Shown: one piece after another, positions 1 to 64,000 of the stretch
Position numbering within the stretch: position 1 is the first letter of the stretch
Layout of the letters: each line of letters begins with the position of its first letter
Source of the DNA: Candidatus Eiseniibacteriota bacterium
Lineage (GTDB): Bacteria; Eisenbacteria; RBG-16-71-46
DNA length: 64,000 nucleotides
Assembly (NCBI GenBank): GCA_025360715.1
Contig: JANYBS010000005.1
Span: forward strand, 5,571-69,570
Direction: 5' to 3'
The notes under the pieces: model-generated
Seen by the model: only the letters and a program-made list of their open reading frames with translations
The model's database searches: none
Told to the model about the DNA's origin: nothing
Position numbers and translations under genes: made by a program

Positions 1-77
1 CGGCGCCCGCAACGACATGGCGCCGGGCTAGTAATGGGAGCCGCGCGATCCGGCGCGACCCGAAAGAGGAGAGCGGT

Positions 78-830
78 ATGCCACAGAAGGGCCTGGTCGG
101 TAGCCGAGTCGCCGTGGACCGTCTCTATGCGCTGCTCCCGCCCGAGAGCGTGCCAGCGAGCACGCTGCCCGAGTGGACGCAGACCGACGTGCGCATCCTC
201 ACCGCACCGGCGATGGGCGCCGGCTTCGCGCAGTACCAGCTCGACGTGCGCCCCACGGGCGGCACCACCCAGACGCTGTCCGCGAATGTGCAGTCGTTCT
301 TCTACGTGCAATCCGGCCAGGTACGCATCGATAGCGCCGGCCAGGCGGGGCGCGTCATGGACGCCGGCGCGTATCTGTACCTGCCGCCTGGCGCAGGCTT
401 CACGCTCGAGGCGCTGCAGCCCGCGCGCGTGCTCTGGCTTCGCAAGCGCTTCGAACCGTTCGGCGCCGCGAAGCCTCGTGAAGTCGCAGGCCGTGAGCAG
501 GACCTGAAGGGCGAGGCGTTCATGGAGATGCCCGAGCTGATCCTGAAGAAGCTCCTGCCCGAGGAGCCGGGCTTCGATATGGCCATGAACATCTTCACGT
601 TCGCGCCCGGGCACGGCCTGCCGCTCACCGAGACCCACGTCATGGAGCACGGTCTGATCATGCTTCAGGGTCAGGGGCTCTACTTTCTGGGGAACGACTG
701 GCGCGAAGTGCAGCAGGGCGACTTCATCTGGATGGGGCCGTTCTGCCCGCAGTCCTTCTTCGCCACCGGGACCACGCCCGCGCGCTACATCTACTACAAG
801 AACGTCAATCGCGACGTCGATCTCGGCTGA
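78..830 (+). CDS. Cupin-domain protein, probable (S)-ureidoglycine aminohydrolase-like (purine/ureide catabolism)
   Basis: 250 aa ORF starting at ATG 78. It has a bicupin-like sequence with a C-terminal cupin motif (HGLIMLQGQG...GDFIWMGPF). It lies immediately upstream of the xanthine dehydrogenase genes, and its stop overlaps the next start (830). Confidence 0.5.
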   Translation: MPQKGLVGSRVAVDRLYALLPPESVPASTLPEWTQTDVRILTAPAMGAGFAQYQLDVRPTGGTTQTLSANVQSFFYVQSGQVRIDSAGQAGRVMDAGAYLYLPPGAGFTLEALQPARVLWLRKRFEPFGAAKPREVAGREQDLKGEAFMEMPELILKKLLPEEPGFDMAMNIFTFAPGHGLPLTETHVMEHGLIMLQGQGLYFLGNDWREVQQGDFIWMGPFCPQSFFATGTTPARYIYYKNVNRDVDLG

Positions 831-3139
831 TGAGTACCGCCACCCCGAAGCCGCGCGCGAAGTGGGCGGCGGTCGGTCACTCGGTCCCTAAGCTCGACGC
901 GTACACCAAAGTCACCGGCGCCGCCGTCTATGTGGATGACATTCCGGCCGCAGGCATGTTGCATGGCCGCACCGTCCGTTCGACGATCGCGCGCGGCCGT
1001 ATCTGCAGCGTCACGCTCGATCCTGCGTTCGACTGGAGCGCCGTCACGGTCGTCGACTGGCGCGACATCCCAGGCGAGAACGTGGTGGCGCTCATCGAGA
1101 GCGACCAGCCGTTGCTTGCGCATGATGACGTCCGGCACCAGGACGAAGCGATCGTGCTGCTTGCGCACGAGGATCCGGAATACCTGCTCGAAGCCATGAA
1201 GCACGTGCGTATCGAATATGAGCCCCTCGAGCCGGTCCTCACGATCGAGGATTCCCTTGCGCGCAAGGACGTGCTCTACGGCAGCGACAACGTCTTCAAG
1301 ACCATCCATATCGAACGCGGGAACACCGCGGCCGGCTTGGCCAGCGCCGACGTGGTCGTGGAAGCCACCTATCGGTTCGGCCATCAGGAACATCTCTATA
1401 TCGAGAACAACGGCATGATCGCCGTGCGCACGCGCGATGGCGGCCTGCATGTGCGCGGTTCGCTGCAGTGCCCGCACTACGTGCACAAGGCGCTCTGCCG
1501 AGCGTTCGCACTGCCGGGCGACAAGGTGCGCGTGGCCCAGACGGTCACGGGGGGCGGCTTCGGTGGCAAGGAGGAGTATCCCTCCATGATCGCCGGCCAC
1601 GCCGCGCTGCTTGCGTGGAAGAGCGGCCGCCCCGTGCGTCTCATGTATGACCGGCTCGAAGACATCGCCGCGACCACCAAGCGCCATCCGGGCGTGATCC
1701 ATATCCGCGCCGGCGTCCAGCGCGATGGCACGCTCGTGGCACTCGAGTCCGACATCGTGCTTGACGGCGGCGCCTACGCGACGCTGTCCGCAGTGGTGCT
1801 CTCGCGCGGCGCGATCCACGCCGGCGGGCCGTACCGGTGGCCACACGCCCGCATCCATGCGCGCGTCGTCGCCACGAACACCCCACCGAATGGCGCGTTC
1901 CGCGGCTTCGGCGCGCCGCAGACGCAGTTCGCGCTCGAGTGTCATATCGATCGCCTCGCGGCGGAACTGGGTATGGACCCGGTCGATCTTCGGCGTCGCA
2001 ACGCGCTGATCATCGGCGACATCACGCCCACTGGCCAGACGTTGCACGAGAGCGTGAGCGCGCACGAAGTACTCGAACGCACGCTCGAGGCAAGCCGCTT
2101 TCACGCGCGTCGCAAGGAGTTCACGAAGGCCAACGCCAAAGCCGAAGCTGCCGAGCGCGCCGGGCGAAGTTCGCCAGGCGGCCGCCGTCTGCGTCGCGGC
2201 ATCGGCTGTGCGCTGGTCTATCACGGCGCCGGCTTCACCGGCAGTGGCGAGGTGCGTCTCGCGAGCAAGGCGGCGATGGAACTCACCGAAGACGGCTGGC
2301 CGCGCATCCTGGCAGGCACGACCGAGATCGGGCAGGGGACGATAACGGTGTTCGCGCAAGTGGCCGCCGAAGCGCTGGGCCTTGCGCCTGCGCGTGTGCA
2401 GGTCGCCGAGCCCGACACGGCGCGCGTGCCCGACAGCGGCCCCACGGTCGCCTCGCGAACGCTCATGATCGTCGGCGCGCTCGTGGGCGAGTGTGCGCGC
2501 GACATGCGCGCGGCGCTCGAAGGTCTCACGGGCAAGCCGGTCGCCAACGAAGCGGCGTTCCGTCGTGCTGCCAAGCGATGGCTCCAGGAGCGCGGCCCGC
2601 TGCGCGTGGAAGCGAAGTACCGCAAGCCCGAGTTCATCCAGTGGAACGAGGATACCTATCAGGGCGACGCTTATGGCGTCTTCTCGTACGCGGCGCTCGT
2701 CACCGAGGTCGAGGTGGACCTCGACACCGCTGAGACCCGGGTGCTCGATGTGACCACGGCGCAGGACATCGGTAAGGCCATCCATCCCGTACTCGCCGCC
2801 GGACAGATCGAGGGCGGCGTTTTGCAAGGTCTGGGCTGGGCGTTGCTGGAGGAAGTGCGCTGGAAGGACGGCCGCGTGTGGAACGCGCAGCTCACCAATT
2901 ACATCATTCCCACGTCGGCGGATGCGCCGCCGATCCACACCATCCTCGTCGAGAACCCCACATCGCTCGGGCCGTTCGGCGCCAAGGGCGTGGGCGAGAT
3001 GCCCATGGACGTGCCCGCGCCCGCGGTCGTCGCCGCGATCGCCCACGCCACCGGCGTGCGCATGACCGAGATCCCGGTGACGCCGGAGCGTTTGCGAAGC
3101 GCACTGCGAGCGGATGGGAACACAAGGACCGGACGATGA
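830..3139 (+). CDS. Xanthine dehydrogenase / aldehyde oxidase family molybdopterin-binding large subunit
   Basis: 769 aa. The N-terminal a/b hammerhead plus the Mo-pterin binding domains are typical of the XdhA/CoxL family (GFGGKEEYPSM, GQIEGGVLQGLGWALLEE, EMPMDVPAPAV). It is followed in order by the 2Fe-2S and FAD subunits. Confidence 0.85.
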   Translation: MSTATPKPRAKWAAVGHSVPKLDAYTKVTGAAVYVDDIPAAGMLHGRTVRSTIARGRICSVTLDPAFDWSAVTVVDWRDIPGENVVALIESDQPLLAHDDVRHQDEAIVLLAHEDPEYLLEAMKHVRIEYEPLEPVLTIEDSLARKDVLYGSDNVFKTIHIERGNTAAGLASADVVVEATYRFGHQEHLYIENNGMIAVRTRDGGLHVRGSLQCPHYVHKALCRAFALPGDKVRVAQTVTGGGFGGKEEYPSMIAGHAALLAWKSGRPVRLMYDRLEDIAATTKRHPGVIHIRAGVQRDGTLVALESDIVLDGGAYATLSAVVLSRGAIHAGGPYRWPHARIHARVVATNTPPNGAFRGFGAPQTQFALECHIDRLAAELGMDPVDLRRRNALIIGDITPTGQTLHESVSAHEVLERTLEASRFHARRKEFTKANAKAEAAERAGRSSPGGRRLRRGIGCALVYHGAGFTGSGEVRLASKAAMELTEDGWPRILAGTTEIGQGTITVFAQVAAEALGLAPARVQVAEPDTARVPDSGPTVASRTLMIVGALVGECARDMRAALEGLTGKPVANEAAFRRAAKRWLQERGPLRVEAKYRKPEFIQWNEDTYQGDAYGVFSYAALVTEVEVDLDTAETRVLDVTTAQDIGKAIHPVLAAGQIEGGVLQGLGWALLEEVRWKDGRVWNAQLTNYIIPTSADAPPIHTILVENPTSLGPFGAKGVGEMPMDVPAPAVVAAIAHATGVRMTEIPVTPERLRSALRADGNTRTGR

Positions 3140-3642
3140 GTGGACCTGTCACCTTGAAGCTGCGCGTGAACGGACGTGCGATGACCTTGAGCGCCCCGCC
3201 CATGAAGCGCCTGCTCGATGTGTTGCGTGAGGAGGCGCATCTCACCGGCGCCAAGGAGGGATGCGGCGAAGGCGAGTGCGGCGCTTGCAGCGTTCTGCTG
3301 GACGGCATTCCGGTGAATTCGTGCCTCGTGCCCTTTGGTCAGTGTGAAGGCGCGCGTATCACCACAGTGGAAGGTCTAGCGAGCGGCCGCCGCTTGAGCG
3401 CGCTGCAACAGGCGTTCGTGGAGATGGGCGGATCGCAGTGCGGCATCTGCACCCCCGGCATGCTCATCGCGGCGACGGCATTGTTGGACCGGAAGCCGGG
3501 GCGCGTGCCGTCCGAGGACGAAGTGCGCACGGCGCTCGCCGGCAACCTGTGCCGCTGCACCGGCTACCAACGCATCGTCGACGCCGTGCGCGCCGCAGCG
3601 AAGCCACGGCCCTCAGGCTCCAAGCCCGGCAGGGGCCGATGA
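3136..3642 (+). CDS. Xanthine dehydrogenase family [2Fe-2S] iron-sulfur subunit
   Basis: Internal ATG at 3136 overlaps the upstream stop as ATGA. The protein MSGPVTLKLRVNGRAMTL... contains the plant-type ferredoxin motif CGEGECGACSV and the second cluster motif CGICTPG...CRCTGY. Confidence 0.85.
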   Translation: MSGPVTLKLRVNGRAMTLSAPPMKRLLDVLREEAHLTGAKEGCGEGECGACSVLLDGIPVNSCLVPFGQCEGARITTVEGLASGRRLSALQQAFVEMGGSQCGICTPGMLIAATALLDRKPGRVPSEDEVRTALAGNLCRCTGYQRIVDAVRAAAKPRPSGSKPGRGR

Positions 3643-4505
3643 GGTCGCCGCTCTCGACCCTCACGTTGCTGCGTCCGCGCACGGAACGCGAGGCGCTCGC
3701 TGCCATGACGGCGTCCGAGGCTCCACGGCCGATCGCTGGCGGCACCGATCTGTACGTTGCGATGCACGCGGGCATCTCGCACGGCGCCGAGTATCTGGAC
3801 CTCTCGCGCATCAAGCCCTGGCAGCGCATCGAACACGACGCGCGCGGCGTCACTCTGGGTGCGACCGCGACGTTCCTGCGCATCCAGGCCGACGCCGCGG
3901 TCCGCCGCCGGCTTCCGGCGCTCGCGGCCGCCGCCGCCGAAGTTGGGGCGTGGCCGATCCAGGCGCGCGCCACGATCGGCGGCAATATCGCGAATGCCTC
4001 GCCGGCCGGCGACTCGCTGCCCGTACTGCTCGCATACGACGCCGTCGTGCACCTGCGTTCGGCGCGCGGCATGCGCGAAGTTCCGTTCACCGAACTCCTC
4101 ACCGGCTATCGCACACTTGCCATGGAGCGCGACGAGCTCATCGCGGCCGTGCGCATCCCGTATCCCGCCCGGGGCGTGACCACGTTCTTCCGCAAGGTTG
4201 GCACACGCCGCGCCCAGAGCATCTCCAAGGTGGCCTTCTGCGCCGCGTTCGGCTTCGACGCCAAAGGCCGTACGTCGCACGTGCGGCTGGCCTACGGCAG
4301 CATGGCCGCCACGACGCGCCGGGCAGTACACGCCGAGGCGGTCTTCCTGGGCCAGAAGCCGGCGGCAGCGCTCGAGGCGGCCATCGCGGCGCTCGCGCAG
4401 GACCTCACGCCGATCGATGACGTCCGCTCCGATGCCGCCTACCGGATCGACATCGCCGCCCGGCTGCTGGAACAGTGCGTGCGTGTGGTGACAGGGAGGC
4501 GGTAG
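3639..4505 (+). CDS. Xanthine dehydrogenase family FAD-binding (medium) subunit
   Basis: ATG at 3639 overlaps the previous stop (ATGA). The sequence MRSPLSTLTLLRPRTEREALAAM...IAGGTDLYV matches the FAD-binding molybdopterin dehydrogenase domain (CoxM/XdhB-like). 288 aa. Confidence 0.8.
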   Translation: MRSPLSTLTLLRPRTEREALAAMTASEAPRPIAGGTDLYVAMHAGISHGAEYLDLSRIKPWQRIEHDARGVTLGATATFLRIQADAAVRRRLPALAAAAAEVGAWPIQARATIGGNIANASPAGDSLPVLLAYDAVVHLRSARGMREVPFTELLTGYRTLAMERDELIAAVRIPYPARGVTTFFRKVGTRRAQSISKVAFCAAFGFDAKGRTSHVRLAYGSMAATTRRAVHAEAVFLGQKPAAALEAAIAALAQDLTPIDDVRSDAAYRIDIAARLLEQCVRVVTGRR

Positions 4506-4628
4506 CCTCTCCTCCTCTCCGCCGGGTGGTTGGCGACCGTCGCTTCAGCTCCGCCGGGGAGGACACATCCTCCGTCGTGCGGGCGCGCGGGACTGGCGTG
4601 CGACATGGCGGGAAGAGTGGAGCCTCTC

Positions 4629-4946
4629 ATGATGCACCGCACCATCCGGCTTGTGCGCCCGGCCGACCGGCCCGCGATCGAGACGTTCTACGCTCACTAC
4701 GTCCGCACCTCCACGTTCACCTACCAGGAGGAGCAAGGCACCGACGCCGAGCGCGCTGCGTGGTTCGCGGCCCACGGTGAACGGCATCCGATCACCGTCG
4801 TCGAGAGGGACGAGACGATCCTGGGCTGGGCCTCGATGGGCTTTGCGCGAGTGGCCCACCTGAAGCAGGTGGGCCACAAGTTCGGCCGCTGGCTCGACGT
4901 GATCTATTTGCAACGCATGCTCACGCCGCAGGATGACTCGCGCTAA
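4629..4946 (+). CDS. GNAT (phosphinothricin-acetyltransferase-like) N-acetyltransferase remnant with in-frame internal deletion
   Basis: The N-terminus (TIRLVRPADRPAIETFYAHYV...AWFAAHGERHPITVVERDETILGWASMG) and C-terminus (VGHKFGRWLDVIYLQRML) match the two ends of PAT-like GNAT enzymes. The roughly 60 aa core carrying the acetyl-CoA-binding motif A is absent. Only about 105 aa remain, against about 170 aa for intact members. Confidence 0.5.
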   Translation: MMHRTIRLVRPADRPAIETFYAHYVRTSTFTYQEEQGTDAERAAWFAAHGERHPITVVERDETILGWASMGFARVAHLKQVGHKFGRWLDVIYLQRMLTPQDDSR

Positions 4947-5683
4947 CTGCTGGATGAAGGAATGTACTGTGCGATCCGGTGCGCCATCTTGCTGGGCGTG
5001 AGCGAGTGCAGCCAGATGCGCCCCGGACCGCGCAGGGTCGCCAGGAACAAGCCTTCACCGCCCATCAGGATGTTGGTGAAGCCCTGGATCATCTCGATGT
5101 CGAAGGTGACCGAGGCGTCGAACATGGCAACGTGGCCGGGTTCCACGCGCATGACCTCGCCCTCCTTGAGGTGATATTCGATCGCGTCGCCGTCGAGTTC
5201 TGCGAACACCGCGCCCGGCCCCGAGAGCTTCTGGAGTACAAAGCCTTCGCCGCCGAACGCACCCGCGCCCAAACGCCGGGTGAAGAACACGTCCAAGTTC
5301 ACGGTCTTCTCGGCGCACAGGAACGCGTGCTTGTGCATGATCACGGTCTGCCCAGCGTCGAGCTCGAACGCGAGCACCTTGCCGGGGAAGTCGGTCGAGA
5401 ACGCCACATGTCCGGCGCTGCCCTCTGCGCTGAAATCGACCACGAACATCGTCGCACCCGAGACCGCACGCTTGAGCAGACCGCCGATACCGCCCTGCGT
5501 GTGCGTGTTCATCCGGACGCTCTGGCTCATCCACGACATCGCGCCGGCATCCGAATACACCATCGCACCCGGCGCCAGATCCACCAGGAGCGTCTGCTGG
5601 ACCGTGCCCATGATGTGGTACGGCATGCCCTTGAGCGTGCGGCCGTCGATCTCTGCAGGGGTCGGCAGTTCGGGGATGGTCAT
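4943..5683 (-). CDS. AIM24 / TIGR00266 (DUF124) family protein
   Basis: 246 aa from ATG 5683 (MTIPELPTPAEIDGRTLKGMPYHIMG...), with GGAGG upstream. The beta-rich repeated architecture is typical of the AIM24 family. The long upstream extension in the ORF track lacks coding features. Confidence 0.7.
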   Translation of the reverse strand: MTIPELPTPAEIDGRTLKGMPYHIMGTVQQTLLVDLAPGAMVYSDAGAMSWMSQSVRMNTHTQGGIGGLLKRAVSGATMFVVDFSAEGSAGHVAFSTDFPGKVLAFELDAGQTVIMHKHAFLCAEKTVNLDVFFTRRLGAGAFGGEGFVLQKLSGPGAVFAELDGDAIEYHLKEGEVMRVEPGHVAMFDASVTFDIEMIQGFTNILMGGEGLFLATLRGPGRIWLHSLTPSKMAHRIAQYIPSSSS

Positions 5684-6081
5684 GCGCCCTCCGTTCGTCG
5701 AAGTGGGTGTGCGGTGAGTAGTCGCGACACGACACTTTACACACCCGGGCGCTTGCATGCGCGGCATGGGATTGTTTTCGAGATCCCACTTCACCCAGGG
5801 CTTCGGGCTTCTCGCCGGGCCCGGCGATGATCTATTCGTTTCGCAGCGCAATCCGGTGAGCACGATCCTGCGCATCATTCGCGCGGTGGCCCGGCCCGCG
5901 GGCATCGCCCGCAACGCCCACGGCACGCCTTTCGCGTCTGAACACTTCATACTCAGGGTGAAGAAGATCGCTCAGGATAGCTCTGTGACGAAACTTGCGT
6001 TCCGAGTCGGCCCCGCGGCCGGCGTCCAATCGGAGGGGGGAGACTCACTTCACTCGCACCGTGACGCGCGGCGAGCGGTCC

Positions 6082-6540
6082 CTACTTCACGCCGGTATGT
6101 CCGAAACCGCCTTCGCCGCGCGTGGTGGCCGAGAGCGTCTCGACCTCGTGCCACTCGATGAGCGGCACACGGGCGAGCACGAATTGTGCGATGCGCATAC
6201 CTCGTTCGATCACGAACGGCTCGCTGCCGTGATGGATCAGGCCCACGACGATCTCGCCGCGGTAGTCCGAATCGATGGTCGCCGGTGAGTTCGCCAGCGT
6301 GATGCCGTGCTTGATCGCCATGCCGGAGCGCGGGCGGATCTGCAGCTCGAAGCCCGCCGGGATCTCGACGGTGAGCCCGGTCGGGACGCGCGCGATAGCG
6401 CCGGGCGCCAGCGTCACAGGCGCAGCGATCGCGGCGCGCACATCCATGCCGGCAGCGCCGGCGGTCTCGTACTCGGGCAGGGGAAGGTCGGCGGCATGCG
6501 GCAGGCGCACGAGGCGCACGGGGATACGGGATTCGCTCAT
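6082..6540 (-). CDS. dut: dUTP diphosphatase
   Basis: 152 aa, with all dUTPase motifs present ([49 protein letters not shown]). Confidence 0.9.
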
Positions 6541-6652
6541 AGGCGCAACCTAGCCAGCGTTCTGGGCTCGCGCAAGTGGCAGCGATCGCCTGCAGGCGGC
6601 GGCTTCGCGTGCCGATACCTTCGGGAAGCGGCTCGTCTCCTGCGGAGGTCCC

Positions 6653-6805
6653 ATGTTCGCCAACATCGTCGTGCTGATCGTCGCCTCGGTCGGTGGTTCT
6701 GTCGGCTGGTGGCTGGGTTCGCTGGTCGGCTTCATGACGGCGTTCTTCCTGAGTCTGGTCGGCACCGCCGTGGGCACCTTCTACGCCCGCAAGTGGACGC
6801 GCTGA
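6653..6805 (+). CDS. Small (50 aa) glycine-zipper membrane protein, hypothetical
   Basis: ATG at 6653 is preceded by GGAGG. The product MFANIVVLIVASVGGSVGWWLGSLVGFMTAFFLSLVGTAVGTFYARKWTR has two hydrophobic helices with GxxxG-like spacing. It is too short to appear in the ORF track. Confidence 0.35.
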   Translation: MFANIVVLIVASVGGSVGWWLGSLVGFMTAFFLSLVGTAVGTFYARKWTR

Positions 6806-6963
6806 CCGTGGCGGCGAACCGGCGCGGCTGAACACGGCCGGCGGCGCGATCCTCGCGTGCCGATTGCGGCGAAGTCCTCTAGATTGCGTTCACCCGGCGC
6901 AGCCTGCCGGGCCCGTGATCCGCATGTGCTCGCGAAGGCGGGCACCATCGCCCGAGGACCTGA

Positions 6964-7938
<975 letters not shown>

Positions 7939-7939
7939 C

Positions 7940-10900
7940 ATGCGCGCCATCCGCATCGCCACCTGTGTTGTTGTTGCGGCCCTGTCGCTGTGCGCCACCA
8001 TGGCGATCGCAAGCGCGATCGATCCGCAGATCGCCGACGGCCTGCGGTGGCGCTGCATCGGTCCGTTCCGCGGTGGCCGCACCGTGGCGGCGGTGGGAGT
8101 CTCCGGCCACCCGGCCACGTTCTACATCGGCGTCAACAACGGTGGTGTCTGGCGCAGCGATGACGCGGGCCGCGTGTGGACGCCGATCTTCGACGATCAA
8201 CCCACGCAATCGATCGGTTCGATCGCCGTGGCGCCCAGCGACCCCAAGGTGATCTACGTCGGGTCCGGTGAGGGCCTACAGCGGCCGGACCTCTCCGTGG
8301 GCGACGGCGTGTACCGCTCCGATGACGCCGGGCGCACATGGCAGCATCTGGGATTGCGCGATGGCCAGCAGATCCCGGCGTTGGCCGTGGACCCGCGCGA
8401 CCCGAAGCGCGTGTTCGCGGCGGTGCTCGGGCATCCGTACGGTGCGAATCCTGAGCGCGGCGTTTTCCGTTCGCTCGACGGCGGCGTGCATTGGGACGCC
8501 GTGCTGCACACGAACGATGACACGGGCGCCATGGACGTGGTCTTCGATCCCGCGTCATCTTCCACGATGTACGCGGCACTCTGGTCGGCGCGGCAGACGC
8601 CGTGGGAGGGCGGCGCCGGCTCGCTCGCCGAGAACAATGGCCTCTACAAGTCCACCGATGGCGGCACCACGTGGCGCCGCGCGGGACTCGGACTGCCCGA
8701 TGCGAGCGACGGTCTGGGCCGCATCGGCATCGCGACGGCGGCCGGGGCCCCGGGGCGTCTCTACGCGATCGCCAGCGCTTCGAAGAACGCGGGCCTCTAC
8801 CGCTCCGATGACTCGGGCGAGCACTTCACGCTTGTGAATGCCGACCATCGCCTGAGCGATCGTGACGGCGACTTCAACGAGGTCCGCGTCGACCCGTACC
8901 ATCCCGACGTCCTGTACGTGGCCAACGTCATGACGTGGAAGTCCACCGACGGCGGCAAGCATTTCGAAGGCTTCCGCGGCGCGCCGGGCGGCGACGACTA
9001 TCACCGTTTCTGGATCGACCCCACGGACTCGAACACGATCCTGCTCGCGAGCGACCAAGGCGCCGTGGTCACGCTCAACGGCGGCGCCTCGTGGAGCAGT
9101 TGGTACAACCAGCCCACCGCGCAGATGTTCCATGTGAACGCCGACAACCATTTTCCGTACCGCGTCATGGGCGGGCAACAGGAGAGCGGCTCCGCTGGCG
9201 TGCTCAGCCGGTCCGATGACGGCCGAATCACATTCGCGGATTGGCATCCGGTCGGCGTCGAGGAATACGGCTACGCCGTTCCGGATCCGCTCGATCCCGA
9301 CCTGGTCTATGGCGGCAAGATCGAGCGCTTCGACTGGCGCACGGGCGACGTGCAGAACGTCTCGCCGGATCCGATCCGCCGCGGCGACTATCGCTGGGTG
9401 CGCACCATGCCGATCGCGTTCTCGCCGGCGGATCCGCACGCGCTCTACCTGGGCGCCAACGTGATCTTCCGCACAACTGACGGTGGCGAGCACTGGGACA
9501 CCATCAGCGGCGACCTCACGCGCGTGGCACCCGAGGTGCCGAAGGTGCTGGGTGCGTTCACGACCAAGGACTTCGAACAGGGCCGTCACCGGGGTGTGGT
9601 CTACGCGATCGCGCCATCGCCCTTGCGCGCGCCGCTGCTCTGGGCGGGCACCGACGATGGCCGGGTCCATGTGACGCACGATCTCGGCGCGCACTGGAGC
9701 GACGTCACGCCGGCGCGGCTCACGGCCTGGAGCAAGGTGAGCATCATCGAGGCGTCGCACTTCGATAGTCTCACGGCCTACGCCGCGATCAATCGCCTGC
9801 GCCTCGATGACCTGCAACCGCACATCGAAGCCACCCACGATGGCGGGCGTTCATGGACCGAGATCACCACGGGCATCGATACGAATGCTGTCGTGAATGC
9901 CGTCCGCGAGGATCCCACAGTGAAGGGGCTTCTCTATGCGGGAACCGAGCGCGGCGTGTTCGTCTCGTTCGACGATGGCGCACACTGGCGCACCCTGCAG
10001 CGCAACCTGCCGCGCTCGTCGGTGCGCGACCTCGTGGTGAAGGATGCCGACCTCGTGGTCGCCACGCATGGACGCAGCTTCTGGATCCTTGATGACGTCA
10101 CGCCGCTGCGGCATGCCGCCGAGGCCAGCATCGCGACAGGCGCTTATCTGTTCCCGCCCGCGCAGGCGTGGCGAGTACGCGACGACCGCTGGACCGACAC
10201 CCCACTGCCGCCCGATGAACCCGCAGGGGAGAACCCGCCGGACGGCGCCGTGATCGACTATCGCCTGCCGACAGGCACGTCGGGCACGGTCCGATTGCAG
10301 ATCGCCGACTCGACGGGTGCCGTGGTGCGCAGCTTCGATAGCTCGGATCCGCCCGAGGACAAGGGCCGCGATCTCGATATCCCGGACTACTGGATCCGCA
10401 CGAATCAACCGCTCGCGGCCACGCCGGGCATGCACCGCTTCATCTGGGACCTCCATGGCACGTCGCCGCCGGGCGCCAAGCGCTATCCTATCGGCGCCAC
10501 GCCGCAGGACACGCCCGCCGAGCCGCGCGGGCCGCGGGTACTGCCGGGACACTACGAGATCCGGCTCACCGCCGGCCGCCAGGTGGTTGCTCGCGCGCTC
10601 GAGGTCCGCGCGGATCCGCGGGTGAAGACGCCTTGGGCGGAACAACGCGAAGCTCACGAGATGGCGGTGACCGTGGCACACCAGCTCGAGGATCTGAATG
10701 TGCTGCGCCAGAAGCTCGAGCACTTCCTTGAAGGCGAGCGAGGTTCGGGACAGGACACTTCTGCAGCTGTGGCCGCGAGCCAGTTATTGCGCGGTGCGTC
10801 GCGAGGCCCAGGGACCGGCACGCCCCCAGAAGTCACCGTAGGCCAGCTGAGCGATCGACTCATGCGGCTCTACGAGACGCTGGAAGGCAGCGACCGCGGG

Positions 10901-11002
10901 CCCAACGAGGCCATGCGCTCTTCCATGCAGGCGCTCTCCGAGCAACTCCACGTCGTGGAGCACAGGGCCGAATCGCTCGTCGGCCGCTCGATCGCGCGCT
11001 GA
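7940..11002 (+). CDS. BNR/Asp-box repeat, sortilin/VPS10-like exported protein (glycosyl hydrolase BNR-repeat family)
   Basis: ATG at 7940, 2 nt after the pip stop. The product has a signal peptide MRAIRIATCVVVAALSLCATMAIASA and multiple S-x-D-x-G-x-T-W Asp-box repeats (SDDAGRVW, SDDAGRTW, STDGGTTW, STDGGKHF, TTDGGEHW, THDGGRSW). About 1020 aa. Confidence 0.75.
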   Translation: MRAIRIATCVVVAALSLCATMAIASAIDPQIADGLRWRCIGPFRGGRTVAAVGVSGHPATFYIGVNNGGVWRSDDAGRVWTPIFDDQPTQSIGSIAVAPSDPKVIYVGSGEGLQRPDLSVGDGVYRSDDAGRTWQHLGLRDGQQIPALAVDPRDPKRVFAAVLGHPYGANPERGVFRSLDGGVHWDAVLHTNDDTGAMDVVFDPASSSTMYAALWSARQTPWEGGAGSLAENNGLYKSTDGGTTWRRAGLGLPDASDGLGRIGIATAAGAPGRLYAIASASKNAGLYRSDDSGEHFTLVNADHRLSDRDGDFNEVRVDPYHPDVLYVANVMTWKSTDGGKHFEGFRGAPGGDDYHRFWIDPTDSNTILLASDQGAVVTLNGGASWSSWYNQPTAQMFHVNADNHFPYRVMGGQQESGSAGVLSRSDDGRITFADWHPVGVEEYGYAVPDPLDPDLVYGGKIERFDWRTGDVQNVSPDPIRRGDYRWVRTMPIAFSPADPHALYLGANVIFRTTDGGEHWDTISGDLTRVAPEVPKVLGAFTTKDFEQGRHRGVVYAIAPSPLRAPLLWAGTDDGRVHVTHDLGAHWSDVTPARLTAWSKVSIIEASHFDSLTAYAAINRLRLDDLQPHIEATHDGGRSWTEITTGIDTNAVVNAVREDPTVKGLLYAGTERGVFVSFDDGAHWRTLQRNLPRSSVRDLVVKDADLVVATHGRSFWILDDVTPLRHAAEASIATGAYLFPPAQAWRVRDDRWTDTPLPPDEPAGENPPDGAVIDYRLPTGTSGTVRLQIADSTGAVVRSFDSSDPPEDKGRDLDIPDYWIRTNQPLAATPGMHRFIWDLHGTSPPGAKRYPIGATPQDTPAEPRGPRVLPGHYEIRLTAGRQVVARALEVRADPRVKTPWAEQREAHEMAVTVAHQLEDLNVLRQKLEHFLEGERGSGQDTSAAVAASQLLRGASRGPGTGTPPEVTVGQLSDRLMRLYETLEGSDRGPNEAMRSSMQALSEQLHVVEHRAESLVGRSIAR

Positions 11003-11128
11003 GCCAAGGAGAACCACCTGCACGTCCAGTGATGGGGCCGATGCACTCCGGAAGTCAGCGAAACGCAAGATGTTCAGCTGGCGGGGAGTTCGCGGGCGCA
11101 TGGGAACCCCAGCGGGTGTACAACGTGT

Positions 11129-11140
11129 GTGTCATGACAC
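11129..11140. promoter_or_regulatory. Perfect 12-bp palindrome GTGTCATGACAC, candidate operator upstream of module 1
   Basis: Read directly from the sequence. It lies about 140 bp upstream of the TlpA-1 start, within the 277-bp intergenic region. Confidence 0.3.
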
Positions 11141-11279
11141 GCGATGTTGGGGCACCCGCGGGCCGGACGCATCTTCCCTGCTCACCCCACGAGGGCTGAA
11201 GCTCCCGCGTGCCTGCACGCGTCTTTAGGATGACACTCTGGACACGAAAGCCGCATCCCGCCGAAGACTCCGCCTCGCG

Positions 11280-11762
11280 TTGCCGCTGCTTCTGCTCGCC
11301 GGCCTGGCGGGGGCGTACTCCGCTAAGGCCGACTCCACCAAGCCTTCCACGCCGGCGCCGGCGTTCACGCTGGATGGCCGCTCGGGTCCGGTTTCGCTGG
11401 ATTCGCTGCGCGGCCGCGTCGTGTACGTGGATTTCTGGGCGTCTTGGTGTGATCCGTGCCGGCGTTCGTTCCCGTGGTTGCAATCGCTCCAAGCGAAGTA
11501 TGACTCGCTGGGACTCACCGTGGTCGGCGTGAATGTCGACAAGGACCACTCGCTCAGCGAAGCATTCCTGCGCGAGCACCCAGCCACATTCATGATCGCC
11601 TATGACGCCAAGGGCAAGGTCGCGGAGGCGTACCACGTGAAAGTCATGCCCTCGAGTGCCCTCATCGCGCGCGATGGCACGCTCGTGTCCCTGCATCCCG
11701 GCTTCGATCCCAAGCAGGCCGCCGATATCGAGAAGCGCATCCAGGAGGTATTGGCACGATGA
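11280..11762 (+). CDS. TlpA-like thiol:disulfide oxidoreductase (thioredoxin fold, WCDPC), copy 1
   Basis: 160 aa with a short signal-like N-terminus and the motif FWASWCDPC. The TlpA/ResA-like fold continues to ...VMPSSALIARDG. Its stop overlaps the DUF4266-1 start as ATGA. Confidence 0.8.
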   Translation: MPLLLLAGLAGAYSAKADSTKPSTPAPAFTLDGRSGPVSLDSLRGRVVYVDFWASWCDPCRRSFPWLQSLQAKYDSLGLTVVGVNVDKDHSLSEAFLREHPATFMIAYDAKGKVAEAYHVKVMPSSALIARDGTLVSLHPGFDPKQAADIEKRIQEVLAR

Positions 11763-11989
11763 AGACGCGACGCGCCGTAGGGGTGATCCTGCTCGCCGCT
11801 GCTGCCGCCAGCCTGAGCAGTTGTGCGGCGATGAGCGTCAAGCCGTGGGACCGCGATCTTCTCGCCCAGCCCAAGATGCGGTTCCAGCCGCTGCCCATGG
11901 TGCACGCGGTCGACAATCATATCTATTTCTCCAAAGAAGGCTCGATGGGCGGCGATGACGTGAGCGGCGGAGGCTGCGGATGCAACTGA
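11759..11989 (+). CDS. DUF4266 family small lipoprotein, copy 1
   Basis: 76 aa. The lipobox is LSSC and the characteristic C-terminus reads ...GGDDVSGGGCGCN. It lies between the thioredoxin and the DUF3570 genes, as is typical for this family. Confidence 0.7.
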   Translation: MKTRRAVGVILLAAAAASLSSCAAMSVKPWDRDLLAQPKMRFQPLPMVHAVDNHIYFSKEGSMGGDDVSGGGCGCN

Positions 11990-13269
11990 GCGAGCCGACC
12001 ACTGCGGCGGCAGCCGATACTCGCGTCGCGCGCCGCCTGCGCACCGCTGCCGCGGTGCTGTTCGCGAGCCTGCCGGCGATCGCGCGAGCGGCCGATAGCG
12101 GCACGGCGAGCGATGCACCCGCGAACCAGCTCGACTTCTCGGGCTTGCTCTACGGGGAAGCCTCGCGCGTCGCGGTGATCGAACCCATCGCCAAGCTCAC
12201 TCACCGCTTCGCCAACGGCCAGTCGCTCTCGGGCCAGCTCGGCATCGACGGCATCACGGGCGCATCGCCCACCGGTGCCCTGCCGTCGGGCAAGGTGACC
12301 ACGGTCACGAGCGCTTCGGGCAACGTGACCACGTCAGCGGCCGACCAGATCCCCACGACCAAGTTCAATGACATACGCGCCTCGTTCGATGCGGACTACG
12401 CCGTGCCCGTGGGCACGCTGTTCAAGTCCACACTGGGCGGGCACTTCTCGCGCGAGAAGGACTACCAATCCACGGGCGCCAACGCACAATTCGCGCTCGA
12501 CGTACTGCAACGCCTTTCGACCATCACCGTGGGCGGCGGCTTCAATCACGACACGAGCTTCCCCACGGGCGGCACGCACGCGCCGTTCACAGACGGCACC
12601 ACCGTTCTCACGACCGACCCGCAGGGCAAGGACGTGACCACATGGATGGTCGGCCTCTCGCGTGTCGTCACGCGCCGGCTGCTCGTGGGCGCCAACGTGT
12701 CGGGCACGAACGAGAAGGGCTACCTGACCGAGCCTTACAAGGTGCTCAGTGTGGTGGACACCGACGGCTACCCGGTGAGCACGCTCACCGAGAAGCGTCC
12801 CGACACCCGGACGCGCAAGAGCGTGCTGGGCAGCGCGGTCTACCATCTCGCCGACGACGTGTTATATCTGTCGTACCGTCGCTACTGGGACGACTGGGAC
12901 ATCCGCTCGCATACGATCGACGTGCGCTACCGTCACGAGCTTGGCGCCGACACATGGTGGGAGCCGCACGTGCGCTACTACGCTCAATCCGAAGCCCGGT
13001 TCCATACCTGGGGATTCGCGCAAGGGGCCGCGTTGCCGCAGTACGCGACGAGCGACTACCGCTTGGGCAAGCTCAACACGCTCACTCTGGGCCTCATGTA
13101 TGGCTTCCATCTCCTGGACTACCCGGGCACATTCACGATCCGCGGCGAGTACATGTCACAGTTCGGCGAGACCCATCCCGAAGGCGCCGTCGGTGTGCAG
13201 AAGAGCTACAGCCTCATGCCGGGACTCAGTATCGGCTCGCTCACCGCGGGCTACTCGATCGGCTGGTGA
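11980..13269 (+). CDS. DUF3570 family exported protein (predicted outer-membrane beta-barrel-like), copy 1
   Basis: 429 aa. The start codon lies inside the DUF4266 stop region (10-nt overlap). The signal region contains RRLRTAAAVLFASLPAIARA. The sequence is beta-rich and ends ...AGYSIGW. It contains DGITGAS and shares motifs with the ORF at 28496..29641. Confidence 0.7.
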   Translation: MQLSEPTTAAAADTRVARRLRTAAAVLFASLPAIARAADSGTASDAPANQLDFSGLLYGEASRVAVIEPIAKLTHRFANGQSLSGQLGIDGITGASPTGALPSGKVTTVTSASGNVTTSAADQIPTTKFNDIRASFDADYAVPVGTLFKSTLGGHFSREKDYQSTGANAQFALDVLQRLSTITVGGGFNHDTSFPTGGTHAPFTDGTTVLTTDPQGKDVTTWMVGLSRVVTRRLLVGANVSGTNEKGYLTEPYKVLSVVDTDGYPVSTLTEKRPDTRTRKSVLGSAVYHLADDVLYLSYRRYWDDWDIRSHTIDVRYRHELGADTWWEPHVRYYAQSEARFHTWGFAQGAALPQYATSDYRLGKLNTLTLGLMYGFHLLDYPGTFTIRGEYMSQFGETHPEGAVGVQKSYSLMPGLSIGSLTAGYSIGW

Positions 13270-13270
13270 G

Positions 13271-14170
13271 GTGACGCCCGAGGCGGCGCCGCGAGTGACG
13301 CGTGAAGGTGCGTTGCTCGTGGCGCGATTCATGGCCATGGCGAGTCCGTGCGAGGTGCTCCTGGAAACGCGCGATGATGCGGCCGGCGAGCGGGCATTGC
13401 TCGCCGCAGCACAGGAAGCCACGCGCATCGAGCACAAATACAGCCGCTATCGCAGCGACAGTGTCACGAACGCGGTCCAGCAGACTTCGGGCACCGATGT
13501 GGAAGTGGACGAGGAGACCTCGGGACTGCTCGACTTCGCCGCCCAGGCCCACGACGTTTCAGGCGGGCGCTTCGACCTCACGACCGGCGCGCTGCGCCGC
13601 TGTTGGACATTCGACGGTCGCCAGGTCACGCCTGACGTTGACGCCATCCGTGATGCACTCACACACGTCGGTTGGTCACGCGTGCAGTGGCGCCGCCCGC
13701 GACTGACACTGCCGGCGGGCATGGAACTCGACTTCGGCGGCATCGGCAAGGAGTACGCCGTGGACCGCGTTGCGGCGATCATGACCGCGCATGTCGCGGC
13801 GCCGTGCCTGGTGAACTTCGGAGGTGACCTGTTCGCTTCGGGGCCGCGCGGCGACGGTGTGCCGTGGAGCATTGGCATCGAGGATCCGGGCGCTCCCACG
13901 TGCATACTCACGCAGGAACTGGCGCTGACACGCGGCGGCGTCGCCACGAGCGGGGACGCGCGCCGCTTCGCGATGGTCGAAGGCCGGCGTCTGGGCCACG
14001 TCCTCGATCCGCGCACGGGCTGGCCGGTCACTGGCGCGCCGCGCTCGGTGACGGTCGTGGCGGCCACGTGCCTGGAGGCCGGAACGTTGGCCACGATCGC
14101 GCTGCTGCATGGCTCCGGCGCCCGCGAGTTCCTGCAGGCGCAGGCCGCGACCTTCACCTTGTTGGACTGA
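13271..14170 (+). CDS. apbE: FAD:protein FMN transferase (ApbE family), copy 1
   Basis: GTG at 13271, 1 nt after the DUF3570-1 stop. The product contains the ApbE core (R-F-MAMAS..., DFGGIGKEYAVDR, GGDLF, DPRTGWPV). About 300 aa, with no obvious signal peptide. Confidence 0.8.
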   Translation: MTPEAAPRVTREGALLVARFMAMASPCEVLLETRDDAAGERALLAAAQEATRIEHKYSRYRSDSVTNAVQQTSGTDVEVDEETSGLLDFAAQAHDVSGGRFDLTTGALRRCWTFDGRQVTPDVDAIRDALTHVGWSRVQWRRPRLTLPAGMELDFGGIGKEYAVDRVAAIMTAHVAAPCLVNFGGDLFASGPRGDGVPWSIGIEDPGAPTCILTQELALTRGGVATSGDARRFAMVEGRRLGHVLDPRTGWPVTGAPRSVTVVAATCLEAGTLATIALLHGSGAREFLQAQAATFTLLD

Positions 14171-14176
14171 CTCCTT

Positions 14177-15373
14177 CTACTGCGGCGGCGTGAAGACGAA
14201 CGGCGCCTGGAAGGCGGTCGCGCCGCCGCGGATGACCGGGAAGCGCCATTCGCGGATCTGCCCCAGCGCGCAATCCGCCAGACGGCTCGAGCCGAGCGTG
14301 TTGACCACCACATGCGCTTCGTCGACTTCGCCGCTCGCGGCGACCACCAGCGAGATCACCAGTTTGCCGCGAAGCGAAGGTTCGCGCTTGAGTTCGTTGC
14401 CGTAGCAGTACTGGATACCGGCGGAATACTTCTGGATCACGGCCAGCAACGATGCGTTGCTGCGGTAGACGCCGGGAGGCGCCACACCGCCGCTGCCACC
14501 GCCGTCACCGGGGCCGACGCCCGAGCCGTGGCCGGTGCCGACGCCGCCACCGCTGCCACCGCCAGAGCCGCCACCCGATCCACTACCGATGCCGTCACCC
14601 ACGCCGTCGCCGATCCCACCGCCCAAACCGCCGCCCGAACCGGCGCTGTGTCCGCCGCGGCCCGGATGCAGGTCCGCAAGCGCCACGAGCGTGCCCACCA
14701 CGACACTGTTGCCAAGGTCCGCGCCGGAGCCGCCACCGACTCGGCCCACGCCGCCGCCACCGAGCGCGTCCTCGCCGCGCGCGACGCGCAGCGAGCGGCC
14801 ACCGCCAGCGCGCAGGGGAGCGGCGCCCTCCGAACTGCTCGCGCTGCCGAGCGAAGCCGTCAGGCCATCGAGCGCGCTACTCACCGCGCGGCCGCCTCGT
14901 GAGCCACTGCCACCACCCAGCGCGTCAGCCAGTTCGGCCTGCGCGCGCGCGCGGCCACTGCCGCCATCGCCGCCCGCGGCATTCAGGTGCACGGGGCCGC
15001 TAGTTCCCGGGCCCGGTGCCAGATGTTCGGGCGCGATGACGCGCGCCACCTTCGAGAGACCGTCACCGCCGCCGCCACCACCGCCGCCGCCGGGCGTGTG
15101 TGTGGGGTCTGCCGCACCAGGTGCCACGACCGGAACGCTCACCGCATGCGTCTGCACGGCGAATTGCGGCGGCAACACCAAGCGCGCGTAGCGCGTCTCC
15201 GGCGCTGCGGCCACGGGCGCAGGCGCAAGGACGGTCGCCGGCATCAATCGTACGCCGACCATGAACACGGCGCCTGCCAGCGCCGTGCCCATGAGGCAGC
15301 GCCGGAACAGGGCGTCTCGCGGATCGAACATCGGGCGCTGGTACGCCGGTGCGGTCATGATATTCACGCGCAT
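14177..15373 (-). CDS. TonB-family / AgmX-PglI-like energy-transducer protein with long Gly-rich linker
   Basis: 398 aa. An N-terminal TM anchor (LMGTALAGAVFMVGV) is followed by Pro-rich and poly-Gly/Ser low-complexity segments. The C-terminal domain (YRSNASLLAVIQKYSAGIQYCYGNELKREPSLRGKLVISLVVAASGEV...) is TonB-C-like. It is the last gene of the ExbB-ExbD-ExbD operon. Confidence 0.65.
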   Translation of the reverse strand: MRVNIMTAPAYQRPMFDPRDALFRRCLMGTALAGAVFMVGVRLMPATVLAPAPVAAAPETRYARLVLPPQFAVQTHAVSVPVVAPGAADPTHTPGGGGGGGGGDGLSKVARVIAPEHLAPGPGTSGPVHLNAAGGDGGSGRARAQAELADALGGGSGSRGGRAVSSALDGLTASLGSASSSEGAAPLRAGGGRSLRVARGEDALGGGGVGRVGGGSGADLGNSVVVGTLVALADLHPGRGGHSAGSGGGLGGGIGDGVGDGIGSGSGGGSGGGSGGGVGTGHGSGVGPGDGGGSGGVAPPGVYRSNASLLAVIQKYSAGIQYCYGNELKREPSLRGKLVISLVVAASGEVDEAHVVVNTLGSSRLADCALGQIREWRFPVIRGGATAFQAPFVFTPPQ

Positions 15374-15377
15374 GGGT

Positions 15378-15860
15378 TCAGGCCTTCTTGAGTACGGCCA
15401 GCGCGATGTCGGGATAGCCGCTCTGATTCACGGTGTACATGACCTTCTGCAGTAAGCGGAACTCGATGTCCTGGTCGCCCTGGATCGTCACGAGGTGCTT
15501 ACGCATCGCACTCGTGTCGCGTGAAGCCGGAGCCTCGCGGCGCAGACGATCCGCCAACGGCGCGATCAACATCTGGTCGTCTGCGAGCGCCGCGGAAACG
15601 GTCGTGATGCGGTCCCCGCCGATCAGGATCGTGCCCTTGTCGATGGCGATCACGGTCGAGTTCTGCATCGCGGCCTCAGCTGTGGACTTGGGCAACGATA
15701 CGCTGGGCGGCGGCGTCGTCGCATCGCCACCTGTCACGAAACTCTTGAGCACGAAGAACAACAGCGTCGTGAGCACGTCCATCATCGACGTGAGGGAGAT
15801 GCCGGTCTCGGCGTGGCGCTGCCCCGCCCAGCGCTTGCGGCGGCCCCTTGTGCGGCGCAT
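15378..15860 (-). CDS. ExbD/TolR family biopolymer transport protein (paralog 1)
   Basis: 160 aa from ATG 15860 (MRRTRGRRKRWAGQ...ISLTSMMDVLTTLLFFVL). It has the single-TM ExbD/TolR topology and a periplasmic domain. Confidence 0.8.
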   Translation of the reverse strand: MRRTRGRRKRWAGQRHAETGISLTSMMDVLTTLLFFVLKSFVTGGDATTPPPSVSLPKSTAEAAMQNSTVIAIDKGTILIGGDRITTVSAALADDQMLIAPLADRLRREAPASRDTSAMRKHLVTIQGDQDIEFRLLQKVMYTVNQSGYPDIALAVLKKA

Positions 15861-15861
15861 G

Positions 15862-16341
15862 TCAGGCTCCCTTCGTGGTCGCGCCTTCGAGCGCGGTGTC
15901 GGTGAGCCCGGCCGCACGGGCCAGGTCCATGAGCGTGACGATCTCCTGATAGCGCGTGCCCGGTTCCGCGAGGATGCGGATCGCCTTGGTGCCCGGATGC
16001 GCCGCCGTGACACTGGCAAGTGCACGCGTGAGCGCCGCGGCCGTGGGCGCCGTCGGCGCGCCGTTCTCGTTCTGCCGGGTGACCGCGATCGCCGCCACAT
16101 CGCGGCCCTCGATCACATACGCCGAACCCTGCACACGCAGCACCAGGTCCAGCCCGGGAACACTCGCCACAGCGGAGTGAGCAGCGGGCGGCGGCGTCAT
16201 CTCGATCGCGCGGATCTCCATGAAGACCGCCGATAAGAGCAGCATCGGGATCAGCACGATGATCACGTTCATGAGCGGCCGCAACTCGAGCTGTGCCTCG
16301 GTGGATTGCTGCAACGCGCCCTTGCGGCGCATCCGCGACAT
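15862..16341 (-). CDS. ExbD/TolR family biopolymer transport protein (paralog 2)
   Basis: 159 aa (MSRMRRKGALQQSTEAQLELRPLMNVIIVLIPMLLL...). It is a second ExbD paralog, 1 nt upstream of paralog 1. Confidence 0.8.
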   Translation of the reverse strand: MSRMRRKGALQQSTEAQLELRPLMNVIIVLIPMLLLSAVFMEIRAIEMTPPPAAHSAVASVPGLDLVLRVQGSAYVIEGRDVAAIAVTRQNENGAPTAPTAAALTRALASVTAAHPGTKAIRILAEPGTRYQEIVTLMDLARAAGLTDTALEGATTKGA

Positions 16342-16344
16342 GAC

Positions 16345-17067
16345 TTATTGCCCCGCCGCGATCGCCGGACGTGCCTGCACCGGTGCGGCCACCGGACGAG
16401 CCTGCGGCATCGCCACGACGCCCGCCGGGCGGTGCGCCTCGCGCGACTTCGTCAAAGCATGCGTCAGCCGGATGCTGGCTTCGTCGACCTGCTCGGCGAT
16501 GCCCTCGATCAGGCCCAGCAGATAGCCGTGGATCACCAGCGTCGGGATCGCGATCACGAGGCCGAATGCCGTGGCATTGAGTGCGGTCGAGATGCCGGCT
16601 GCCAGCAAGGAGCTGCGCTGGGAAGGATCGGCCGCGCCGACAGCGGTGAACGCCTGGATGAGTCCCGCGATGGTGCCCAGCAGTCCCAGAAGCGTGCAGA
16701 CGTTCGCCAGCACGTTCAGGTACGCCAACCGGCGCGAGAGCGGAGGCATCGCCAGCGTCGCCGCGTCGTCCGCCGCCATCTGCAAGTGGTTCGTGTCGGT
16801 ACCGTTCACGTCCAGGATCGCCTGCGCGATCATGGCGACCGGCGCGGTGCTCATGTGGCTCACCTGACGCGCACCCTGCACGTCTCCGGAGCCGATTCGG
16901 CGCGTGACGTCTTCGATCATCTTGCGGCTATCGAGCCGGGCAGCCTTGGAGATCACGAGGAAGCGCTCGACCACGATCGCGGCGATGACGATCGCCGTGG
17001 CGAGGATGAGATACATGAATACGCCGCCCTGCTTGAAGAAAGCGGCGATGGTCGAGAACTCGTTCAT
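16345..17067 (-). CDS. MotA/TolQ/ExbB proton-channel protein
   Basis: 240 aa (MNEFSTIAAFFKQGGVFMYLIL...) with three TM segments and the conserved ExbB/TolQ C-terminal helices. Confidence 0.85.
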   Translation of the reverse strand: MNEFSTIAAFFKQGGVFMYLILATAIVIAAIVVERFLVISKAARLDSRKMIEDVTRRIGSGDVQGARQVSHMSTAPVAMIAQAILDVNGTDTNHLQMAADDAATLAMPPLSRRLAYLNVLANVCTLLGLLGTIAGLIQAFTAVGAADPSQRSSLLAAGISTALNATAFGLVIAIPTLVIHGYLLGLIEGIAEQVDEASIRLTHALTKSREAHRPAGVVAMPQARPVAAPVQARPAIAAGQ

Positions 17068-17405
17068 CGTCGTAGCTCCTTGTCGTGCGCCAGCCGCACG
17101 CGGTTCACGAGGACCAGTGCCGGGAGCCGGGTGCTATCGGCGAGCTCCTGCGCGGTCTTCAGGTAGCGCCGATCCTGGAAGTCCAGGAACCGCCGCTGGT
17201 CCCGCGCGGTGATGAACAACACCTGCGGGGTGGGGATCTCACCTTCGATATGGATGTCCGACAGTTGCCGAGGAGCGTGTGACGCCGGCGCCGCTACAGC
17301 AGGGGCGGCCACCGATGCGCGGCGGGCGCGATGCGCGCGGGCGCTCCAAGTCGTCGCGGGCAGCAGCAGGGCCACCATCGTCACGGTGAGCACTGCGCGC
17401 TTCAC
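17064..17405 (-). CDS. Small exported hypothetical protein (signal peptide), co-operonic with exbB
   Basis: 113 aa with a signal peptide MKRAVLTVTMVALLLPATTWSARA. Its stop overlaps the exbB start (ATGA). No recognisable domain. Confidence 0.4.
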   Translation of the reverse strand: MKRAVLTVTMVALLLPATTWSARAHRARRASVAAPAVAAPASHAPRQLSDIHIEGEIPTPQVLFITARDQRRFLDFQDRRYLKTAQELADSTRLPALVLVNRVRLAHDKELRR

Positions 17406-18394
17406 CGTGCACCCGGCTTGTCGTCATCCGCGTGCGCCAGCGGCGTCGTGAACGCGCCGGCGAGCGAGTCGGGATCCTCGCTTGCACGTGCACGGTATGC
17501 GGCGAACCAGCGCGCGGCAGCCGCGTCGTCGAGCAGGTAGAAGCCGCTCAGGATCGTCATATTGTAGTAGGGACCGGGCAACGCCGCGTCGCGGGCGATC
17601 GCCGCCTCGAAGGCCTTCTGGGCGCCGGTCACATCGCCGGCGCGCAGCCGCAGGATACCCACGTTGTTGAGCGTCGCCGCGTTGTGCCCGGCCTGCTTCG
17701 CCGAACTCGCGAGCAGCTCTGCCGGTGACGGTGAGGCATCGCGCGCGCCCAGGTACACCCGCACCGGCGCCGCTGCTGCGTCATCGCCGGCCGCCGCGAG
17801 TGCGGCACGCGCCTCGCGCGGATGGCCCAATGCGTCGTGGTGCAACGCCAGCGCCGCGAGCAACCCTGCGCGCTCGTGCGGCGAGAAGGCCTCCGGGTGC
17901 TCGTTCACCACCGCCAGGACCGGTAGCGCCTCCGCGGATCGCCCTTCGGCAAGCAGCCAGCTCGAGAGCAGCGCCAGTGAGGGCGCGTGTTGCGGATCAC
18001 GCGTGATCGCCTCACGCACGGCGCTCTCGGCGGAGCCAAGGGAATCGGCCGCGCGCAGCGCGAGCGCCGCCCGGTAAGCCGGCGCGGGATCTTGAGGATG
18101 CGCCAGCATCGCGGCGCGTACCCGGGCCAGCGGAGACTCGGCAGGCGTGTCGCCGGCTGGTGCCACCGCGGCTGATGCCGGGACCGCCGCCTTCGCGTTG
18201 CGGCCGGAGCGCACCACGCCCGCGTGCGACCGCACGTCGGCAACAGCTCCGTGGCGGGCGAACAGGCGCATCCCACAGCCGCCCGACAGCACGGCCGACG
18301 CCAAGGTTGCACCTAGCAATGCACGCGATGCGAAACGCAGTGCGGGCCGGGAAGCCCGCATGAAGGAGCAAGCGGGCAGCAGGTGCTGGGTCAT
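17402..18394 (-). CDS. TPR-repeat lipoprotein
   Basis: Lipobox ...AVLSGGC near the N-terminus, followed by Ala-rich TPR-like helical repeats. Its start overlaps the stop of the giant upstream ORF (ATGA). Confidence 0.5.
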   Translation of the reverse strand: MTQHLLPACSFMRASRPALRFASRALLGATLASAVLSGGCGMRLFARHGAVADVRSHAGVVRSGRNAKAAVPASAAVAPAGDTPAESPLARVRAAMLAHPQDPAPAYRAALALRAADSLGSAESAVREAITRDPQHAPSLALLSSWLLAEGRSAEALPVLAVVNEHPEAFSPHERAGLLAALALHHDALGHPREARAALAAAGDDAAAAPVRVYLGARDASPSPAELLASSAKQAGHNAATLNNVGILRLRAGDVTGAQKAFEAAIARDAALPGPYYNMTILSGFYLLDDAAAARWFAAYRARASEDPDSLAGAFTTPLAHADDDKPGAR

Positions 18395-21300
18395 CGCGAG
18401 CCTCCTTCCTTCGGGTGTGTGCCACGCGGGGCGGCTTGACCGCTGTGCGCCTTGGGATTGTCCCGTTCGCCGCTTCGCGATTCGTCCTGCATCCGCGCCT
18501 GGGCATCTTCATCAACGAGCGGCATGTCCACTTCCGGATGGAATTGGAAGCGATCGGCGAGCCGCTCCCACAGCAAGCTCTGGGCCTGCGCGGTCCACGC
18601 GTCATCCGCGGCGTGTGCGCTGCGGACTTGCCGCAACAACTGCGTGAGAACGCCCACACCTCGGTCGCTGAAGACCTGGGCGCGCGAGCGCAGCACGTCG
18701 TCGTAGGCCGCGCGATCTGCGCCCGTAAGGTCAGCGGGGCGCTCGGCGTGCTGCAGGGCGTCGGCGAACGCGAGCAGCGATTGCCCCATGCGCAATGCCG
18801 AGGCATGTGCCCACAGCGGATCGCCCGAATCGACGCCGCGGCGATAGCGCGCCAGAAGGGTGTCGAGCAGCGCCTTCTTGACCGCGATGCTCTTGGGCAG
18901 CGGCTGCTTGAGCGCCACCGCATCGAACGAGCGCCGCACGTCTTCGCCCTGCGTGAATCGAAGCTGTGCCACGAGCGAGTGGGAGACCAGGTCGGGGTGC
19001 TTCGTCCCCAGTAGCAGATACGCCGCCAGGTGCGAAGGCGCTCCCGTCTGCCGGGTGCGCGCCGCCGGGAGCAAGGCAGAAAGTGGATGCTGTGCGTCGA
19101 CGGCGTCCAACTCGCGTTTCGCCAGCGCCGCCAGGATCGCCATCACCCCGGGCACGTCGTCGGGGTGCATGCGCATATAGGCGACCCGAAGCGAGTCCGC
19201 GCGGGCTGGAGCGCCCGCGCCGGCAAACAGCTCCGCCGCTTTGAGCTCGGCCGCGCCGGCGCCATCGTCCTTCGGGAAACCTGCGGCAAAGCGAAGGTAA
19301 GCATCAGCCGAAGCGCTGCTGCGGCCTGCGGCCTCGAGCGTCTGCGCGACCTGCACCTGCGCGTCGCGCGCATAGCCGCTGCGCGCATAGTGGTCCGTCA
19401 CGACGGCAAGCGCGCGCAAGGCTTCTCCGCGATCCCCAGCGCGCAGCCACGCAAGGCTCGCACGATATTGGGCCCGCGCTGCAAGGGAGTCCGCCGGGTA
19501 GCGTTGCGCCATCTGCTCGAATGCCTTCGCCATCGCGCGATGCGCCGAGGTATCGGTAGCGGCAGCCGCCTCGGCGGCGCGATAGGCGCACACCGGCATC
19601 GCCGCAAGTGCTTGACGCGCGAGCGTGTCGCGATGGGCACGGACCGCCAGGCGGGCGGCGGCGCCGAACGCAACCTCGGCTAGCGCGAAGTCTGCTTGCG
19701 CCACGAACACCTGGGCGCGCTGCGAGGCCGCCAGCGGCGCCCGCGCATCGTTGCTGTCGCGCGCCACGAACCGGGCCAGGTCCGCGCTTGCACGGTCCTG
19801 CCACCCATGGGCCAGCGCCAACTGGCCTTCGCGCCAGAGGATCTCGGGGCTATGCACGTGCGTGGGGAAGCGCTGCACGAATGCATCGCCCTCGTGCAGA
19901 ACGGCCTGCGCAAGACTGTCGGGACCACGTGCCGCGGCCGCGTTCGCATGCCGAGCGTGTTCGTATGCGGCGTCGACCAACGCGACGCGTTGCCAGAGCG
20001 CGACGACAGCGATGCTGTCGGCGCCGCCGCGAGCCGCGTCGGCGTAGTGCGCCATGGCTTCGTCCGTACGGCCCAGTCGCGCGCTTGCTTCACCGGCGGC
20101 CAAAGCGAATCGCGCAGCCTCCGGATCCTTCGCCCACTGCGCGAGCAACGCCAGGTCCAATTGCAGTGCCTGCGCCCACGCCTGCGGATCTCCGCTCGTG
20201 CGCGCGCGCTCATGCGCGAGCGCCGAAGCCTGCCGTGTCGCGTCATGCGCGAATGCATCGCCCGCCGCACGCAGCGAGTCGTTCGTCTGCGAACGGGCCC
20301 ACGCGCTCCCCGCGGCAAAACGCGGCGCCAGTGTAACGCGCGCCCCCTGCGCGTCGGCGGCACGATCCGCGCGCTCCCAGGTCGCCAACTCGCGCTGCGC
20401 GCTCAGCAGCGCCTGCGGTGTCTGGGGGTAACGTGCCAGGTAAGCTTCATCGGCCTGCGTCGCCTGGAGCAGCGCGCCGTGCGTGCGCAGGTGCTGCGCC
20501 AACGAAAGCAGCATCGGCGCCGCATACGGACGCTCGCCGAGCGTATCGAAGTACGCCACGAAGGCCGGCGCGCCACCCGCTCCGGCCAGCGCGATCACGA
20601 GGTAGTCGCCCGACTCCGTCCGTAAGTCCACTTGGGGGCGTTCTGCCGTGGTCTCGTAGCGGTCCAGCACGCTGCGGAACGCATCGGCGGCAGACAAGAA
20701 GCGGTCCTCGTTGAAGTGCGACCAGCCGCGTTTGTAGTCCGCGATCGCCGCCAGCGTCGGGTCACCACCGGGCGACGCGGTCGCGTGCGCATAGGCTTGA
20801 GCGGCCTCCACGTACCGCTTCGCTTGGAAACGCGCATCACCCATGCGCACCCATGCCTCGGCGCAGTAGGGCGAGCCGGGATGCTCACTCACGAGCGTGC
20901 GGAAGTCATGCTCGAACGCCGGATCGCCCGCGTCGGCCAGGATCATGCCAGCGTCGAAGAGCACCGCGTCGCGGTGCGGGAACGCCGGGTCGTTGGTGAG
21001 GATCTGCCGGTAGAGCGCCAAGGCACGGTCCTGTGCCAGCACGGGCACCGGGGCGCCGGGCTTCTCATGACGCAGGTACGCGGCCATCTGGTCGCGGAAC
21101 TGCTGGCGGGCGGCGAGCATCTCGAGGTCGGCCAGGCGGAAGCGCATCTCCCCGCGCACGGGAGAATCGGGGTAGTGGGCGAGGAACGCCCGCATGCGCG
21201 GCATCGCGACGGCGCGCAGCGCCGCAGCGCCTTGATCGTCCAAGGCGTCGTCCTGCTCCGTGCTCGCGGTTCGCGCGGTCGCTACACGAGCCGGCGCGAA

Positions 21301-23184
21301 TGCCGTGTCGCGGGCGGCCAGGCGCACGCTGCGCGCATACGCGGACGCGGCCATACCGTAGTCGATACGTTCGCGTTCGCTCTCGAGCGTGGCGCGCGCC
21401 TGATCGACGGCGTCTCGCACGACCGCTTCACGCGTGTGCGCGGCCGCGGCCACGAGCGAGTCGGCGAGGCGATCGGCGCGAACGAGCTGCGCCTGCAACA
21501 CGCGCCACTCGTCGCTGGTTCCGGCAGCTAACCGCTCCGCCTCGATGCCGCGGCGCAAGCGGTCACTCCACGCGAGCAGTTCGGCCGCGGTGCTGTCCTG
21601 TGCAACGGTGCGTCCCAGCAGGCCCGGCCGCCAACGATCGGCGTAGGAGCGAGCCAGCAGTTCGGGAGCCTCGCGCGCAAGCGTGCGGTTCAGCCTTTCG
21701 CAGAGCGAGTCGAGCGCCTGCTCCTGAGCCAGCACCGCATCCGGCCGGGGCATGCCCTGGGGCGCCCAACGAAGCTTCGCGCCCGCGGTGCCGCCCAGTT
21801 CGATGCGGCGCATCGCCGCCGCCCACGCGGCCTGAGCGCGCGCCTGAGCCAGCATCTGCTCGGTGCGCGCCAGCAACTGTTGGGTCGCTGCGTCGCGCAC
21901 ACCGCGCAGATGCGCGTCGATGGTAGCGAGCGAGGCTTCGAGCGAGTCCAGCACTGCGCGCTGGCGTTCCAGCGTCGCACGCCGCGCGCCAAGTCCCGCG
22001 AGTCCGCGCGAAAGGTAGATCTGCAGATCCGCCAGGCGGGCTTGCTCGCGCTGCATCGCGCTACGGGTAGCGCCAGCCGCGGCGAACGCAGCGTCGGCAA
22101 GGCTCTCGGCCTGTGTGACGCGCTGCCACGCGGCGGCATCGGGAGGCGGGACCAGCGCGCCATCATCCCTACCGAAGCGATCGTCCCGGCGAATCGCGCG
22201 CGGCGCCGCGGCACTCACCACGATCGCAACCAGCGAATCCCCCTGCACACGCACCGGGTCCTCGGCCAGCGTCCAGGCGTTCCGGATCGCGGCGCGCTCG
22301 CGCCACGCGTCCCAGAGCGTATCGGCGTAGGCGTGCGCGCGCAGGGCCTCGATCCGGTTGGCATCGGCTGCGTGCAGGGAATCCCCACGCGCATAGAGCG
22401 CTTCGGCGTCCTCCCAATGACCCATCTCGAGTGCCTGCGACGCCGCACCGGCCAAAGCCGCGCGCCGAAGGGCGCCGGACGGCGATCGCGCGGCCGTCTG
22501 TTCGAAGGTCACCTGCGCAGCAGCATGGTCGCCACGTTCCGCCGCCCGCTGCGCCTGCCAGAGCCCTGCGCGCAGAGCGGCCTGGGTACCTGCTGGGATC
22601 TGTCGCAGCCATCGCGCGACATCGTCTGCACTCGACGTGGCGCGAGTCGCAAGGCGCAGCGCCGCCGCACCGGCACGCTCACGTCCCGCGGGCCTCAGTG
22701 TGTCAGTGGTCACGATTGCCGCGAGCGCTGCGGGATCATCCTGTGCAGAGCCGGCTAACACACCGGCGGCGCTTGTCGCAGGCATGCCGGCCCGAAGCCG
22801 CGCCTCCGCATCGATCCAGCGCGTCCACACGCTCGCACCACGCCCGATCCGCGCAGACGCGACCGCCGCCGCGATGCTCCGGAATGCCTGCTCATCGCCC
22901 AGCTCCAGCGCCGAATGCGCCGCGAGCAGCGCCGCCCGCTGGGCGTTGTCGCTCGCCGGCAGCGCCTGCCAATCCAGGCCGCGCATCGCCGCCTGCACGC
23001 CGCGCAGATCATGCGCACGTTCGCGCGCGATCGCCCGGCCCAGTGCCAGCGTCACGGCATCGGTCGGCACAACGACCGAGGCGACCTTCGCGGGCGCGCC
23101 TTGCGCGGTGCCCCGGCTTGCGGTGCTCAGCAGCGCCGCCAGCAGGCACGCCCGGACCCCGCGTTGCACTGCAGAGCGTCGCAT
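18391..23184 (-). CDS. Very large (~1598 aa) exported TPR-like repeat protein
   Basis: ATG at 23184 gives a signal peptide MRRSAVQRGVRACLLAALLSTASRGTAQG, 2 nt after the upstream gene's stop. The body is Ala/Arg/Leu-rich helical-repeat sequence with no frame breaks over 4.8 kb. The co-directional gene string supports the minus strand over the three long plus-strand antisense ORFs. Confidence 0.55.
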   Translation of the reverse strand: MRRSAVQRGVRACLLAALLSTASRGTAQGAPAKVASVVVPTDAVTLALGRAIARERAHDLRGVQAAMRGLDWQALPASDNAQRAALLAAHSALELGDEQAFRSIAAAVASARIGRGASVWTRWIDAEARLRAGMPATSAAGVLAGSAQDDPAALAAIVTTDTLRPAGRERAGAAALRLATRATSSADDVARWLRQIPAGTQAALRAGLWQAQRAAERGDHAAAQVTFEQTAARSPSGALRRAALAGAASQALEMGHWEDAEALYARGDSLHAADANRIEALRAHAYADTLWDAWRERAAIRNAWTLAEDPVRVQGDSLVAIVVSAAAPRAIRRDDRFGRDDGALVPPPDAAAWQRVTQAESLADAAFAAAGATRSAMQREQARLADLQIYLSRGLAGLGARRATLERQRAVLDSLEASLATIDAHLRGVRDAATQQLLARTEQMLAQARAQAAWAAAMRRIELGGTAGAKLRWAPQGMPRPDAVLAQEQALDSLCERLNRTLAREAPELLARSYADRWRPGLLGRTVAQDSTAAELLAWSDRLRRGIEAERLAAGTSDEWRVLQAQLVRADRLADSLVAAAAHTREAVVRDAVDQARATLESERERIDYGMAASAYARSVRLAARDTAFAPARVATARTASTEQDDALDDQGAAALRAVAMPRMRAFLAHYPDSPVRGEMRFRLADLEMLAARQQFRDQMAAYLRHEKPGAPVPVLAQDRALALYRQILTNDPAFPHRDAVLFDAGMILADAGDPAFEHDFRTLVSEHPGSPYCAEAWVRMGDARFQAKRYVEAAQAYAHATASPGGDPTLAAIADYKRGWSHFNEDRFLSAADAFRSVLDRYETTAERPQVDLRTESGDYLVIALAGAGGAPAFVAYFDTLGERPYAAPMLLSLAQHLRTHGALLQATQADEAYLARYPQTPQALLSAQRELATWERADRAADAQGARVTLAPRFAAGSAWARSQTNDSLRAAGDAFAHDATRQASALAHERARTSGDPQAWAQALQLDLALLAQWAKDPEAARFALAAGEASARLGRTDEAMAHYADAARGGADSIAVVALWQRVALVDAAYEHARHANAAAARGPDSLAQAVLHEGDAFVQRFPTHVHSPEILWREGQLALAHGWQDRASADLARFVARDSNDARAPLAASQRAQVFVAQADFALAEVAFGAAARLAVRAHRDTLARQALAAMPVCAYRAAEAAAATDTSAHRAMAKAFEQMAQRYPADSLAARAQYRASLAWLRAGDRGEALRALAVVTDHYARSGYARDAQVQVAQTLEAAGRSSASADAYLRFAAGFPKDDGAGAAELKAAELFAGAGAPARADSLRVAYMRMHPDDVPGVMAILAALAKRELDAVDAQHPLSALLPAARTRQTGAPSHLAAYLLLGTKHPDLVSHSLVAQLRFTQGEDVRRSFDAVALKQPLPKSIAVKKALLDTLLARYRRGVDSGDPLWAHASALRMGQSLLAFADALQHAERPADLTGADRAAYDDVLRSRAQVFSDRGVGVLTQLLRQVRSAHAADDAWTAQAQSLLWERLADRFQFHPEVDMPLVDEDAQARMQDESRSGERDNPKAHSGQAAPRGTHPKEGGSR

Positions 23185-23186
23185 CG

Positions 23187-24044
23187 TCACTCGTTCGTCC
23201 CCGCCGCGACGGCCGAGCCCTGCCGCGTCCACGTGGTCGCCGCGATGCTGCTTGCGCCATGCTCGGCGTTCAGATTCGTCAGGTCGAGCCGCACGCACAG
23301 CAACTGGTCTCGTGCGGGCTCCACGGTCAGGTAGCCGCAGTCATGGGCGGCCCACAAGGTGCCGGCCAGGCCGACTTCAATCAGTTGCGGGCGTGGTTCG
23401 ATCAGGCCATGGAAGAGTTCCAGGATCCCGCCGGCGCGCAACGTGGCGCGCGCAGCATCGTCAAGCGGCACAGTAAGAGTGTCGCCGTCTTCCAGGTGAA
23501 GCGTGATGTCGCCGACCGCGTTCGCTCCCGGATCGCCGCTCACGACCACGAGCATCGCCGTCTGTTGATGCTGGTCGAAGTCGGCCTGCAAGGCGCCCAG
23601 CCCGGCGCGTTGCGCATCCAGCATGCGGCCCATCTGATCGAGCTGCGCTTCGAGAAGCCCAAGGTCGGTGACGCTACCGAGCAGTCCGCGCTGCTGACGC
23701 GATGCCTCGGCGCGCGTGAGCGAGTCACTCGCGTTGGCCACGCCGGCCAGCAGGTGCGCGTAGTCAAGATAGCGTGGATCCATTGCCGCCGCATCCTGCG
23801 ACACATCCAAGGCGCGCTGCTGGACGCGATCCAAGCGGCCACGGATGAAGTCGCGGTTCGCGCGGAAGAACCGCAGTGTCTCGATCCGCTCATGCTCCGG
23901 CTTGCGGCGTTGGAGCCGAACCGTTTCAGCCGCCAACGGCGCCGTGGGCGCTTCCTGTGCGCGCACGGAGTCCGTCAGGAGCACGCTGCACGCGAGCATC
24001 GCCAGTATGGGCCGCGGCCCTGCGAGCCAAGCAAGGAACCGCAT
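23187..24044 (-). CDS. Exported hypothetical protein
   Basis: Signal peptide MRFLAWLAGPRPILAMLACSVLLTDSVRAQ from ATG 24044. 286 aa with a coiled-coil-like middle region (LDAQRAGLGALQADFDQHQQ). It is tightly coupled to both neighbours. Confidence 0.45.
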   Translation of the reverse strand: MRFLAWLAGPRPILAMLACSVLLTDSVRAQEAPTAPLAAETVRLQRRKPEHERIETLRFFRANRDFIRGRLDRVQQRALDVSQDAAAMDPRYLDYAHLLAGVANASDSLTRAEASRQQRGLLGSVTDLGLLEAQLDQMGRMLDAQRAGLGALQADFDQHQQTAMLVVVSGDPGANAVGDITLHLEDGDTLTVPLDDAARATLRAGGILELFHGLIEPRPQLIEVGLAGTLWAAHDCGYLTVEPARDQLLCVRLDLTNLNAEHGASSIAATTWTRQGSAVAAGTNE

Positions 24045-24046
24045 GA

Positions 24047-24625
24047 TCAGCCCCTCCATGAGCGGCGCACCGCTCCGGTGATCGCATCGACCGTCACGAA
24101 CAGCGAGGCAGCACCCGGCGCGTGGTAGACGACAGTCCACGAGGTGGGATCCGGGTCGGCATCCCCGAACGCGCCGCGAGCCAGCAACATGGTCGCCACC
24201 TCGGCGGTCGCATGGCGGCCGAAGACACGCGCGGCTTCAGCGTCGGCAGCGCGGCGGGCGGCATCACTGTCGATCCAGCCTGCGTGCACCGGAGGAGCGG
24301 GCATGTGCCCCCCTAGGTCCTGTGCGGTCACGATGCGACCGTCACGAACGGAATAGGCGCGCGCACGGTCGAGGCTGGGGGAGTAGAACAGGTAGCCCCA
24401 GCGACCCGCGGCGCCATGTGCGTCGACCGGTTCGTCATTCTCCAGGTACACGAGAAACCCATCGGCGGCCCACGTCTGCGCCGCAGCGGTGGCCAGGCTC
24501 AGGCCGTCATGCGCGGCCACGCCCTGCCGGTCGCGCGCGTACGCGTTGGCCGCCAAGAGGAGCGCGCCGGTGAGCAGTGCGCCGGTGAGCAGCGCGATGC
24601 CGAGTGAGAAACGATTGGGATGCAT
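24047..24625 (-). CDS. Exported hypothetical protein
   Basis: 192 aa with signal peptide MHPNRFSLGIALLTGALLTGALLLAANAYA. No recognisable domain. Confidence 0.45.
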   Translation of the reverse strand: MHPNRFSLGIALLTGALLTGALLLAANAYARDRQGVAAHDGLSLATAAAQTWAADGFLVYLENDEPVDAHGAAGRWGYLFYSPSLDRARAYSVRDGRIVTAQDLGGHMPAPPVHAGWIDSDAARRAADAEAARVFGRHATAEVATMLLARGAFGDADPDPTSWTVVYHAPGAASLFVTVDAITGAVRRSWRG

Positions 24626-24633
24626 GGCAGCTC

Positions 24634-25509
24634 CTAGAAGAGGATCTCGCTACCCAGCGTGAATTCGATATTGTTCGCGGCGAGATGACTGGAGTCGTTG
24701 CGGGGGCGGAAGTGATAGTCACGCACCTCCCAACGCATGGCCGCGCGCTTCGACAAGAAGAGCTTGGTGCCCGCTCCGAAGTTCACGCTGGGCTCGCTGC
24801 GACCCAGCATGACAGCCGAACCCACACCACCGCCCACATACGGCACCATCTGCCGGCCGGGCATGAGCTCCCATGTCACGTTCATCTGGTAGAAGAGCAT
24901 CGAGAACTTCTCGGCCTCGAGCGACAACCCGAAGAGCGACTCGACGATCTCGGCGGGTCGATGCACCCGCGTCCACGAGACACCGGCCTCGGCCACGATG
25001 CGATCGAACACGTAGTAGCCCACACGGCCACCCACGACCGCCGAATTCGATTTGCGATCGAACGCGTAGGCACCGGAATAGCCGCTGACCACGTAGCTAC
25101 CCGTGCGCGTGTAGACCTTGGGGTTCGGACGGAACTGCAGGCCCGACAAGTCGTCCTGCACGCGGCAGAGTGACGCATGCACCCAGCCGGTCTCGGTCTC
25201 GGACAGCTTGACCCCATACCACTCGTCACTCTTGGCGATCACCGGAAAGGACAGCTTCGCGGGATAGACGCCCACGATGGCGTACGCATCGCCGGGCCCC
25301 GAACGCACGACGTTCCCGGACTTCCCCGTGAGTTCGATGCGCTTCTGCCCGACCTGCATGGGGGCGTTCGGGAAGTCGCGCTGCTTGGGCGCCGCTGAAT
25401 CGGGGGCGACGGCGGCGGCCGTTGGCGTCAGAGCCGGCGCTTCGTCTGCACGCGTCGCACCGGCGTGCAACAGAACGCCCAACAACGCGCCACCCGTGAC
25501 CGCTCGCAT
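24634..25509 (-). CDS. Bacterial SH3-domain + outer-membrane beta-barrel (OmpA-like TM domain) protein
   Basis: ATG at 25509 gives the signal peptide MRAVTGGALLGVLLHAGATRA. The SH3b-like segment is YAIVGVYPAKLSFPVIAKSDEWYGVKLSETETGWVHASL. It is followed by alternating beta-strands and ends ...FTLGSEILF with a terminal aromatic. Confidence 0.5.
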   Translation of the reverse strand: MRAVTGGALLGVLLHAGATRADEAPALTPTAAAVAPDSAAPKQRDFPNAPMQVGQKRIELTGKSGNVVRSGPGDAYAIVGVYPAKLSFPVIAKSDEWYGVKLSETETGWVHASLCRVQDDLSGLQFRPNPKVYTRTGSYVVSGYSGAYAFDRKSNSAVVGGRVGYYVFDRIVAEAGVSWTRVHRPAEIVESLFGLSLEAEKFSMLFYQMNVTWELMPGRQMVPYVGGGVGSAVMLGRSEPSVNFGAGTKLFLSKRAAMRWEVRDYHFRPRNDSSHLAANNIEFTLGSEILF

Positions 25510-25549
25510 CCATCTCGAGCTCGCATCTCCCGCTGTGCCGATCACCGCA

Positions 25550-26188
25550 TCACCTCCCAAGGATCCTGTAGGAGAGCCCGAGCCGAATCGTCCAATCCGC
25601 AAACGTCTCACTGGCGCGAACGATGTCTGCGCCGCTGCGATGCGCCGTGTCGAGCGCGAACCACTCACGCGTGGCTTCACCGCTGGCGGACCAGCCGCCC
25701 GCGAGCGGGCGCTCGACTGCCAGGCCGACGCTGGCGCTGCCCGTGTCGATGGGAGCAAGGCGCACCGGCGTCGAGGTGCCCGTTCCTGTCGCCACATCCA
25801 CATGATCCGGCGCGTAGCCCAGATGCAGCAGGCCGGCGCCCGCCTGCAGCGACCACTTCGCACCCAACCTGCGCGCCATCGTGGCTCGGGCAACGAGCTC
25901 GGCGCGCGTGCGATGGACATCGGGAGACGCGCTTGCGAGCGAGGCGTCGAGTTGTTGCGTGGTCACGGTGCGCCAGACACGCACTCCCAGCGATCCGCGT
26001 AGGACCGATGCGCGTACTTCCGCGCCCAGACCCGCTCGGGCACGCAGGTTCCACTGATAGTCGGCCAGGTGCGGGTCAGCGAGCGTGGTACCGCTCAACA
26101 CGCCGGCGGACAGCACCGCGGCATGGACCGGGCACGCGCTCACCGCGATCAGGTACACCGCGGCGCAGGCGATGACGAGGCGACGCAT
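25550..26188 (-). CDS. Small outer-membrane beta-barrel-like exported protein
   Basis: ATG at 26188 (MRRLVIACAAVYLIAVSACPVHA). 212 aa, beta-rich, C-terminus ...LSYRILGR. It overlaps the upstream gene's stop. Confidence 0.4.
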   Translation of the reverse strand: MRRLVIACAAVYLIAVSACPVHAAVLSAGVLSGTTLADPHLADYQWNLRARAGLGAEVRASVLRGSLGVRVWRTVTTQQLDASLASASPDVHRTRAELVARATMARRLGAKWSLQAGAGLLHLGYAPDHVDVATGTGTSTPVRLAPIDTGSASVGLAVERPLAGGWSASGEATREWFALDTAHRSGADIVRASETFADWTIRLGLSYRILGR

Positions 26189-26826
26189 CAGCGAGATTCC
26201 TGTGCGGCCATCGCCGGTGCGGGCACGGGGTTCCTGAACTCCATGCCCACGGGCAGGATCTGCATCTCGTTCGAGCGGAAGGGCGTCACGACGATCGTAT
26301 CGCCCTGGATGCGCTCGATCTTCTGACCCGAGCCCATGTAGCAAAGCAGGAACACGCCGCCATGCCCCGCGCCTGTGGAGTCGAGCACGGTGGGGATGTG
26401 GCCCTGAAAGGTGAATGTTAGCGGCTGGATCAGATGGTCCCAGCCCGTGACGGGGATCAACGCCCGGCCCAGCGTCGTGGAGTGGGCGAGCAGTGAATCG
26501 ATGTCGGTCGCCATGCGCAGGCGTTGAGCGTCGGGCGCCACCTCCACCGTGCCGGGGTCGATCGTGGCGCTCGCGCGCAGTTCCGCGACGGCGTATCCAG
26601 TGACGATGTGCCGGTAGGTGATGGTGGCCTGCACCGAGACCGATTCCTGCGCGCCCAACGTGACCGTCTCGAAAGGTGTGAGGTTCGAGTGCAGCAGGTC
26701 GACGCGCGTCCAACGATCCTCGAGCTTGGGCGCATCGAAGCACCCGCTGAGCAGCGCGGACGTGGCCATGCCCATGACGGCAAACCTGACCATGGCGGCC
26801 GGCCGGCGCAGGTGTGCGGCGTTCAT
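26188..26826 (-). CDS. Lipoprotein, hypothetical
   Basis: ATG at 26826, with a lipobox LLSGC after MNAAHLRRPAAMVRFAVMGMATSA. About 212 aa. Confidence 0.45.
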   Translation of the reverse strand: MNAAHLRRPAAMVRFAVMGMATSALLSGCFDAPKLEDRWTRVDLLHSNLTPFETVTLGAQESVSVQATITYRHIVTGYAVAELRASATIDPGTVEVAPDAQRLRMATDIDSLLAHSTTLGRALIPVTGWDHLIQPLTFTFQGHIPTVLDSTGAGHGGVFLLCYMGSGQKIERIQGDTIVVTPFRSNEMQILPVGMEFRNPVPAPAMAAQESR

Positions 26827-28466
26827 CGCACCACCGCCACGCGGCGCGTCTCGTGCGTGGCACCGGCGTCGAGACGATAGAAGTAGACCCCGGCCTTCAC
26901 GTCGTGGCCGCGATCGTCCGTGCCGTCCCACGCGACGTCCTGAAGACCGGCGGTAGCCAGCGGCGCGAACGTGCGCACGCGCCGGCCGTTGGTATCGTAG
27001 AGCGCGAGTTCCGGCCTGCTGCGCAGGTTCGCGGGCAGCACGAACGAGATACGCGTCACGGGCTTGGCCGGGTTGGGCGAGTTGCCGAGCAGTTGTGCGC
27101 GCGTCGCGCTCACGCCGCTGCCGGTGGCACGGAAGGCCGCCTGTGCCACGTCGTCGGCGCCGTTGTGGTACGCCGAGCGGGCGTTCACGCCGAGCACGAG
27201 GTCGCTTCTACCCTGGAAGCCGCTCAGGTCGTCGGCGTTGAGCGCGATGGTGCGCGCGCCGGCGTCCAGCACGCCCAGGTCGCGCGTGGTGAGCGTGCGA
27301 CCACTCGCCGCATCGCGCACCGTGAGCGTGACGGCAGCTCGGTCGGTGAGAAGGAAGCTGGCGACCGGGGCGGCCGTGGCATCCACCGCGAGATTCGCGA
27401 CGCCGGCGCCAAGGTTCCAGAGCCGCATCCCGTTCGCGCCGTCCCAATCCTCCATCGTGAGAGCGCCCGCCTCCGCCGTGCGCGCCTGGGTGCCATCGCG
27501 GTGGTCATGCACACTGGCGAACGCCACGTGCACGTTGCGCGGGTGCTCCAAGCCGGAGCTCATCTGCGCCACCGGCTCAAGAGCCGCGTTGAACTTGGCG
27601 AGCACGCCTTGCTGCGGCGCCGCGGCGTAGACGTTGCCCCACGCATCGGTCGACAGCGACGTCACGGCATCGGCTCCCGAGGGCGCGGCTCCCGCCCACC
27701 GCAGGCTGCCGCCTTGCATCTGCAGTCGGACGATGCGGCGATTGTGGGCATCCGCCACATAGACGGTATTCGTGTTGGCACCGTTCGCGCGCCCTACGGT
27801 GATCGCCATCGGGCCCGCGAAGGCGCCGTCGCCATTGCCAAGGCCGCCGATCGCGCCCAACGGCCGGGCGCCGGCCGCGCCCAGTGCGAACGCGGCCACC
27901 TGGTTGCGGCCCGTGTCGGCCACGTAGAGCAGGTCGTCCTCCGGGTGGAACGGCGTGCCGTTGTCCGAGACGGCCACGTCGTACGGCGCGTGCAGGCCGC
28001 CGATCACATAGAGAGGTTTCAGGGTCAGGTGCCCGTACTCGGGCACGGCCTGGAGCACGACGATGCGGTCATTGCCGCGGTCGGCCACGTAGACACGGTC
28101 GTTCTCATCCACCGCCATGCCGCGCGGCTCGGAGAGCGCACCCGCAGTCGTGCCCGAACCATCGAAAGCCGAGAGCGTCTGGCCCGGTTCGCTGCACACC
28201 AACCGGTTCCATTGCGGATCGCTGGCGATCTGGAAGCGCCGCGTCTCCACGTAGGGAAACACGTCGTAGATATCGGTGTCGGTGATCAGGACCGTGGCGT
28301 AGGGCTGCGAGAACACATCGCGCCCGAGTTGCGCGCGGGCGACCGAGCGATCGAGCGCGTCCACGCCCAGCGCCGGCAGGAGCGGCGCGTGCGTGAACGT
28401 CGCCGCGTGGGCCGACGCTGCAGCCGCCATCGTGAGGCCCAGAGTCAGAAGCGTGCGCTTGCGCAT
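26823..28466 (-). CDS. NHL-repeat beta-propeller protein with FlgD-Ig / T9SS-like C-terminal sorting domain
   Basis: ATG at 28466 is preceded by AAAGGAG. The signal peptide is MRKRTLLTLGLTMAAAASAHA. NHL-like blades include PRGMAVDENDRVYVADRGNDRIVVL and TVYVADAHNRRIVRL. The C-terminus NSPNPAKPVTRISFVLPA...LALYDTNGRRVRTF...WDGTDDRGHDVKAGVYFYRL matches the FlgD-Ig-like / T9SS C-terminal-domain consensus. Confidence 0.65.
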   Translation of the reverse strand: MRKRTLLTLGLTMAAAASAHAATFTHAPLLPALGVDALDRSVARAQLGRDVFSQPYATVLITDTDIYDVFPYVETRRFQIASDPQWNRLVCSEPGQTLSAFDGSGTTAGALSEPRGMAVDENDRVYVADRGNDRIVVLQAVPEYGHLTLKPLYVIGGLHAPYDVAVSDNGTPFHPEDDLLYVADTGRNQVAAFALGAAGARPLGAIGGLGNGDGAFAGPMAITVGRANGANTNTVYVADAHNRRIVRLQMQGGSLRWAGAAPSGADAVTSLSTDAWGNVYAAAPQQGVLAKFNAALEPVAQMSSGLEHPRNVHVAFASVHDHRDGTQARTAEAGALTMEDWDGANGMRLWNLGAGVANLAVDATAAPVASFLLTDRAAVTLTVRDAASGRTLTTRDLGVLDAGARTIALNADDLSGFQGRSDLVLGVNARSAYHNGADDVAQAAFRATGSGVSATRAQLLGNSPNPAKPVTRISFVLPANLRSRPELALYDTNGRRVRTFAPLATAGLQDVAWDGTDDRGHDVKAGVYFYRLDAGATHETRRVAVVR

Positions 28467-28495
28467 GGGAGACTCCTTTCCGCGACCTGCGAGCT

Positions 28496-29641
28496 TCACT
28501 GGAAGCGAAGCTCGAGTCCGGTCTCGAGGATGTTCGCGGAGTAGTTGTTGCTGTTGAAATAGCGCTCGTAGTGCAGCCAGAGCGCAGGCGCGCCCAGATG
28601 CGGGTGCGCGGCGGCGAAGCCGTCCATGTCCAGGTGGAGCGAGACCCCGAAGAGATGCGAGGCCAGGTCATTCATGCGGTAGTCGGCCGTGCGATATCCG
28701 CCGATGCCGTTCACGCTGGCGTATTCGTGCGCATAGAAGTCCGCCTTGCCCTGCGTGTACCAGCGGTACTCCCAACTCGTGCTGAGCGCGTGCGTCACGT
28801 ACTGGCTCAGATCCGCGCTCAACTCGTGCGAAGTGATGCCCCAGTCATCGTTGTAGAGCCGATAGTCGGCTTTGATGCTCGAGCGGTTCGCCATGTAGTG
28901 GCTGAGCTTGACGAACGCATCGCGGCGCTCGCGGGTGGAGGGATGACGCTCGGGGACGCGCGTGCCGCCGGCGTAGACGTTGCGGTAGATGTTGTGTTGC
29001 AGGCCTTCCACGTGGAACAACTCGACGCCGCCGCGCACCAGCGTGCTCGGGCTGAGCACCTGTGTGGCGACCACGCTGCCATGGAGCGTGTTCTTGTGCT
29101 GCCGGATGGAAGCCGAGCGCTCGTCGGCGAGTGGCGTGATCGCGTCCCAGCCGTAGCTGGTCGACACGGCCACGTTGAACGTCTGGTCGCGGAGATCCCG
29201 GTCGGCGTGCGCGCCGAACTGCTGGCCCAGATAGTCGACCTCGCGCGACACGTAGTATTCGGCGCCCACGTGCGACCGCGCGATCTCGGCGGTCAGCTCG
29301 TTGCGCGTCTTCACATAGTCTTCGAAGGCGTTGCCTTCGATCGGCCGGCTCGCAGTCGTGATCGCGTCGATCGCGTCCTGGCTGCCGGCTGGCGCCGAGA
29401 TCGCGGGAATCGTGACCTGCTCGTTGTTCCAATGCAGCGACAGCGATTCCGCGCCATGGCCGAGCGGAGCCGCATAGTCGCCGCTCATGGCACGCACGCG
29501 CACGCCGCCCGAGTCCGTGAACAACCGGAACATGGAATACAGCGAAGCTTCCTCGGCCACCGTGGCCGAACGCGCACGCGTGGCGCAGAGCGCCGAAAGC
29601 GCGAGCGTGAACGCCGCCCCATGAGTCCGCTTCAGTTGCAC
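28496..29641 (-). CDS. DUF3570 family exported protein, copy 2
   Basis: GTG at 29641 overlaps the DUF4266-2 stop by 10 nt, the same geometry as copy 1. The signal peptide is (M)QLKRTHGAAFTLALSALCATRA. It shares motifs with copy 1: IDAITTAS vs IDGITGAS, and DYRLYNDDWGITSHELSADL vs YRRYWDDWDIRSHTIDVRY. Confidence 0.65.
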   Translation of the reverse strand: MQLKRTHGAAFTLALSALCATRARSATVAEEASLYSMFRLFTDSGGVRVRAMSGDYAAPLGHGAESLSLHWNNEQVTIPAISAPAGSQDAIDAITTASRPIEGNAFEDYVKTRNELTAEIARSHVGAEYYVSREVDYLGQQFGAHADRDLRDQTFNVAVSTSYGWDAITPLADERSASIRQHKNTLHGSVVATQVLSPSTLVRGGVELFHVEGLQHNIYRNVYAGGTRVPERHPSTRERRDAFVKLSHYMANRSSIKADYRLYNDDWGITSHELSADLSQYVTHALSTSWEYRWYTQGKADFYAHEYASVNGIGGYRTADYRMNDLASHLFGVSLHLDMDGFAAAHPHLGAPALWLHYERYFNSNNYSANILETGLELRFQ

Positions 29642-29880
29642 GCGCAGCCTCCGCCGGCGCCGCCGGTGCCGCCCGTGGAGCCTTCTCGGGCCTCGAATGC
29701 TTTCATCTGTCGAGCTTTGAGCTTGGCCTGTGCATCCAGCGAGACGATACGGTCGACCAGATGCTCGCGTTGATACACCGCCACCGGCGCAGCACACCCG
29801 CCTGCGCCCAACGCGGCTGCGAGCGCACTCATCGCGACCGCCACGACCGCCACCTTCTTGCCAAGCTGATTGCGGTTCAT
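29632..29880 (-). CDS. DUF4266 family small lipoprotein, copy 2
   Basis: 82 aa with lipobox LGAGGC and C-terminus ...GSTGGTGGAGGGCACN, compared with GGGCGCN in copy 1. The TlpA-2 stop overlaps its ATG as ATGA. Confidence 0.7.
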   Translation of the reverse strand: MNRNQLGKKVAVVAVAMSALAAALGAGGCAAPVAVYQREHLVDRIVSLDAQAKLKARQMKAFEAREGSTGGTGGAGGGCACN

Positions 29881-30452
29881 CGCGACCCTCCCTCGTTACT
29901 GCTCGCGGCCACCGCATGCCCGGCAAGCAGGCGCATGGCCTGATCGCGAAGTTCGGCGACCGCTGCGTCATCACTGCGGTTCGTCACGTACACCACACGG
30001 CCGTCACGATCGAGCACGACCGCCACCGGCACATTCGTGAGTGCCAGCTGCTTGGCCAGCCCTTCGGGGCCGTCCGCGAACACGCTCAGATGCAGCGCGT
30101 GGTCGCGGATGAAGCGCTGGATGTTGCCGTGGTCCGTATCCAGCGAGACGGCGAGCACGCGGCCACCCGCAGCCTGGAGCGCGTGGTCGAGCGCATCCAG
30201 CCGCGGCAGCTCGCGCCGGCACGGCGCACACCACGTCGCCCACAGGTCCACGACGACCACCTGGCCCTTGAGATCCGCCAGCGTCAGCGCGCCACCATCC
30301 AGACGCTGGAACGTGTGGGCGGCCAGCGCCGTCGCGGCGGCCTCGCGGCTCACGCCGAGTCCGGCGCCCGCCGCGGCCGCTTGCGTTGATCGCGGCGTAG
30401 CCGATGCCAGCGCAGCCGCCAGCAGAAGTGCCGACACTCGGTACGCTTGCAT
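29877..30452 (-). CDS. TlpA-like thiol:disulfide oxidoreductase (WCAPC), copy 2
   Basis: ATG at 30452 (MQAYRVSALLLAAALASATPRSTQAAAAG). Motif VVDLWATWCAPC. 191 aa, starting 8 nt after the stop of the cytochrome gene. Confidence 0.8.
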   Translation of the reverse strand: MQAYRVSALLLAAALASATPRSTQAAAAGAGLGVSREAAATALAAHTFQRLDGGALTLADLKGQVVVVDLWATWCAPCRRELPRLDALDHALQAAGGRVLAVSLDTDHGNIQRFIRDHALHLSVFADGPEGLAKQLALTNVPVAVVLDRDGRVVYVTNRSDDAAVAELRDQAMRLLAGHAVAASSNEGGSR

Positions 30453-30460
30453 GCGCGCGC

Positions 30461-32431
30461 TCACTTGTACTGGGCGCCCAGCAGCACCCAGAGGTTGAAG
30501 AGACGCTTCTCGTCGGCGGTGAGCGAATCGCTCGTGGCCGGGTGTGCGAGTTGACCCGCATGCGAGCCCAGCGCCATGACGTAGTCGACCAGTGGCGAGC
30601 GGCGCGGGAAGGCGGGATCGACTTCCTGGTGCGCGAGCTTCATCGACTCGCCCGACAGGTTGATGTACGCGCGCGGGAAGATGCCGCGCATGCGGCTGGT
30701 ATCCGCTACCGCGGTCAGGTCCAAGCCGCCGGCCGCCGGCGTGCTGCCGTTCGGCGTATGGCACGACATGCACTTGGCGGTCACGATCGGACCGATGTCG
30801 TTCTGGTAGTTGATGACGCGAAAACTCGCGCGCGGCTTGTTCAAGTCGAAGGCCGGTTGGTGCGCGGCCATCGGATCCGGATTCGTCGACACCGGCCCGC
30901 CCACGCGGCGATCCTCGTGGCAGCCGACGCAGTTCTTGAACTCCTCGCCCGGCCGCACATAGAGATGGGTGCGCTTCACCACGATGCCGCGGCCATGCTC
31001 GTCGAGCGTTGCGAAGCTGATCGGTGTATTCGCGGGGATCTTGATCCGGAACGAACCGTCGGGATAGACCGGCGCCATGCCGATCAGCGCGCGTTTCTCG
31101 AATTCGTTCGCCGAGAAGTCATTCATCTCACCGACCACCGTGGGCCGCGCGGCGATGACCGCGATGCTGTCGATCGGCTGCTGGCCGCGGATCGGGACTT
31201 CCTGGCCGTCGCTGGTGCTGCGATTGAACACGTCCTGCGCCAGGAACACGCCATAGTCGACCGAGTGGTCCACGATCGAGGCGATGACCGGCGGCTTCGC
31301 ATGCGGCGCCAGGAGCTGCGCATCGAGTTCCTGGGTGCCCGCGTCGTTGTAGAGGAACGTCAGGTCGTGGATCGCGAAGGTGGCCGGGCTGGCCACGGTG
31401 CCGGCGCCCGTCTGGTCCAGCGTGAAGGTATAGAGCGCGTAGTCCGTCTGGTCCTTGGTCGCGGCCGGCAGCGAGTACGAGACCACGTAACGATTGCCAC
31501 CGATGGAGCGCGCGTACTTGAACGCACCGTGCGGCCACGGCATGCCGTCCTCGTTCACCTGCGGGGTCAAGACGTCCCAGTGCAGGTCTTGCGGGCCCAG
31601 TTCCGGATCCGCCGGGCCCTGTTCGGGCTTGAGCACGGCGATAGGGCCCTCGTCGCCATTGACCATGGTGGAGCCGATGGCGATGAGGCGGCCTTCGGGC
31701 GTGACCGTGGGGTGGAAGAAGTTCATCCCATGCGGACCGAACTTGTGGAACGTGCCGGTGCCGTCCGGATTGGTCACGAAGAGCGGGAATCGGTTCATCG
31801 TGCCGAAATGCTCCCAGCGCGTGTACACGATGCGGCCGTCAGGCAACAGCTCGGGGTCGAAGTCGTCCGATTGATTGAAGCTGACTCGCTCGATGTTGCT
31901 GCCGTCATAGTCGCACGTATGCAGCGTGGCGCTCGGGGCGTGGTTGTATTCGTCCATCTCGCCGGCGCGCGTACTGGTGAACATCACGCGGCCATCGGGC
32001 AGGTAGAGCGGGTCGAAGTCGTCGCCGCCGCCACTTGTGACCTGGCGCATGTTCGTGCCATCGGCATCGATCTCGTAGATGTTGCGCTGCGAGCCGCCGG
32101 ACGGGCGCATCGAGAAGAGGATCTTCTTGCCATCGAACGAGACCGCCGGATCCGAGATGCTGGCTCCCGTGAAGCTCGTGATCGGCGTCACCAAGCCATC
32201 CGGGGAGATCGGCGAGAGCTTGTACAGGTTGCTGCTGGCGTTCGTACGATTGAGCGTTTCAGAGGAAGTGGCCTTCACGAATACGAGCGCTTGCGTCGTA
32301 CTCACCTGCTGGATCAGGTCGCTTGGCGCGCTCTCGCGACAACCGGTCAACGCGCCGGGCAGCAGCAGTACCGCGAGCCAGAGGGCAAGCGGCTTGAGGC
32401 GTAGGTGTTTCTCGAGGGGGTGTGCGTGCAT
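30461..32431 (-). CDS. TolB/PD40-like beta-propeller fused to diheme c-type cytochrome (hydrazine-synthase-alpha-like architecture) lipoprotein
   Basis: ATG at 32431 gives a lipoprotein signal MHAHPLEKHLRLKPLALWLAVLLLPGALTGC. PD40-like blades include FDGKKILFSMRPSGGSQRNIYEIDADG, LPDGRVMFTS and LPDGRIVYTR. The C-terminal region has two CXXCH heme-binding motifs (NCVGCHEDR and KCMSCHTPNG). 656 aa. Confidence 0.65.
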   Translation of the reverse strand: MHAHPLEKHLRLKPLALWLAVLLLPGALTGCRESAPSDLIQQVSTTQALVFVKATSSETLNRTNASSNLYKLSPISPDGLVTPITSFTGASISDPAVSFDGKKILFSMRPSGGSQRNIYEIDADGTNMRQVTSGGGDDFDPLYLPDGRVMFTSTRAGEMDEYNHAPSATLHTCDYDGSNIERVSFNQSDDFDPELLPDGRIVYTRWEHFGTMNRFPLFVTNPDGTGTFHKFGPHGMNFFHPTVTPEGRLIAIGSTMVNGDEGPIAVLKPEQGPADPELGPQDLHWDVLTPQVNEDGMPWPHGAFKYARSIGGNRYVVSYSLPAATKDQTDYALYTFTLDQTGAGTVASPATFAIHDLTFLYNDAGTQELDAQLLAPHAKPPVIASIVDHSVDYGVFLAQDVFNRSTSDGQEVPIRGQQPIDSIAVIAARPTVVGEMNDFSANEFEKRALIGMAPVYPDGSFRIKIPANTPISFATLDEHGRGIVVKRTHLYVRPGEEFKNCVGCHEDRRVGGPVSTNPDPMAAHQPAFDLNKPRASFRVINYQNDIGPIVTAKCMSCHTPNGSTPAAGGLDLTAVADTSRMRGIFPRAYINLSGESMKLAHQEVDPAFPRRSPLVDYVMALGSHAGQLAHPATSDSLTADEKRLFNLWVLLGAQYK

Positions 32432-32466
32432 GGTGGTGATCCGAACCTCCCGCGACGGTCCGCCGT

Positions 32467-33102
32467 TCATGGCTGGACCGTGCGATAGAACGAGAGCCCG
32501 ATCGTTCCCTGCGAATACGGGTAGGTCACGACACCTTCGTGGTCGCGCTGCTGGCCGAACACGATCGCGTGACGCAGGTCGGCGCGAAGCGCCAGGTCAT
32601 TGCGGATGAAGCATTCGAGCCCGCCACCGATGGAAAGGCTGTTCTTCGTCACAGCGGTCGCGTCCACGGCGCGACCTGGGAAAACGACGATCATCCCGTA
32701 ACCCGCCGTGAGGTAGGGCTGGAGCCGCCCCGACACCGGGCGACGGACGATCGCGCTCAATGTGTGCAACACGGCATGCACGGAAGGCGATGGGTTGTGT
32801 GCCAGCGAGGCTTCGTAGCCGAGCCAATCGCTGGGGTGGTACGCCGCGCGGATCACGAAGAGCGGATCGCTCCCGAACCAGCCGTAACCCGGACTGAACG
32901 CCAGCCGGTTCTGGTAGGGCCGCACGCCTGGCGCCAGCTGGTAGGGGTGCTCGGCCAGCGCCGGATTGAGCGCTTCAAGCACGCGCTTGGGAGCTGCAGG
33001 CGGCGTGAACGAGACGGCCGACGTATCGGCGTCCTGCGCCGCCGCCATGCGGGCGCCAGTGAGCGCTAACCCTAAGGTCATCGCGATGAACAGCGCGCGC
33101 AT
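32467..33102 (-). CDS. Outer-membrane beta-barrel (OmpW/OmpA-like) protein
   Basis: ATG at 33102 (MRALFIAMTLGLALTGARMAAAQD). About 210 aa of alternating beta-strand pattern, ending ...IGLSFYRTVQP. Confidence 0.45.
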   Translation of the reverse strand: MRALFIAMTLGLALTGARMAAAQDADTSAVSFTPPAAPKRVLEALNPALAEHPYQLAPGVRPYQNRLAFSPGYGWFGSDPLFVIRAAYHPSDWLGYEASLAHNPSPSVHAVLHTLSAIVRRPVSGRLQPYLTAGYGMIVVFPGRAVDATAVTKNSLSIGGGLECFIRNDLALRADLRHAIVFGQQRDHEGVVTYPYSQGTIGLSFYRTVQP

Positions 33103-33554
33103 CAGTGCAATACCCCGGCCTGGATCCATCCACGGATCGCGACATAGTCGCTGTCCGCGCGTGAGGCGAAAGTCTTGTACGGATGCGGGTGCCCACCCGC
33201 CGCAAGGTCGAGCGGCTGCTGGAGCACCGCGCTGCTGTCGGCCGCGACGGTGGAGGTCTGCAGCGAGACCTGCGCGAAGTCGTACGCGCTGTCTTTCGCG
33301 TCGGGAGGTGAGAGCTGCAGTGTGCCGCGGATGCCACCCCCGTGACAGTCACCCGTCGCGTCACAGCCCATGCGTTGCAGGCGCGGCTCGACGTCGCTCT
33401 GGAAGCGCGCGTAGTCGAGCGTCAATGTGTGCCCGCCCGCGGGCGGCGCCGGCGGCGCGGTCGGCGAGACACAGCTTTGCGCGAGGGCGGACAACGCGAG
33501 CGACGTGAGCAGGACCGCGGCGCTGCGCGTGCGATCCTGCGGTCGTTCGAACAT
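33102..33554 (-). CDS. Small exported hypothetical protein
   Basis: 150 aa with signal peptide ...AAVLLTSLALSALAQSC. Its stop overlaps the downstream start (ATGA). Contains CDATGDCHGG, which is not a CXXCH motif. Confidence 0.4.
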   Translation of the reverse strand: MFERPQDRTRSAAVLLTSLALSALAQSCVSPTAPPAPPAGGHTLTLDYARFQSDVEPRLQRMGCDATGDCHGGGIRGTLQLSPPDAKDSAYDFAQVSLQTSTVAADSSAVLQQPLDLAAGGHPHPYKTFASRADSDYVAIRGWIQAGVLH

Positions 33555-33736
33555 CGCGTGCCTCCGAGGGTTGACTCACGTGTGGGGCCCGAGTGGCCTT
33601 TCCTGCACCTGCGGATCGGCAGCGCGCTCCGGGGACTCGAGGCGTGGTTCCGCATCCCTTCCGAGGGATGGCGCGGGCCGCTTACGCAAGCCACGGACCA
33701 TGAGCAGCCAGGGGACTCCGCCCCGGGTGAGAACGC

Positions 33737-34759
33737 TCAGTCCACCCAGTCGATCTCGAACAGGTCCAGCGCCTGCGGCACGAGCGCGAAGCGGTCTCGA
33801 AGCGATGCGCTGACCCACACTTTGTCTGGTCCATCGGCGCGCGGTTCCACGCAGACGGAAGAGACTCCCTGCACGCTGCGGGCCAAGCGTTTAGCGTCGC
33901 GCGGGCCGAGCACGAAGTAGGCCGTGCTCCAGCCCTCGGCTTCGAGGGCGGAAGGGGCGACGACCGTGACTGAGGAGAACCCTTCCGCCGGCTTGCCGGT
34001 ACGCGGATCAAGCAGGTGCCCGCAGCGACGACCCTCGTGCATGACGAACTGCTCGTAACTGGCGGACGTGGAGATGCCATGGCCGGAGGGGATCTGAAGC
34101 CGTGCAAAATGCGTCATGCGGTCGTGCGGATCGCGTACGCCGATACGCCAGGCAGACGCATCGGCCGGCGTCCCGATCGCGCGCATGTTCCCGGTCAGGT
34201 CCACCAGCGCATCACGAACGCCCCGTGCGGCGAGCGTCTCAGCGGCGCGATCGACCGCGAAGCCCTTGGCGATACCGCCCAGGTCGATGCGGGTGTCCGG
34301 ATGCGTGAAAGCAATTGTGCCCGCTGCGCGATCCAGCGCGATGCGCTCGCTGCCGACGCGCGCGAATGCCGCTGCAGCTTCGGCCGCCGAGGGTACGCGC
34401 CGCGGCCCGCCCAAGAATCCCCAGGCGCGCACGAGCGGCTCGAGCGTGATGTCGAAGGCATGCTCGCTGAGCGCCCATACTCGCAGAGCTTCCGCGACCA
34501 CGGCCGCCACATCCGCGCTGATCGCTGCCGGGCGCGTGCCGGCCTCGCGATTGATCCGGGCGACTTCGCTCGTCTCGGTCCAATTGCTCATCGTACGGTC
34601 CACATCACGGAAGACACCGAATACCGCCTCGGCGTGGATGCTCGCAGCCGCGGCGTCGTCCGTGACCAGCGTCGCGCGCCCATACGTTCCCATCGTACGT
34701 GTCTCGAATGCCACGCTGGCACGCGGGCCGGGCCGCCGCGACAGCGATGTGTGCGGCAT
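33737..34759 (-). CDS. apbE: FAD:protein FMN transferase (ApbE family), copy 2
   Basis: ATG at 34759 (MPHTSLSRRPGPRASVAFETRTMGTYGRATL...). ApbE motifs R-x-x-MGT, DLGGIAKGFAVDR and DPRTGKPA are present. 340 aa, with no obvious signal peptide. It is divergent from the outer-membrane receptor gene. Confidence 0.75.
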   Translation of the reverse strand: MPHTSLSRRPGPRASVAFETRTMGTYGRATLVTDDAAAASIHAEAVFGVFRDVDRTMSNWTETSEVARINREAGTRPAAISADVAAVVAEALRVWALSEHAFDITLEPLVRAWGFLGGPRRVPSAAEAAAAFARVGSERIALDRAAGTIAFTHPDTRIDLGGIAKGFAVDRAAETLAARGVRDALVDLTGNMRAIGTPADASAWRIGVRDPHDRMTHFARLQIPSGHGISTSASYEQFVMHEGRRCGHLLDPRTGKPAEGFSSVTVVAPSALEAEGWSTAYFVLGPRDAKRLARSVQGVSSVCVEPRADGPDKVWVSASLRDRFALVPQALDLFEIDWVD

Positions 34760-35088
34760 GACGAAGCGCGTTCCGCCGGCTATGAACGCGCCGGAAGGAG
34801 CGGGGGATCCGAGACGTTCTCGAGAGGACACTTCCGGACTCCAATCGAAGGATGAGAAGGATTCCGGTGCCGTGAGGGCACGCACCAGTCGAGCCGCTCT
34901 AGCGGGTTGCGTGCCAAACGCCCATCCGGCAGAGTCCCCGGCCCCCGCAGGTGGCGCGGGGCCGGCAGGAACACATACGAACGCGGCAGATGAGCTCACC
35001 CGACGCGGCGCCGGTGAGGCAACCCCCAGACGGTATCGTTCGTCCAATCGAAGTCCGCCGTCCCCAACCTTTTGCGGAGGTCTCCCTG

Positions 35089-37923
35089 ATGTCGTCCCGC
35101 GTCCTGGCCCTGGTGGGCCTGTTGTTGCTCATGCCGATGGTCGTCCACGCCCAGGCCGCGAGCCTGCGCGGCAAGTTCGTCGACGTGACCAGCAACACGG
35201 TCGTCCCCGGTGTCCAGGTCAAGCTCACGAGCTTCGCGGACTCGGCAGACGTTCACCGTGCTACCGCCAAGGATGACGGCACATTCGAGGTCACGGGCCT
35301 GGGGCTGCACGCCTACCGGCTCGAGGCGACGCGCCTGGGCTTCGAGCCGCTCAAGATCGTGATCCGCGTGGCCAGCGCCAAGCAGGACGCAGGCACGATC
35401 GGCCTCACGCCCGAGGCCGTGAACCTGAAGGGTGTCACGATCACGGCGTCGCCGGCGCCAGCGGTGATCCGCAACGACACCACCGAGTTCCGCGCGAGCG
35501 CCGTCAAGACGAACAAGGACGCCACCGCCGAGGAGCTCGTGCAGAAGATGCCGGGCGTCACGGTGGAGAACGGCCAGGTCAAGACCAACGGAGAGCAGGT
35601 CCAGCAGGTACTCGTGAACGGGAAGCCGTTCTTCGGCAGCGATCCGACGGCAGCCATGCGCAACCTGCCAGCCGATGTGATCGACCGCATCCAGGTGTAC
35701 GACCGCGGTAGCGATCAGGCCGAGTTCAGCGGGTTCGACGACGGCCAGTCGCAGAAGACGATGAACTTCATCCTGCGCAACCAACAAGCCAAGTTCGGCA
35801 AGGTGTACGGCGGTTACGGCGATCGCGACCGCTACCAGTCGGGCGGCAACGCGACCTATCTCAAGGGCCCGACGCGCGTGACCTTGCTGGGCCTCTCGAA
35901 CAACATCAACCAGCAGAACTTCTCGCCGCAGGACCTGTTCGGGGCACTGGGCAACGGCGGCGGTGGCATGCGGATGATGATGTTCGGCGGCGGCCGGCCG
36001 GGCGGCGGATTCCGCCCCGGCGGTGGCGGCCCCGGTGGGGTCCGCATGGGCGGAGGCGGCCTGGGCAGCGGCTTCGACCCGGGCAACTTCTTCGTCGGCC
36101 AGCAGGACGGCATCAGCCGCACGAACTCCGGTGGCCTCAACTACACCGGCCAGTGGGGCAAGCGCCTGAACGTGACCGGCAGCACCTTCCTGAACGACAG
36201 CCGCACCGACAACACGCAATACCTCTCGCGCGAGTACACGCCGCCGCAGGATTCCACGCTGACCTACGGCCAGACCGCGACGACCGGGACCAAGAACGGC
36301 AACGAGCGCTTCGATGGCCGCATCGAGTGGACGCCCGATTCGCTCAACTCGGTGATCTTGACGCCGCGCCTGTATTTCCAGAACACGAACGCAGACAACC
36401 TCTCGAATGCCGCGAACTCGGCGATCGCGGGCAACCGCCTGAGCCAGGCGTTCAACCAGACCGCCAACGAGACCGACGGTAACAACCTGTCGTCGCACGT
36501 GATCCTACGCCACCGGTTCGCCAAGAAGGGCCGCAATATCTCTGCGGACCTGGGCTGGGGACACACCTACAAGAACGCAGACGCCAGCCAGTATTCGCTC
36601 ACGGATTACCTCACAGGCACCGCCTCCAGCGACACGGTCGACACGCAGACCGGCACCGAGACTGTGACGAACAACTACACCTCGCGCATCGCCCTCACGG
36701 AGCCCTTCTCCAAGCTCATCCAACTGCAGGCGACCTACAATCCTTCGCTCTCACGCTCCACGAGTGACGCGCGTGGGCTGCGATTCGACCCCGTGACCGG
36801 CCTTTACTCGCGTCCGGACTCGGCCACGTCGAATTCCTTCGAGAACCGCAATACCGTCCAGAACGGTGGCCTCGCGATGCTCGTCACGATGGGCACGTGG
36901 CGCTGGTTGTCGTCCGCGGCCTATCAGCACACCGAGCTGCATTCGGAACAGACCTATCCGCTCACGCAGACGATCGACCGCACGTTCGAAGACGTGTTGC
37001 CGGCCATGACGCTGAGCGGCACGTTCAAGAACAAGGCGAACCTGCGCCTGCAGTGGCAGACGAGCACCACGCCGCCCAGCATCTCGCAGCTGCAGAACGT
37101 GGTGGACCGCTCGAACCCGCTCTCGATCACGTCGGGAAACCCCGATCTGAGACAGTCGCGCAACCAGAGCCTGCAGTTGCGCTTCTCGATGGCGGATCCG
37201 TTCAAGTCCAAGTCGAAGTTCCTGTTCCTGAACGTGACGCGCACCCAAGCTCCCGTGGGTAATGCGACGTTCACCGCGGTACGGGACACCGTCGTGAGCG
37301 GCGTGGCCGTCACGCGCGGCACGCAGTACACGCGCCCGGTCAACTTGGATGAATCCTGGACTGCGAACGCGTTCGGCGTTTACAGCCGCCCGATCTCGTT
37401 CCTCAAGAGCATCCTGAGCTTCAACTCGGGACTCACGTTCACGCGTACACCCACGCTGCTGGCGCAAGGGGTGAACCGCGCCAGCACCTACGTGGTCCGC
37501 GGTGGTGCCGTGCTGGCGAGTAATATCAGCACGAACCTTGATTTCACGCTGACTTACTTCGGCACGTACAACATGACGCGCAATACGCTAGCCACCACCA
37601 ACACAGGCGACTACTTCAGCCACTCCGCCGGCATGCGCCTGAGTGCGACGCTCAAGCACGGCATCGTGTTCCGCGAGGAGCTCAGCAACAACCTGCAGAC
37701 GGGCGTGCCAGGGCAGTACGGCCAGAATGTGGTGCTCTGGAACACGACCGTGGCGAAGAAGTTCCTCAAGGACGACAAGGGCGAGCTCCGCGTCACGGGG
37801 ACCGACGTGCTGGGCCAGGATCGCAGCGTGAGCCGCAGCCTGACCGAGTCCTACGTGCAAGACACGCGCAATCGGACACTGGGCCGGTTCGTACAGGTCG
37901 TGGCGACCTACTCCTTCAAGTAG
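35089..37923 (+). CDS. TonB-dependent-receptor-like outer-membrane beta-barrel protein with carboxypeptidase-regulatory-like N-domain
   Basis: ATG at 35089 is preceded by GGAGG. The signal peptide is MSSRVLALVGLLLLMPMVVHAQA. It has a CarbopepD_reg-like domain (GKFVDVTSNTVVPGVQVKLTS...DDGTFEV), a plug-like segment and a long beta-barrel ending ...VATYSFK. 944 aa. Confidence 0.7.
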   Translation: MSSRVLALVGLLLLMPMVVHAQAASLRGKFVDVTSNTVVPGVQVKLTSFADSADVHRATAKDDGTFEVTGLGLHAYRLEATRLGFEPLKIVIRVASAKQDAGTIGLTPEAVNLKGVTITASPAPAVIRNDTTEFRASAVKTNKDATAEELVQKMPGVTVENGQVKTNGEQVQQVLVNGKPFFGSDPTAAMRNLPADVIDRIQVYDRGSDQAEFSGFDDGQSQKTMNFILRNQQAKFGKVYGGYGDRDRYQSGGNATYLKGPTRVTLLGLSNNINQQNFSPQDLFGALGNGGGGMRMMMFGGGRPGGGFRPGGGGPGGVRMGGGGLGSGFDPGNFFVGQQDGISRTNSGGLNYTGQWGKRLNVTGSTFLNDSRTDNTQYLSREYTPPQDSTLTYGQTATTGTKNGNERFDGRIEWTPDSLNSVILTPRLYFQNTNADNLSNAANSAIAGNRLSQAFNQTANETDGNNLSSHVILRHRFAKKGRNISADLGWGHTYKNADASQYSLTDYLTGTASSDTVDTQTGTETVTNNYTSRIALTEPFSKLIQLQATYNPSLSRSTSDARGLRFDPVTGLYSRPDSATSNSFENRNTVQNGGLAMLVTMGTWRWLSSAAYQHTELHSEQTYPLTQTIDRTFEDVLPAMTLSGTFKNKANLRLQWQTSTTPPSISQLQNVVDRSNPLSITSGNPDLRQSRNQSLQLRFSMADPFKSKSKFLFLNVTRTQAPVGNATFTAVRDTVVSGVAVTRGTQYTRPVNLDESWTANAFGVYSRPISFLKSILSFNSGLTFTRTPTLLAQGVNRASTYVVRGGAVLASNISTNLDFTLTYFGTYNMTRNTLATTNTGDYFSHSAGMRLSATLKHGIVFREELSNNLQTGVPGQYGQNVVLWNTTVAKKFLKDDKGELRVTGTDVLGQDRSVSRSLTESYVQDTRNRTLGRFVQVVATYSFK

Positions 37924-38076
37924 GGCTGCGCCCGGCATTCGTTACTCGGCATTCGTTACTTGCGCCTCGCGGCCGGAAGAGGGGAGACTCCGCCTGCGGA
38001 ACGCAGACGCCCCATCGTCGGCCCTCGTGTTCCGCACCCGGCCGTTCCCGGGCATCCATCACCCTTGAGGGTATCC

Positions 38077-38664
38077 ATGCGAAATGTACTGATCTTCCTG
38101 GTCCTGCTTGTCGTGGCACTCGTCGGTTTCATCCAGGCGCGGCCCGCCACATTCCACATCGAGCGGAGCACCGTGGTATCGGCGGAGCCCTCATTGATCA
38201 CCGCACACATCGCGGATTTCCACGCGTGGGCGGACTGGTCCCCGTGGGAGAAGCTGGACCCGGCGATGAAGAAGACTTTCACCGGTGATCCTGGCGCCGT
38301 GGGCTCCACCTACAGCTGGGTCGGCAATGACAAGGTCGGCGAAGGCAAGATGACCATCACCGACGTGAAGCCGGGGCAGGCGGTCGTCCTGCAGCTCGAC
38401 TTCATCAAGCCCTTCGCGTCTTCAAACGTGACGACCTTCAACGTTGCCCCCGAGGGCCAAGGCGCCAAGGTGACCTGGAACATGGATGGGAAGAACAACT
38501 TCATGTCCAAGACCATGAGTCTCTTCATGAACATGGATTCCATGGTCGGCCCCGACTTCGAACGCGGCTTGGCCACGCTCAAGACGGTGACCGAGGCCGC
38601 TCCTGCGGCGGCCGTCCCGGCAGCGGCTGCAGACTCCGCCGCGGCGACCATGACGAAGAAGTAG
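38077..38664 (+). CDS. SRPBCC-superfamily (polyketide cyclase / Aha1-like) membrane-anchored protein
   Basis: ATG at 38077 (MRNVLIFLVLLVVALVGFIQA) followed by a START/Bet v1-like fold sequence and a C-terminal Ala/Pro-rich tail. Confidence 0.55.
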   Translation: MRNVLIFLVLLVVALVGFIQARPATFHIERSTVVSAEPSLITAHIADFHAWADWSPWEKLDPAMKKTFTGDPGAVGSTYSWVGNDKVGEGKMTITDVKPGQAVVLQLDFIKPFASSNVTTFNVAPEGQGAKVTWNMDGKNNFMSKTMSLFMNMDSMVGPDFERGLATLKTVTEAAPAAAVPAAAADSAAATMTKK

Positions 38665-38682
38665 CTCGCACGGACAAGACAA

Positions 38683-38714
38683 GACGCCCCGCGGGCTCGC
38701 GCTCGCGGGGCGTC
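38683..38714. terminator. Bidirectional rho-independent-type hairpin between convergent genes
   Basis: GACGCCCCGCG-(10 nt loop)-CGCGGGGCGTC forms a perfect 11-bp GC-rich stem. It lies between the SRPBCC gene end (38664) and the ABC-F gene end (38739). Flanking T-runs are weak. Confidence 0.5.
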
Positions 38715-38738
38715 TGTCGTTCCGTACAGGACTCCTGC

Positions 38739-40385
38739 TCAGTTATGGACGCCGGCTGCCTCATTGCCCGTGCGCTCGACGTACTCCACATAGGTGCCCA
38801 GGTACTCGAATGGAGGCTGCGCCGGCACCTGGTCACCATCACCGGGGCGCAACTCGAGCACGCGGTTGCTCAGGCCCTTGAGGAACGTGCGGTCGTGGCT
38901 GACGAAGATCATCGTGCCCTCGAAGTCGGCCAAGGCGCTCACCAGCATCTCCTTGGTCTCGAGGTCAAGATGGTTCGTGGGCTCATCCAGGATCAGGAAG
39001 TTGGGCGGGTCGAAGAGCATGCGCGCCAGCACGAGCCGTGACTTCTCGCCGCCCGAGAGCACCCGGATCGGCTTGTCCACGTCGGTATCGGAGAACTGGA
39101 ACGCACCGAGCAGATTTCGCAGGACGCCCTGGGTCTCGAGCGGGAAGTCCTTCTGGATCTGCTCGAAGATGCTCAGGGACGGATCGAGCAGGTCGAGCGA
39201 CTGCTGAGCGAAGTACCCGACCTTGAGATTCGCACCCAGCCGCACGTTGCCGGCATCGGGCGTCGTCGCGCCAGCGATCATCTTGAGCAGCGTGGTCTTG
39301 CCGGCCCCGTTGCGACCCATGACGCACCAGCGCTCGGCGCGGCGGATGCGGAAGTCGAAGCCCTCGTAGATGCGGCGCTCGCCGTAGCCCTTGTCGATGC
39401 CCTTCAGCTCCACGACGTCCTCGCCAGAACGCGGCGGCTGGCGGAACTTGAATTCCACGATCTTGCGCTGGCGGGGGAGTTCGACCATCTCGATCTTCTC
39501 GAGCTTCTTGACCCGGCTCTGCACCTGCGCGGCCTTGGCGGCGTGTGCCGCGAAGCGCTCGATGAAGCGGCGCTCCTTGGCGAGCATGGCCTGTTGGCGC
39601 GCGTACTGCGCTTCGCGATTGGCGGCAGCGATGGCGCGTTCGCGCACGTAGAAATCGTAGTCGCCCGTGTACTCGGTGAACTCACCGCCGTCGATCTCGA
39701 TGATGCGGTCGACGATGCGGTTCATGAAGTCCTTATCGTGGCACGTCATGAGCACCGCGCCCGGATAGTCCTGGATGAACCGTTCGAGCCAGAGGATCGA
39801 TTCGATATCGAGATGGTTCGTCGGCTCGTCCATCAGCAGCACGTCGGGCCGGCCGAGAAGGATGCGGGCGAGGCCCACGCGCATCTTCCAGCCGCCGGAG
39901 AGCGCGCCCACGTCACCTTCCACCTGTTCGTCATCGAAGCCGAGCGCATTCAGGATCTCGCGAGCACGGGCTTCCAGATCATAGCCGCCGCCGCGCTGAT
40001 ACTCGTCCTGCACCTGGCCGAAGCGCTCGAGGATCTTCTCCATCTCATCGGCGCGCTCGGGATCGGCGAGCGCGTGCTCGAGATCCTTGAGCTCATGGTG
40101 AAGCTCACCCAGGTTGCCGCTGCCCGCGATGGCTTCATCGAGCACCGAGCGGCCGCTCATGTCGCCGATGTCCTGGCGGTAGTAGCCGATCGTCAGGCGC
40201 TTGGGCACGGTGACATCGCCTTCGTCGGGGGATTCCTCGCCAACGATCATGCGGAACACCGTGGTTTTGCCGGCACCATTGGGGCCGACCAGGCCCGCTT
40301 TCTGGCCCGGATGGATCTGGAAGCCGGTCTCCACGAAGAGGACCTGCTTGCCGTACTGCTTCGAGATGTTGTTGAAGGCGATCAT
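38739..40385 (-). CDS. ABC-F family ATPase (translation-associated, EttA/Uup/YheS-like)
   Basis: 548 aa with two ABC ATPase domains: Walker A GPNGAGKTT and GRNGAGKTT, signatures LSGGWKMR and LSGGEKSR. An inter-domain linker is present and there are no TM domains. Confidence 0.9.
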   Translation of the reverse strand: MIAFNNISKQYGKQVLFVETGFQIHPGQKAGLVGPNGAGKTTVFRMIVGEESPDEGDVTVPKRLTIGYYRQDIGDMSGRSVLDEAIAGSGNLGELHHELKDLEHALADPERADEMEKILERFGQVQDEYQRGGGYDLEARAREILNALGFDDEQVEGDVGALSGGWKMRVGLARILLGRPDVLLMDEPTNHLDIESILWLERFIQDYPGAVLMTCHDKDFMNRIVDRIIEIDGGEFTEYTGDYDFYVRERAIAAANREAQYARQQAMLAKERRFIERFAAHAAKAAQVQSRVKKLEKIEMVELPRQRKIVEFKFRQPPRSGEDVVELKGIDKGYGERRIYEGFDFRIRRAERWCVMGRNGAGKTTLLKMIAGATTPDAGNVRLGANLKVGYFAQQSLDLLDPSLSIFEQIQKDFPLETQGVLRNLLGAFQFSDTDVDKPIRVLSGGEKSRLVLARMLFDPPNFLILDEPTNHLDLETKEMLVSALADFEGTMIFVSHDRTFLKGLSNRVLELRPGDGDQVPAQPPFEYLGTYVEYVERTGNEAAGVHN

Positions 40386-40448
40386 AGGGCCGAAGAGTCT
40401 AGCAGGTCCGGGCGCCCCTCGCCGCCCGTGCGCGGGACCGCGTTTGCG

Positions 40449-42272
40449 CTATGCCCCCTGCTTCTTCTCGATGCGGGCCCAGGCGTCCTTGAGCGTGACG
40501 GTGCGGTTGAAGACGGGCGCCCCGGGACGCGAATCCACGATGTCCGCCACGAAGTAGCCCACACGCTCGAACTGGACCGGCGCGCCGGGGACGGCGTCGG
40601 CCAGCGACGCTTCCACCTTGCAGCCGGTCAGTTCCACGAGCGACTTTGAACTGAGCGTGCTGGTGAAGTCCTCACCCTCGGCGAGATCCTCAGGATCCTC
40701 GGCGGAGAAGAGCAGGTCATAGACGCGCACCCGCGCGTCGATCGCATGGGGAGCACTCACCCAATGAATGGTCGCCTTCACCTTGCGGCCATCGGGTGCG
40801 TTACCGCTGCGCGTCTCGGGGTCGTACATGGCGCGCACTTCGAGCACCTCGCCGGTCGCGGGATCCTTCACGACGCCCGTGCAGCGCACCAGATACGCGC
40901 CGCGCAGACGCACTTCGACGCCCGGTGTCATGCGGAAGTACTTGGGCGGCGGCACCTCGCGGAAGTCCTCTTCCTCGATCCAGATCTCGCGCGAGAAGGG
41001 GACCTTGCGCGTACCGGCCTCGGGCGATTCGGGATTGTTCGCAAGCTCGAAGGACTCGACTTCGCCCTCGGGATAGTTCTCGATCACGACCTTGACCGGA
41101 TGCAGCACGGCAAGGCGGCGTAGCGCCACCTTGTTCAGGTTCTCGCGCACGCAATGCTCGAGCAGGCCGAACTCGGCGCGGTTCTCGCGGCGGCCCACGC
41201 CGATGCGCTCGGCGAAATCGCGAAGCGCAGCCGCCGGGTAGCCACGCCGGCGCATGCCACTGATCGTGGGCATGCGCGGATCGTCCCAGCCGGTGACGTG
41301 GCCTTCGTTCACGAGCTTGAGCAGCTTGCGCTTGCTCACAACCGTGTGCGTGACGTTGCGGCGCGCGAACTCGTATTGGTGCGGGTGCGGGCGCGGCAGG
41401 TCGAGCGAATCCAGCAGCCAGTCGTACAACGCACGGTGCGGCACGAACTCCATCGTACAGATGCTGTGCGTGACGCCTTCGATATAGTCCGAATACCCGT
41501 GGGCCATGTCGTAGAGCGGGTAGACGCACCACTTGGCGCCCGTGTTGTGATGGGCCGTGTGGCGGATCCGGTAAAGCACGGGGTCCCGCAGCCACACGTT
41601 GTCCGATGTCATATCGATGCGCGCGCGCAGCGTCTTGGCGCCGTCGGGGAATTCCCCGGCCGTCATGCGCCGGAACAGCTCCAGGCTCTCGGCGACCGTG
41701 CGATCACGAAAATGGCTCTCCTCGCCGCGCTCGCCGGGGGCGCCACGCATACGGTCGACCTCCTCGGCGGTGTGATCGCAGACGAACGCCTTGCCGGCCT
41801 CGATCAGCCGGATCGCGAAGGTGTGCAGCGCGTCGAAGTAGTCCGAAGCGCGGAAAGCCTCGAGTGGCTGAGTGTTCGCATCGGCGGCCGTGACGACTCT
41901 CTGGTGGTAATCGAGGCCGTCGGCCAGCGCCGTCGCGCCCTTGGGCTTGAGGCCCAGGATGTGGTCGGCCCAGCCCGCGATCAGCCAGCGGACGTCGGTC
42001 AGGATCGAGTCTTCGTACTCGACCTCTTCTTTGGCCGGGTTCGTATCGTCCATGCGCAGGTTGCAGATACCCCCGAACTGCAGCGCCACGCCGAAATTCA
42101 GCACGATCGAGGTCGCATGCCCCACATGCAGATAGCCGTTGGGCTCCGGCGGGAACCGCGTGACCACTTTGTGGACGACACCCGACTCGAGATCGGCTTT
42201 GACCTTCTCGCGGATGAAGTCGTCGCGGTCAGCCGGCGCTTCCAGCGTGCCGGGAGGGGTGGGTTCGCTCAT
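40449..42272 (-). CDS. glnS: Glutamine--tRNA ligase
   Basis: ATG at 42272 (MSEPTPPGTLEAP...). The class I HIGH motif is FPPEPNGYLHVGHA, with the GlnRS/GluRS catalytic core and an anticodon-binding beta-barrel region. 607 aa. Confidence 0.85.
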   Translation of the reverse strand: MSEPTPPGTLEAPADRDDFIREKVKADLESGVVHKVVTRFPPEPNGYLHVGHATSIVLNFGVALQFGGICNLRMDDTNPAKEEVEYEDSILTDVRWLIAGWADHILGLKPKGATALADGLDYHQRVVTAADANTQPLEAFRASDYFDALHTFAIRLIEAGKAFVCDHTAEEVDRMRGAPGERGEESHFRDRTVAESLELFRRMTAGEFPDGAKTLRARIDMTSDNVWLRDPVLYRIRHTAHHNTGAKWCVYPLYDMAHGYSDYIEGVTHSICTMEFVPHRALYDWLLDSLDLPRPHPHQYEFARRNVTHTVVSKRKLLKLVNEGHVTGWDDPRMPTISGMRRRGYPAAALRDFAERIGVGRRENRAEFGLLEHCVRENLNKVALRRLAVLHPVKVVIENYPEGEVESFELANNPESPEAGTRKVPFSREIWIEEEDFREVPPPKYFRMTPGVEVRLRGAYLVRCTGVVKDPATGEVLEVRAMYDPETRSGNAPDGRKVKATIHWVSAPHAIDARVRVYDLLFSAEDPEDLAEGEDFTSTLSSKSLVELTGCKVEASLADAVPGAPVQFERVGYFVADIVDSRPGAPVFNRTVTLKDAWARIEKKQGA

Positions 42273-42491
42273 GGGTCGACCTCGGGAATGGGGCAGGACG
42301 GGCTTGGGTTTGCTCTCGGACCATGGAAATAACGTCATCACGGCGGCCATGTCCAGTCGCCGGAGGGGCGCAAACCGTGGATTCCGCCCCCGGAAGCGGC
42401 CTTTTCGGGTACAATAAAGGCGGCTGGCCATCGCGCCCGGCCGACTCCGTCCATCCTGAGACGCGTCCATGAACGCCCCGCCGGAGCCGCT

Positions 42492-43133
42492 ATGTCCATG
42501 AACTTCCGCCTGCCCCGTAAGCTCGTTGCCACACTCTTCACCGCGGTCCTGTTGTTCGGCGCCGTCACGTCCGCCAGCGCCCAGAACTCATGGACCGAGA
42601 CCATCGACGCCGGTTCCACGATCGCCACTGCCCAGACGACTGCGGGCCCCGGCACGCTGGTCAAGATCCTCGGCACGCTCGCGAGCAGCACCGATGTCGA
42701 TATCTTCTGTGTGAACGTCATCAACCCACCCGCCTTCAGCGCTCAAGTGGTGTGCACGACGTTCGCGGACCCGAACATCTACCTGTTCCGCGCGAACGGC
42801 ACTGGCGACCTCATGAACGACGTCTGCGCGTTCAGCGGCAAGCTCATCCCGGCGGGGACCGTGAATACAGTGGGGCAGTACTTCATCGCGATCGCCGCTC
42901 AGGGCTTCATGCCGCAGGCTGCGGCCGGCGCCATCTGGCAGACGGCGCTGTTCACCGGCCCGCGCGCGCCGGACGGGCCCGGTGCGGTGGGAACGCTGGC
43001 CGGCTGGAGCGGGACCGGCACGCCCACCACGAACCAGGCCTATCTCGTCCAACTGACAGGCGCCGGATTCTGTGCTTCGGCCGTCTCGTCGCGGGCCGCC
43101 ACATGGGGAAGACTCAAGCTTCACCACCGTTGA
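42492..43133 (+). CDS. Exported hypothetical protein
   Basis: 213 aa with signal peptide MSMNFRLPRKLVATLFTAVLLFGAVTSASAQ and GGAG upstream. No recognisable domain. Confidence 0.45.
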   Translation: MSMNFRLPRKLVATLFTAVLLFGAVTSASAQNSWTETIDAGSTIATAQTTAGPGTLVKILGTLASSTDVDIFCVNVINPPAFSAQVVCTTFADPNIYLFRANGTGDLMNDVCAFSGKLIPAGTVNTVGQYFIAIAAQGFMPQAAAGAIWQTALFTGPRAPDGPGAVGTLAGWSGTGTPTTNQAYLVQLTGAGFCASAVSSRAATWGRLKLHHR

Positions 43134-43206
43134 GTCTGGGCTTCATTCCGGTATGGTGCATGTGGCCACCCACCGCGGGTGGCCACGTTGTATCCCGGAG
43201 GTTTCG

Positions 43207-44532
43207 ATGAACCGTCTCGCGCTGGCTCAGACCGTCGCGCTCTGCCTTTTCGCCACCGCCGCTTTCTCAGACGCGCACGCGGCTGACGCCGCCCGCCCGT
43301 ACGACGCGGAGATCACGCGCCGTGTGGCGGCGATCGAGAAGGACGTCATCGCTTGGCGCCGCGACTTCCACGAGCACCCCGAGCTCTCGAATCGCGAGAC
43401 CCGCACCGGGGGAGTGATCGCCGAGAAGCTCAAGGCCATGGGCCTCGAGGTGCGCACCGGCGTCGCGAAGACCGGAGTCGTGGCGATCCTGCGCGGCGGC
43501 AAGCCCGGCCATGTCGTGGCGCTGCGCTCCGACATGGACGCGCTGCCTGTCACCGAAGCCACCGGGCTGCCGTTCGCGTCGAAGCTGCGCGCCACGTACA
43601 ACGGACAGGACGTGGGCGTGATGCACGCATGCGGACACGACGCGCACATGGCCATGCTGCTGGGTGTCGCGCAGGTGCTCACGCAGATGAAGTCGCAGGT
43701 GCCGGGCACCATCAAGTTCATCTTCCAGCCGGCAGAAGAGGGCCCACCCTCCGGCGAAGAGGGCGGCGCATCGCTCATGATCCAGGAAGGCGTGCTGCGC
43801 GATCCGAAGCCCGACGCGATCTTCGGCATGCACGTCGTCAACTGGGCCGCGGGCAGCATCACCTACCATCCCGAAGGCGCGATGGCGGCTTCCGACGTGA
43901 TCCACATCACGATCCACGGCCGCCAGACCCATGGCGGACGGCCGTGGGAGGGTATCGATCCGGTCGTCGCGAGCGCGCAGGTGATCCTGGGCCTGCAGAC
44001 GATCGTGAGCCGGCAGAGCGACATCACCATCGCACCGGCGGTGCTCACCATCGCCCGCGTCTCGGGCGGCGTCCGCAACAACGTGATTCCCGATAGCGTG
44101 CAGATGGAAGGCACGCTGCGCACCTTCGATCCGCAGATGCGCGACACGATCATGGCGCACATCCGCCGCACGGCGGAAGACATCGCGTCGGCGAGCGGCG
44201 CGCGCGCGACCATCGTATTCGACGGCGGCAATCCGGTCGTCTGGAATGATGCCGCGCTCACGACCCGCATGGAGCCGACGCTGCGGCGCGTGGCCGGCGC
44301 CGCCAACGTGGCGATCACCCCGCCCAAGACGTGGGCCGAGGACTTCGCCTGCTACGCCAAGCAGATCCCGGGACTGTTCGTGGACCTGGGGGTGAATGCG
44401 CCCGGCGTCGCCCAAGAGGACACCGCGCCCAACCACTCGCCGCATTTCATGGTCGACGAAGCCCAGCTCAAGGTCGGCATGCGCACCATGGCGACCTTGG
44501 CGATGGACTATCTGAGCGGACACGCGAAGTGA
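43207..44532 (+). CDS. M20-family amidohydrolase (N-acyl-L-amino-acid amidohydrolase / hippurate-hydrolase-like), exported
   Basis: ATG at 43207 after CCGGAGG, with signal peptide MNRLALAQTVALCLFATAAFSDAHA. M20D motifs present (HACGHDAHMAMLLG, FQPAEEG). Confidence 0.8.
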   Translation: MNRLALAQTVALCLFATAAFSDAHAADAARPYDAEITRRVAAIEKDVIAWRRDFHEHPELSNRETRTGGVIAEKLKAMGLEVRTGVAKTGVVAILRGGKPGHVVALRSDMDALPVTEATGLPFASKLRATYNGQDVGVMHACGHDAHMAMLLGVAQVLTQMKSQVPGTIKFIFQPAEEGPPSGEEGGASLMIQEGVLRDPKPDAIFGMHVVNWAAGSITYHPEGAMAASDVIHITIHGRQTHGGRPWEGIDPVVASAQVILGLQTIVSRQSDITIAPAVLTIARVSGGVRNNVIPDSVQMEGTLRTFDPQMRDTIMAHIRRTAEDIASASGARATIVFDGGNPVVWNDAALTTRMEPTLRRVAGAANVAITPPKTWAEDFACYAKQIPGLFVDLGVNAPGVAQEDTAPNHSPHFMVDEAQLKVGMRTMATLAMDYLSGHAK

Positions 44533-45377
44533 GCACGCCACTGCGGCTGATGGCGATCCTCGCGCACCCGGACGACGAGTCCATGGGGCTGGGCGGCGCG
44601 CTCGCGCGCTGCCACGACGAGGGCATCCATACGTCGGTCGTCACCGCGACGCTGGGACAGGCGGGGCGTTACCGCGGCATCCGTCCCGGGGAGCCCGGGC
44701 ATCCGGGCGCGGACGGCCTGGGCGAGATCCGCCGCAAGGAACTCGATGCCGCAGTGAAGGTGCTGGGCGTGGACGAACTCATCGTGCTTGGCTACGTGGA
44801 CCAGAAACTCGACCAAGCCGACGCGCGAGAGATCCTGCCGCGCCTTGCCGCGGCGATCCGCCGCATCCGCCCACAGGTCGTGGTCACGTTCGCCCCCGAT
44901 GGCGCCTACGGCCACCCCGACCACATCGCGATCAGCCAGTTCGCGGGCGCCGCGATCGTCTCGGCGGCGGACCCCGCCGTGAAGCTGGCGGGCGCGGACG
45001 CCGAGCACTCGCCGCACGCGGTGGATAAGTTCTACTACATGGCCTGGAACGAGGTGGACAAGGACGCGTTCGAAAAGGCTTTCCGCCGCATGGCAGCCAT
45101 GGTCGATGGCGTCGAGCGCTCGCCGCGCGGGTGGCCTGCGTGGCAGATCACCACGGTGGTCGACACACGCGCGCAGTGGGACACGGCGTGGAAGTCGGTC
45201 GAGTGCCACGAGTCGCAGATCACCGCATACGAAGCACTCGCCAAGCTGCCGCCCGAGGCGCACGAAGCGCTGTGGGGCAAACAGTCATTCTACCGCGCGT
45301 TCAGCCGTGTGAATGCTGGGCGCAGCCTGGAGACGGATCTTTTTGAAGGCCTCCGCGGGACCTCCGCGGGCCGCTGA
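44529..45377 (+). CDS. PIG-L/LmbE-family N-acetylglucosaminyl deacetylase
   Basis: GTG at 44529 overlaps the upstream stop (GTGA). The N-terminus LRLMAILAHPDDES is the LmbE signature, and HPDH is also present. About 282 aa. Confidence 0.75.
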   Translation: MSTPLRLMAILAHPDDESMGLGGALARCHDEGIHTSVVTATLGQAGRYRGIRPGEPGHPGADGLGEIRRKELDAAVKVLGVDELIVLGYVDQKLDQADAREILPRLAAAIRRIRPQVVVTFAPDGAYGHPDHIAISQFAGAAIVSAADPAVKLAGADAEHSPHAVDKFYYMAWNEVDKDAFEKAFRRMAAMVDGVERSPRGWPAWQITTVVDTRAQWDTAWKSVECHESQITAYEALAKLPPEAHEALWGKQSFYRAFSRVNAGRSLETDLFEGLRGTSAGR

Positions 45378-45407
45378 CCATTCCCGTCCCACGACCAGGA
45401 GATACCT

Positions 45408-46925
45408 GTGGATATGCCGATCGCGCCAAAGCGCCATGCCCCGCTCGCGATGACCGAAGAGCAGTTCCGCACGCTCGGGCACCGCTTGGTGGAGCAGCTC
45501 GCCGGGCTTCTCGCGGCCATCCCCGACGGTCCGGTGACGCCGGGCGAGACGCCAGCGCAGGTGCGCGCAGCGCTCGGCCTTGACGGCCCGCTGCCGGAGC
45601 AGGGCGCCGACCCTGGCGTGCTGCTCGAGCGCACAGCGTCGCATCTTTTCGCGCACAGCCTGTTCAATGGCCACCCGAAGTTCCTGGGTTACATCACCGC
45701 CTCGCCGGCGCCGATCGCCATCCTCGCCGACCTCATGGCCGCTGCAGCGAATCCGAACTGCGGCGCATTCGTGCTCAGCCCCGCGGCGACCGAGATCGAA
45801 CGTCAGGCCATCCGCTGGATCGCCGAGTTCATCGGGTATCCCGGCGATTGCGGCGGCATCATGGTCAGTGGCGGCAACATGGCGAACATCACGTGCTTCT
45901 TCGCCGCGCGCGCCGCGCATGCCGGCCACGATGTGCGCGCCCAGGGCATCGCGGCAGGACGCGGCACGATGCGCGTCTACGCGTCGGCGGAGACACATAC
46001 GTGGATCTCGAAGGCAGCGGACCTCTCCGGCATCGGCACGCAGGCGATCCGCTGGATCGCCGCCGACGCGCGTCAGCGCATCGATCTCGCCGCCCTCAAG
46101 GCCCAGGTGACAGCCGACCGCGCCGCCGGCGACCGGCCCTTCATGGTGGTCGGCACGGGCGGTTCGGTGAGCACCGGCGCTGTCGATGACCTGCCCGCGT
46201 TGGCGGCATTCTGCACGCAGGAGGGGCTCTGGTTCCACGTCGATGGCGCCTATGGCGCGATCGCCGCGGCGTCGAGCGAGGCGCCCGATGACCTGCGCGC
46301 GCTCGCGCTCGCCGACTCCGTGGCAGTGGATCCGCACAAGTGGCTGTACATGCCGCTCGAGGCCGGGTGCGCGCTCGTGCGCGACGCCAACAAGCTGCGC
46401 GATGCATTCTCGTACCACCCGCCCTACTACCATCTGGACGAGGAGTACCTGAACTACGTCGACATGGGTCCGCAGAACTCGCGCGGCTTCCGTGCGCTCA
46501 AAGTGTGGCTCGCCCTGCAGCACGCGGGCGCTGCCGGCTATCGCACCATGATCGGCGACGACATCCGCCTGTCGCAGCGCCTGGCCGATGCCGTGCGAGC
46601 GCATGCGGACTTCGAGTGGTACACGCAGGACCTGAGCATCACGACGTTCCGCTACGTGCCGGCCGACCTGCGCGCGCGGCTGGGCGCGCCCGATGTGGAG
46701 GCGCATCTCGATGCGCTCAATCGCGAGCTGCTCGACTCCAGCCAGAAGTCGGGCGAAGCGTTCGTCTCCAACGCTGTCATCGGCGAGCGTTATTTGCTGC
46801 GCGCGTGCATCGTGAACTTCAACACCCAGGCGGCGGATATCGACGCGCTGCCCGGCATCCTGGCCCGTCAAGGATGCGCCATCGACCAGCGCATGCGCCC
46901 TGCTGCGCTGCAGGCGGCGCGATGA
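45408..46925 (+). CDS. PLP-dependent group II decarboxylase (aromatic-L-amino-acid / diaminobutyrate decarboxylase family)
   Basis: 505 aa. Contains SGGNMANI, the PLP-lysine motif SVAVDPHKWLYMP and the family fold. Confidence 0.8.
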   Translation: MDMPIAPKRHAPLAMTEEQFRTLGHRLVEQLAGLLAAIPDGPVTPGETPAQVRAALGLDGPLPEQGADPGVLLERTASHLFAHSLFNGHPKFLGYITASPAPIAILADLMAAAANPNCGAFVLSPAATEIERQAIRWIAEFIGYPGDCGGIMVSGGNMANITCFFAARAAHAGHDVRAQGIAAGRGTMRVYASAETHTWISKAADLSGIGTQAIRWIAADARQRIDLAALKAQVTADRAAGDRPFMVVGTGGSVSTGAVDDLPALAAFCTQEGLWFHVDGAYGAIAAASSEAPDDLRALALADSVAVDPHKWLYMPLEAGCALVRDANKLRDAFSYHPPYYHLDEEYLNYVDMGPQNSRGFRALKVWLALQHAGAAGYRTMIGDDIRLSQRLADAVRAHADFEWYTQDLSITTFRYVPADLRARLGAPDVEAHLDALNRELLDSSQKSGEAFVSNAVIGERYLLRACIVNFNTQAADIDALPGILARQGCAIDQRMRPAALQAAR

Positions 46926-47608
46926 GCGGCGACCTCATGCCTGTCACTTGGGAGCGCGTCGACCGGTACTTCGTGGAAGCGTTGCTCACGCAGGACGCAG
47001 CGCTCACGGCGGCACTCACCGATTCCTCCGCCGCCGGCCTGCCCGCGATCGCCGTCGCCCCGAATCAAGGCGCGCTGCTTCAGCTGCTGGCGCTCAGCAT
47101 GGGGGCGACGCGCATCCTCGAGATCGGCACGCTCGGCGGCTACAGCACCATCTGGCTGGCCCGTGCGCTGCCTGCAGAAGGACGGCTGGTCACGCTGGAG
47201 TTCGAACCACGCCATGCGCAGGTCGCCACAGCGAACATCGCCCGCGCCGGCCTTACGGACCGGGTGCAGGTCATGACGGGCGTCGCGCTCGACTCGCTGG
47301 CCGCGTTGTCCTCAGCCGGCGCGCCGCCGTTCGACCTGATCTTCATCGACGCAGACAAAGCGAATATCCCGGCGTATTTCGATTGGGCGCTCCGGCTCAC
47401 GCATCCCGGGAGCGTCATCATCGTCGACAACGTCGTGCGTGACGGAAAGGTGACCGATGCGGCGAGTACCGATGAGAGTGTCCAGGGAGTACGGCGCTTC
47501 ATCGCCGCGCTCTCCGGCGACGTTCGTGTGAGCGCAACGGTGATCCAGACGGTCGGCAGCAAGGGGTACGATGGTTTCCTGATCGCCCGGGTGAATACGC
47601 CCGCCTGA
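46922..47608 (+). CDS. Class I SAM-dependent O-methyltransferase (family 3, caffeoyl-CoA-OMT-like)
   Basis: ATG at 46922 overlaps the decarboxylase stop (ATGA). Motifs ILEIGTLGGYSTIWLA and FDLIFIDADK are present. 228 aa. Confidence 0.8.
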   Translation: MSGDLMPVTWERVDRYFVEALLTQDAALTAALTDSSAAGLPAIAVAPNQGALLQLLALSMGATRILEIGTLGGYSTIWLARALPAEGRLVTLEFEPRHAQVATANIARAGLTDRVQVMTGVALDSLAALSSAGAPPFDLIFIDADKANIPAYFDWALRLTHPGSVIIVDNVVRDGKVTDAASTDESVQGVRRFIAALSGDVRVSATVIQTVGSKGYDGFLIARVNTPA

Positions 47609-47633
47609 AACCGGCTTCATCCGCGAGGTCCTC

Positions 47634-48881
47634 ATGTCGGTCGTCGTCCGTGGAGCTGCCGATGCCGGACCCATCCGCCATCCCTGGGTGTGGGCCGTGC
47701 TCTATTTCCCGTTCGGACTCACGACCGGGTTCCCGTCGATCGCTCTGGGCTATCTGGCCGGCCGCGCCGGCGTGCCGGTAGCCGCGATCGCTGCGATCGT
47801 GGGACTCACGTGGCTGGCTTCCGGTTGGAAGTGGACGTGGGCGCCATTGGGCGACTACACGCTGAGTCGCAAGCGCTGGTACCGCATCGCGATCACACTC
47901 GTGTCGGTCGGCTTCGTGGCGATGTCGGCGATCCCCATCGTCCCGCGCAACATGCCCATCCTTTCGGCGATCGTGCTGCTCACGAGCATCTCGGGCACGT
48001 TCATCGCGTTCGCGGTCGAAGGCCTGATGACGCACAACACCCATCCTGCGGCGCGCGGGCGCGCAGGCGGCTGGTTCCAGAGCGGCAACCAGTTCGCGCA
48101 GACCGCGGGCGGCGGCTTGGGACTCTTCCTGATGAAACACCTGCCGTCGCCGTGGATGGCAGGCGCCACACTGGCCGCGCTCCTGTGGCTCTGCTCACTC
48201 GCATTGAATGGCCTGCAAGAGCCTCCGGCGCATCATCAAGACGTCGGTTTCGGCGCGCGCACCGCCGATGCATTCCGCGAGTTGGGCGGGCTGCTCAAGT
48301 TGCGCTTGGGCCGCATCGGCCTGCTTCTGGCAATCCTGCCCATCGGCACCGGCGCGGCTCAGGGACTCTTCGGCGGCATCGCTCCGGAATGGCATGCCTC
48401 GGCCGATACCGTGGCTGCGGTCCTGGGACTGGGCGGGGGACTGGCCATCGTCGCCGGCTGTTTCGCGGGCGGCATGCTCGCCGACCGGATGACCAAGCCG
48501 AACGCTTACGCGACGGCATGTGCGCTTGGCGTGCTCGGCGCGCTCGCCATCGCCATCTCGCCGCGCACCGAACTGGGCTACGCAGCCTCGACGCTGCTCT
48601 ACACGTTTGCGCTGGGCATGGGCGCCGCGACACTCACCGCGATGGTCATCGCCATCATCGGCAATACGGCGGCGGCGACCAAGATCAACGTCTTCTTCGC
48701 GCTCAACACGCTCTTCAGCCTTGGCATGTTGCGCGCGAACGGCTGGGCACACGACAAGGCAGGCACGAACAGCATGCTCTGCCTGGAGGCCGGCGTGGGC
48801 GTGGTATGCCTGCTGCTCTTCGTGGCGGTCGCCCGGCAGATCAAGGGCGAGCATCTGCCGGACGAGGCCGTGACTCCGTAA
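47634..48881 (+). CDS. MFS-type transporter
   Basis: 415 aa with about 12 predicted TM helices. It is the last gene of the cassette, 26 nt after the methyltransferase. Confidence 0.7.
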   Translation: MSVVVRGAADAGPIRHPWVWAVLYFPFGLTTGFPSIALGYLAGRAGVPVAAIAAIVGLTWLASGWKWTWAPLGDYTLSRKRWYRIAITLVSVGFVAMSAIPIVPRNMPILSAIVLLTSISGTFIAFAVEGLMTHNTHPAARGRAGGWFQSGNQFAQTAGGGLGLFLMKHLPSPWMAGATLAALLWLCSLALNGLQEPPAHHQDVGFGARTADAFRELGGLLKLRLGRIGLLLAILPIGTGAAQGLFGGIAPEWHASADTVAAVLGLGGGLAIVAGCFAGGMLADRMTKPNAYATACALGVLGALAIAISPRTELGYAASTLLYTFALGMGAATLTAMVIAIIGNTAAATKINVFFALNTLFSLGMLRANGWAHDKAGTNSMLCLEAGVGVVCLLLFVAVARQIKGEHLPDEAVTP

Positions 48882-48886
48882 CGCTC

Positions 48887-49792
48887 TCAGCGTTCCTTGA
48901 CGAACGTGCCGTTCTGCAGTTCCGCGACCGCCTGACGCAGTTGCGCCTGGGTATTCATGACGATCGGGCCGTACCACGCCACGGGTTCTTCGAGCGGGCG
49001 GCCCGAGATCAGCAGGAAACGGATGCCCTGCTCGCCGGCCTGCACGACCACCTCGTCGCCGGCCGAGAAGAGCACGAGCGAGCGGTTGCCGGTCTGCTCG
49101 CGCTTCACGATCTCGACAGGTCCGGGCTGCTCGGTGAGCACGCCGATGGGATCGGACGCGGCCCGGAAGTCGCCGCTGCCCTCGAACACATAGGCGAACG
49201 CGTTGCGCCGCGTGTCCACCGGCAGCGACTTGCGCTTGCCCGGCGGCACGCTCACGTCGAGGTAGTAGGGATCCGCGGCGATGCCGTCGACCGGCCCGCG
49301 CTTGCCCCAGAACTCGCCGCAGATCACGCGCACCTTCGTGCCGTCGTCATCGATGACCTCGGCGATCTCCTTGGACTTCACGTCCTGGTAGCGCGGCTTC
49401 GTCATCTTGAGCTGGGAGGGCAGGTTCGCCCAGAGCTGGAAGCCGTGCATGCGCCCCGCGGGATCACCCTGCGGCATCTCCTGGTGCAGGATGCCGCTAC
49501 CGGCAGTCATCCACTGCACGTCGCCCGCACCGAGCGCGCCGTTGTTGCCCAAGCTGTCCGCATGCGTGACTGTGCCCGAGAGCACATACGTGATGGTCTC
49601 GATGCCGCGATGCGGATGCCACGGGAAGCCCTTCATGTAGTCGCGCGGGCTGTCGTTGCGGAAGTCATCGAACAGCAGGAATGGGTCGGTCTCGCCGGTA
49701 TCGCCGAAACCGAACGCGCGGCGCAGGTGAACACCCGCGCCCTCGATGGTGGGCTGCGCTTCGATGATGCGTTTCACGGGCCGGATGCTCAT
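48887..49792 (-). CDS. Pirin-family bicupin protein
   Basis: 301 aa. Has the pirin N-terminal motif (FPWHPHRGIETITYVLSGTVTHADSLGN) and a second cupin domain. Confidence 0.85.
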   Translation of the reverse strand: MSIRPVKRIIEAQPTIEGAGVHLRRAFGFGDTGETDPFLLFDDFRNDSPRDYMKGFPWHPHRGIETITYVLSGTVTHADSLGNNGALGAGDVQWMTAGSGILHQEMPQGDPAGRMHGFQLWANLPSQLKMTKPRYQDVKSKEIAEVIDDDGTKVRVICGEFWGKRGPVDGIAADPYYLDVSVPPGKRKSLPVDTRRNAFAYVFEGSGDFRAASDPIGVLTEQPGPVEIVKREQTGNRSLVLFSAGDEVVVQAGEQGIRFLLISGRPLEEPVAWYGPIVMNTQAQLRQAVAELQNGTFVKER

Positions 49793-49954
49793 CTGTGCCT
49801 CCTGCTGTCGCTATGGGAAAGGCCGCGTCCGGGCGCACGGTACGCTCGCAGCAGCACGACTCGAAGCAGATGCGACGAGCGCCACAGAGGTTCACACTTC
49901 CGGCGACTTGAACTCACCCTCATGAATGCCGCGTGAAGTGACGACAACGCCGCC

Positions 49955-50446
49955 ATGCGACGTCTCCCGGTCGTTCTCACGCTCTTCCTGTGCCTCGCGG
50001 ACCCCGCGCTCGCCGCGCATCGTCCCGGTGGCCTCGATGCGCCCCTGCGCGGCCTGGCGCAGGTGACCCTGTTGCGGTTCCCCGAGTGGCTGCTCATGGC
50101 GCCGTTCCGGATGTTCGCGCACCACGCCGCCGTGGCGCCAGTGGGCATGGCGGTGTCCCGAGATGCGGGCTGGACGCGCATGGGCTTCGCGCTGCAGGAC
50201 AACGGCCGGGGTATCTGCCTGGCCATCGATGGCAAAGCGGAACTCGGCCGCATCGAGATCCTCTTCGACGATGGCGAACTCCAGCAGGTTGACGCGGGCG
50301 CCGGCCATGTCTACAACCACGGCGTCTATGAAGTCGCGGCCTTTCCACAAGAGCGGCACGTCGTGCTGGTACGGCTCGAGAGCCGGGCACGTTCCACGAC
50401 CGCGCACGTCCAAGCTCTGCTCACGCGCGACGACGCGTCGCGCTAG
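49955..50446 (+). CDS. Exported hypothetical protein
   Basis: 163 aa with signal-like N-terminus MRRLPVVLTLFLCLADPALA. The alternative minus-strand ORF (49892..50413) has no signal peptide and no recognisable features. Confidence 0.3.
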   Translation: MRRLPVVLTLFLCLADPALAAHRPGGLDAPLRGLAQVTLLRFPEWLLMAPFRMFAHHAAVAPVGMAVSRDAGWTRMGFALQDNGRGICLAIDGKAELGRIEILFDDGELQQVDAGAGHVYNHGVYEVAAFPQERHVVLVRLESRARSTTAHVQALLTRDDASR

Positions 50447-50452
50447 ACGGCC

Positions 50453-50677
50453 TCAGCGACGCTCTGGCCCGCGTGCCGGCTCGGACGGCGAGCCGATCTG
50501 GATGAGCATCACCGGCTCGGGAGCCGTGCTGGGCCGAGCACTCGCATTCGCGTGCGGACAGTTCTCGCACGCCGCTGCGCCGGCGGGGCGGGGGCGGAAG
50601 CGCCGCCACAGCAGCCAGCCCAGCGCCGCGGCCGCGACGATCGCCACGATGAGGTCCTGTGCGCTCATGCCGTTCAT
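50453..50677 (-). CDS. FeoB-associated Cys-rich small membrane protein (FeoC-like position)
   Basis: ATG at 50677 overlaps the feoB stop (ATGA). It has one TM helix (LIVAIVAAAALGWLLW) followed by basic residues and CENC. Its position and architecture match the small Cys-rich proteins encoded just after feoB. Confidence 0.5.
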   Translation of the reverse strand: MNGMSAQDLIVAIVAAAALGWLLWRRFRPRPAGAAACENCPHANASARPSTAPEPVMLIQIGSPSEPARGPERR

Positions 50678-52917
50678 GAGAACCCCAGCAGGCGGCCGCC
50701 CTGGAAGACCACGAATGACGCACCCCAAGCCATGGCATTCATGAACACGATCATGAAGATCGGCCAGCGCCACGAGTTGGTCTCACGCCGCACCACCGCC
50801 ACCGTCGACATGCACTGGCAAGCCAGCACGTAGAAGACCATCAGGCTCACGGCGACGAGCGGCGTGCATGTGTGCTTGCCTGTGCGCGGATCGAGCGTGT
50901 CGCGGAGTTGCTCGCGCAGCGAACTCGAGTGCGCGTCGGCATCGCCCATGTGATAGACGGTCGCCATGGTCGAGACCATGACCTCGCGCGCGGCGAGCGA
51001 TGTGACAAGCCCTATGCCGATACGCCAGTCGAAGCCCAATGGCCGGATCGCCGGCTCCAGGAACCTTCCCACGCGCCCGGCGAACGAGTTCTCGAGCCGC
51101 ACTCCCGCGAGTTCGCGCTCCAGCTGGTGCGCACCCGCGACGTCGTGCGACGCCGTCGCCGCCGCAAGCTGCTGTTCCACGTGCGCGGCATCGGCGCCAC
51201 CGCGTGGGTACGACGCAAGGAACCAGAGCACGATCGAGACCGCAAGGATCACCGTGCCGGCTTGCTGCACGAACACGACGCTACGTTCGCGCACGGACAG
51301 GAACACCGAGCCCCATTGCGGCATGCGATAGGGGGGGAGCTCCATCACGTAGAGCGGCTTGCCGCCGGCCAGCACCGTTCGCTTGAGCACCGCGGCCACC
51401 GCGATAGCGGCGATCACGCCCAACGCGTACATCGCGAAGAGCGTGATGCCCGGTAGCGTCAGGAAACCCACCCAGATGTTCGGGATGAATGCGCCGATCA
51501 AGAGCGCGTACACCGGCAGGCGCGCGCTGCAGCTCATGAAGGGTGCCACCATGATGGTCGTGATGCGGTCGCGGCGATTGTCGATCGTGCGCGTGGCCAT
51601 GATGCCGGGGATCGCGCAGGCGAACGACGACAGCAGCGGGATGAAAGCGCGGCCCGAGAGGCCCACGCGGCCCATGAGGCGGTCCATGATGAACGCAGCG
51701 CGCGCCATGTAGCCGGATTCCTCGAGCACCCCGATGAAGAAGAACAAGATGGCGATCTGCGGTACGAACGTGAGCGTCGTGCCCACGCCGGCGATGATGC
51801 CGTTCACGACAAGTGAGCGAACCGGCCCGTCGGGCAGCAAGCCGCCGATGAATCCGCCCGAGAGGTTGATGGCCTTGTCGATCAGGTCCATGGCCGGTTG
51901 CGCCCACGCGAACACCGATTGGAAGACCGCGCCCATGAGCACCGCGAAAAGGATGGGGCCGAAGACGCGGTGCGTGAGCACACGGTCGATGCGGTCCTGC
52001 AGCTTGTCCGGCCGCGGCGTGCCGCTGGTGACCGCGCGCGCGACGATGTCGTGGATCGCTTCGTAGTGCCCGGCCACATCGTCGGAGCGCCAGCCCGGAG
52101 AGAGCTGATCGAGCCGCTTCGCCAGGATGCGGGCATCGTCGAGCACGTCGGGCGGCGAGTGCCGCGCCAGCATATCGTCCTCGCCGTCGTCGAGCAGCAG
52201 CGCCAGCGCCAGGTCGTGGCGGGCGCGCTCGGGTAGTGCGGAGTGCCGTGGCAAGCGCTTCTCGAGACTGCCCAGCACGCGCTCCAGGTGCACCGGCCAG
52301 CGCCGGAAGCGGCGCGCGGAGGGCTCCACGTCGCGCTCGATCATGCGCCGCAGGTTGCCCAGGCCTTCGCCCTTGGCGGCGCTGATGGCGACCACCGGAA
52401 CGCCCAGGTCGCGCTCGAGCTGCTCGATGTCCACCGTGACGCCGCGCGCGCGCGCGGTGTCCATCATGTTGAGCGCGAGCACGATCGGGCGGCCGAGTTC
52501 GATGAGCTGCATCATCAGGTAGAGATGCCGCGTCAGGTGCATGACGTCGACGACGAACACGATCAGGTCGGGCGGCGGCGTGTCGGTCTGCAGGCCCAGC
52601 AGCACGTCGCGGACGATCGTTTCGTCGGGCGAGGTCGGCTGCAGGCTGTAGCTGCCCGGCAGGTCGATCACCTCGGCGCGCCGCCCGGAAGGCAGCGTGA
52701 CCGAACCGGTCTTCTTCTCGACGGTCACGCCGGGGTAATTGCCGACCTTCTGGCGCAGCCCGGTGAGCTGATTGAAGAGCGTCGACTTGCCCGCGTTCGG
52801 GTTGCCGAGGATCGCGACCACCCGTGGCGCCGATGCGTGGCCCGCTGCTGGCGTCGAGGTCGCGAGCTTCAGCGGTGCAGCCTTGAGCGTGGGGCCGCCG
52901 TCAGCAGGGCGTGACAT
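50674..52917 (-). CDS. feoB: Ferrous iron transport protein B
   Basis: 747 aa. The G-domain (VVAILGNPNAGKSTLFNQLTG, DLPGSYS) is followed by the FeoB polytopic membrane domain with gate motifs. A roughly 33 aa N-terminal extension precedes the G1 motif. A GTG at about 52818 is an alternative start. Confidence 0.9.
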   Translation of the reverse strand: MSRPADGGPTLKAAPLKLATSTPAAGHASAPRVVAILGNPNAGKSTLFNQLTGLRQKVGNYPGVTVEKKTGSVTLPSGRRAEVIDLPGSYSLQPTSPDETIVRDVLLGLQTDTPPPDLIVFVVDVMHLTRHLYLMMQLIELGRPIVLALNMMDTARARGVTVDIEQLERDLGVPVVAISAAKGEGLGNLRRMIERDVEPSARRFRRWPVHLERVLGSLEKRLPRHSALPERARHDLALALLLDDGEDDMLARHSPPDVLDDARILAKRLDQLSPGWRSDDVAGHYEAIHDIVARAVTSGTPRPDKLQDRIDRVLTHRVFGPILFAVLMGAVFQSVFAWAQPAMDLIDKAINLSGGFIGGLLPDGPVRSLVVNGIIAGVGTTLTFVPQIAILFFFIGVLEESGYMARAAFIMDRLMGRVGLSGRAFIPLLSSFACAIPGIMATRTIDNRRDRITTIMVAPFMSCSARLPVYALLIGAFIPNIWVGFLTLPGITLFAMYALGVIAAIAVAAVLKRTVLAGGKPLYVMELPPYRMPQWGSVFLSVRERSVVFVQQAGTVILAVSIVLWFLASYPRGGADAAHVEQQLAAATASHDVAGAHQLERELAGVRLENSFAGRVGRFLEPAIRPLGFDWRIGIGLVTSLAAREVMVSTMATVYHMGDADAHSSSLREQLRDTLDPRTGKHTCTPLVAVSLMVFYVLACQCMSTVAVVRRETNSWRWPIFMIVFMNAMAWGASFVVFQGGRLLGFS

Positions 52918-53155
52918 GGATCCGGCTCGCTTCGGAGCGTCGTAAGGAGAGGTGCACTCCGCGGATGCTGACCTCGATCGGATCGCCGAGCGGCGCCACG
53001 CGTACGTGCTGGAGCTCGGTCCCCGGCACGAGACCGAGTTCCATGAGACGGCGCACGATGGCGGGTTCGGCGTCGACGCGCGCGATCACGCCGCTGTCAC
53101 CGGGTTGCATCGCATCGATCGCGATGGTCGGAGCCTCGCCGGGGAACTCGTTCAA
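52901..53155 (-). CDS. feoA: Ferrous iron transport protein A (SH3-like)
   Basis: 84 aa (GDSGVIARVDAEPAIVRRLMELGLVPGTELQHVRVAPLGDPIEV). It overlaps the feoB start by 17 nt. Its start overlaps the regulator stop (ATGA). Confidence 0.8.
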   Translation of the reverse strand: MNEFPGEAPTIAIDAMQPGDSGVIARVDAEPAIVRRLMELGLVPGTELQHVRVAPLGDPIEVSIRGVHLSLRRSEASRIHVTPC

Positions 53156-53757
53156 GCGCGGACCTTGAGCGGCGCATCACCGACCTCGCGCACCAGCGAC
53201 TCGCGCAGGCAGGTGGCTCCGCACATATCGCAGGCGCCCGGCGCATGTTCGGCGCAACTGCGCGGGCTCGCGTGATAGGCATCGCGGAATTGCTTCGCGA
53301 CCGGATGATCCGAGCGCAGGAACGACGTGATGCGCAGCAGCTCGACCGACACTTCGGGGCTGACCAGGTGCTCGATCATGCAGGCGTCCTCTTCGGCCAC
53401 CTGCGCCTGGACGCCAAGGATGTCCGTGAGGAACATGGTGAGGACCCGGCGGCTCGACTCGGTGCGCTCGGCCAGCAGCGAGCCCGACGGCGTGAGCTCC
53501 ACGCAGCCGTACTTCTCGTGCGAGACGAGGCCGCGCGCGTGCAGGGAGCGGATCATCGAGGTGACGCCGCTCTTGGAGACGCCGAGCATGTCGGCGATGT
53601 CGCCTACGCGCGCATGCCCCTTCTCGCGCTTGAGCGTGGCCACTGTCTGGAGATAGTGGGCCATCGAATGCGACACTTCCTTCTCGCCGAAACGCTTCCA
53701 GACGTCCACGACAGGCTCCATTCCGTGCCCACGGATGTGGTCCGCGAGCGATGCCAC
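53152..53757 (-). CDS. DtxR/MntR-family metal-dependent transcriptional regulator with Cys-rich C-terminal tail
   Basis: The HTH and metal-binding regions are SMAHYLQTVATL...ARVGDIADMLGVSKSGVTSMIRSLHARGLV and CMIEH. The C-terminus is CAEHAPGACDMCGATC. The true start may be the internal ATG at 53721 (MEPVV...). Confidence 0.75.
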   Translation of the reverse strand: MASLADHIRGHGMEPVVDVWKRFGEKEVSHSMAHYLQTVATLKREKGHARVGDIADMLGVSKSGVTSMIRSLHARGLVSHEKYGCVELTPSGSLLAERTESSRRVLTMFLTDILGVQAQVAEEDACMIEHLVSPEVSVELLRITSFLRSDHPVAKQFRDAYHASPRSCAEHAPGACDMCGATCLRESLVREVGDAPLKVRA

Positions 53758-53806
53758 GCGCCCGCTACTGGCGCCAGAGACCGCGGTTGTTTGCCGGCAT
53801 CAAAAC

Positions 53807-53824
53807 AGTTAAGGCATCTTAACT
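53807..53824. promoter_or_regulatory. Inverted repeat AGTTAAG-GCAT-CTTAACT in the AT-richer stretch upstream of the dtxR-feoAB operon (candidate metalloregulator operator)
   Basis: Read directly from the sequence. It sits 50-100 bp upstream of the regulator start, in the lowest-GC patch of this intergenic region. Its length and symmetry resemble DtxR/IdeR iron boxes. Confidence 0.4.
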
Positions 53825-54874
53825 CTACGCTTCGGCTGATGCAACTCCGAGAGCCTTGCGCACGGCCGGGGCGACGACCGTGCCGTAGAGTTCGATCGAC
53901 CTCATGATCTGCGCATGCGGCTGCGCTCCGACCGCCATCTGCGCCAGGTAGCGGTCATGGCCAAAGAACGAGTGTTCCAGGAGGATCTTGTCGATCACCT
54001 CCTGCGGGCTGCCCACAGCCAGCGCACCGCGGGGACCGCAAGCACCATCGAACTGTTCTCGCGTCATGCCCGGCCAGCCGCGCTCGCGGCCGATGCGCGT
54101 CATGACTTCGGCGTAGCCGGGGAAGAACTGTTCGCGCGCAGCCTGCGAATCCTCGGCGATGAACGCGTGCGTGTTGATGCCCACGGGGAGCGTCGCCGGG
54201 TCGCGTAGCGCGCGGCGCGCGGCCTCGCGATAGTGCTCCACAAGCGGCGCGAATCGCTCCGGCTCGCCGCCGATGATGGCGAAGGCGATCGGCAGGCCCA
54301 AGCGCGCCGCGCGTACGACCGATTGCGGCGTACCGCCGACCGCGATCCACACTGGCAGCGGCTGCTGCACGGGCCGCGGGTGGATGAGTTGGTCCTTCAG
54401 CGCCGCGCGATGCTTACCGCTCCATGTGACACGATCGTGTTCGCGCAGTTCAAGCAGCAGTTCCAGCTTCTCCTCGAAGAGCGCGTCGTAGTCGCCCAGG
54501 TCGTAGCCGAAAAGCGGAAAGGATTCGATGAACGATCCGCGCCCGGCCATGATCTCGGCGCGGCCGCCCGAGATCAGATCGACCGTTGCGAACTGCTGGA
54601 AGACACGCACCGGATCATCGGAGCTCAGCACGGTGACGGCGCTGGTGAGCCGGATGCGCTTCGTTCGCGCGGCGATGGCCGCCAGCACGACGGGAGGGGA
54701 GGCCACCGCGTAGTCCATGCGGTGATGCTCGCCGACGCCGAAGACGTCCAGGCCAAGCTCGTCGGCGAGCGCGGCTTCTTCGAGCAGATCCCGAAGTCGC
54801 TGCTGCGATGAGATGGTGACTCCGGTATGGGGATCGGGAGTCGTGTCTGCAAAGGTATAGAGCCCTAATTCCAT
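53825..54874 (-). CDS. Luciferase-like (LLM class) flavin-dependent oxidoreductase
   Basis: ATG at 54874 ([51 protein letters not shown]). It has the LLM TIM-barrel signature, is 349 aa, and the upstream 230 aa of the ORF track is non-coding-like. Confidence 0.75.
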
Positions 54875-54956
54875 GCGCTCAGCATAGCAGGCCCTGCGGT
54901 GGTCCCGTGCGACGGGGCCAGCACTTGGCCGCAGTCGCCCGACGCGGTACATCTGG

Positions 54957-56339
54957 ATGATGCTCGGACGTTTCACCCCCACGCTGCCGGACGTGAAGGC
55001 GCTGCTGCGCCTCGCGCTCCCCATGGTCGCCGCCCAGGTCGGCATCATGAGCCTTGGCGTGGTCGATGTGATCGTCGTGGGGCATGTCTCCGCCCACGCG
55101 CTTGCGGGGGTATCGCTCGGCAACCTGTACGTGTTCGGACTGGCGGTCTCCGGCATGGCCACGCTCTGGGCGCTCGATCCGATCGTGTCGCAGGCGATGG
55201 GCGCCAAGGATATGGATGGCGTGGCGCTCGGCATCCAGCGCGGGCTTGTGCTCTCAGGCGCCATCGGTCTCACGCTCACGCTGCTCTGCCTACCCGCCGC
55301 GGCAGTCTTCCGCATGCTGCGCGAGCCCGCAGAAGTGATCCCGAGCGCGGCGGGGTTCGTGTGGATCTCCGCGTTCGGCATGCTGCCGCTGCTGCTCTTC
55401 TCCACGCTGCGGCAGAGCCTGCAGGCCATGAAGATGACGCGCACGCTGGTCCTCACGATCCTGTTCGGGAATCTCGTCAACCTGTTCTTCAACTGGGTGT
55501 TCGTGTTCGGCCATCTGGGGGCCAGGCCCGGCGGCGCCGAGGGGTCGGCGCTCTCGAGCGTGCTGGGCCGCTGGATCATGCTCGCGACGCTGCTTTACTT
55601 CTCGCGCACACGGCTGGGGCCATTCGTGCGGCCGTGGCGCCGCGAATCGTTCCTGCGCGAGCCGCTGCTGCGCACCCTTCGCATCGGCCTGCCGATCGGT
55701 GTGCAGGCGTCGATCGAGTTCACGACGTTCGCGGCCATCTCGATCCTGGCAGGTTGGTTCGGCGAGGTGGCGATCGGAGGGCACCAGGTGGCGATCAATC
55801 TCGCCTCGCTCACGTTCATGGTCCCCGCCGGGGTGTCCGGCGCCGCGTCCGTGCTGGTGGGCCATGCGATCGGCGAAGGCGACCTGCCGCACGCCCGGCG
55901 AGTGGCGGCCAGTGCGCTCGGAGTGGGCGCGGGCTTCATGGCGCTCTCTGCGCTCGTGCTCCGGGCGTTTCCCCAGGCCTTGGCGCAGCTCTACACGAAT
56001 GTGCCGGGTGTGATCGCGCTTGCGGCGGTGCTGTTGCCCATCGCCGGAGTCTTCCAGGTGTTCGACGGCATCCAGGTCGTGGCCTCAGGCATATTGCGCG
56101 GCGCGGGGGACACGCGCGCGGCCATGATCTCGAACCTGTTGGGCTTTTATCTGGTCGGCATGCCCGTGAGTCTCTGGTGCGGCTTCGGCCTGCACCTGGG
56201 CGTCGTCGGGCTCTGGTGGGGATTCGTCGCCGGGCTCGTGGCGGTCGCCACGTTCCTCGTCCTGCGCGTGCGAGTCACGCTGAGCCGCGAGATCGCACGC
56301 GTGCGCGTCGACGATGCGCCCGTGATCTCATCTCACTGA
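54957..56339 (+). CDS. MATE-family multidrug/Na+ efflux transporter
   Basis: 460 aa with 12 TM helices and a NorM/DinF-like sequence. It is divergent from the LLM gene with an 82-bp spacer. Confidence 0.85.
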
Positions 56340-56350
56340 TCGCTGGTCCA

Positions 56351-59300
56351 TCATGATTGGCGCAGCTGTCGCTCCGGGATCCCCACCTCGACACGGGCGA
56401 TACCGCCGTCACGCGACAGCAATGACGCACTGGCCGCGCCGTCCAACGCCTGTCCGGCGCGCTCGCTGACACTGCCGTCGGCGCGCGTGATGCGGACCCA
56501 GGCATCGGCCTGAGTGATCGTGTAGAGCACCGGCGTCTGGCCGAGCGTGAAGGCGAGCGAGCCGGCCGCCAGTGCTTCGGTATGCCGTTCGCCGCGGCGG
56601 TCCACCCGGGTCCACTCGCGCGGCGCCGACAGGAACTCGTCGCGCTTGAGTAGGACGGGCGTGAAGTGCACAAGACCCTCGCTCACCCGCACTCCCAACT
56701 CACCGAAGCGGGTGAGGATCTCCTCCTTCACCTGCCCCGTCATGCCGGGCTGCTGCGCGCCGGCGTGAGCGGGCGTGTGCGAATACGGGTCGCTCGGGAA
56801 GGCGCCGTACTCCGCCGGTGACTTGGCGAAGCCGAGACCGGCGCGCACGCGGTCGTAGTACGCGATGAGCGCGATGCGTTCCTTGCGGGACGCGGCGTGG
56901 TCTGCGCAGGCGAACACGCACTCCTGCACGGCCACCAGCAGCTTGGCGACCATGTGCCAGTAGATGCTGCCCAGCCCTTCGTACGCGAACATCGTGCCGG
57001 ACCGGCCGGTGTAGGTGCGATGGCCGAACGTGTCCACGTACAGCGCTGCGACCGCATCGCGGTCGGCCAGCACGGCGTCGCGCCAGGCGCTTGATGCGGC
57101 CAGCGCATCGAGCGCGGCGTTCACGTCGCGCACATTCGCGAAGTCGGCGTGGAAGCGCAGCACCCCGAACGCGTCGCGCTCGAGGATCGAACCTTCGCCG
57201 CCCCCCAGCATGCGCATCACGAGCGGCAACGCGGTGGCGCGCACCTCGGGGACGCGGTTGCGATCGAGGAAGCCCGGCAGTTCGCGCTCCGGATAGAGCA
57301 GAAAACTCTGCTGGTCTGCGCGGTAGAGCGGACTCGCGAAGAGGCTCCGCAACATGTCGATCGCTTCTTCGCCGCCGATCAGGCCGCTGCCAAGGACGGC
57401 GACCTGGCCTTCGAGCATCTCGGCGAGCGGGCGCACACGGGCGCCGGCCTCATCGCGCTCGAGCACGTGGTAGGAGTGATACAGGCCGTCGTCGCGGCGG
57501 TTCGCGTGCCCGGCATGCTCGATGTGGGCGCGCATCGCCGAGAGGAACGCCAGGATCTCGGTCGTCGCCACGTTCTCCGAAGCGCGCAGGCCGTGCGTGT
57601 ACACCTGTTCGCGGTAGCGCGTGAACGCCTCGCCGAGCGCGTCCATCATCTCGGCACGCTGGGGCTCGGTGATGGCGGCATCCGTGAGCGTCGGGCGGTA
57701 GCGTTCGGCCACTGCAGCGACCTCGCGCATCCAGGCGGCCACATCACCCGTCACCGGTGCCTGCTCGACACCGGCTTCGCTCAGAACCTGCTCAAAGAAC
57801 ACGAGGTGCCGAGCGAGTTGGTAGAGCGTCACCGCCGACACGCCGTTGCCCACCAAAGCGTTATTCGCATCGTTCCACTCGGGCCGCTCGGTATTCATCC
57901 AGATGCCCGCGCCGGGCACGAAGCACGACCACTTGGACAGCACCGGCACGAGCAGTTTCTCGAGCAGGCTCACGTGGCGGATCGCGCCGTTAGCGTCGTG
58001 CACGAGCTTTCCGTCCTGGCCGACCTGTGCGACGCGCGCCTGCACGGCGCGCGCGTGCTGTGCGTCATAGCGGATCGTCGCGCGCGGGTCGATGAGCATG
58101 TCGGCGTAAGGGCGGAGCCGATAGGGCACGTCGGCATACGTGAAGATCTCCGCGGTAAGCAGGCCTTCGAGCGTACCCGGCGAAGTGCGCCGCAACTGCT
58201 CGAGGAGGCGAAGCAGATAGATGATCTGGTGATCACCCCAGTATCCGATGCCGCTCCAGGGGTTCTCCGGATCGAGCACTTCCCAATCGATACCGTCTCG
58301 CGAGATGCGATAGGGGTTGAAGCCATCCACCGTGGAGGCGTTGACGAACCGGGCGATCATGTTCGGCAGGAAGCCCGGGAAGCTCAGCGAGAGCGCTTCC
58401 CAGTTCTGGAATACGTCGCGCCAGTTGCCCTCGTAGCGCAGCGCACGCGCGCCATCTTGCTCACGCACCTGGATGCTGAACTTATTCCACGGCCGGCTCG
58501 GATCGCCATGCCGGCGTCCGAAGTAAAGCGGCAGGTACTCCAGGCACAGCCGGCGCACCGCTGCATCGCCCGTGCGGGCGGCCGCCAGATGCAGTTCGGC
58601 GACGTCGATCGTCGGCGGCAGCGAAGCCAGCCACGTGGCGTGGCGCTCGGCCACGGCCTTCTCGCGCATCGCCATGAAGGCGGCGAGGTCGGCACTGGGG
58701 ATCTCGTGATCCTGCACGAAGACACCACCGCGCAGGTCGTTGAAGAGCACGTTCGCGAAATGGTGCGCCGTCGTCTCGGTGCGCTCGCCGGCCTGCTGGC
58801 CGTCGGCGCTGGCGACGATGCGCTCCAGATTCTGCGTCGCGTCCACCAGACACTGCTCGATCCACGGACCCAGCTCTTCGCGGCGCAGCAGCTTCGAGCG
58901 CAGGTTCGCGATCTGCAGATGCGTGCGGCCCGTGTCGAGTGCGAGATACCACGTGGCCGACGCGCGAGCCGCGACCGTGATTTGCGCATGCACGAACGCA
59001 TTCGTACGCCGGCCCGTGAGCACGCGCTCTTCGGTCACGCTCTCGCCGCGGCGGAAGGCCTCGACGGACTCGAGCGACAACACGAACTCATGGCCCGGCA
59101 GGCCGTGGCACCATGCGGTGGTGGCACGTAAGGACTCCGCGGGTTCGGGACGGTCGCTCACGCGTGAAGAAAGCGATGCGATGGCCAAGCCAGCGAAGGG
59201 ATCCACGTCGATGCGCTTGTACGCGTCGACCAGGCAGCTCGAGTGCTGCTGCAGCGCCAGCGGCGCGCCGAAGGGCAGCAGATCGCGCACACCATCCAGT

Positions 59301-59863
59301 AGCTCGATCGCGAGCATGGCGCCGCCGAGGTTCTCCAGTCTCACCGTGCGCACCCAGCCCGTGGCATCGCTGCCACACCACGTCATGTGGAACGCGAGTT
59401 CGCGGCGGCTGTCGACCTCGGAGAAGACCAAGCGGTTGCCGGCGACATTCTTGAAGAGTATCCGTTCGACCGCGGCGTCTGCACCGGGCCGACTCTCGAA
59501 GGGCTCCCAGAGCTCGGCTTCGCCGCCCTCGCGACGGATGCGCAGCAACGTCAGAGGTCCCGCCCACGTGTGCGAATCGTGCAAGCGGTCGACGGTCTCG
59601 TAAGGCAGCAGGGCGCCATCGGGATCGCGACGGCCGGCGGTGACGCCACCGGTTGACGAGATGAACATCCACAGGTCGGTGTCCGTAGGCAGGCTGATCA
59701 GGAACGGCGGCATCCGGTCATAGCCCCGGATCTCATAGCCGGCCTCGCCGTCACGAAGCACGAAATCCCCGCGCGGGCCCATGGCCTGCGCTATGTCCCC
59801 CGACTCCGTCCGGCGCTGCGCACGCTTGCTGCGCGCACCGGGCAACCCGCTCACGTCCGTCAT
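56351..59863 (-). CDS. Large (~1170 aa) cytoplasmic conserved hypothetical protein, possibly an (alpha/alpha)6-barrel glycoside hydrolase / phosphorylase-like enzyme
   Basis: An uninterrupted 3.5 kb frame. ATG at 59863 lies 7 nt after the upstream gene's stop. There is no signal peptide. Motifs such as NWRDVFQNWEALS...GYWGDHQIIYLL are reminiscent of glycosidase / phosphorylase barrels, but I cannot assign a family from sequence alone. Confidence 0.45.
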   Translation of the reverse strand: MTDVSGLPGARSKRAQRRTESGDIAQAMGPRGDFVLRDGEAGYEIRGYDRMPPFLISLPTDTDLWMFISSTGGVTAGRRDPDGALLPYETVDRLHDSHTWAGPLTLLRIRREGGEAELWEPFESRPGADAAVERILFKNVAGNRLVFSEVDSRRELAFHMTWCGSDATGWVRTVRLENLGGAMLAIELLDGVRDLLPFGAPLALQQHSSCLVDAYKRIDVDPFAGLAIASLSSRVSDRPEPAESLRATTAWCHGLPGHEFVLSLESVEAFRRGESVTEERVLTGRRTNAFVHAQITVAARASATWYLALDTGRTHLQIANLRSKLLRREELGPWIEQCLVDATQNLERIVASADGQQAGERTETTAHHFANVLFNDLRGGVFVQDHEIPSADLAAFMAMREKAVAERHATWLASLPPTIDVAELHLAAARTGDAAVRRLCLEYLPLYFGRRHGDPSRPWNKFSIQVREQDGARALRYEGNWRDVFQNWEALSLSFPGFLPNMIARFVNASTVDGFNPYRISRDGIDWEVLDPENPWSGIGYWGDHQIIYLLRLLEQLRRTSPGTLEGLLTAEIFTYADVPYRLRPYADMLIDPRATIRYDAQHARAVQARVAQVGQDGKLVHDANGAIRHVSLLEKLLVPVLSKWSCFVPGAGIWMNTERPEWNDANNALVGNGVSAVTLYQLARHLVFFEQVLSEAGVEQAPVTGDVAAWMREVAAVAERYRPTLTDAAITEPQRAEMMDALGEAFTRYREQVYTHGLRASENVATTEILAFLSAMRAHIEHAGHANRRDDGLYHSYHVLERDEAGARVRPLAEMLEGQVAVLGSGLIGGEEAIDMLRSLFASPLYRADQQSFLLYPERELPGFLDRNRVPEVRATALPLVMRMLGGGEGSILERDAFGVLRFHADFANVRDVNAALDALAASSAWRDAVLADRDAVAALYVDTFGHRTYTGRSGTMFAYEGLGSIYWHMVAKLLVAVQECVFACADHAASRKERIALIAYYDRVRAGLGFAKSPAEYGAFPSDPYSHTPAHAGAQQPGMTGQVKEEILTRFGELGVRVSEGLVHFTPVLLKRDEFLSAPREWTRVDRRGERHTEALAAGSLAFTLGQTPVLYTITQADAWVRITRADGSVSERAGQALDGAASASLLSRDGGIARVEVGIPERQLRQS

Positions 59864-59870
59864 TTTGCGA

Positions 59871-61484
59871 TCACTCCAGGACCACGACACGCCGAGTGCT
59901 CGAAGCACCCGGTGACTTGACTCGGACCAGATACACGCCACTCGCGACGCGCTGTCCGGCATCATCTCTTCCATCCCATACCACGTCATGCGCCCCGGAG
60001 GTCATCGGGCCCGACGCCAGCGTGCGCACCAACCGGCCAGCGACGTCGTACAGCGCCACCTCGATCGGGCCCGCCGATGGCAGCTCGAAATGCAGCCGAG
60101 TCAGCGAGCGGACGGGGTTCGGCATCGCCGGCGCGAACGCCAGTTCGTGCGTTGTGGCAGGTGGCGGTGCGCCCAGCGTGATGCAGTCGCCGTTCGGGCA
60201 CGACGGCCGGAACGCGAAGTTGTCGAACACGACTTCCTGCTTGATCAGCGGCGCGCGCGTGTTCTGCCACAGGTTCAGGTGCACGCGCGGCATCTCGGGG
60301 CGCGGGATGTGCGGCCCCGCATACGTCCACGCGTAGACGATGTGCGCCGGTGTCTCGGCGTTCGCATCGCCACGCCAGCAGCGGTACTCCACGCGGTCGG
60401 GGAGCCAGCGCATGGCGTAGCTCACGAGCTCGGAGTCGCCATAGGTGACATTGAAGCGCGACAGGTTGCCCGCGGTGCCAAAGGGCTGCGCTACGAACTG
60501 CGCATCGGCGTTGAGCCCATTGCCCCAGCGGCTGATCTCCACATCAATCTCGTTGTACGGATTCCACCACAGGTAGGCATTGTCGAAGCATTCGCCGTAC
60601 TGCCACAGAAAGATGCCGGCGACCATGGCCGGATCCAGGTTGTCGAGGCGGCCTCGGGTCGTGAAAACGTAGTCGCCATAGCCCAGCGCCGTATCGAGCG
60701 CGACTTCACTGCTGTACCAGGTGGAGCCGCTTTTCTGGATCGCCAAGTGCAGCCGGCCCGAGGGGTCGACGAACACGGCGTTCGCACTGTTGTCGAAGTA
60801 GTTCGGGCCCGGTCCCATGAGGCCCGGCCCCTTCACTCGCCAGGTGCGCCCTGCGAAGCCAACGGTGCGGCCGCTGCCGAAGTCGCCCCACTGCAGGCTC
60901 TCGAGTGTGGGCGGCCCCACAAGGTCGCAGTTCACATTGTCATAGACCACCTCGGGCTGAGGATCGGTGGGGCTCTGCAGCACGCCGACCAGGAGATGGA
61001 TCGACGTCGTGCCTGCCGGCGCCGCGCCGCTTGTGAAGATCGCCTGCTGGAAGCGATCCACGGGGCTCGCAGGGGTGAGAACCTCGTGCGACTCGTAGCT
61101 GATGAGCGCGCCCGCGCTGTTGCGCCATTCGATGTTCACGATCGCGCGGTTGCCACCGACGAGCGGAGCATTGGCCGTCTGCAGCGCCATCAGGTTCACG
61201 ATCCACTTCTGGCCGGGAGCGCAGGTCTGCGACTGCCAGTACGCCGACACATCCCAGTTCCCGTTGTTCGGCCCCAGGACACGCGCGGCCGCGTGGCCGT
61301 GCACGACGCGCGTGGAGCTACCGACGATCCCGAACTGGCTCCACCCGGCGAAAGTCACACCGTTCGAACCCGCAAGTTCGAAGCTTGGATTCGCCAGCAT
61401 GCACTGTGCACCGGCCGGCACCGCCGCTACGGATGCGAGCAGCGCGAGGGTGCAAGCAAGGGCGCGGGACTTCAACGACATCAA
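59871..61484 (-). CDS. Secreted CBM4/9-like + GH16-like (ExDxE) laminarinase-type protein with FlgD-Ig / T9SS-like C-terminal domain
   Basis: Signal peptide MMSLKSRALACTLALLASVAAVPAGAQ. The N-terminal ANPSFELAG...GWSQFG module looks CBM-like. A concanavalin-like region carries NEIDVEISRW, matching the GH16 E-x-D-x-x-E pattern. The C-terminus NPVRSLTRLHFELP...VALYDVAGRLVRTL...WDGRDDAGQRVASGVYLVRV has the same sorting-domain pattern as 26823..28466. Confidence 0.6.
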   Translation of the reverse strand: MMSLKSRALACTLALLASVAAVPAGAQCMLANPSFELAGSNGVTFAGWSQFGIVGSSTRVVHGHAAARVLGPNNGNWDVSAYWQSQTCAPGQKWIVNLMALQTANAPLVGGNRAIVNIEWRNSAGALISYESHEVLTPASPVDRFQQAIFTSGAAPAGTTSIHLLVGVLQSPTDPQPEVVYDNVNCDLVGPPTLESLQWGDFGSGRTVGFAGRTWRVKGPGLMGPGPNYFDNSANAVFVDPSGRLHLAIQKSGSTWYSSEVALDTALGYGDYVFTTRGRLDNLDPAMVAGIFLWQYGECFDNAYLWWNPYNEIDVEISRWGNGLNADAQFVAQPFGTAGNLSRFNVTYGDSELVSYAMRWLPDRVEYRCWRGDANAETPAHIVYAWTYAGPHIPRPEMPRVHLNLWQNTRAPLIKQEVVFDNFAFRPSCPNGDCITLGAPPPATTHELAFAPAMPNPVRSLTRLHFELPSAGPIEVALYDVAGRLVRTLASGPMTSGAHDVVWDGRDDAGQRVASGVYLVRVKSPGASSTRRVVVLE

Positions 61485-61606
61485 GAGACTCCGCAGGGGA
61501 ACGACAGGGTGGCGAGTGTTGCGGCACTTGGACGCGCCACGAAGCGCGCGGCGGGTACGACATGCGGACGGTCACCGGTGGGCGACCGTCCGCATCCCGG
61601 CGAAGA

Positions 61607-63031
61607 CTAGCGGCTGAGAACGAGTGAGCGCGACTGACGGCCCGCGGCGGTGTTCAGCACGGCGCGATACACGCCGGCCGGAGCAAGGCGGCCATCCGAC
61701 GCGCGGCCATCCCAGATGCCGACATGCGAACCCGCCTCGGCGACACCCTTGAAAAGCGTCGCGATGTGACGGCCCGTGATGTCATAGACGGCGAGATCGA
61801 CGGCGCTACGCTGCGGCAAGGTGTAGTCCACGCGCGTGGAGCCCGTGAAGGGATTCGGGGCGGGAGCGGCGAGTGCGAGCGTCGAGGTGGGCGAGGGGTT
61901 CACGCCCGCCACGTCAAGGCGCCGCAGCCACAGGTCATCAACGAAAAAGGACCCACCGAACAAGCTGGGAGAGATGAAGAGCATGTACGTGTCGACCGCC
62001 ACGGTCCCGACCGGCGCCGTCGCGGTGATCGCCTTGCGCTGCCACGTCCCGAGCGGGGACGTGTTGTCCGCGAGCACTGCCTCGACCGAGCCGATGTCAT
62101 TGTTCACTGCGTCGCGGAACGTCAGCTTCTCGGTGATGAAATTGTCGTTCGTGCCCGTGATCGGACCGTCCTGGCAGGAGTTCTGCGCGTAGGCGCCGAA
62201 CTCGAACTGATTCCCAGGGGCCGCCGCGATGTGCTGGAACAGGCCCGACGGTGCGCCGGCGACGAACGTGGAGAACAACTTCGCCGCGCCCGGGCGCGAG
62301 TGGATCGCGAGCGAACGGGCGTCCTGGAACACATTGCCGAAGGTCGTCCAGCTGCCGAGGCCCGCCGAGAAGCCCGGGTTCGCGAGAAGATTGGCGGACG
62401 CGTCGAGCGCCGTCGGGTTCTGCTCGAAGACGAGGTCATCGAGGAAGGCCGAGCCATTCGCGCAGCCCGGCTGGAGATAGAGGATATCGGCTTCCACGCG
62501 CAGTGCGCCCGTCGGGGCGACAGTGCTCACCGTGAAGGGGATCCACTGGTTCTTGGGCGTGAACGTGCTGGCGAGCACGATCTCGTTCGACTGGATCTCG
62601 GTGCCACCGGTGACGCGGTCAAAGAACACGATCTTCGCCAGCACGCGGTTGTTGTTGCAGACATCCGCGCCGGTGATGGGATCGACGCTCGAGACGAACG
62701 TGTAGCCGCTGAACTGGTAGGTCTTGCCGATGCTGGGAGAGAAGGCCTGGCCGAAGCCGCAGACGCTGAATGACGGCGTGCCGGGGCAGCCGACGAAGCC
62801 GCCATAGATCTTGGCGGCCGCGACGCCGTTACGAATGATGTTGTCCGTCGCCGGCGTCGAGAGCTGCACGCCACCACCGAAAGTGAACCATCCGGTGTAA
62901 CCACCACCCCCGGCTTCGAAGCCCGGGTTCGCGAGAAGGTTCGTGCCGGCGTGGGAGGTCGATGGCGCCATCCCAGCCAGGAGCGTCAGCAGGAAAGCCG
63001 AGCGAAGCAGGGTGCTGAAGGACTGTCGCAT
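61607..63031 (-). CDS. Secreted protein with two CBM4/9-like carbohydrate-binding modules and FlgD-Ig / T9SS-like C-terminal domain
   Basis: ATG at 63031 (MRQSFSTLLRSAFLLTLLAGMAPSTSHA). Two repeats each begin NLLANPGFEAGGG...GW / NLLANPGFSAGLGSW. The C-terminus is NPFTGSTRVDYTLPQ...LAVYDITGRHIATLF...WDGRASDGRLAPAGVYRAVL. Confidence 0.55.
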   Translation of the reverse strand: MRQSFSTLLRSAFLLTLLAGMAPSTSHAGTNLLANPGFEAGGGGYTGWFTFGGGVQLSTPATDNIIRNGVAAAKIYGGFVGCPGTPSFSVCGFGQAFSPSIGKTYQFSGYTFVSSVDPITGADVCNNNRVLAKIVFFDRVTGGTEIQSNEIVLASTFTPKNQWIPFTVSTVAPTGALRVEADILYLQPGCANGSAFLDDLVFEQNPTALDASANLLANPGFSAGLGSWTTFGNVFQDARSLAIHSRPGAAKLFSTFVAGAPSGLFQHIAAAPGNQFEFGAYAQNSCQDGPITGTNDNFITEKLTFRDAVNNDIGSVEAVLADNTSPLGTWQRKAITATAPVGTVAVDTYMLFISPSLFGGSFFVDDLWLRRLDVAGVNPSPTSTLALAAPAPNPFTGSTRVDYTLPQRSAVDLAVYDITGRHIATLFKGVAEAGSHVGIWDGRASDGRLAPAGVYRAVLNTAAGRQSRSLVLSR

Positions 63032-63248
63032 CTGGTCACTCCTCACAGGTTCGGTTTTCGCGACAGGACCGTGCAGCCGGTGGCGTGTCACGCACGCGTG
63101 AGTCCGGCAGGTGAACGGTTCCGTGGGATCGGGATTCGACGGCAGACAAGGGCGCTGGACAAAGCGTTGCGCTCTTGACAACCTCAGAAGAATCCTAGAC
63201 TATGTTCGCCTTGCGAACAAAGTCCTTTTTTCATGGCTGAGGGACCCC

Positions 63249-64000
63249 ATGATCCCAGGATCCATGCTTCCAGGGTCGGCATTTCCAGACCCGACGACGT
63301 CATCCGGCACCGCCACCCCTGCAGATGCGCTTCTCGATGTCCGAGGTCTGCGCAAGGTCTTCTCCTCCCAGCGGCTTTTCAGCCCGAAACGCGAAGTGTG
63401 CGCGGCCGAGGATGTGTCGTTCCGTCTTTCGCGCGGCGAAGCCATCGCACTGGTAGGCGAATCCGGAAGCGGTAAATCCACCATCGCTAGGCTGCTCTTG
63501 AGGTTGGAGAAGCCTGACCGCGGCCAGATCCGCTTGGGTGGGGAGGACGTGCTCGCGCGCGAACCGCGCCGCGCCTCGTTGAAGTACCGAGGCCGGGTCC
63601 AGATGGTTTTTCAGGACCCGTTCGGTTCGCTGAATCCCGTGCACAGTGTCGGCCATCATCTGATCCGCCCTCTCCAGCGCCATCTGGGGCTTATTCCCCA
63701 TTCGTCCGCACTACGGACGCGCGCCGGTCTTTGGACCCGTGCCCTCGAACTCCTCGGGACGGTCGGACTTGGTCCGGCCGAGGACTACATCCGCCGCTAC
63801 CCGCATGAACTCTCGGGCGGTCAGCGCCAGCGTGTCGCGATCGCACGTGCCCTGGCTGTAGCGCCGGACCTGCTTGTGGCCGACGAGCCCACCTCGATGC
63901 TCGATGTGAGCATCCGCATGGGAGTACTCAACCTTCTCGCCGAACTCAAACGCGAGAAGGGCCTGTCGGTGATCCTCATCACCCACGATCTTGCGTCCGC
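63249..64000 (+). CDS. Oligopeptide/dipeptide-type ABC transporter ATP-binding protein (OppF/DppF-like), 3' end beyond window
   Basis: ATG at 63249 after GAGGGA. The product contains ...LLDVRGLRKVF..., Walker A GESGSGKST, signature LSGGQRQRVAIARAL and Walker B LLVADEPTSMLD. The frame remains open to the window end. Confidence 0.8.
   Translation, partial: MIPGSMLPGSAFPDPTTSSGTATPADALLDVRGLRKVFSSQRLFSPKREVCAAEDVSFRLSRGEAIALVGESGSGKSTIARLLLRLEKPDRGQIRLGGEDVLAREPRRASLKYRGRVQMVFQDPFGSLNPVHSVGHHLIRPLQRHLGLIPHSSALRTRAGLWTRALELLGTVGLGPAEDYIRRYPHELSGGQRQRVAIARALAVAPDLLVADEPTSMLDVSIRMGVLNLLAELKREKGLSVILITHDLAS

Follow-up and report, generated by a model that had tools for sequence, protein, structure and literature searches.

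Two thioredoxin–DUF4266–DUF3570–ApbE modules at a Candidatus Eisenbacteria locus: a stand-alone cassette and part of a conserved 20-gene operon

The 64-kb stretch of DNA analysed here (the window), from an uncultured Candidatus Eisenbacteria bacterium, contains two thioredoxin–DUF4266–DUF3570–ApbE redox modules, and the locus consists of two separate things: a stand-alone cassette (copy 1) and a 20-gene operon that contains copy 2. A preliminary description placed the two modules face to face on either side of a 19-kb gene string. This mis-parses the locus, because the string and copy 2 together form one co-directional, conserved operon. What is new is that the copy 2 module, an HzsA-like cytochrome and a gliding-motor-like Ton/Tol machine are present in one conserved operon, a combination that is undescribed.

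The module as such is not new, because flavinylation of DUF3570 has been proven and the four-gene cluster has been catalogued. Méheust et al. 2021 (eLife; PMC8238504) reported the TlpA/DUF4266/DUF3570/ApbE module from over 500 genomes, and their catalogue consists of 227 + 316 gene clusters. The remark in the preliminary description that surveys link DUF3570 and DUF4266 to ApbE is correct, but flavinylation is more than the prediction it was taken for, as ApbE-dependent covalent flavinylation of the Chlorobium luteolum DUF3570 protein has been proven by experiment (PMC8238504). All eight of the module's open reading frames were found at the positions given below with scores far above the Pfam gathering cut-offs, which upholds the TlpA-like thioredoxin, DUF4266, DUF3570 and ApbE assignments in both sets, and the view of the set as an extracytosolic flavin, heme and thiol redox system was judged to be right.

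Copy 1 occupies 11280–14170 of the plus strand. Its first gene (11280–11762) encodes a 160-aa TlpA-like thioredoxin with a signal peptide and the motif WCDPC (Pfam Redoxin 3.2e-23, AhpC-TSA 4e-21, also Thioredoxin_8). The DUF4266 gene (11759–11989) overlaps it by 4 nt and encodes a 76-aa lipoprotein with the lipobox LSSC and a C-terminal GGGCGCN (PF14086 1.3e-19, profile 1-50/50). The third product (11980–13269) is a canonical long-class DUF3570 protein of 429 aa, a predicted outer-membrane beta-barrel whose last residue is W (PF12094 1.6e-85, profile 5-426/427). Its motif DGITGAS (aa 90-96; 12247–12267), in which Ser96 is the predicted FMN site, fits D-x-x-[S/T]-G-A-[S/T] (PMC12052999), and D-x-I-T-G-A-S-P is conserved to at least 90% in the family; TSAS at aa 110-113 is a second, weaker candidate site. 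The fourth gene (13271–14170) encodes the 299-aa flavin transferase ApbE1 (PF02424 2.1e-64, domain start at about aa 26). A comparison of N-termini detected no signal peptide on ApbE1 or on its orthologs of 276-307 aa. The copy 1 DUF3570 orthologs (about 421 aa, 50-57% identity) are found in Eisenbacteria, Myxococcaceae and Thermoanaerobaculia, and the cassettes in three other genomes (L046-L048) lie in unrelated contexts. Copy 1 is an ordinary member of a known flavinylation cassette, self-contained and mobile in genomic context.

The two copies had been called clearly paralogous. The shared families and a real but weak pairwise similarity (20-36% identity over the module's proteins) bear this out in part, and the position of the DUF3570 pair among the most distant in its family speaks against it. 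Significant alignments were obtained for the TlpA pair (33% identity, E = 5e-24), the ApbE pair (36%, E = 3e-25) and the DUF3570 pair (30% over 105 aa, E = 3e-10), and both thioredoxins have W-C-x-P-C as reported, W-C-D-P-C in copy 1 and W-C-A-P-C in copy 2. The supposed sharing of DUF4266 tails holds only in that the C-terminal tails (GGGCGCN and GGGCACN) align; the alignment is confined to them and is not significant (pairwise E = 6.7), so the homology of this pair follows from both proteins matching the same Pfam model. Against copy 2, the copy 1 DUF3570 protein scores 33 bits, fewer than any of the 150 listed 50%-cluster representatives. These two proteins are among the family's most distant members, and the copies represent different subfamilies, each conserved separately, and are not recent duplicates.

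Could the two modules nevertheless cooperate as one duplicated redox system that flanks and serves the Ton-like motor? They lie less than 21 kb apart here, and another Eisenbacteria genome (L045) again has copy 1 beside the operon, at a distance of about 600 bp from the ApbE2 end. A naive expectation is about 0.5% per genome, which two independent juxtapositions of unlike geometry would exceed. However, because the window was picked for its juxtaposition, L045 is the one independent case, and the geometry differs: here the cassette and the 3' end of the operon converge, an abutment found only in this genome, whereas in L045 the cassette diverges from the 5' end. Copy 1 is absent from all of the approximately 20 loci that extend 5 kb or more beyond the GltG-like gene on its downstream side and from all of the approximately nine metagenome loci that reach 3 kb or more past ApbE2 on its upstream side, and the three cassettes in unrelated contexts also argue against cooperation. 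We consider a duplicated system quite improbable; most likely it is incidental that copy 1 and the operon meet here, head to tail.

The operon covers about 20.6 kb of the minus strand, from 34759 to 14177. The junctions between its genes range from -4 to +40 nt, save for one 182-nt gap, and from this packing we infer that the 20 genes are co-transcribed as one operon. The copy 2 TlpA, DUF4266 and DUF3570 genes are genes 5-7; upstream of them are genes for an ApbE, a CX5CH lipoprotein, a small outer-membrane barrel and the HzsA-like cytochrome, and downstream are those for an NHL protein, small outer-membrane barrels, two TPR proteins, a small protein, ExbB, two ExbD and a GltG-like TonB protein. 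The same gene order recurs in three contigs found by protein look-up, in 36 genome loci found with an alignment of the giant TPR protein, and in metagenome loci, so that the operon is colinear and conserved across Candidatus Eisenbacteria in dozens of contigs. A module beside a Ton-like motor, which had been considered unusual, is for copy 2 the rule in this phylum. ExbB and ExbD are missing from the cluster in seven of 26 loci, and the motor genes are therefore not obligatorily linked.

Gene 1 (33737–34759) encodes ApbE2 (340 aa, PF02424 1e-78) and lies directly upstream of the p150 gene in about 20 of 24 loci. Comparison of N-termini detected neither a signal peptide nor a lipobox on ApbE2 of the window, though its orthologs carry one. 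The missing signal peptide on both ApbE copies, set beside an exported barrel, was counted against the relay proposed below. Gene 5 (29877–30452) encodes a 191-aa TlpA-like thioredoxin with WCAPC (AhpC-TSA 9e-20, Redoxin 4e-17), and gene 6 (29632–29880) an 82-aa DUF4266 lipoprotein ending in GGGCACN (PF14086 4.3e-12; family consensus ...AREGSTGGxGGaGGGCAC). Gene 7 (28496–29641) encodes a short-class DUF3570 protein of 381 aa (Pfam 1e-31), with orthologs of about 380 aa that are 55-63% identical. Its AlphaFold (AF2) model (pLDDT 90, pTM 0.84) predicts DUF3570 to be an outer-membrane beta-barrel of 16 strands, and 71% of 105 representatives end in F or Y.

The flavinylation-like motif of copy 2, DAITTAS (aa 92-98; 29348–29368), with Ser98 as the predicted FMN site, lies in the loop that joins strand 3 to strand 4. 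The model would put this invariant acceptor Ser on a long loop, at the face of the barrel where the long loops are, an assignment of lower confidence since the membrane side was deduced from strand parity only and the loop has a pLDDT of 67-82. A motif search did not detect a strict [S/T]GA[S/T] in the copy 2 protein. DAITTAS or DAVTTAS is present in all 120 listed members of the copy 2 DUF3570 family (114 and 11 occurrences), T95 and S98 (copy 2 numbering) are invariant across both DUF3570 families, and the fifth motif position is naturally variable among representatives (S 37, G 32, A 18, T 3). A G→A change in the flavinylation motif keeps about 50% of flavinylation (PMC12052999).

As described earlier, copy 2 has an additional beta-propeller diheme cytochrome. 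It is the product of gene 4 (30461–32470), a 669-aa lipoprotein with a PD40 propeller, an HZS_alpha middle domain (Pfam 4e-18) and a C-terminal cytochrome c domain, and it is encoded by the operon's best-conserved gene (orthologs 70-79% identical). Heme motif 1, CVGCH (C514-H518; 30917–30931), is at the end of the middle domain and aligns with CSGCH of HzsA, and heme motif 2, CMSCH (C567-H571; 30758–30772), has cytochrome c and Paired_CXXCH matches; both are invariant in the ortholog alignment. A PDB profile search matched 5c2v_A (E=5.7e-25, five colinear segments), to which the AF2 model also corresponds in Foldseek (E=7e-28, TMq 0.67). The protein is thus a full-length structural homolog of the hydrazine synthase alpha subunit (HzsA), with its propeller and two c-hemes.

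We think it fairly probable that the best explanation overall is an independent copy 1 cassette plus a 20-gene operon with a relay from thiol to CxC to flavin that ends at an outer-membrane flavo-barrel. ApbE attaches FMN covalently to a Ser/Thr of DUF3570 (PMC8238504); past this step we infer the electron path, including its direction, donor and acceptor, for the whole family. A membrane-anchored thioredoxin would pass reducing equivalents to the Gly-rich C-terminal CxC tail of the DUF4266 lipoprotein, and this tail would reach the FMN on or in the DUF3570 barrel, which would then act, at or across the outer membrane, as a flavin-based redox site. In the operon version, the relay may be wired to the HzsA-like diheme cytochrome and organised physically, or energised, by a pmf-driven Glt-like trans-envelope scaffold.

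The order CxxC, CxC, flavin, cytochrome c in the operon mirrors the pathway from Mia40 (CPC) through Erv1 (flavin) to cytochrome c. An oxidising relay of this kind would run from substrate thiols through TlpA (CxxC), DUF4266 (CxC) and the DUF3570 FMN to the HzsA-like cytochrome or O2, and its task at the outer membrane would be to form disulfides or to oxidise a thiol compound. It would fit the lack of a DsbD/CcdA reductant supply within the 64-kb window and adjoining the five copy 1 cassettes examined, and the adjoining cytochrome found only at copy 2. On the other hand, thioredoxins of the TlpA/ResA/CcmG type normally act as reductants, the canonical cassette needs no cytochrome to work, and DsbD, which imports reductant, belongs to 227 of the 543 published clusters (PMC8238504). 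We regard this oxidising direction as unlikely. The absence of DsbD/CcdA from the window and from beside these cassettes was also counted against the proposed relay itself.

It is likewise doubtful that the locus serves reductive iron or metal acquisition, with the flavo-barrel reducing or passing Fe(III) or a chelate and an ExbBD/TonB-like motor energising uptake. The VIT1 iron transporter is carried by 25 DUF3570 clusters, for which Méheust et al. suggested iron assimilation (PMC8238504), a TonB-type energiser is within the same operon, and FeoB and a DtxR-type regulator are encoded at a distance of 16-19 kb (50674–53757). However, FeoB is outside the conserved block in an unrelated stretch, the conserved operon has no plug-domain TonB-dependent receptor, siderophore genes or iron transporter, and its TonB-like protein is of the GltG/GltJ type and not a classical TonB.

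TlpA-family proteins have a role in cytochrome maturation in other bacteria. DUF3570 might be a BcsC/PelB/PgaA-type channel for a surface polymer handled by a Glt/Nfs-like machine, with TlpA and DUF4266 in cytochrome c maturation or thiol housekeeping and no electron path at the outer membrane. Agl-Nfs moves spore-coat polysaccharide in Myxococcus (PMC3858216). Such a channel is very unlikely, because DUF3570 is a proven ApbE substrate (PMC8238504) with an acceptor Ser that is invariant across both families, the quartet is conserved without cytochrome or polysaccharide genes at L046-L048, and the operon has no glycosyltransferase or polymerase.

The remaining genes of this envelope operon, all on the minus strand, are as follows. 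Gene 2 (33102–33554) encodes the p150 lipoprotein, which has 164 relatives in metagenomes, no match in Pfam or NCBIfam, and a CX5CH-like GCDAxGDCHGGGIRG of invariant alignment columns. Gene 3 (32467–33129), kept in position in all loci compared, encodes a small 220-aa outer-membrane barrel (OMP_b-brl 6e-06, just under the cut-off). Gene 8 (26823–28466) encodes an NHL-repeat beta-propeller (NHL 5e-12) with a T9SS-type FlgD_ig/CHU_C C-terminal domain (FlgD_ig 1.5e-13, CHU_C weak), likely a surface protein. The gene 9 start overlaps the NHL gene stop (ATGA); gene 9 (26188–26826; the p247/p212 lipoprotein, lipobox LSGC) and gene 10 (25550–26188; an exported protein of about 212 aa) have no Pfam match and conserved positions. 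No Pfam/NCBIfam match was found for gene 12 (24047–24625; exported, 192 aa, strongly conserved in 29 orthologs) or gene 13 (23187–24044; exported, about 285 aa, position conserved). Gene 15 (17402–18394) encodes a 330-aa TPR lipoprotein (lipobox SGGC; TPR_12/TPR_2), and gene 16 (17064–17405) a 113-aa exported protein without a family match that has IEGEIPxPQVLFITxRxQRRF in the consensus of 27 orthologs.

In conclusion, the operon genes downstream of copy 2 resemble the Agl/Glt (Nfs) core complex, whose composition (PMC3169522, PMC11761067) was the basis of comparison; the likeness comes from gene content and from the NF033768 and TIGR04565 scores. The giant exported TPR protein of gene 14 (18391–23187; about 1598 aa; YbgF/CpoB-type TPR 8e-24 and weak BamD in NCBIfam, both under cut-off) is GltD-like in size and position. 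The product of gene 11 (24634–25509), an SH3 domain plus an outer-membrane beta-barrel (SH3_3, OMP_b-brl), is of the OMP_myx_plus type (TIGR04565, 68.5 bits versus a cut-off of 60). Gene 17 (16345–17067) encodes an ExbB/TolQ/AglR-type proton channel (MotA_ExbB 8.8e-24), and genes 18 (15862–16341) and 19 (15378–15860) two ExbD/TolR-type proteins (ExbD 1.2e-12 and 7.8e-13). Finally, gene 20 (14177–15373) encodes the GltG/GltJ-like TonB-type protein, which has an N-terminal TM helix, a Pro/Gly-rich linker and an AgmX/PglI C-terminal domain, and which matches myxo_SS_tail (NF033768, 7e-23, 80.5 bits versus a cut-off of 40), TonB_C (2e-4) and, in part, GltG (1e-14) and GltJ (3e-10).

The core finding of this analysis is a phylum-wide 20-gene operon in which a variant DUF3570 module is combined with an HzsA-like cytochrome and a motor resembling the Glt core complex. 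In this window, the operon occupies the minus strand, beginning at 34759 and ending at 14177, with junctions of -4 to +40 nt and several ATGA overlaps; the sole wide junction is a 182-nt gap after the ApbE gene (ApbE2). Reading frames were picked by third-position G+C and ORF length, the window having a G+C content of ~67%. The copy 2 module supplies genes 5 to 7, all on the minus strand: a TlpA of the Redoxin/AhpC-TSA type with a WCAPC motif (29877-30452; Pfam, 9e-20), a DUF4266 protein with a lipobox and the tail GGGCACN (29632-29880; PF14086, 4e-12, 47.2 bits against a cut-off of 27) and a DUF3570 protein, DUF3570_2 (28496-29641; PF12094, 1e-31, 110.6 bits against a cut-off of 25). The ApbE2 gene (33737-34759, minus strand; PF02424, 1e-78, 264.9 bits against a cut-off of 25.6) is four genes from DUF3570_2 in the same operon. 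Between TlpA2 and ApbE2 are three genes that encode a 669-aa HZS_alpha/PD40 protein, a small OMP and the 150-aa protein p150. The PD40 protein has two CxxCH motifs, as expected of the diheme propeller protein that the preliminary description had placed in copy 2.

The conservation of the operon was established in three ways. Contigs encoding copy 2 orthologs were looked up for gene order, an alignment of the giant TPR protein was scanned over 185,579 species genomes, which produced 36 loci, nearly all of them from Eisenbacteria MAGs, and an alignment of p150 was scanned over metagenomes, from which 80 loci were kept. The same colinear order recurs in all three sets: ApbE – p150 – OMP – HzsA-like – TlpA – DUF4266 – DUF3570, followed by NHL/FlgD_ig – two unknowns – SH3+OMP – two unknowns and then by giant TPR – TPR lipoprotein – small protein – ExbB – ExbD – ExbD – TonB-like. 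ApbE2 is immediately upstream of p150 in about 20 of the 24 loci that have upstream sequence, and p150, which has 164 relatives in metagenomes, is always encoded between ApbE2 and the small OMP. The colinear order and the tight packing indicate that copy 2 is not a free module but genes 5 to 7 of one conserved operon.

Six conserved operon proteins lack a family assignment; Pfam and NCBIfam scans of p113, p192, p286, p247, p224 and p150 gave no match. Two of these are small exported proteins with conspicuous sequences. The p113 protein (17064-17405, minus strand) has a strikingly conserved core, IEGEIPxPQVLFITxRxQRRF, and p192 (24047-24625, minus strand) has the conserved pattern RWGYLF...TMLLMRGAF...LFVVVDAxxGKVRRTWRG. 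At the other end of the operon, in two of the compared loci, L004 (3477-4844) and L045 (7326-8774), the start of ApbE2 is overlapped by a gene whose product, a polytopic membrane protein 455-482 aa long, has no match in Pfam. This gene is missing from the window, where its place is taken by a divergent CarboxypepD_reg/OMP_b-brl_3 gene (34951-37923).

Copy 1 is a different case. It is encoded on the plus strand from 11280 to 14170 and consists of a TlpA-like thioredoxin with a WCDPC motif (11280-11762; Redoxin, 3e-23, with AhpC-TSA and Thioredoxin_8 matches in Pfam), a DUF4266 protein with a lipobox and the tail GGGCGCN (11759-11989; PF14086, 1.3e-19, 71.3 bits against a cut-off of 27), a DUF3570 protein, DUF3570_1, that matches the full profile (11980-13269; PF12094, 1.6e-85, 287.9 bits against a cut-off of 25) and ApbE1 (13271-14170; PF02424, 2e-64, 218.1 bits against a cut-off of 25.6). 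Pfam thus bears out every domain name that had been proposed for the two copies. The same set of families is known from other bacteria: ApbE, DUF3570, a thioredoxin-like protein and DUF4266 occur together in 227 clusters with DsbD and in 316 without it (Méheust et al. 2021, eLife 10:e66878, PMC8238504), and the DUF4266/DUF3570/TlpA neighbourhood was briefly noted in a 2023 preprint. Orthologs of the copy 1 DUF3570 are ~421 aa long, are 50-57% identical and come from Eisenbacteria, Myxococcaceae and Thermoanaerobaculia. In three other loci (L046, L047 and L048), copy 1 is a four-gene unit amid unrelated genes. We conclude that copy 1 is a stand-alone cassette and an ordinary member of the known DUF3570 flavinylation clusters.

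The position of copy 1 next to the operon is probably incidental. In the window, it is convergent with the GltG-like end of the operon, the two stop codons being 6 bp apart, and in L045 it is divergent and ~600 bp off the ApbE2 end. Since the window was chosen for this juxtaposition, a single independent juxtaposition is left. Of the ~20 loci whose sequence extends downstream past the GltG-like gene, and of the ~9 with at least 3 kb upstream of ApbE2, none contains copy 1. A scan for promoters and terminators from 10800 to 15500 found nothing beyond the shuffled expectation.

The preliminary description had presented the copies as paralogs that face each other across a 19-kb gene string. Pairwise similarity does hold for DUF3570 (30% over 105 aa, E = 3e-10), TlpA (33% identity) and ApbE (36%), but the alignment of the two DUF4266 proteins is not significant. 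Orthologs of the copy 2 DUF3570 form their own group, ~380 aa long and 55-63% identical, and all of the named ones are from Candidatus Eisenbacteria. A search with this protein against 1.84 billion cluster representatives returned 1339 relatives; copy 1 scores 33 bits against it, and each of the 150 relatives listed outscores copy 1. This result, together with the separate ortholog families, rules against a recent local duplication and indicates that the copies are distant members of two subfamilies. The facing arrangement did not survive the gene-neighbourhood comparison either; copy 2 and the string are one operon, and the arrangement is not kept in the other genome and metagenome loci compared. 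Duplication and orientation are of little consequence.

An AlphaFold2 model of the copy 2 DUF3570 protein, built from 131 sequences, has 16 beta-strands with a pLDDT of 90 and a pTM of 0.84. The C-terminal residue is F or Y in 71% of 105 full-length DUF3570 representatives, and a C-terminal F or Y is the usual outer-membrane beta-signal. DUF3570 is thus modelled with high confidence as an integral outer-membrane barrel. In the model, the acceptor motif is on a 30-residue loop between strands 3 and 4 (loop pLDDT 67-82); strand parity would put this loop on the same side as the other long loops, L4, L5 and L7; given a periplasmic N-terminus, that would be the extracellular or lumen side. The barrel model and the acceptor serine on a long loop would together place a covalent flavin at or in the outer membrane. 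The word "barrel" has 0 occurrences in the text of Méheust et al. 2021 (PMC8238504), and a literature search for ApbE flavinylation combined with an outer-membrane barrel found no paper.

The acceptor motifs of the two copies differ. In Chlorobium luteolum, two [S/T]GA[S/T] motifs of the DUF3570 protein receive covalent flavin from the cognate ApbE (PMC8238504). Copy 1 has one strict motif of this kind, the TGAS within a canonical DGITGAS with Ser96; its second site reads TSAS (aa 110-113), as in most of its close relatives. Copy 2 has no [S/T]GA[S/T], nor do 112 of the 120 members of its family listed. Its single site, DAITTAS, keeps the D, T, A and S of the motif and lies in a near-invariant DAITTASRPI; DAITTAS or DAVTTAS is present in 120 of 120 among the matches listed. 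One could regard the TTAS of copy 2 as a lineage-specific oddity, an idea that was rejected because position 5 of the motif varies widely among 105 diverse DUF3570 representatives (S in 37, G in 32, A in 18 and T in three). T95 and S98 are invariant in a joint alignment of both DUF3570 families. The general ApbE motif is D-x-x-[S/T]-G-A-[S/T], in which a G to A change leaves ~50% flavinylation (PMC12052999). Given the invariant T95 and S98, the variable position 5 and this tolerance, the copy 2 DUF3570 is plausibly flavinylated at one site.

The ApbE proteins themselves present a puzzle, as judged by eye. ApbE1 and four of its orthologs (276-307 aa) start ~25 residues ahead of the catalytic domain and have no hydrophobic leader, so for ApbE1 the signal-less trait belongs to the whole ortholog group. 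For ApbE2, it is confined to this genome: no upstream reading frame of the window gene encodes a leader and no frameshift was found, whereas the ApbE2 orthologs in three other loci (L004, L008 and L045) have a signal peptide or a lipobox. [quoted passage not shown] One possibility is that the signal-less enzymes act on the unfolded DUF3570 precursor before export; another is that ApbE reaches the barrel through some other export route. A programmed frameshift joining DUF3570_1 to ApbE1 was also considered and was rejected because the offset in reading frame from one gene to the other varies over L045-L048.

The HzsA-like gene is the best conserved of the operon (70-79% identity). A profile of 49 orthologs matched the alpha subunit of hydrazine synthase in PDB (5C2V_A, E = 5.7e-25) in five colinear segments, which span the propeller, the middle domain with a CxxCH and the C-terminal heme domain. 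An AlphaFold2 model (pLDDT 75) gave the same protein as the top Foldseek match in PDB (E = 7e-28, TMq 0.67), with TolB next at 1e-9. The operon protein therefore resembles HzsA in its three-domain layout over the whole length, and HzsA is both its best profile match and its best fold match in PDB. However, the two are 18% identical, the match to the NCBIfam equivalog NF052339 reaches 86.6 of the 800 bits required, genes for the beta or gamma subunit are missing from the neighbourhood, the first CxxCH is followed by E-D-R-R where HzsA has Y-G-S-Y, and the host is no anammox bacterium. The low score, the missing partner genes and the altered residues lead us to conclude that this is not an HzsA ortholog. 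HzsA homologs exist beyond the anammox bacteria, none with an assigned function, and a 2025 study of them does not mention Eisenbacteria (PMC12758564). Pfam and NCBIfam scans of the operon genes found no CCP/MauG-type diheme protein. The neighbouring p150 (33102-33554, minus strand) is a lipoprotein with an invariant stretch, GCDAxGDCHGGGIRGxLxLSP, that resembles a cytochrome-c-type helix with the spacing CX5CH instead of CxxCH, and which may be an atypical heme-binding site. In L045, a long-read-derived Eisenbacteria contig, the HzsA-like gene (2815-4798) is called as two ORFs of 424 and 238 aa, the cause being a frameshift or pseudogene or, alternatively, a faulty assembly.

The Ton-like motor that had been noticed beside the modules is the end of the same operon and consists of ExbB, two ExbD and a TonB_C-like protein (14177-17067; Pfam, MotA_ExbB 8.8e-24, ExbD 1.2e-12 and 7.8e-13). 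The motor half of the operon matches the parts list of the Agl/Glt core complex, which is gltD, E, G and C plus aglR, Q and S (Luciano et al. 2011 PLoS Genet; Cambillau & Mignot 2025 Commun Biol), and from sequence it would be a look-alike of that complex. Like the Agl-Glt and Nfs systems, it has a single gene of the ExbB/TolQ type and two of the ExbD/TolR type, and the C-terminal domain of its TonB-like protein is of the AgmX/PglI (GltG/GltJ) kind (NF033768, 80.5 bits, cut-off 40). It also shares with them an exported TPR protein of very large size (~1600 aa), a second TPR protein that is a lipoprotein (330 aa), a small protein, and small outer-membrane barrels of the OMP_myx_plus type, that NCBIfam model being above its cut-off for the SH3-OMP. 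The two TPR proteins have generic TPR, YbgF and BamD matches, all below cut-off. In 19 of 26 loci, the cluster includes ExbB and ExbD; in the other seven (L013, L023, L028, L032, L033, L042 and L044), the giant TPR, TPR and small proteins are followed by the GltG-like protein with no ExbB or ExbD between, which implies that the motor genes are unlinked or absent in part of the phylum and is reminiscent of the separation of aglRQS from glt in Myxococcus. There are also differences. The operon comes from another phylum, its TonB-like protein has only partial matches below the cut-offs of the full-length equivalogs (GltG, 54 of 650 bits; GltJ, 40 of 450 bits), has no FHA domain and had no meaningful match in a sequence search of PDB, its giant TPR protein is longer than GltD, and homologs of GltI, GltK and CglB were not detected. 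Finally, it is joined to a redox module, unlike any described Glt or Nfs cluster.

Some other genes in the window deserve a brief mention. At 56351-63181 on the minus strand, a 1212-aa protein with no Pfam match is followed by two ~530-aa proteins with a C-terminal FlgD_ig, a tail of the same T9SS-like type as that of the operon's NHL protein; these FlgD_ig proteins are probably further surface or secreted cargo. Genes for FeoB (50674-52917) and a DtxR-type iron-dependent repressor (53152-53757) are on the minus strand 16-19 kb from the operon, beyond the conserved block. The genes at 830-4505 on the plus strand encode molybdenum hydroxylase subunits of the xanthine dehydrogenase/CO dehydrogenase family (MoCoBD, FAD_binding_5) and are unrelated to the modules.

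How might these parts work together? In the reading that we favour, ApbE would attach FMN to DUF3570, a reaction shown by others, and the DUF3570 barrel, as modelled, would hold the flavin site on a long loop. The CxxC of TlpA would exchange with the CxC in the DUF4266 lipoprotein's tail, which is flexible and Gly-rich; the tail in turn would give electrons to the flavin or take them from it, so that the barrel would serve for redox reactions at the outer membrane or across it. In the operon version, the HzsA-like cytochrome would be the periplasmic partner and the Glt-like scaffold would position or energise the assembly. An oxidative Mia40/Erv1-like relay is a rival account. Méheust et al. 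suggested a hybrid thioredoxin/flavin relay supplied by DsbD, perhaps iron-linked (PMC8238504), and reductive iron uptake is a second rival.

A third rival is that the barrel is a plain export channel and that the thiol proteins do housekeeping. The known export barrels BcsC, PelB and PgaA are 7-9% identical to DUF3570, which differs from them in having no fused periplasmic TPR domain, no polysaccharide synthesis genes nearby and in being a substrate of ApbE. The likeness to porin-cytochrome conduits of the MtrCAB type is one of concept only, namely an outer-membrane barrel with a covalent redox cofactor chain that moves electrons as far as this membrane or through it. In DUF3570 the flavin would be on the barrel's own loop, whereas in MtrCAB a decaheme protein threads a 26-strand barrel, and the operon has no multiheme cytochrome.

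The barrel model suggests a cytochrome-free electron route. The operon as a whole could be a new trans-envelope redox machine, with the flavin-bearing 16-strand DUF3570 barrel as a cytochrome-free counterpart of the porin-cytochromes, loaded by a relay that leads from thioredoxin through the CxC lipoprotein, coupled to the HzsA-like diheme enzyme and tied, mechanically or in its energy supply, to an Agl/Glt-type motor driven by the proton-motive force; we consider this complete scheme quite unlikely. If it were true, it would provide the first function for the Glt core complex outside gliding bacteria, a question that has been without an answer since 2011 (PMC3169522, PMC11761067). The four-gene module is among the largest flavinylation systems still without a physiological role, and here a variant of it is hard-wired into a 20-gene operon throughout an uncultured soil and sediment phylum, together with a cytochrome of a family that has no known function outside anammox. 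Because the module, the HzsA-like cytochrome and the core-complex look-alike are in one operon, they form a defined gene set, and these three orphan systems might explain one another.

The four-gene module itself was already known; what is added is the operon combination and the barrel nature of the flavinylated subunit. In the two modules of the window, the four Pfam families and their close-set order are those of the clusters of Méheust et al., with a small secreted DUF4266 lipoprotein that has a C-terminal CxC and a DUF3570 protein with an ApbE-type acceptor motif. The ORFs scanned over the 64-kb window include no DsbD or CcdA, nor do L045-L048, and DsbD is likewise missing from 316 of the 543 published clusters. 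Neither an HzsA-like nor a Glt-like association is mentioned in Méheust et al. 2021, whose text-form supplements contain neither Eisenbacteria nor PF18582. The window differs from the published clusters in that ApbE1 has no signal peptide, that copy 2 is of a short subfamily (~380 aa) whose one site, DAITTAS, replaces the two [S/T]GA[S/T] sites, and that copy 2 shares its 20-gene operon with genes for an HzsA-like cytochrome and for a Glt-like motor.

Follow-up and report, generated by a model that had tools for sequence, protein, structure and literature searches.

The window, by which we mean the whole stretch of 64,000 nucleotides that was analysed, contains two genes of the DUF3570 family and two of the ApbE type, and the locus raises the question of whether ApbE attaches FMN covalently to the DUF3570 proteins and, if so, whether both copies are modified in the same way. 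[quoted passage not shown] 2021, eLife 10:e66878, PMC8238504). That DUF3570 is an ApbE substrate is thus already known, and the finding in the window re-derives the 2021 result, which the first-pass annotation does not mention. Within the literature searched, DUF3570 is treated only in that paper, where neither the barrel nor the signal-less ApbE described below is mentioned. The motif recognized by ApbE is D-x-x-[S/T]-G-A-[S/T], with FMN placed on the last residue (PMC12052999). Mutagenesis covered in a 2025 review gives about 50% flavinylation for the Gly-to-Ala change and only minor effects for Asp-to-Ala; because these mutants are still flavinylated, the motif tolerates change at both positions. 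The first of the two modules in the window comprises the following features.

11280..11762, + strand: TlpA-like thioredoxin-fold protein of module 1 (Pfam Redoxin, Redoxin/AhpC-TSA, E 3.2e-23; WCDPC active site)
11759..11989, + strand: DUF4266 lipoprotein of module 1 (Pfam DUF4266, E 1.3e-19; lipobox LSSC)
11980..13269, + strand: DUF3570-1, 429 aa (Pfam PF12094, E 1.6e-85)
12247..12267, + strand: predicted flavinylation site 1, D90-G-I-T-G-A-S96, in frame with the ORF 11980..13269 and with precedent in the family
12307..12318, + strand: second conserved site, T110-S-A-S113, inside the family motif Q-T-x-T-x-[PA]-S-G
13271..14170, + strand: ApbE-1, FAD:protein FMN transferase, 299 aa (Pfam ApbE, E 5.5e-64)

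DUF3570-1 matches PF12094 over its full length (287.9 bits, profile positions 5-426 of 427), and its signal peptide is predicted to span residues 1-37, ending at A35-R36-A37. A Tat signal, for which the RRLR sequence was a candidate, was rejected; the twin arginine is not conserved and the subfamily consensus is LRxRL. The first-pass annotation had placed D-G-I-T-G-A-S at 12247-12267, some 50 residues past the signal peptide. These coordinates and the frame check out, the codons being gac ggc atc acg ggc gca tcg, and the motif begins 52 residues into the mature protein as counted from the predicted cleavage. All five specified positions of the canonical motif are present, S96 (12265..12267) is the predicted FMN acceptor, and the AF2 model locates the site at the end of barrel strand 3.

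Such a match could in principle be a coincidence without function, where a stretch of a high-GC protein is rich in Ser, Thr, Gly and Ala. Translated in six frames, the window holds two matches to D..[ST]GA[ST] where 1.08 are expected from composition, the other (56312..56332, - strand) lying in a frame broken by stop codons, and the expectation for one protein with the composition of DUF3570-1 is 0.010. A single motif taken without its conservation is therefore only mildly improbable by chance, and would be weak evidence. The coincidence is, however, already refuted by conservation across the family, and we give it practically no credence: among 140 full-length representatives, one per 50%-identity cluster, the Asp and the Gly are each present in 140/140 and an acceptor Ser or Thr in 139/140. 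The corresponding counts for DUF3570-1 and 120 close homologues are 121/121 for Asp, 121/121 for Gly and 120/121 for Ser. The conserved ApbE linkage and the published experimental proof in a family member (PMC8238504) likewise speak against chance. Because it is conserved across the DUF3570 family, we regard the site 1 motif as real; this conservation was among the checks that the first-pass annotation had proposed for it.

Comparison with the published system strengthens the assignment. The C. luteolum protein belongs to the same Pfam family, carries two Ser/Thr-x-Ala-Ser/Thr motifs and has apbE next door, and its cluster encodes a thioredoxin-like protein, DUF4266, DUF3570 and ApbE, with a CXC motif noted for DUF4266 (PMC8238504); thioredoxin-like and DUF4266 (CXC) genes are also found in the modules of the window. 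Three differences are seen. The second site of DUF3570-1 reads TSAS rather than strict [S/T]GA[S/T], the site-by-site equivalence being drawn from family alignments; the thioredoxin-like protein matches Redoxin/AhpC-TSA, whereas the paper names PF13899; and the adjacent ApbE in the window carries no signal peptide. DsbD is an optional feature of DUF3570 clusters, present in 227 and absent in 316 (PMC8238504). No DsbD or CcdA is found among the window ORFs scanned, in which the only polytopic membrane proteins are an MFS transporter, FeoB and MatE, and the module matches the published sub-class of 316 clusters that lack DsbD. Given the flavinylation shown for a family member, the shared four-gene module and the invariant motif, it is almost certain that ApbE acts on DUF3570-1 at site 1, as the first-pass annotation had suggested in naming DUF3570 the candidate. 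ApbE would take FAD and join FMN to Ser96 of D-G-I-T-G-A-S through a phosphoester bond. The same linear motif is found in the FMN_bind-type substrates (NqrC, RnfG, NosR and PceC) and in DUF2271, all of them extracytosolic redox proteins. Their fold is unrelated, however, consisting of small soluble or inner-membrane domains as opposed to the predicted 16-strand barrel of DUF3570, whose sites, unlike those of FMN_bind-type proteins, are found where the long loop after strand 3 begins or within that loop.

The second site of DUF3570-1 departs from the canonical motif at the Asp and Gly positions. In the AF2 model, it forms the tip of a small hairpin (107-110/116-119) in the loop between strands 3 and 4. 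Among the 140 representatives, the residues equivalent to S113 and G114 are kept in 137 and 135, respectively, the TSASG form occurs in 17 and TGAS in only about six, and the family-wide form is T-x-[PA]-S-G. S113 is a possible second FMN acceptor, to judge from this pattern, and ApbE may modify it as well as Ser96. Since Pro replaces the canonical Ala in most of the family (98/140), flavin modification at this position is perhaps not general. The first-pass description of copy 1 does not include this site.

The AF2 model of DUF3570-1 has 16 strands (pLDDT 86.9, pTM 0.82), joined alternately by short connections of 2-6 residues and by long loops, and the C-terminal residue is W. DUF3570-2 is also predicted to be a beta-barrel (pLDDT 83.7). 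Foldseek searches of the PDB with DUF3570-1 return exclusively outer-membrane barrels, but these are generic ones with TM at most 0.52, and no specific structural relative was found among them. DUF3570-1 thus combines a signal peptide, a closed antiparallel barrel, short turns and long loops on opposite sides, and an aromatic C-terminus, all of which are expected of outer-membrane barrels. From these models we predict with confidence that DUF3570 forms an outer-membrane barrel of 16 strands and that the two sites lie on the side of the long loops.

The genes around DUF3570-1 form a compact unit. The module-1 DUF4266 gene, whose product has a Gly-rich tail at its end and a C-terminal CGC motif, overlaps the start of DUF3570-1 by 10 nt, and the GTG start of ApbE-1 lies 1 nt past the DUF3570-1 stop codon. 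The order Redoxin-DUF4266-DUF3570-ApbE is kept in essentially all of the 80 species-level loci retrieved and occurs in two more divergent contexts as well. Of the 80 GTDB loci, 76 have a thioredoxin-fold gene immediately upstream of DUF4266-DUF3570; in most of the other four the sequence breaks off right before the module. The genome-contig scan yielded subfamily-1 relatives only, from Eisenbacteria, Thermoanaerobaculia and Krumholzibacteriota. Across several phyla, ApbE directly follows DUF3570 in nearly every locus with enough downstream sequence.

ApbE-1 itself has the hallmarks of PF02424, with an HMM match and the SGD ... H-[IV]-L-D-P-x-T-G signature. Its PDB matches include TM1553 (6e-36) with SGD...GHVLDPRTG conserved, and alignment to TM1553 and T. 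pallidum Ftp shows that ATSGD and GHVLDPRTGWP are kept. A periplasmic ApbE typically starts with a signal peptide or a lipobox, but analysis of N-terminal hydropathy detects no signal peptide in ApbE-1 or in about 70 orthologous loci. Only 21 residues precede the ApbE domain, and the 12-residue Kyte-Doolittle maximum is 0.73 for ApbE-1 and no higher for module-1 type ApbEs in general, as against 2.3-2.75 in the exported orthologues of the ApbE of module 2. An enzyme without an export signal therefore stands beside a candidate substrate that is exported, a point that the first-pass annotation had missed.

This mismatch allows a reading in which ApbE-1 never meets DUF3570-1, so that an exported ApbE of the module-2 type acts in its place or ApbE-1 has an unrelated cytoplasmic role. 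No module-1 type ApbE has a hydrophobic N-terminal segment, in many loci a further in-frame stop codon immediately follows that of DUF3570 and leaves no space for a signal on ApbE, and the substrates of known cytoplasmic ApbEs are themselves cytoplasmic (PMC12052999). The ApbE of Klebsiella pneumoniae that serves a soluble fumarate reductase is such a case and likewise lacks a signal peptide (PMC12052999); its substrate is cytoplasmic, however, whereas the only candidate substrate in the window carries a signal peptide and has the fold of an outer-membrane protein. We nevertheless think this separation of enzyme and substrate unlikely. ApbE directly follows DUF3570 in nearly all loci, a candidate motif is found in none of the other module proteins, and a module-2 ApbE has not been demonstrated in many of the genomes with module 1. 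Moreover, the insoluble C. luteolum DUF3570, cloned with its signal peptide truncated, was flavinylated in E. coli (PMC8238504), which suggests that ApbE is able to modify an unfolded chain in the cytoplasm. The consistent absence of an export signal in DUF3570-linked ApbE raises the question of where the exported protein is flavinylated.

The second module lies on the opposite strand and contains the following features.

28496..29641, - strand: DUF3570-2, 381 aa from a GTG start (Pfam PF12094, E 1e-31)
29348..29368, - strand: D92-A-I-T-T-A-S98 (381-aa numbering), at the second-site position
29632..29880, - strand: DUF4266-2 lipoprotein of module 2 (Pfam DUF4266, E 4.3e-12), ending in GGGCACN
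29877..30452, - strand: TlpA-like thioredoxin-fold protein of module 2 (Pfam AhpC-TSA, E 2.7e-19)
30461..32470, - strand: PD40/HZS_alpha-like protein of module 2, 669 aa, so assigned by Pfam, with two CXXCH motifs
33737..34759, - strand: ApbE-2 (Pfam ApbE, E 2.2e-78), heading the module-2 cluster

DUF3570-2 scores 110.6 bits against PF12094, over profile positions 106-382 only; both copies pass the curated gathering cut-off of 25 bits by which membership of the family is defined. As in module 1, the DUF4266 gene, here DUF4266-2, overlaps the DUF3570 start by 10 nt, and a thioredoxin-like gene and a DUF4266 gene with a C-terminal CXC are neighbours in both modules. DUF3570-2 is a member of a distinct, shorter subfamily with 120 homologues of about 380 aa. 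The first-pass annotation had noted that it carries IDAITTAS, which is indeed found at 29348..29371 (- strand) in the second DUF3570 gene, in the loop after strand 3. It had also aligned this sequence with site 1 of copy 1 and taken the replacement of Gly by Thr as a sign of poor flavinylation, and neither conclusion is borne out.

On the first point, P97/P102/G104 of copy 1 and P72/P77/G79 of copy 2 form a shared anchor in the hhalign and MAFFT alignments alike; site 1 of copy 1 lies before this Pro/Pro/Gly anchor and DAITTAS after it. The segment of copy 2 that both methods align with site 1 reads N-N-E-Q-V-T-I-P, and site 1 is absent. The partner of DAITTAS in hhalign, and in several tblastn alignments, is VTTVTSAS, the second motif of copy 1. 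MAFFT with the mixed set, however, places it a few residues past site 2, against N115-A121, and because this offset differs from the hhalign and tblastn pairing the exact loop register is uncertain. Every alignment method agrees that DAITTAS is not at site 1. BLASTP between the two copies finds an alignment for the C-terminal 105 residues only (30% identity) and is no reliable guide to the motif region.

On the second point, D-A-[IV]-T-T-A-S is invariant in 121 of 121 members of the copy-2 subfamily, which span 55-95% identity. The motif does depart from the canonical one at the Gly position, where it has Thr, but Thr is common at the Gly-equivalent position of site 2 across the wider family, and the equivalent segment there often reads T-T-A-S or T-G-A-S. 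DAITTAS is, on this comparative evidence, a conserved variant and not a product of decay, because it is invariant throughout the subfamily. Among the proteins of the module-2 cluster no other [ST]xA[ST] motif is conserved, and DAITTAS is the sole candidate site of DUF3570-2.

An ApbE gene had been described as adjoining each module, which holds for ApbE-1 with its 1-nt gap, but not for ApbE-2, which ends at 33737, 4.1 kb and five genes upstream of DUF3570-2. An ApbE heads module-2 type clusters in 7 of 8 other contexts, and the position of ApbE-2 at the cluster head is kept in L003-L006 and L089-L091; in one syntenic context (L001/L002) there is no ApbE within 10 kb. A signal peptide is present in six of seven ApbE-2 orthologues, and it is in six of them that the hydropathy reaches the range quoted above. 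In the window no signal peptide is detectable on ApbE-2 (maximum 12-residue hydropathy 1.61); its ORF is open as far as 35047, which makes the start uncertain.

These features bear on the possibility that DAITTAS has been kept for loop shape, for a partner or for a non-covalent ligand, with DUF3570-2 carrying no flavin and the substrate of ApbE-2 encoded elsewhere. The Thr in place of the canonical Gly, the context without a nearby ApbE and the lack of a detectable export signal on ApbE-2 would all fit, as would the AF2 model, where the motif falls within or directly behind a short helix predicted with lower confidence (pLDDT about 66). We regard this as a possible reading, though not a favoured one. 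None of the seven positions varies, among them the Asp and the terminal Ser by which ApbE recognition is defined, and the recurrence of ApbE at the cluster head, the want of any other conserved candidate site in the cluster and the T-T-A-S and T-G-A-S forms of the wider family also weigh against it. DUF3570-2 has most likely not decayed but is a paralogue with a single flavin, since it keeps one invariant site and lies in a larger conserved cluster that has an ApbE of its own at the head.

The analysis itself establishes the sequences, the family membership, the conservation of the motifs and of the gene order, and the predicted fold, and flavinylation of a family member has been demonstrated by others. 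What we infer, namely flavinylation of DUF3570-1 and DUF3570-2, the acceptor residues, the membrane topology and the electron path, can be assembled as follows. DUF3570-1 is probably an exported barrel that is flavinylated by ApbE within a four-gene module, and DUF3570-2 its single-flavin paralogue. As a member of the published class of ApbE substrates, DUF3570-1 would be exported by Sec and form a 16-strand outer-membrane beta-barrel, and the working module would consist of a TlpA-like thiol-disulfide oxidoreductase, a DUF4266 lipoprotein with a C-terminal Cys-x-Cys, DUF3570 and ApbE. DUF3570-2 has lost site 1 and keeps a single invariant D-A-I-T-T-A-S at the second-site position. The family splits into a two-site form and a one-site form with an invariant T-T-A-S variant, and the latter offers a direct test case for the strictness of ApbE recognition. 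As to annotation, names can now be given with confidence to the two DUF3570 and the two ApbE genes and to the DUF4266 and thioredoxin genes that accompany DUF3570.

MtrCAB-type porin-cytochrome conduits combine an outer-membrane barrel, redox cofactors and a periplasmic or lipoprotein partner, and could carry electrons across the outer membrane. Their resemblance to DUF3570 is a functional analogy only, since the cofactors are hemes on an inserted cytochrome as opposed to covalent flavins on the barrel, and there is no sequence or specific fold relationship; a conduit role for DUF3570 is putative. Méheust et al. proposed that the module moves electrons from a thiol pathway to covalent flavins in an extracytosolic redox role (PMC8238504). 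The predicted barrel puts the covalent flavins in or above the outer membrane, which would provide a cytochrome-free electron route to the cell surface. In a more extended and, in our opinion, doubtful form of this idea, flavins on the long-loop side make thioredoxin, the CXC of DUF4266 and DUF3570 an outer-membrane electron conduit. The flavins would then lie on the cell-surface or lumen side of the barrel, the signal-less ApbE would add FMN to the unfolded precursor in the cytoplasm, and the flavin-bearing precursor would pass through Sec, while the copy-2 subfamily would use a D-x-x-T-T-A-S recognition variant and carry one flavin.

A T-G-A-S sequence in the 669-aa HZS_alpha-like protein was considered as a substrate site for ApbE-2 and rejected, as it reads T-G-A-A in three of six orthologues and has no Asp. 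The gene for this protein is a conserved member of the module-2 cluster by synteny, and the envelope cluster to which it belongs comprises 13 or more genes and ends in ExbB-ExbD-TonB.

D-G-I-T-G-A-S is encoded by 21 nucleotides, gac ggc atc acg ggc gca tcg, at 12247..12267 (+), in frame with the open reading frame at 11980..13269 (+), and the product of that frame matches Pfam DUF3570 over the full length (E 1.6e-85). The motif is therefore located as proposed in the first-pass annotation, and the distance of about 50 residues from the signal peptide given there is also confirmed; the N-terminus is a typical signal peptide ending in A-R-A at residue 37, and this first site (D90 to S96, with S96 as the predicted FMN acceptor) begins 52 residues into the mature protein. 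The gene (copy 1) belongs to module 1:

11280..11762 (+), Redoxin/TlpA-like protein
11759..11989 (+), DUF4266 protein with lipobox LSSC and C-terminal end GGCGCN
11980..13269 (+), DUF3570-1
13271..14170 (+), ApbE-1

By itself, the match to D..[ST]GA[ST] is modest evidence. When the window is translated in all six frames, two matches appear, compared to 1.08 expected from composition, and 0.010 are expected in a protein having the composition of DUF3570-1. The other match, DEITGAS at 56312..56332 (-), was rejected as a chance occurrence, its frame being interrupted by nearby stop codons. Conservation, which had been suggested as a check, is decisive. In copy 1 and 120 homologues (48-91% identity), D and G are invariant (121/121) and the terminal serine is found in 120/121, and for 140 full-length proteins representing clusters at 50% identity (the family comprises 2873 clusters at E <= 1e-3) the corresponding values are 140/140 for D and for G and 139/140 for an acceptor S/T, with 117 of the 140 retaining a strict [ST]GA[ST].

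The central interpretation, that DUF3570-1 is a predicted ApbE substrate, is right but was known beforehand. Searching from orphan apbE genes, Méheust et al. (2021, eLife, PMC8238504) found DUF3570 as a neighbor, described two conserved [S/T]GA[S/T] motifs, and showed that the Chlorobium luteolum protein is flavinylated on co-expression with its cognate ApbE, the signal being abolished only by Ser-to-Ala replacement at both motifs. Module 1 is exactly the cluster that they reported. Its four genes are present in identical order in essentially all of 80 species-level loci from Candidatus Eisenbacteria, Thermoanaerobaculia, and Krumholzibacteriota, among which the closest relatives of DUF3570-1 are about 57% identical; a 91% identical relative is found in metagenome data. 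The window contributes two new family members. Beyond the known result, the leads of value are the predicted barrel topology, the subfamily with a single T-T-A-S site, and the ApbE that lacks an export signal.

A second conserved family block, Q-T-x-T-x-[PA]-S-G, lies 17 residues downstream of S96 and is taken to be the second motif of Méheust et al. S113 and G114 are conserved in 137 and 135, respectively, of the 140 cluster representatives. In copy 1 the block reads T-T-V-T-S-A-S-G, with the T-S-A-S core (site 2, T110 to S113) at 12307..12318. The window's form, TSASG, is found in 17 representatives, the others including TSPSG (37), TRPSG (18), TTPSG (10), TGASG (5), and TTASG (5), and both sites are T-G-A-S in L093, a divergent relative in which the module is also present.

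The second DUF3570 gene (copy 2), for which a GTG at 29641 is the likely start (381 aa), encodes a member of a separate subfamily, with proteins about 380 aa long, and contains IDAITTAS at 29348..29371 (-). The first-pass annotation aligned this motif with site 1, an equivalence that none of the alignment methods (profile-profile, MAFFT, BLASTP, tblastn) supports. By BLASTP the two copies align only in their C-terminal third. In both a profile-profile alignment (probability 99.5%, E 3e-22) and MAFFT, P97/P102/G104 of copy 1 fall on P72/P77/G79 of copy 2; site 1 precedes this anchor, facing N-N-E-Q-V-T-I-P, and DAITTAS follows it. Moreover, the hhalign partner of DAITTAS is site 2 (V-T-T-V-T-S-A-S), and tblastn matches VTTVTSASG of copy 1 to VDAITTASR in four other genomes and IDAITTASR of copy 2 to IQTTTTASG of a copy-1 type protein. 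The MAFFT register for DAITTAS is off by a few residues relative to site 2, so that exact equivalence within the loop is uncertain. On these alignments, the copy 2 motif is the strictly conserved counterpart of the second family site. The replacement of Gly by Thr is real, but the reading of a decayed site was rejected; in A-[VI]-D-A-[IV]-T-T-A-S-R-P-I the residues D, A, T, T, A, and S are invariant in 121/121 subfamily members (55-95% identity), and across the family Thr is among the commonest residues at the site-2 position corresponding to the Gly (S 62, R 24, T 23, and G 19 of 140). This invariance and the site-2 position indicate that the copy-2 subfamily has lost site 1 and has kept and tightened one site, gaining an Asp. 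In mutagenesis of the ApbE motif, G-to-A gives about 50% flavinylation and D-to-A has little effect (2025 review, PMC12052999).

Copy 2 lies within a co-directional gene run of about 21 kb at 14177..35047 (-), in the following order:

33737..34759 (-) or longer, ApbE-2
33102..33554 (-), conserved 150-aa protein with a C-D-A-T-G-D-C-H motif
small OMP_b-brl barrel protein
30461..32470 (-), 669-aa protein with PD40 beta-propeller repeats, a hydrazine-synthase-alpha (HZS_alpha) middle domain, and two heme-binding CXXCH motifs (CVGCH, CMSCH)
thioredoxin
29632..29880 (-), DUF4266-2
DUF3570-2
NHL/FlgD_ig protein
four unannotated genes, an SH3/OMP protein among them
1635-aa TPR protein
330-aa TPR protein
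ExbB, two ExbD, and a TonB-like gene

An ApbE gene had been described beside each module, which holds for ApbE-1, starting after a 1-nt gap from the copy-1 stop codon, but not for ApbE-2, from which copy 2 is separated by five genes. Synteny of the cluster, down to the large (about 1600-aa) TPR protein, is retained in eight other contexts, with ApbE at the head in seven. DUF3570-2, alone among the proteins of the cluster, has a conserved [ST]xA[ST] motif, so that no other candidate substrate for ApbE-2 is visible. A T-G-A-S in the HZS_alpha-like protein was rejected as a target because three of six orthologues have T-G-A-A. Judged by the heme-type motifs beside DUF3570-2, the cluster appears to unite heme and flavin carriers. 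On contig_16431 (Candidatus Eisenbacteria) the two modules are neighbors, transcribed divergently and separated by about 2 kb, so that co-occurrence of two-site and one-site DUF3570 proteins is not confined to the window.

ApbE-1 has an intact catalytic signature (ATSGD ... GHVLDPRTGWP) and just 21 residues ahead of the conserved domain start A-M-A-S-P-C-E-V-L; its alignment to solved, signal-truncated ApbE chains starts near their first residues. The ApbE directly after DUF3570 has no signal peptide or lipobox in the window, nor does it at about 70 orthologous loci of several phyla, where it starts 40-115 nt past the DUF3570 stop, often with an in-frame stop immediately upstream and with no hydrophobic stretch. 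The linked ApbE in two divergent contexts (L092, L093) likewise lacks an export signal. Maximum 12-residue hydropathy is at most 0.73 for the module-1 type, compared to 2.3-2.75 for the six signal-bearing orthologues among seven of the module-2 type. Known signal-less ApbEs act on cytoplasmic proteins (PMC12052999), whereas the only candidate substrate of ApbE-1 is exported. Possibly the unfolded DUF3570-1 precursor is flavinylated ahead of Sec export; other possible readings are that ApbE-1 is exported by an unrecognised route, or that another, exported ApbE modifies DUF3570-1. Unlike those six orthologues, the window's ApbE-2 (33737..35047, -) has no detectable hydrophobic N-terminal segment. 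The roughly 460-aa gene preceding apbE in other genomes is also absent upstream of it, being replaced by a divergent TonB-dependent-receptor-like gene (CarboxypepD_reg/OMP_b-brl_3, 34951..37923, +) that overlaps the ApbE-2 open frame, perhaps implying a rearrangement or assembly breakpoint at the ApbE-2 5' end.

Confident AlphaFold2 models built with subfamily alignments (pLDDT 86.9 and pTM 0.82 for copy 1; 83.7 and 0.77 for copy 2) give copy 1 16 long antiparallel strands and a C-terminal Trp, with short turns (2-6 residues) alternating with mostly long loops (98-125, 194-214, 248-275, 337-364, and 396-415). Foldseek against the PDB returns outer-membrane barrels only (TodX/FadL, OpdK, OmpG, BcsC, PelB), none being a close structural relative (TM at most 0.52). 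Site 1 is at the end of strand 3 (82-97). The first long loop contains a small hairpin (107-110 / 116-119), and site 2 is at its tip; the copy 2 motif is in the equivalent loop (72-101), beside a short helix and with lower model confidence. Termini and short turns of outer-membrane barrels are usually periplasmic, and from this topology we infer that the flavin sites would lie on the surface side or be folded into the lumen. Our literature search found no description of DUF3570 as a barrel. Recovery of the C. luteolum protein in the insoluble pellet (PMC8238504) is consistent with a barrel.

Both DUF4266 lipoproteins have at the C-terminus a long tail rich in Gly and then C-x-C (GGCGCN, GGGCACN), and each gene overlaps the DUF3570 start by 10 nt, likewise in other genomes, which suggests translational coupling. 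A lipoprotein-barrel complex, with the CXC tail extending into the barrel, is possible. Just upstream of the L093 module are genes for a 293-aa secreted DsbD_N-domain protein (1857..2738, -) and a second Redoxin protein, in agreement with the published DsbD link (DsbD present in 227 clusters, absent from 316; PMC8238504), although no DsbD was found among the scanned ORFs of the window.

The only polytopic membrane proteins of the window are a MatE-family transporter (54957..56339, +), the ferrous-iron transporter FeoB (50674..52917, -), and an MFS transporter. MATE proteins include the Shewanella FAD exporter, and in one module-2 type context (L004) a MatE gene lies 2 kb from apbE. Some DUF3570 clusters are linked to iron uptake (PMC8238504). 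Given the distance of MatE and FeoB from the DUF3570 modules, both connections are weak in the window. A cupin gene followed by xanthine-dehydrogenase-type genes (78..4505, +) is unrelated to the DUF3570 finding:

830..3139 (+), molybdopterin-binding subunit, xanthine-dehydrogenase-type
3438..4505 (+), FAD-binding subunit, xanthine-dehydrogenase-type

Follow-up and report, generated by a model that had tools for sequence, protein, structure and literature searches.

A gene string conserved in Eiseniibacteriota and Krumholzibacteriota may unite an Agl/Glt-type core complex with a flavin-based redox system

The core complex of the Agl/Glt machinery contains GltC, GltD, GltE and GltG together with AglR, AglQ and AglS (Luciano et al. 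2011, PMC3169522). In Geobacter, the gene order is GltD-GltE-extra gene-AglR-AglQ-AglS-GltG, and in Anaeromyxobacter the Glt genes run GltK-B-A-C-D-E-F-G. [quoted passage not shown] 2021, PMC8238504). The Tol-Pal system, with related motor subunits, comprises TolQ5R2-TolA, TolB, Pal and CpoB/YbgF. We analysed a stretch of 64,000 nucleotides (hereafter, the window) from an uncultured Candidatus Eiseniibacteriota bacterium. It carries a long minus-strand gene string whose motor part has the Geobacter order. The string also agrees with the Anaeromyxobacter order, including the upstream lipoprotein/barrel/barrel block, and the four families of the flavinylation clusters are clustered in it as well. 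On balance, we regard the string as a supra-operon uniting an Agl/Glt-type core complex with a flavin-based redox system, two known kinds of envelope system.

The initial annotation described about 19 co-directional, tightly coupled genes between 33554 and 14177. Nineteen consecutive minus-strand genes, numbered here g1 to g19 (Table 1), emerged from an ORF listing, from GC3 frame analysis and from genes called independently on metagenome contigs of the source organism. Successive junctions measured -1, -4, +8, -4, -10, +29, -4 and -1 nt from g1 to g9, and +40, +8, +2, +2, -4, -4, -4, +3, +1 and +4 nt from g9 to g19. They thus range from -10 to +40 nt, and 9 are overlapping. Some spacings required correction: the widest gap within the string (25510-25549) is 40 nt and not 41, the supposed 1-nt shift at 16341/16345 is a 3-nt gap, the gene at 25550 starts at 26188 with a 1-nt overlap with the upstream stop, and the spacer between ApbE-2 and 33554, given as 111 nt, is 182 nt. 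Each of the 19 products has a signal peptide, lipobox or membrane anchor at its N-terminus; the initial annotation had described nearly all as exported or membrane-bound. At the convergent end, the stop codon of g19 ends at 14177, 6 nt from the ApbE-1 stop at 14170, as previously noted. A consensus scan of the string gave no sigma-70-like site (1.3 expected) and no excess of terminator-like sites (8 versus 7.2 expected).

Table 1. Features of the conserved unit, in the direction of transcription
Feature	Description	Coordinates	Strand	Supporting observations
ApbE-2	FAD:protein FMN transferase	33737..34759	-	Pfam ApbE 263.9 bits; outside the initially annotated coordinates
Spacer	ApbE-2/g1 spacer, 182 nt	33555..33736	-	
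g1	150-aa probable lipoprotein	33102..33554	-	invariant GC-x4-5-CHGGGxR motif
g2	small outer-membrane beta-barrel	32467..33102	-	OMP_b-brl 27.2 bits, just below cut-off 28.7; TIGR04565 29.6 bits
g3	669-aa dihaem lipoprotein	30461..32470	-	HZS_alpha 66.2 bits; PD40 38.7 bits
g4	TlpA-2, periplasmic thioredoxin-fold thiol:disulfide oxidoreductase	29877..30452	-	AhpC-TSA 71.3 bits; Redoxin 62.9 bits; TlpA NF047696 83.4 bits
g5	DUF4266-2, small lipoprotein, C-terminal CxC	29632..29880	-	DUF4266 47.2 bits
g6	DUF3570-2, divergent member of ApbE-flavinylated family	28496..29641	-	DUF3570 110.6 bits, partial match
g7	NHL-repeat beta-propeller with C-terminal T9SS type A sorting domain	26823..28466	-	NHL 45.8 bits; FlgD_ig 51.1 bits
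g8	212-aa lipoprotein	26188..26826	-	lipobox LSGC conserved; GltK position of Anaeromyxobacter
g9	212-aa exported protein	25550..26188	-	signal peptide; strand-like C-terminus; GltB position
g10	periplasmic SH3 domain with 'OMP_myx_plus'-type outer-membrane beta-barrel	24634..25509	-	TIGR04565 68.6 bits (cut-off 60); GltA position
g11	192-aa exported protein	24047..24625	-	
g12	285-aa exported protein, coiled-coil N-terminal half	23187..24044	-	weak matches, coiled-coil families only
g13	1597-aa exported TPR protein, GltD-like	18391..23184	-	YbgF/CpoB-like TPR block, TIGR02795 84.9 bits
g14	330-aa TPR lipoprotein, GltE position	17402..18394	-	TPR families; lipobox GGC conserved
g15	113-aa exported protein	17064..17405	-	position of GltF or of the core complex's extra gene
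g16	TolQ/ExbB/AglR-like proton-channel subunit	16345..17067	-	MotA_ExbB 84.1 bits
g17	first TolR/ExbD-like subunit	15862..16341	-	ExbD 48.5 bits
g18	second TolR/ExbD-like subunit	15378..15860	-	ExbD 49.0 bits
g19	GltG-type TonB/TolA-like protein	14177..15373	-	NF033768 80.5 bits (cut-off 40)

Related loci were found by a genome scan anchored on g10 (62 loci). ApbE-2 and all 19 genes were colinear and co-directional in 65/65 related loci, representing 62 species-level MAGs of Eiseniibacteriota and Krumholzibacteriota at 28-75% protein identity. Both a redox gene and g13 are covered by 36 loci, and ApbE-2 through g18 by 16. The string therefore passed the synteny check that the initial annotation had proposed. 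Median junctions in the relatives are at most 37 nt at every position except upstream of g1, including the boundary between the redox and middle parts (28 nt for g6 to g7, 9 nt for g7 to g8). The downstream flanks differ in every relative. In 6 relatives the locus contains no ExbB/ExbD/ExbD, and 2 retain ExbB alone; therefore, the motor is separable. Judged by gene order, the string appears to be a real, conserved supra-operon of the two phyla.

The conserved unit really begins one gene before g1, at ApbE-2, and so contains 20 genes. ApbE-2, whose start is uncertain (ATG at 34759, ORF open to 35047), precedes g1 in 35 loci, which are all those where both genes were recovered. The spacer between them is the only conserved long gap of the unit, with a median of 284 nt in these 35 loci and more than 100 nt in 94% of them. 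It is likely the site of a promoter or regulatory element. A semi-conserved TGCA-N3-6-CGCACGA sequence lies ahead of the g1 RBS in Eisenbacteria loci; the spacer gave no Rfam match.

By sequence, region 28496-34759, the upper part of the string, is recognisable as an ApbE/DUF3570 flavinylation system. It represents a divergent paralogue of the electron-transfer cluster of ApbE, DUF3570, DUF4266 and TlpA that is linked to flavinylation. ApbE-2 is only 36% identical to ApbE-1 and, unlike its orthologues, has no visible signal peptide in the source organism; g4 is 33% identical to TlpA-1. With 30-36% identity to module 1, the module-2 redox genes represent an old, dedicated paralogue and not a recent neighbour. 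The CxxC, the CxC and the ApbE-type target serine of the described clusters are conserved: orthologues of g4 keep WCxPC and those of g5 the GGCxC tail and the lipobox Cys. DUF3570-2 is divergent, its partial match of 110 bits comparing with 288 bits for the canonical copy of the window, and it has one motif (T-T-A-S) against two [S/T]GA[S/T] motifs. Its single candidate flavinylation site is D-A-I-T-T-A-S98, whereas DUF3570-1 carries TGAS93 and TSAS110. Among 55 orthologues, D92, T95, A97, S98, R99 and P100 vary little or not at all (DAIT[TS]ASRP), with S98 present in 55/55.

The string departs from the described clusters (PMC8238504) in that three extra genes, encoding a C-x5-CH protein, a barrel and a dihaem propeller protein, part ApbE-2 from the rest. 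It is also joined to a Glt-type machine and has no nearby DsbD; no DsbD/CcdA electron donor is encoded within the 64-kb window. The first extra protein, g1, matches no Pfam or NCBIfam family, and all 43 of its orthologues retain C64, C70, H71 and GGG; this C-x5-CH motif might bind haem c in a non-canonical way or hold a metal. The g2 barrel is paralogous to that of g10 (hhalign probability 80%). In g3, a TolB-like beta-propeller (residues 91-177 match TolB chains) precedes a middle domain of the hydrazine-synthase-alpha type, and the C-terminal domain carries two CxxCH sites for haem c; residues 523-638 match hydrazine synthase alpha (PDB 5c2v). The three-domain layout is common to both proteins. 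However, g3 reaches only 86.6 bits with NCBIfam hydrazine_alpha (cut-off 800), is a lipoprotein, and is found in a host that is not anammox and without genes for beta or gamma subunits. The lipobox and both CxxCH are conserved across 48 orthologues. ApbE-2 would attach FMN to DUF3570-2 at Ser98, TlpA-2 and DUF4266-2 may hand on thiol-based electrons through their CxxC and CxC, and g3 and g1 could lengthen this putative electron chain.

Turning to the motor part, the nearest relatives of g16 outside the lineage lie in TPR-small gene-ExbB-ExbD-ExbD-AgmX clusters of one deltaproteobacterial MAG, one Myxococcales MAG and one metagenome contig. These core-type clusters have no redox or barrel genes. 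The g16 protein scores 105-145 bits (phmmer) and 186-238 bits (family profile) with its Glt-type-cluster relatives. Profiles of g13 and g15-g19 indicate orthology to genes of the deltaproteobacterial and Myxococcales Glt-type clusters. The g13 profile gave 195 bits with a 1136-aa TPR protein adjoining ExbB in the deltaproteobacterial locus L072, word-sharing homologues of g13 being only 11 in 5.8 billion proteins. That of g14 matched the C-terminal part of outgroup GltD-like proteins (49.3 and 39.5 bits), and this part of the L072 protein weakly matched NCBIfam gliding_GltE (28 bits). For g15 (motif I-x-I-E-G-E-I-x-x-P-Q-V-L-F-I), the small genes between TPR and ExbB scored 17.1 bits in locus L074 and 9.3 bits in L072, with a common motif [IV]xIxGxxxxPxxxFI. 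The g17 profile prefers the first outgroup ExbD (82/76 bits versus 7.7/6.5 for the second), and g18 matches the second (130/104 bits). In g17, the proton-binding Asp is replaced by Asn (N25, invariant in 28/28), and the first ExbDs of the outgroup also lack the Asp; g18 keeps the membrane Asp (D28, invariant in 25/25). Finally, in g19 a Gly-rich linker connects an N-terminal membrane anchor to an AgmX/PglI C-terminal domain. The protein matches outgroup tail proteins (81 and 80 bits) and NF033760 gliding_GltG (54 bits, model positions 458-648); the outgroup tail proteins score 62-115 bits with the GltG model. The GltG-type AgmX/PglI tail and two non-equivalent TolR paralogues are shared with Agl/Glt.

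The AgmX/PglI tail and the nearest relatives of g16 therefore mark the motor as Agl/Tol-like and place it within a Glt-type core complex. Of the initial proposal, that one long operon or a few encode an assembly spanning the envelope, synteny and small junctions bear out the arrangement, while 'Ton-like motor' was imprecise. In a classical Ton system, ExbB-ExbD-ExbD-TonB would energise TonB-dependent outer-membrane transport, for instance through the neighbouring CarboxypepD_reg/OMP_b-brl_3 receptor-like barrel, and the TPR proteins would be accessories. Operons of the exbB-exbD-exbD-tonB type are common, the motor matches MotA_ExbB, ExbD and, weakly, TonB_C, and the TonB-dependent-receptor-like barrel lies at 35086-37923. 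We nevertheless find this reading very unlikely: TonB_C in g19 stays below the Pfam cut-off (21.9 versus 24.6 bits) with AgmX/PglI far above its own, solved ExbB/TolQ chains match g16 with only 36-38 bits against 105-238 bits for the Glt-cluster relatives, and the Asp is gone from the first ExbD paralogue. Moreover, the conserved unit holds no Plug/TonB_dep_Rec gene, and no receptor-like gene turned up in the upstream flanks of the relatives, of which <1 kb was available.

With Tol-Pal, the string shares homology of the motor subunits, a spanning protein of TolA/TonB type, the TolB-like propeller of g3 (TolB model 70.3 bits) and the YbgF-like TPR block of g13. Among NCBIfam models, g16-g18 score best with TolQ and TolR. 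Yet a Tol-Pal paralogue serving outer-membrane integrity or constriction has even less to recommend it. All equivalog scores fall below cut-off, most of them far below and tol_pal_ybgF just under (84.9 versus 90.1 bits), and no Pal or other OmpA-like peptidoglycan-binding gene is present. The propeller is fused to an HZS-alpha domain and two haems, the TolR pair is heteromeric with one Asp only, and a GltG-type tail and Glt-type nearest relatives complete the difference.

The middle part of the string was compared by position with the myxobacterial Glt genes (PMC3169522, Table S3). The g7 sorting domain scores 27.9 bits with TIGR04183 (cut-off 23), and its propeller matches PknD-sensor/Pizza propellers in the PDB; g7 is predicted to be secreted or surface-attached. 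Neither g8 nor g9 matches a Pfam or NCBIfam family; g9, possibly an outer-membrane barrel, is unrelated to g2 or g10 by hhalign. Further matches of g10 are SH3_3 (28.0 bits) and OMP_b-brl (29.9 bits). The families initially named were otherwise recovered, namely OMP_b-brl, PD40/HZS_alpha with two CxxCH, AhpC/TlpA, DUF4266, DUF3570, NHL with FlgD_ig/T9SS CTD, SH3 with OMP, TPR, MotA_ExbB, two ExbD and a TonB_C-like domain; only the 'OMP' at 25550-26188 is left without a family. Probably, g11 consists of two PepSY-like repeats (weak matches in 10/27 orthologues, best E 0.0021); the mean column identity of its orthologues is 58%, and a single-sequence AlphaFold model was unusable (pLDDT 47). Profile comparison with the outgroup clusters revealed no GltC homologue, no counterpart of g12 and no detectable relatives of g8-g12. 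Instead, g11 and g12 occupy the GltC place of other clusters, and g8-g10 resemble GltK/B/A in position and general barrel type only. Because no relatives are detectable, assigning g8-g12 to an outer-membrane platform is purely positional.

Such an arrangement of Glt-type core, barrels, lipoprotein and surface propeller, ordered like the myxobacterial platform and adhesin, could suggest a machine for genuine gliding or surface transport. Its motor would carry the T9SS-tagged g7 over the cell surface, much as CglB is moved by Agl-Glt or SprB in Bacteroidota, and the redox genes would serve maturation only, in keeping with the redox-dependent folding of GltK and CglB in Myxococcus. To this reading we give the least credence. 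Compared with the Agl-Glt/Nfs machines of Myxococcus xanthus, g19 has no cytoplasmic FHA domain and the unit has no GltI/GltJ/AglZ/MglA-type cytoplasmic platform; g7 has one Cys and no VWA domain, and the core complex by itself was deemed insufficient for motility (PMC3169522).

In the supra-operon that we favour, motor roles were assigned by analogy with the Myxococcus Agl-Glt model (PMC11761067). Powered by the proton gradient, the TolQ-like channel g16 and its heteromeric TolR-like plug, made up of g17 (Asn) and g18 (Asp), would act on the membrane-anchored GltG-like g19. The TonB-type C-terminal domain of g19 would then find its docking partners in g13, the GltD-like TPR pillar, in the GltE-like lipoprotein g14 and in the g15 strand motif. 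Region 23187-28466 would form an outer-membrane platform of connectors (g11/g12), barrels (g9/g10), lipoprotein (g8) and T9SS-exported propeller (g7), filling the positions of GltK/B/A/C and of the adhesin in myxobacterial systems. The motor might exert force on, or gate, an outer-membrane or surface complex bearing redox cofactors, which may act on an external or periplasmic substrate.

It is also conceivable, though we think it unlikely, that two or three independent systems share a conserved transcription unit or neighbourhood with no physical interaction, kept by co-regulation or historical accident. Each half is self-sufficient elsewhere: plain Glt-type clusters lack redox genes, and DUF3570 clusters occur alone in many bacteria (PMC8238504), including module 1 of the window. 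Motor genes can also drop out of the locus, and no Rosetta-stone fusion reliably joins the halves. Against this stand the colinearity of 65/65 loci, drawn from two candidate phyla with 28-75% protein identity, the tiny boundary junctions (the g7 stop and g8 start overlap by 4 nt in the window) and the age and dedication of the redox paralogue. Gene-order conservation of such depth is usually confined to interacting products. Since 62 related species share this arrangement, the two systems probably work together, with motor and redox halves possibly in physical contact. What the sequences show directly is the order of the genes, their domains, the conservation of motifs, the synteny and the orthology with Glt-type clusters; the contacts between proteins, the path of the electrons and the coupling of the halves are inferred. 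The permanent link of an Agl/Glt-like cluster to a flavin/haem/thiol redox module and a T9SS-tagged propeller, in Eiseniibacteriota and Krumholzibacteriota hosts, sets the string apart from Agl/Glt itself. The sole gene fusion, g3-g4-g5 in locus L008, involves redox genes only and could reflect a frameshift.

Since the G+C content of the window (~68%) makes raw lists of open reading frames noisy, genes were called by third-position GC and frame analysis, by translations with candidate starts, and by independent calls (metagenome contigs of the same organism). All three approaches agreed on the 19 consecutive minus-strand genes of the initial annotation, numbered here g1 to g19 from position 33554 down to 14177. 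From g1 to g19, the junctions measure -1, -4, +8, -4, -10, +29, -4, -1, +40, +8, +2, +2, -4, -4, -4, +3, +1 and +4 nt. The start of the gene at 25550 (g9) was corrected to 26188, and this gene, listed as an outer-membrane protein in the initial annotation, matches no outer-membrane family. A site scan found no enrichment of promoter-like or terminator-like sites inside the string. The proposed convergent end was also observed, with 6 nt between the stop codon of g19 and that of ApbE-1, which belongs to the plus-strand cluster called module 1. The 3' end of g19 contains a 12-nt inverted repeat with 92% complementarity and a loop of 24 nt; it is situated 12-59 nt past the ApbE-1 stop, and no T run follows it. 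No Rfam family matched window positions 13000-36000, including the spacer between ApbE-2 and g1. A reading of the string as a Zorya-like anti-phage defence system was abandoned, PADLOC giving no match.

Coordinates of the gene string, its flanks and other features of the window
Feature	Position (nt)	Strand
Module 1 (TlpA-1/DUF4266-1/DUF3570-1/ApbE-1)	11280-14170	+
Gene string g1-g19	14177-33554	-
Inverted repeat in g19	14182-14193 / 14218-14229	
g18, second TolR/ExbD-like gene	15378-15860	-
g17, first TolR/ExbD-like gene	15862-16341	-
g1	33102-33554	-
ApbE-2/g1 spacer	33555-33736	
ApbE-2	33737-35047	-
Receptor-like barrel gene	35086-37923	+
FeoB and DtxR-type repressor	50674-53757	-
1212-aa protein and two sorting-domain proteins	56351-63181	-

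Close homologues carry names that assign the window to Candidatus Eisenbacteria (Eiseniibacteriota). A word-index search of 5.8 billion proteins returned, among the matches listed, 11 homologues sharing words with g13. Three g13 relatives were looked up; in each, the entire string is present with its order unchanged, next to different downstream neighbours. Scanning 185,579 species-representative genomes with a g10 alignment gave 62 loci, labelled as Eisenbacteria/Eiseniibacteriota (21), Krumholzibacteriota or its class names (13), Latescibacteria (2) and Fibrobacteraceae (1); four labels were implausible and 21 loci had none. When synteny was checked by tblastn with the 20 window proteins, ApbE-2 included, the genes were colinear and on a single strand in 65/65 related loci. 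Both a redox gene and g13 were covered in 36 loci, and the stretch from ApbE-2 through g18 in 16. Throughout the related loci, median junctions were ≤37 nt with the sole exception of ApbE-2 to g1; where the redox genes meet the remainder of the string, the medians were 28 nt (g6 to g7) and 9 nt (g7 to g8). The ApbE-2/g1 spacer, initially given as 111 nt, measures 182 nt here and has a median of 284 nt in 35 related loci, and it is the only conserved long spacer. Since ApbE-2 is colinear with g1-g19 and the only long gap precedes g1, the unit comprises 20 genes and the region before g1 is probably regulatory. In Eisenbacteria loci, a semi-conserved TGCA-N3-6-CGCACGA motif stands just before the g1 ribosome-binding site and may be a promoter or operator. 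A sigma-54 reading of this motif was rejected by inspection, the GG-GC spacing being 3 nt too short.

Whole-locus copies of the Eisenbacteria type occur in species-representative MAGs labelled Acidiferrales, Limnocylindria, Saccharimonadaceae and Udaeobacter (loci L011, L012, L013 and L029; g10 identity 59-72%), labels that probably reflect binning contamination or mislabelling. Long open reading frames resembling gene fusions occurred sporadically, in single loci, and are possible assembly errors. In locus L008, one 917-aa open reading frame (713-3466) runs across the equivalents of g3, TlpA and DUF4266, which is a genuine fusion confined to the redox module or else a frameshift in the long-read assembly.

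The string, whose lower half comprises g13-g19, had been described as running to a Ton-like motor. The scores of g19 do not bear this out. Indeed, TonB_C (21.9, cut-off 24.6) and TIGR01352 (18.3, cut-off 27.1) stayed below threshold, whereas the AgmX/PglI C-terminal domain NF033768 reached 80.5 bits (cut-off 40) and the GltG equivalog model matched over positions 458-648. The g19 sequence also shows a hydrophobic helix at the N-terminus and a linker rich in Gly. With the ExbB/TolQ-like g16, a phmmer search of 1.84 billion representatives gave a large set of full-length relatives outside the lineage, at 32-41% identity and 105-145 bits, as compared to only 36-38 bits for solved TolQ/ExbB chains. 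Gene contexts were retrieved for four of these relatives. Three are part of TPR-small gene-ExbB-ExbD-ExbD-AgmX clusters (loci L072/L073, L074 and L077), while the fourth locus, L076, ends at a contig edge. The set includes a deltaproteobacterial MAG and a Myxococcales MAG, and the third context is the metagenome contig L077. By sequence, the closest relatives of g16 outside the lineage are thus assigned to Glt-type clusters rather than to Tol or Ton operons. A classical ExbB-ExbD-TonB system is not supported, given the g16 and g19 scores and the conserved gene content, in which there is no Plug/TonB_dep_Rec gene. The lack of Pal and scores that are all sub-threshold argue against reading the string as a Tol-Pal paralogue. 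Word-index searches with g13, g16 and the g19 tail returned close relatives only, among the matches listed; the link to Glt systems was made via an exhaustive search of representatives, the names of clusters and look-ups of gene context, the comparison being one with MAG and metagenome clusters.

The outgroup clusters are arranged as TPR (583-646 aa)-TPR (~1130 aa)-small gene-ExbB-ExbD-ExbD-TonB_C-like, and no redox or barrel genes were found near the three of them. Partners were called by running profiles of the window families against the proteins of these clusters. The g13 profile matched the 1136-aa TPR protein of L072 with 195 bits, the g16 profile matched ExbB (238 and 186 bits) and the g19 profile the TonB_C-like protein (81 and 80 bits). 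The two TolR/ExbD-like genes were told apart, since the g17 profile matched the first ExbD with 82 and 76 bits (7.7 and 6.5 for the second) and the g18 profile matched the second ExbD with 130 and 104 bits, both pairings scoring far above the reverse ones. The g15 profile gave 17.1 and 9.3 bits with the small gene, and the motif [IV]xIxGxxxxPxxxFI is common to both. Outgroup tail proteins scored 62-115 bits with the GltG model. The 1597-aa exported g13 product carries a YbgF-like TPR block and is GltD-like (an exported TPR protein of >1000 aa), a likeness established via the L072 profile match; a PDB search gave no relative of g13. The TPR lipoprotein g14 occupies the GltE position and its profile matches the outgroup GltD-like proteins in their C-terminal part. 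This part of the long TPR protein of L072 matched NCBIfam GltE weakly (28 bits); g14 itself did not match that model.

At the proton-binding Asp position, g17 has Asn in 28/28 sequences and its outgroup counterparts (L072, L074) have Asn or Ser, while g18 keeps the Asp in 25/25. Asn or Ser in the first paralogue and Asp in the second would make the plug a heterodimer with a single protonatable residue. The locus shows this putative heteromeric TolR-like pair with one Asp to be an old trait of the motor family.

The Agl/Glt 'core complex' of Luciano et al. consists of GltC, D, E and G, AglR, Q and S, and one extra gene, and is clustered in Gammaproteobacteria, one Betaproteobacterium, Geobacter and Fibrobacter (PMC3169522). 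The order listed in their Table S3 is GltC-GltD-GltE-extra gene-AglR-AglQ-AglS-GltG in Geobacter and GltK-GltB-GltA-GltC-GltD-GltE-GltF-GltG in Anaeromyxobacter (PMC3169522). The window order, lipoprotein-g9-SH3 barrel-g11-g12-g13-...-g19, agrees with these position for position. As in the core complex, the genes of the string are clustered and co-directional; the three motor genes are missing from six related Eisenbacteria loci (L013, L015, L016, L023, L028, L029). In these, ExbB/ExbD/ExbD are absent and g15 adjoins g19 or overlaps it, with a 4-nt overlap in 3/6. In the divergent loci L030 and L053, only an ExbB-like gene is kept and TlpA is absent. The motor is separable from the rest of the locus, and in genomes whose locus has no motor genes it may be supplied from elsewhere.

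The likeness has limits. M. xanthus GltG has cytoplasmic FHA domains, whereas g19 lacks them and has only ~25 cytoplasmic residues. In addition, Pfam and NCBIfam searches of the 20 genes found no GltI, GltJ, AglZ, MglA or GltG FHA-type domain. Because g19 has no FHA domains and the unit no cytoplasmic platform genes, a Myxococcus-type trafficking gliding motor is unlikely. No homologue was found of GltC, the TPR connector of ~550-750 aa upstream of GltD, and neither g11 nor g12 matched the 583-aa TPR protein of L072. Likewise, g8-g10 resemble GltK/B/A by position and general type only. In this middle part, g10 scored above the cut-off of the TIGR04565 'OMP_myx_plus' barrel, and g7, an NHL propeller, above that of the T9SS type A sorting domain. 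No Pfam or NCBIfam family matched g1, g8, g9, g12 or g15, and no NCBIfam Glt model matched g1, g8, g9, g11, g12, g14 or g15 at E≤10. The g11 family (192 aa) gave weak PepSY matches in 10/27 orthologues and an unusable single-sequence AlphaFold model (pLDDT 47); Pfam scans of orthologues of g12 (285 aa, coiled coil) gave coiled-coil noise only.

The product families named in the initial annotation were recovered with Pfam and NCBIfam, and several were sharpened, that of g3 among them. This protein, called a cytochrome, does have haem sites, both CxxCH motifs and the lipobox being fixed across orthologues, but there is more to it than a cytochrome. Its TolB-like propeller is joined to a hydrazine-synthase-alpha middle domain and, at the C-terminus, a dihaem domain, and it matches PDB 5c2v and TolB chains. 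A true hydrazine synthase alpha was rejected, with 86.6 bits against a cut-off of 800 and with a barrel and TlpA as neighbours instead of beta/gamma subunits. [quoted passage not shown] These four make up the electron-transfer cluster that Meheust et al. associated with flavinylation; there, ApbE covalently flavinylates DUF3570, and a CxC is present in DUF4266 (PMC8238504). Across orthologues, WCxPC of TlpA-2 (g4) is fixed and the C-terminal CxC of DUF4266-2 (g5) is conserved. DUF3570-2 (g6) has a single, invariant D-A-I-T-[T/S]-A-S-R-P motif, with Ser98 in 55/55 orthologues; as compared to the published flavinylation motif [S/T]GA[S/T], Thr/Ser replaces Gly. The PDB search gave no relative of DUF3570. 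In g1, whose family has no database match, GC-x4-5-CHGGGxR occurs in 43/43 orthologues and may serve in non-canonical haem c attachment or in metal binding. For ApbE-2, none of the frames upstream of the mature domain encodes a signal peptide or anchor such as its orthologues have; the start codon is uncertain. No DsbD/CcdA gene was found within the window.

Module 1, which converges on the end of the string, is the canonical version of this cluster; DUF3570-1 scored 288 bits and has two motifs, TGAS93 and TSAS110. The in-string module shares 30-36% identity with it. A recent duplication was rejected at so low an identity, and judged by this divergence the in-string module is an old paralogue of module 1. 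As relatives have other genes downstream of g19, the location of module 1 beside the string is specific to this organism.

The two halves could be independent systems that are merely co-located, each being found alone elsewhere. The depth of synteny and the tiny junctions argue against this. On balance we favour a physical or functional coupling, the one line of evidence that the halves act together being a gene order fixed across two candidate phyla. Roles were assigned to the string products by analogy, with a published AlphaFold model of Agl-Glt as the template. In that model, AglR5-Q-S and GltG resemble TolQ5R2-TolA, GltD is wrapped by the tail and linker of GltG, a strand of GltF pairs with this tail, and the adhesin propeller rests on GltK/GltAB (PMC11761067). 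Proton flow through g16-g18 would move g19. Movement would then pass via g13, g14 and g15 and the connectors g11 and g12 to an outer-membrane platform, g8-g10, which would hold the T9SS-displayed propeller g7. In the redox chain, the thiols of TlpA-2 and DUF4266-2 would feed FMN on DUF3570-2 and then the g3 haems, perhaps also g1. It is conceivable, though we consider it improbable, that the Glt-type core complex is a proton-driven actuator of an outer-membrane/surface module, here a flavin/haem conduit, and mechanically gates, assembles or moves the extracytoplasmic redox chain and the T9SS-displayed propeller. Such a 'mechano-redox' envelope machine, if true, would point to what the Glt core complex and the DUF3570 system each do.

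Both components are already known kinds, and full-text literature searches found no paper on this redox/Glt fusion or on Glt-like clusters in these phyla. What the Agl/Glt core complex does outside myxobacteria has been an open question since 2011 (PMC3169522), as has the function of DUF3570-based flavinylated electron transfer since 2021 (PMC8238504). With the two systems locked in a fixed order across two candidate phyla, each gains a candidate partner and concrete interactions. The association provides a lead on both questions, on the basis of comparative genomics of uncultured organisms. The locus also extends Glt-type machines with outer-membrane barrels, limited to Myxococcales and Bdellovibrionales in the 2011 survey (PMC3169522), to Eiseniibacteriota and Krumholzibacteriota.

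Outside the unit, a gene for a TonB-dependent-receptor-like protein (CarboxypepD_reg and OMP_b-brl_3 barrel) is transcribed divergently to ApbE-2; the available upstream flanks of relatives, each <1 kb, showed no such gene. Further along, the window carries a FeoB ferrous-iron transporter with a DtxR-type iron-dependent repressor, and a 1212-aa protein without Pfam family followed by two more proteins with a terminal FlgD_ig-type C-terminal sorting domain.
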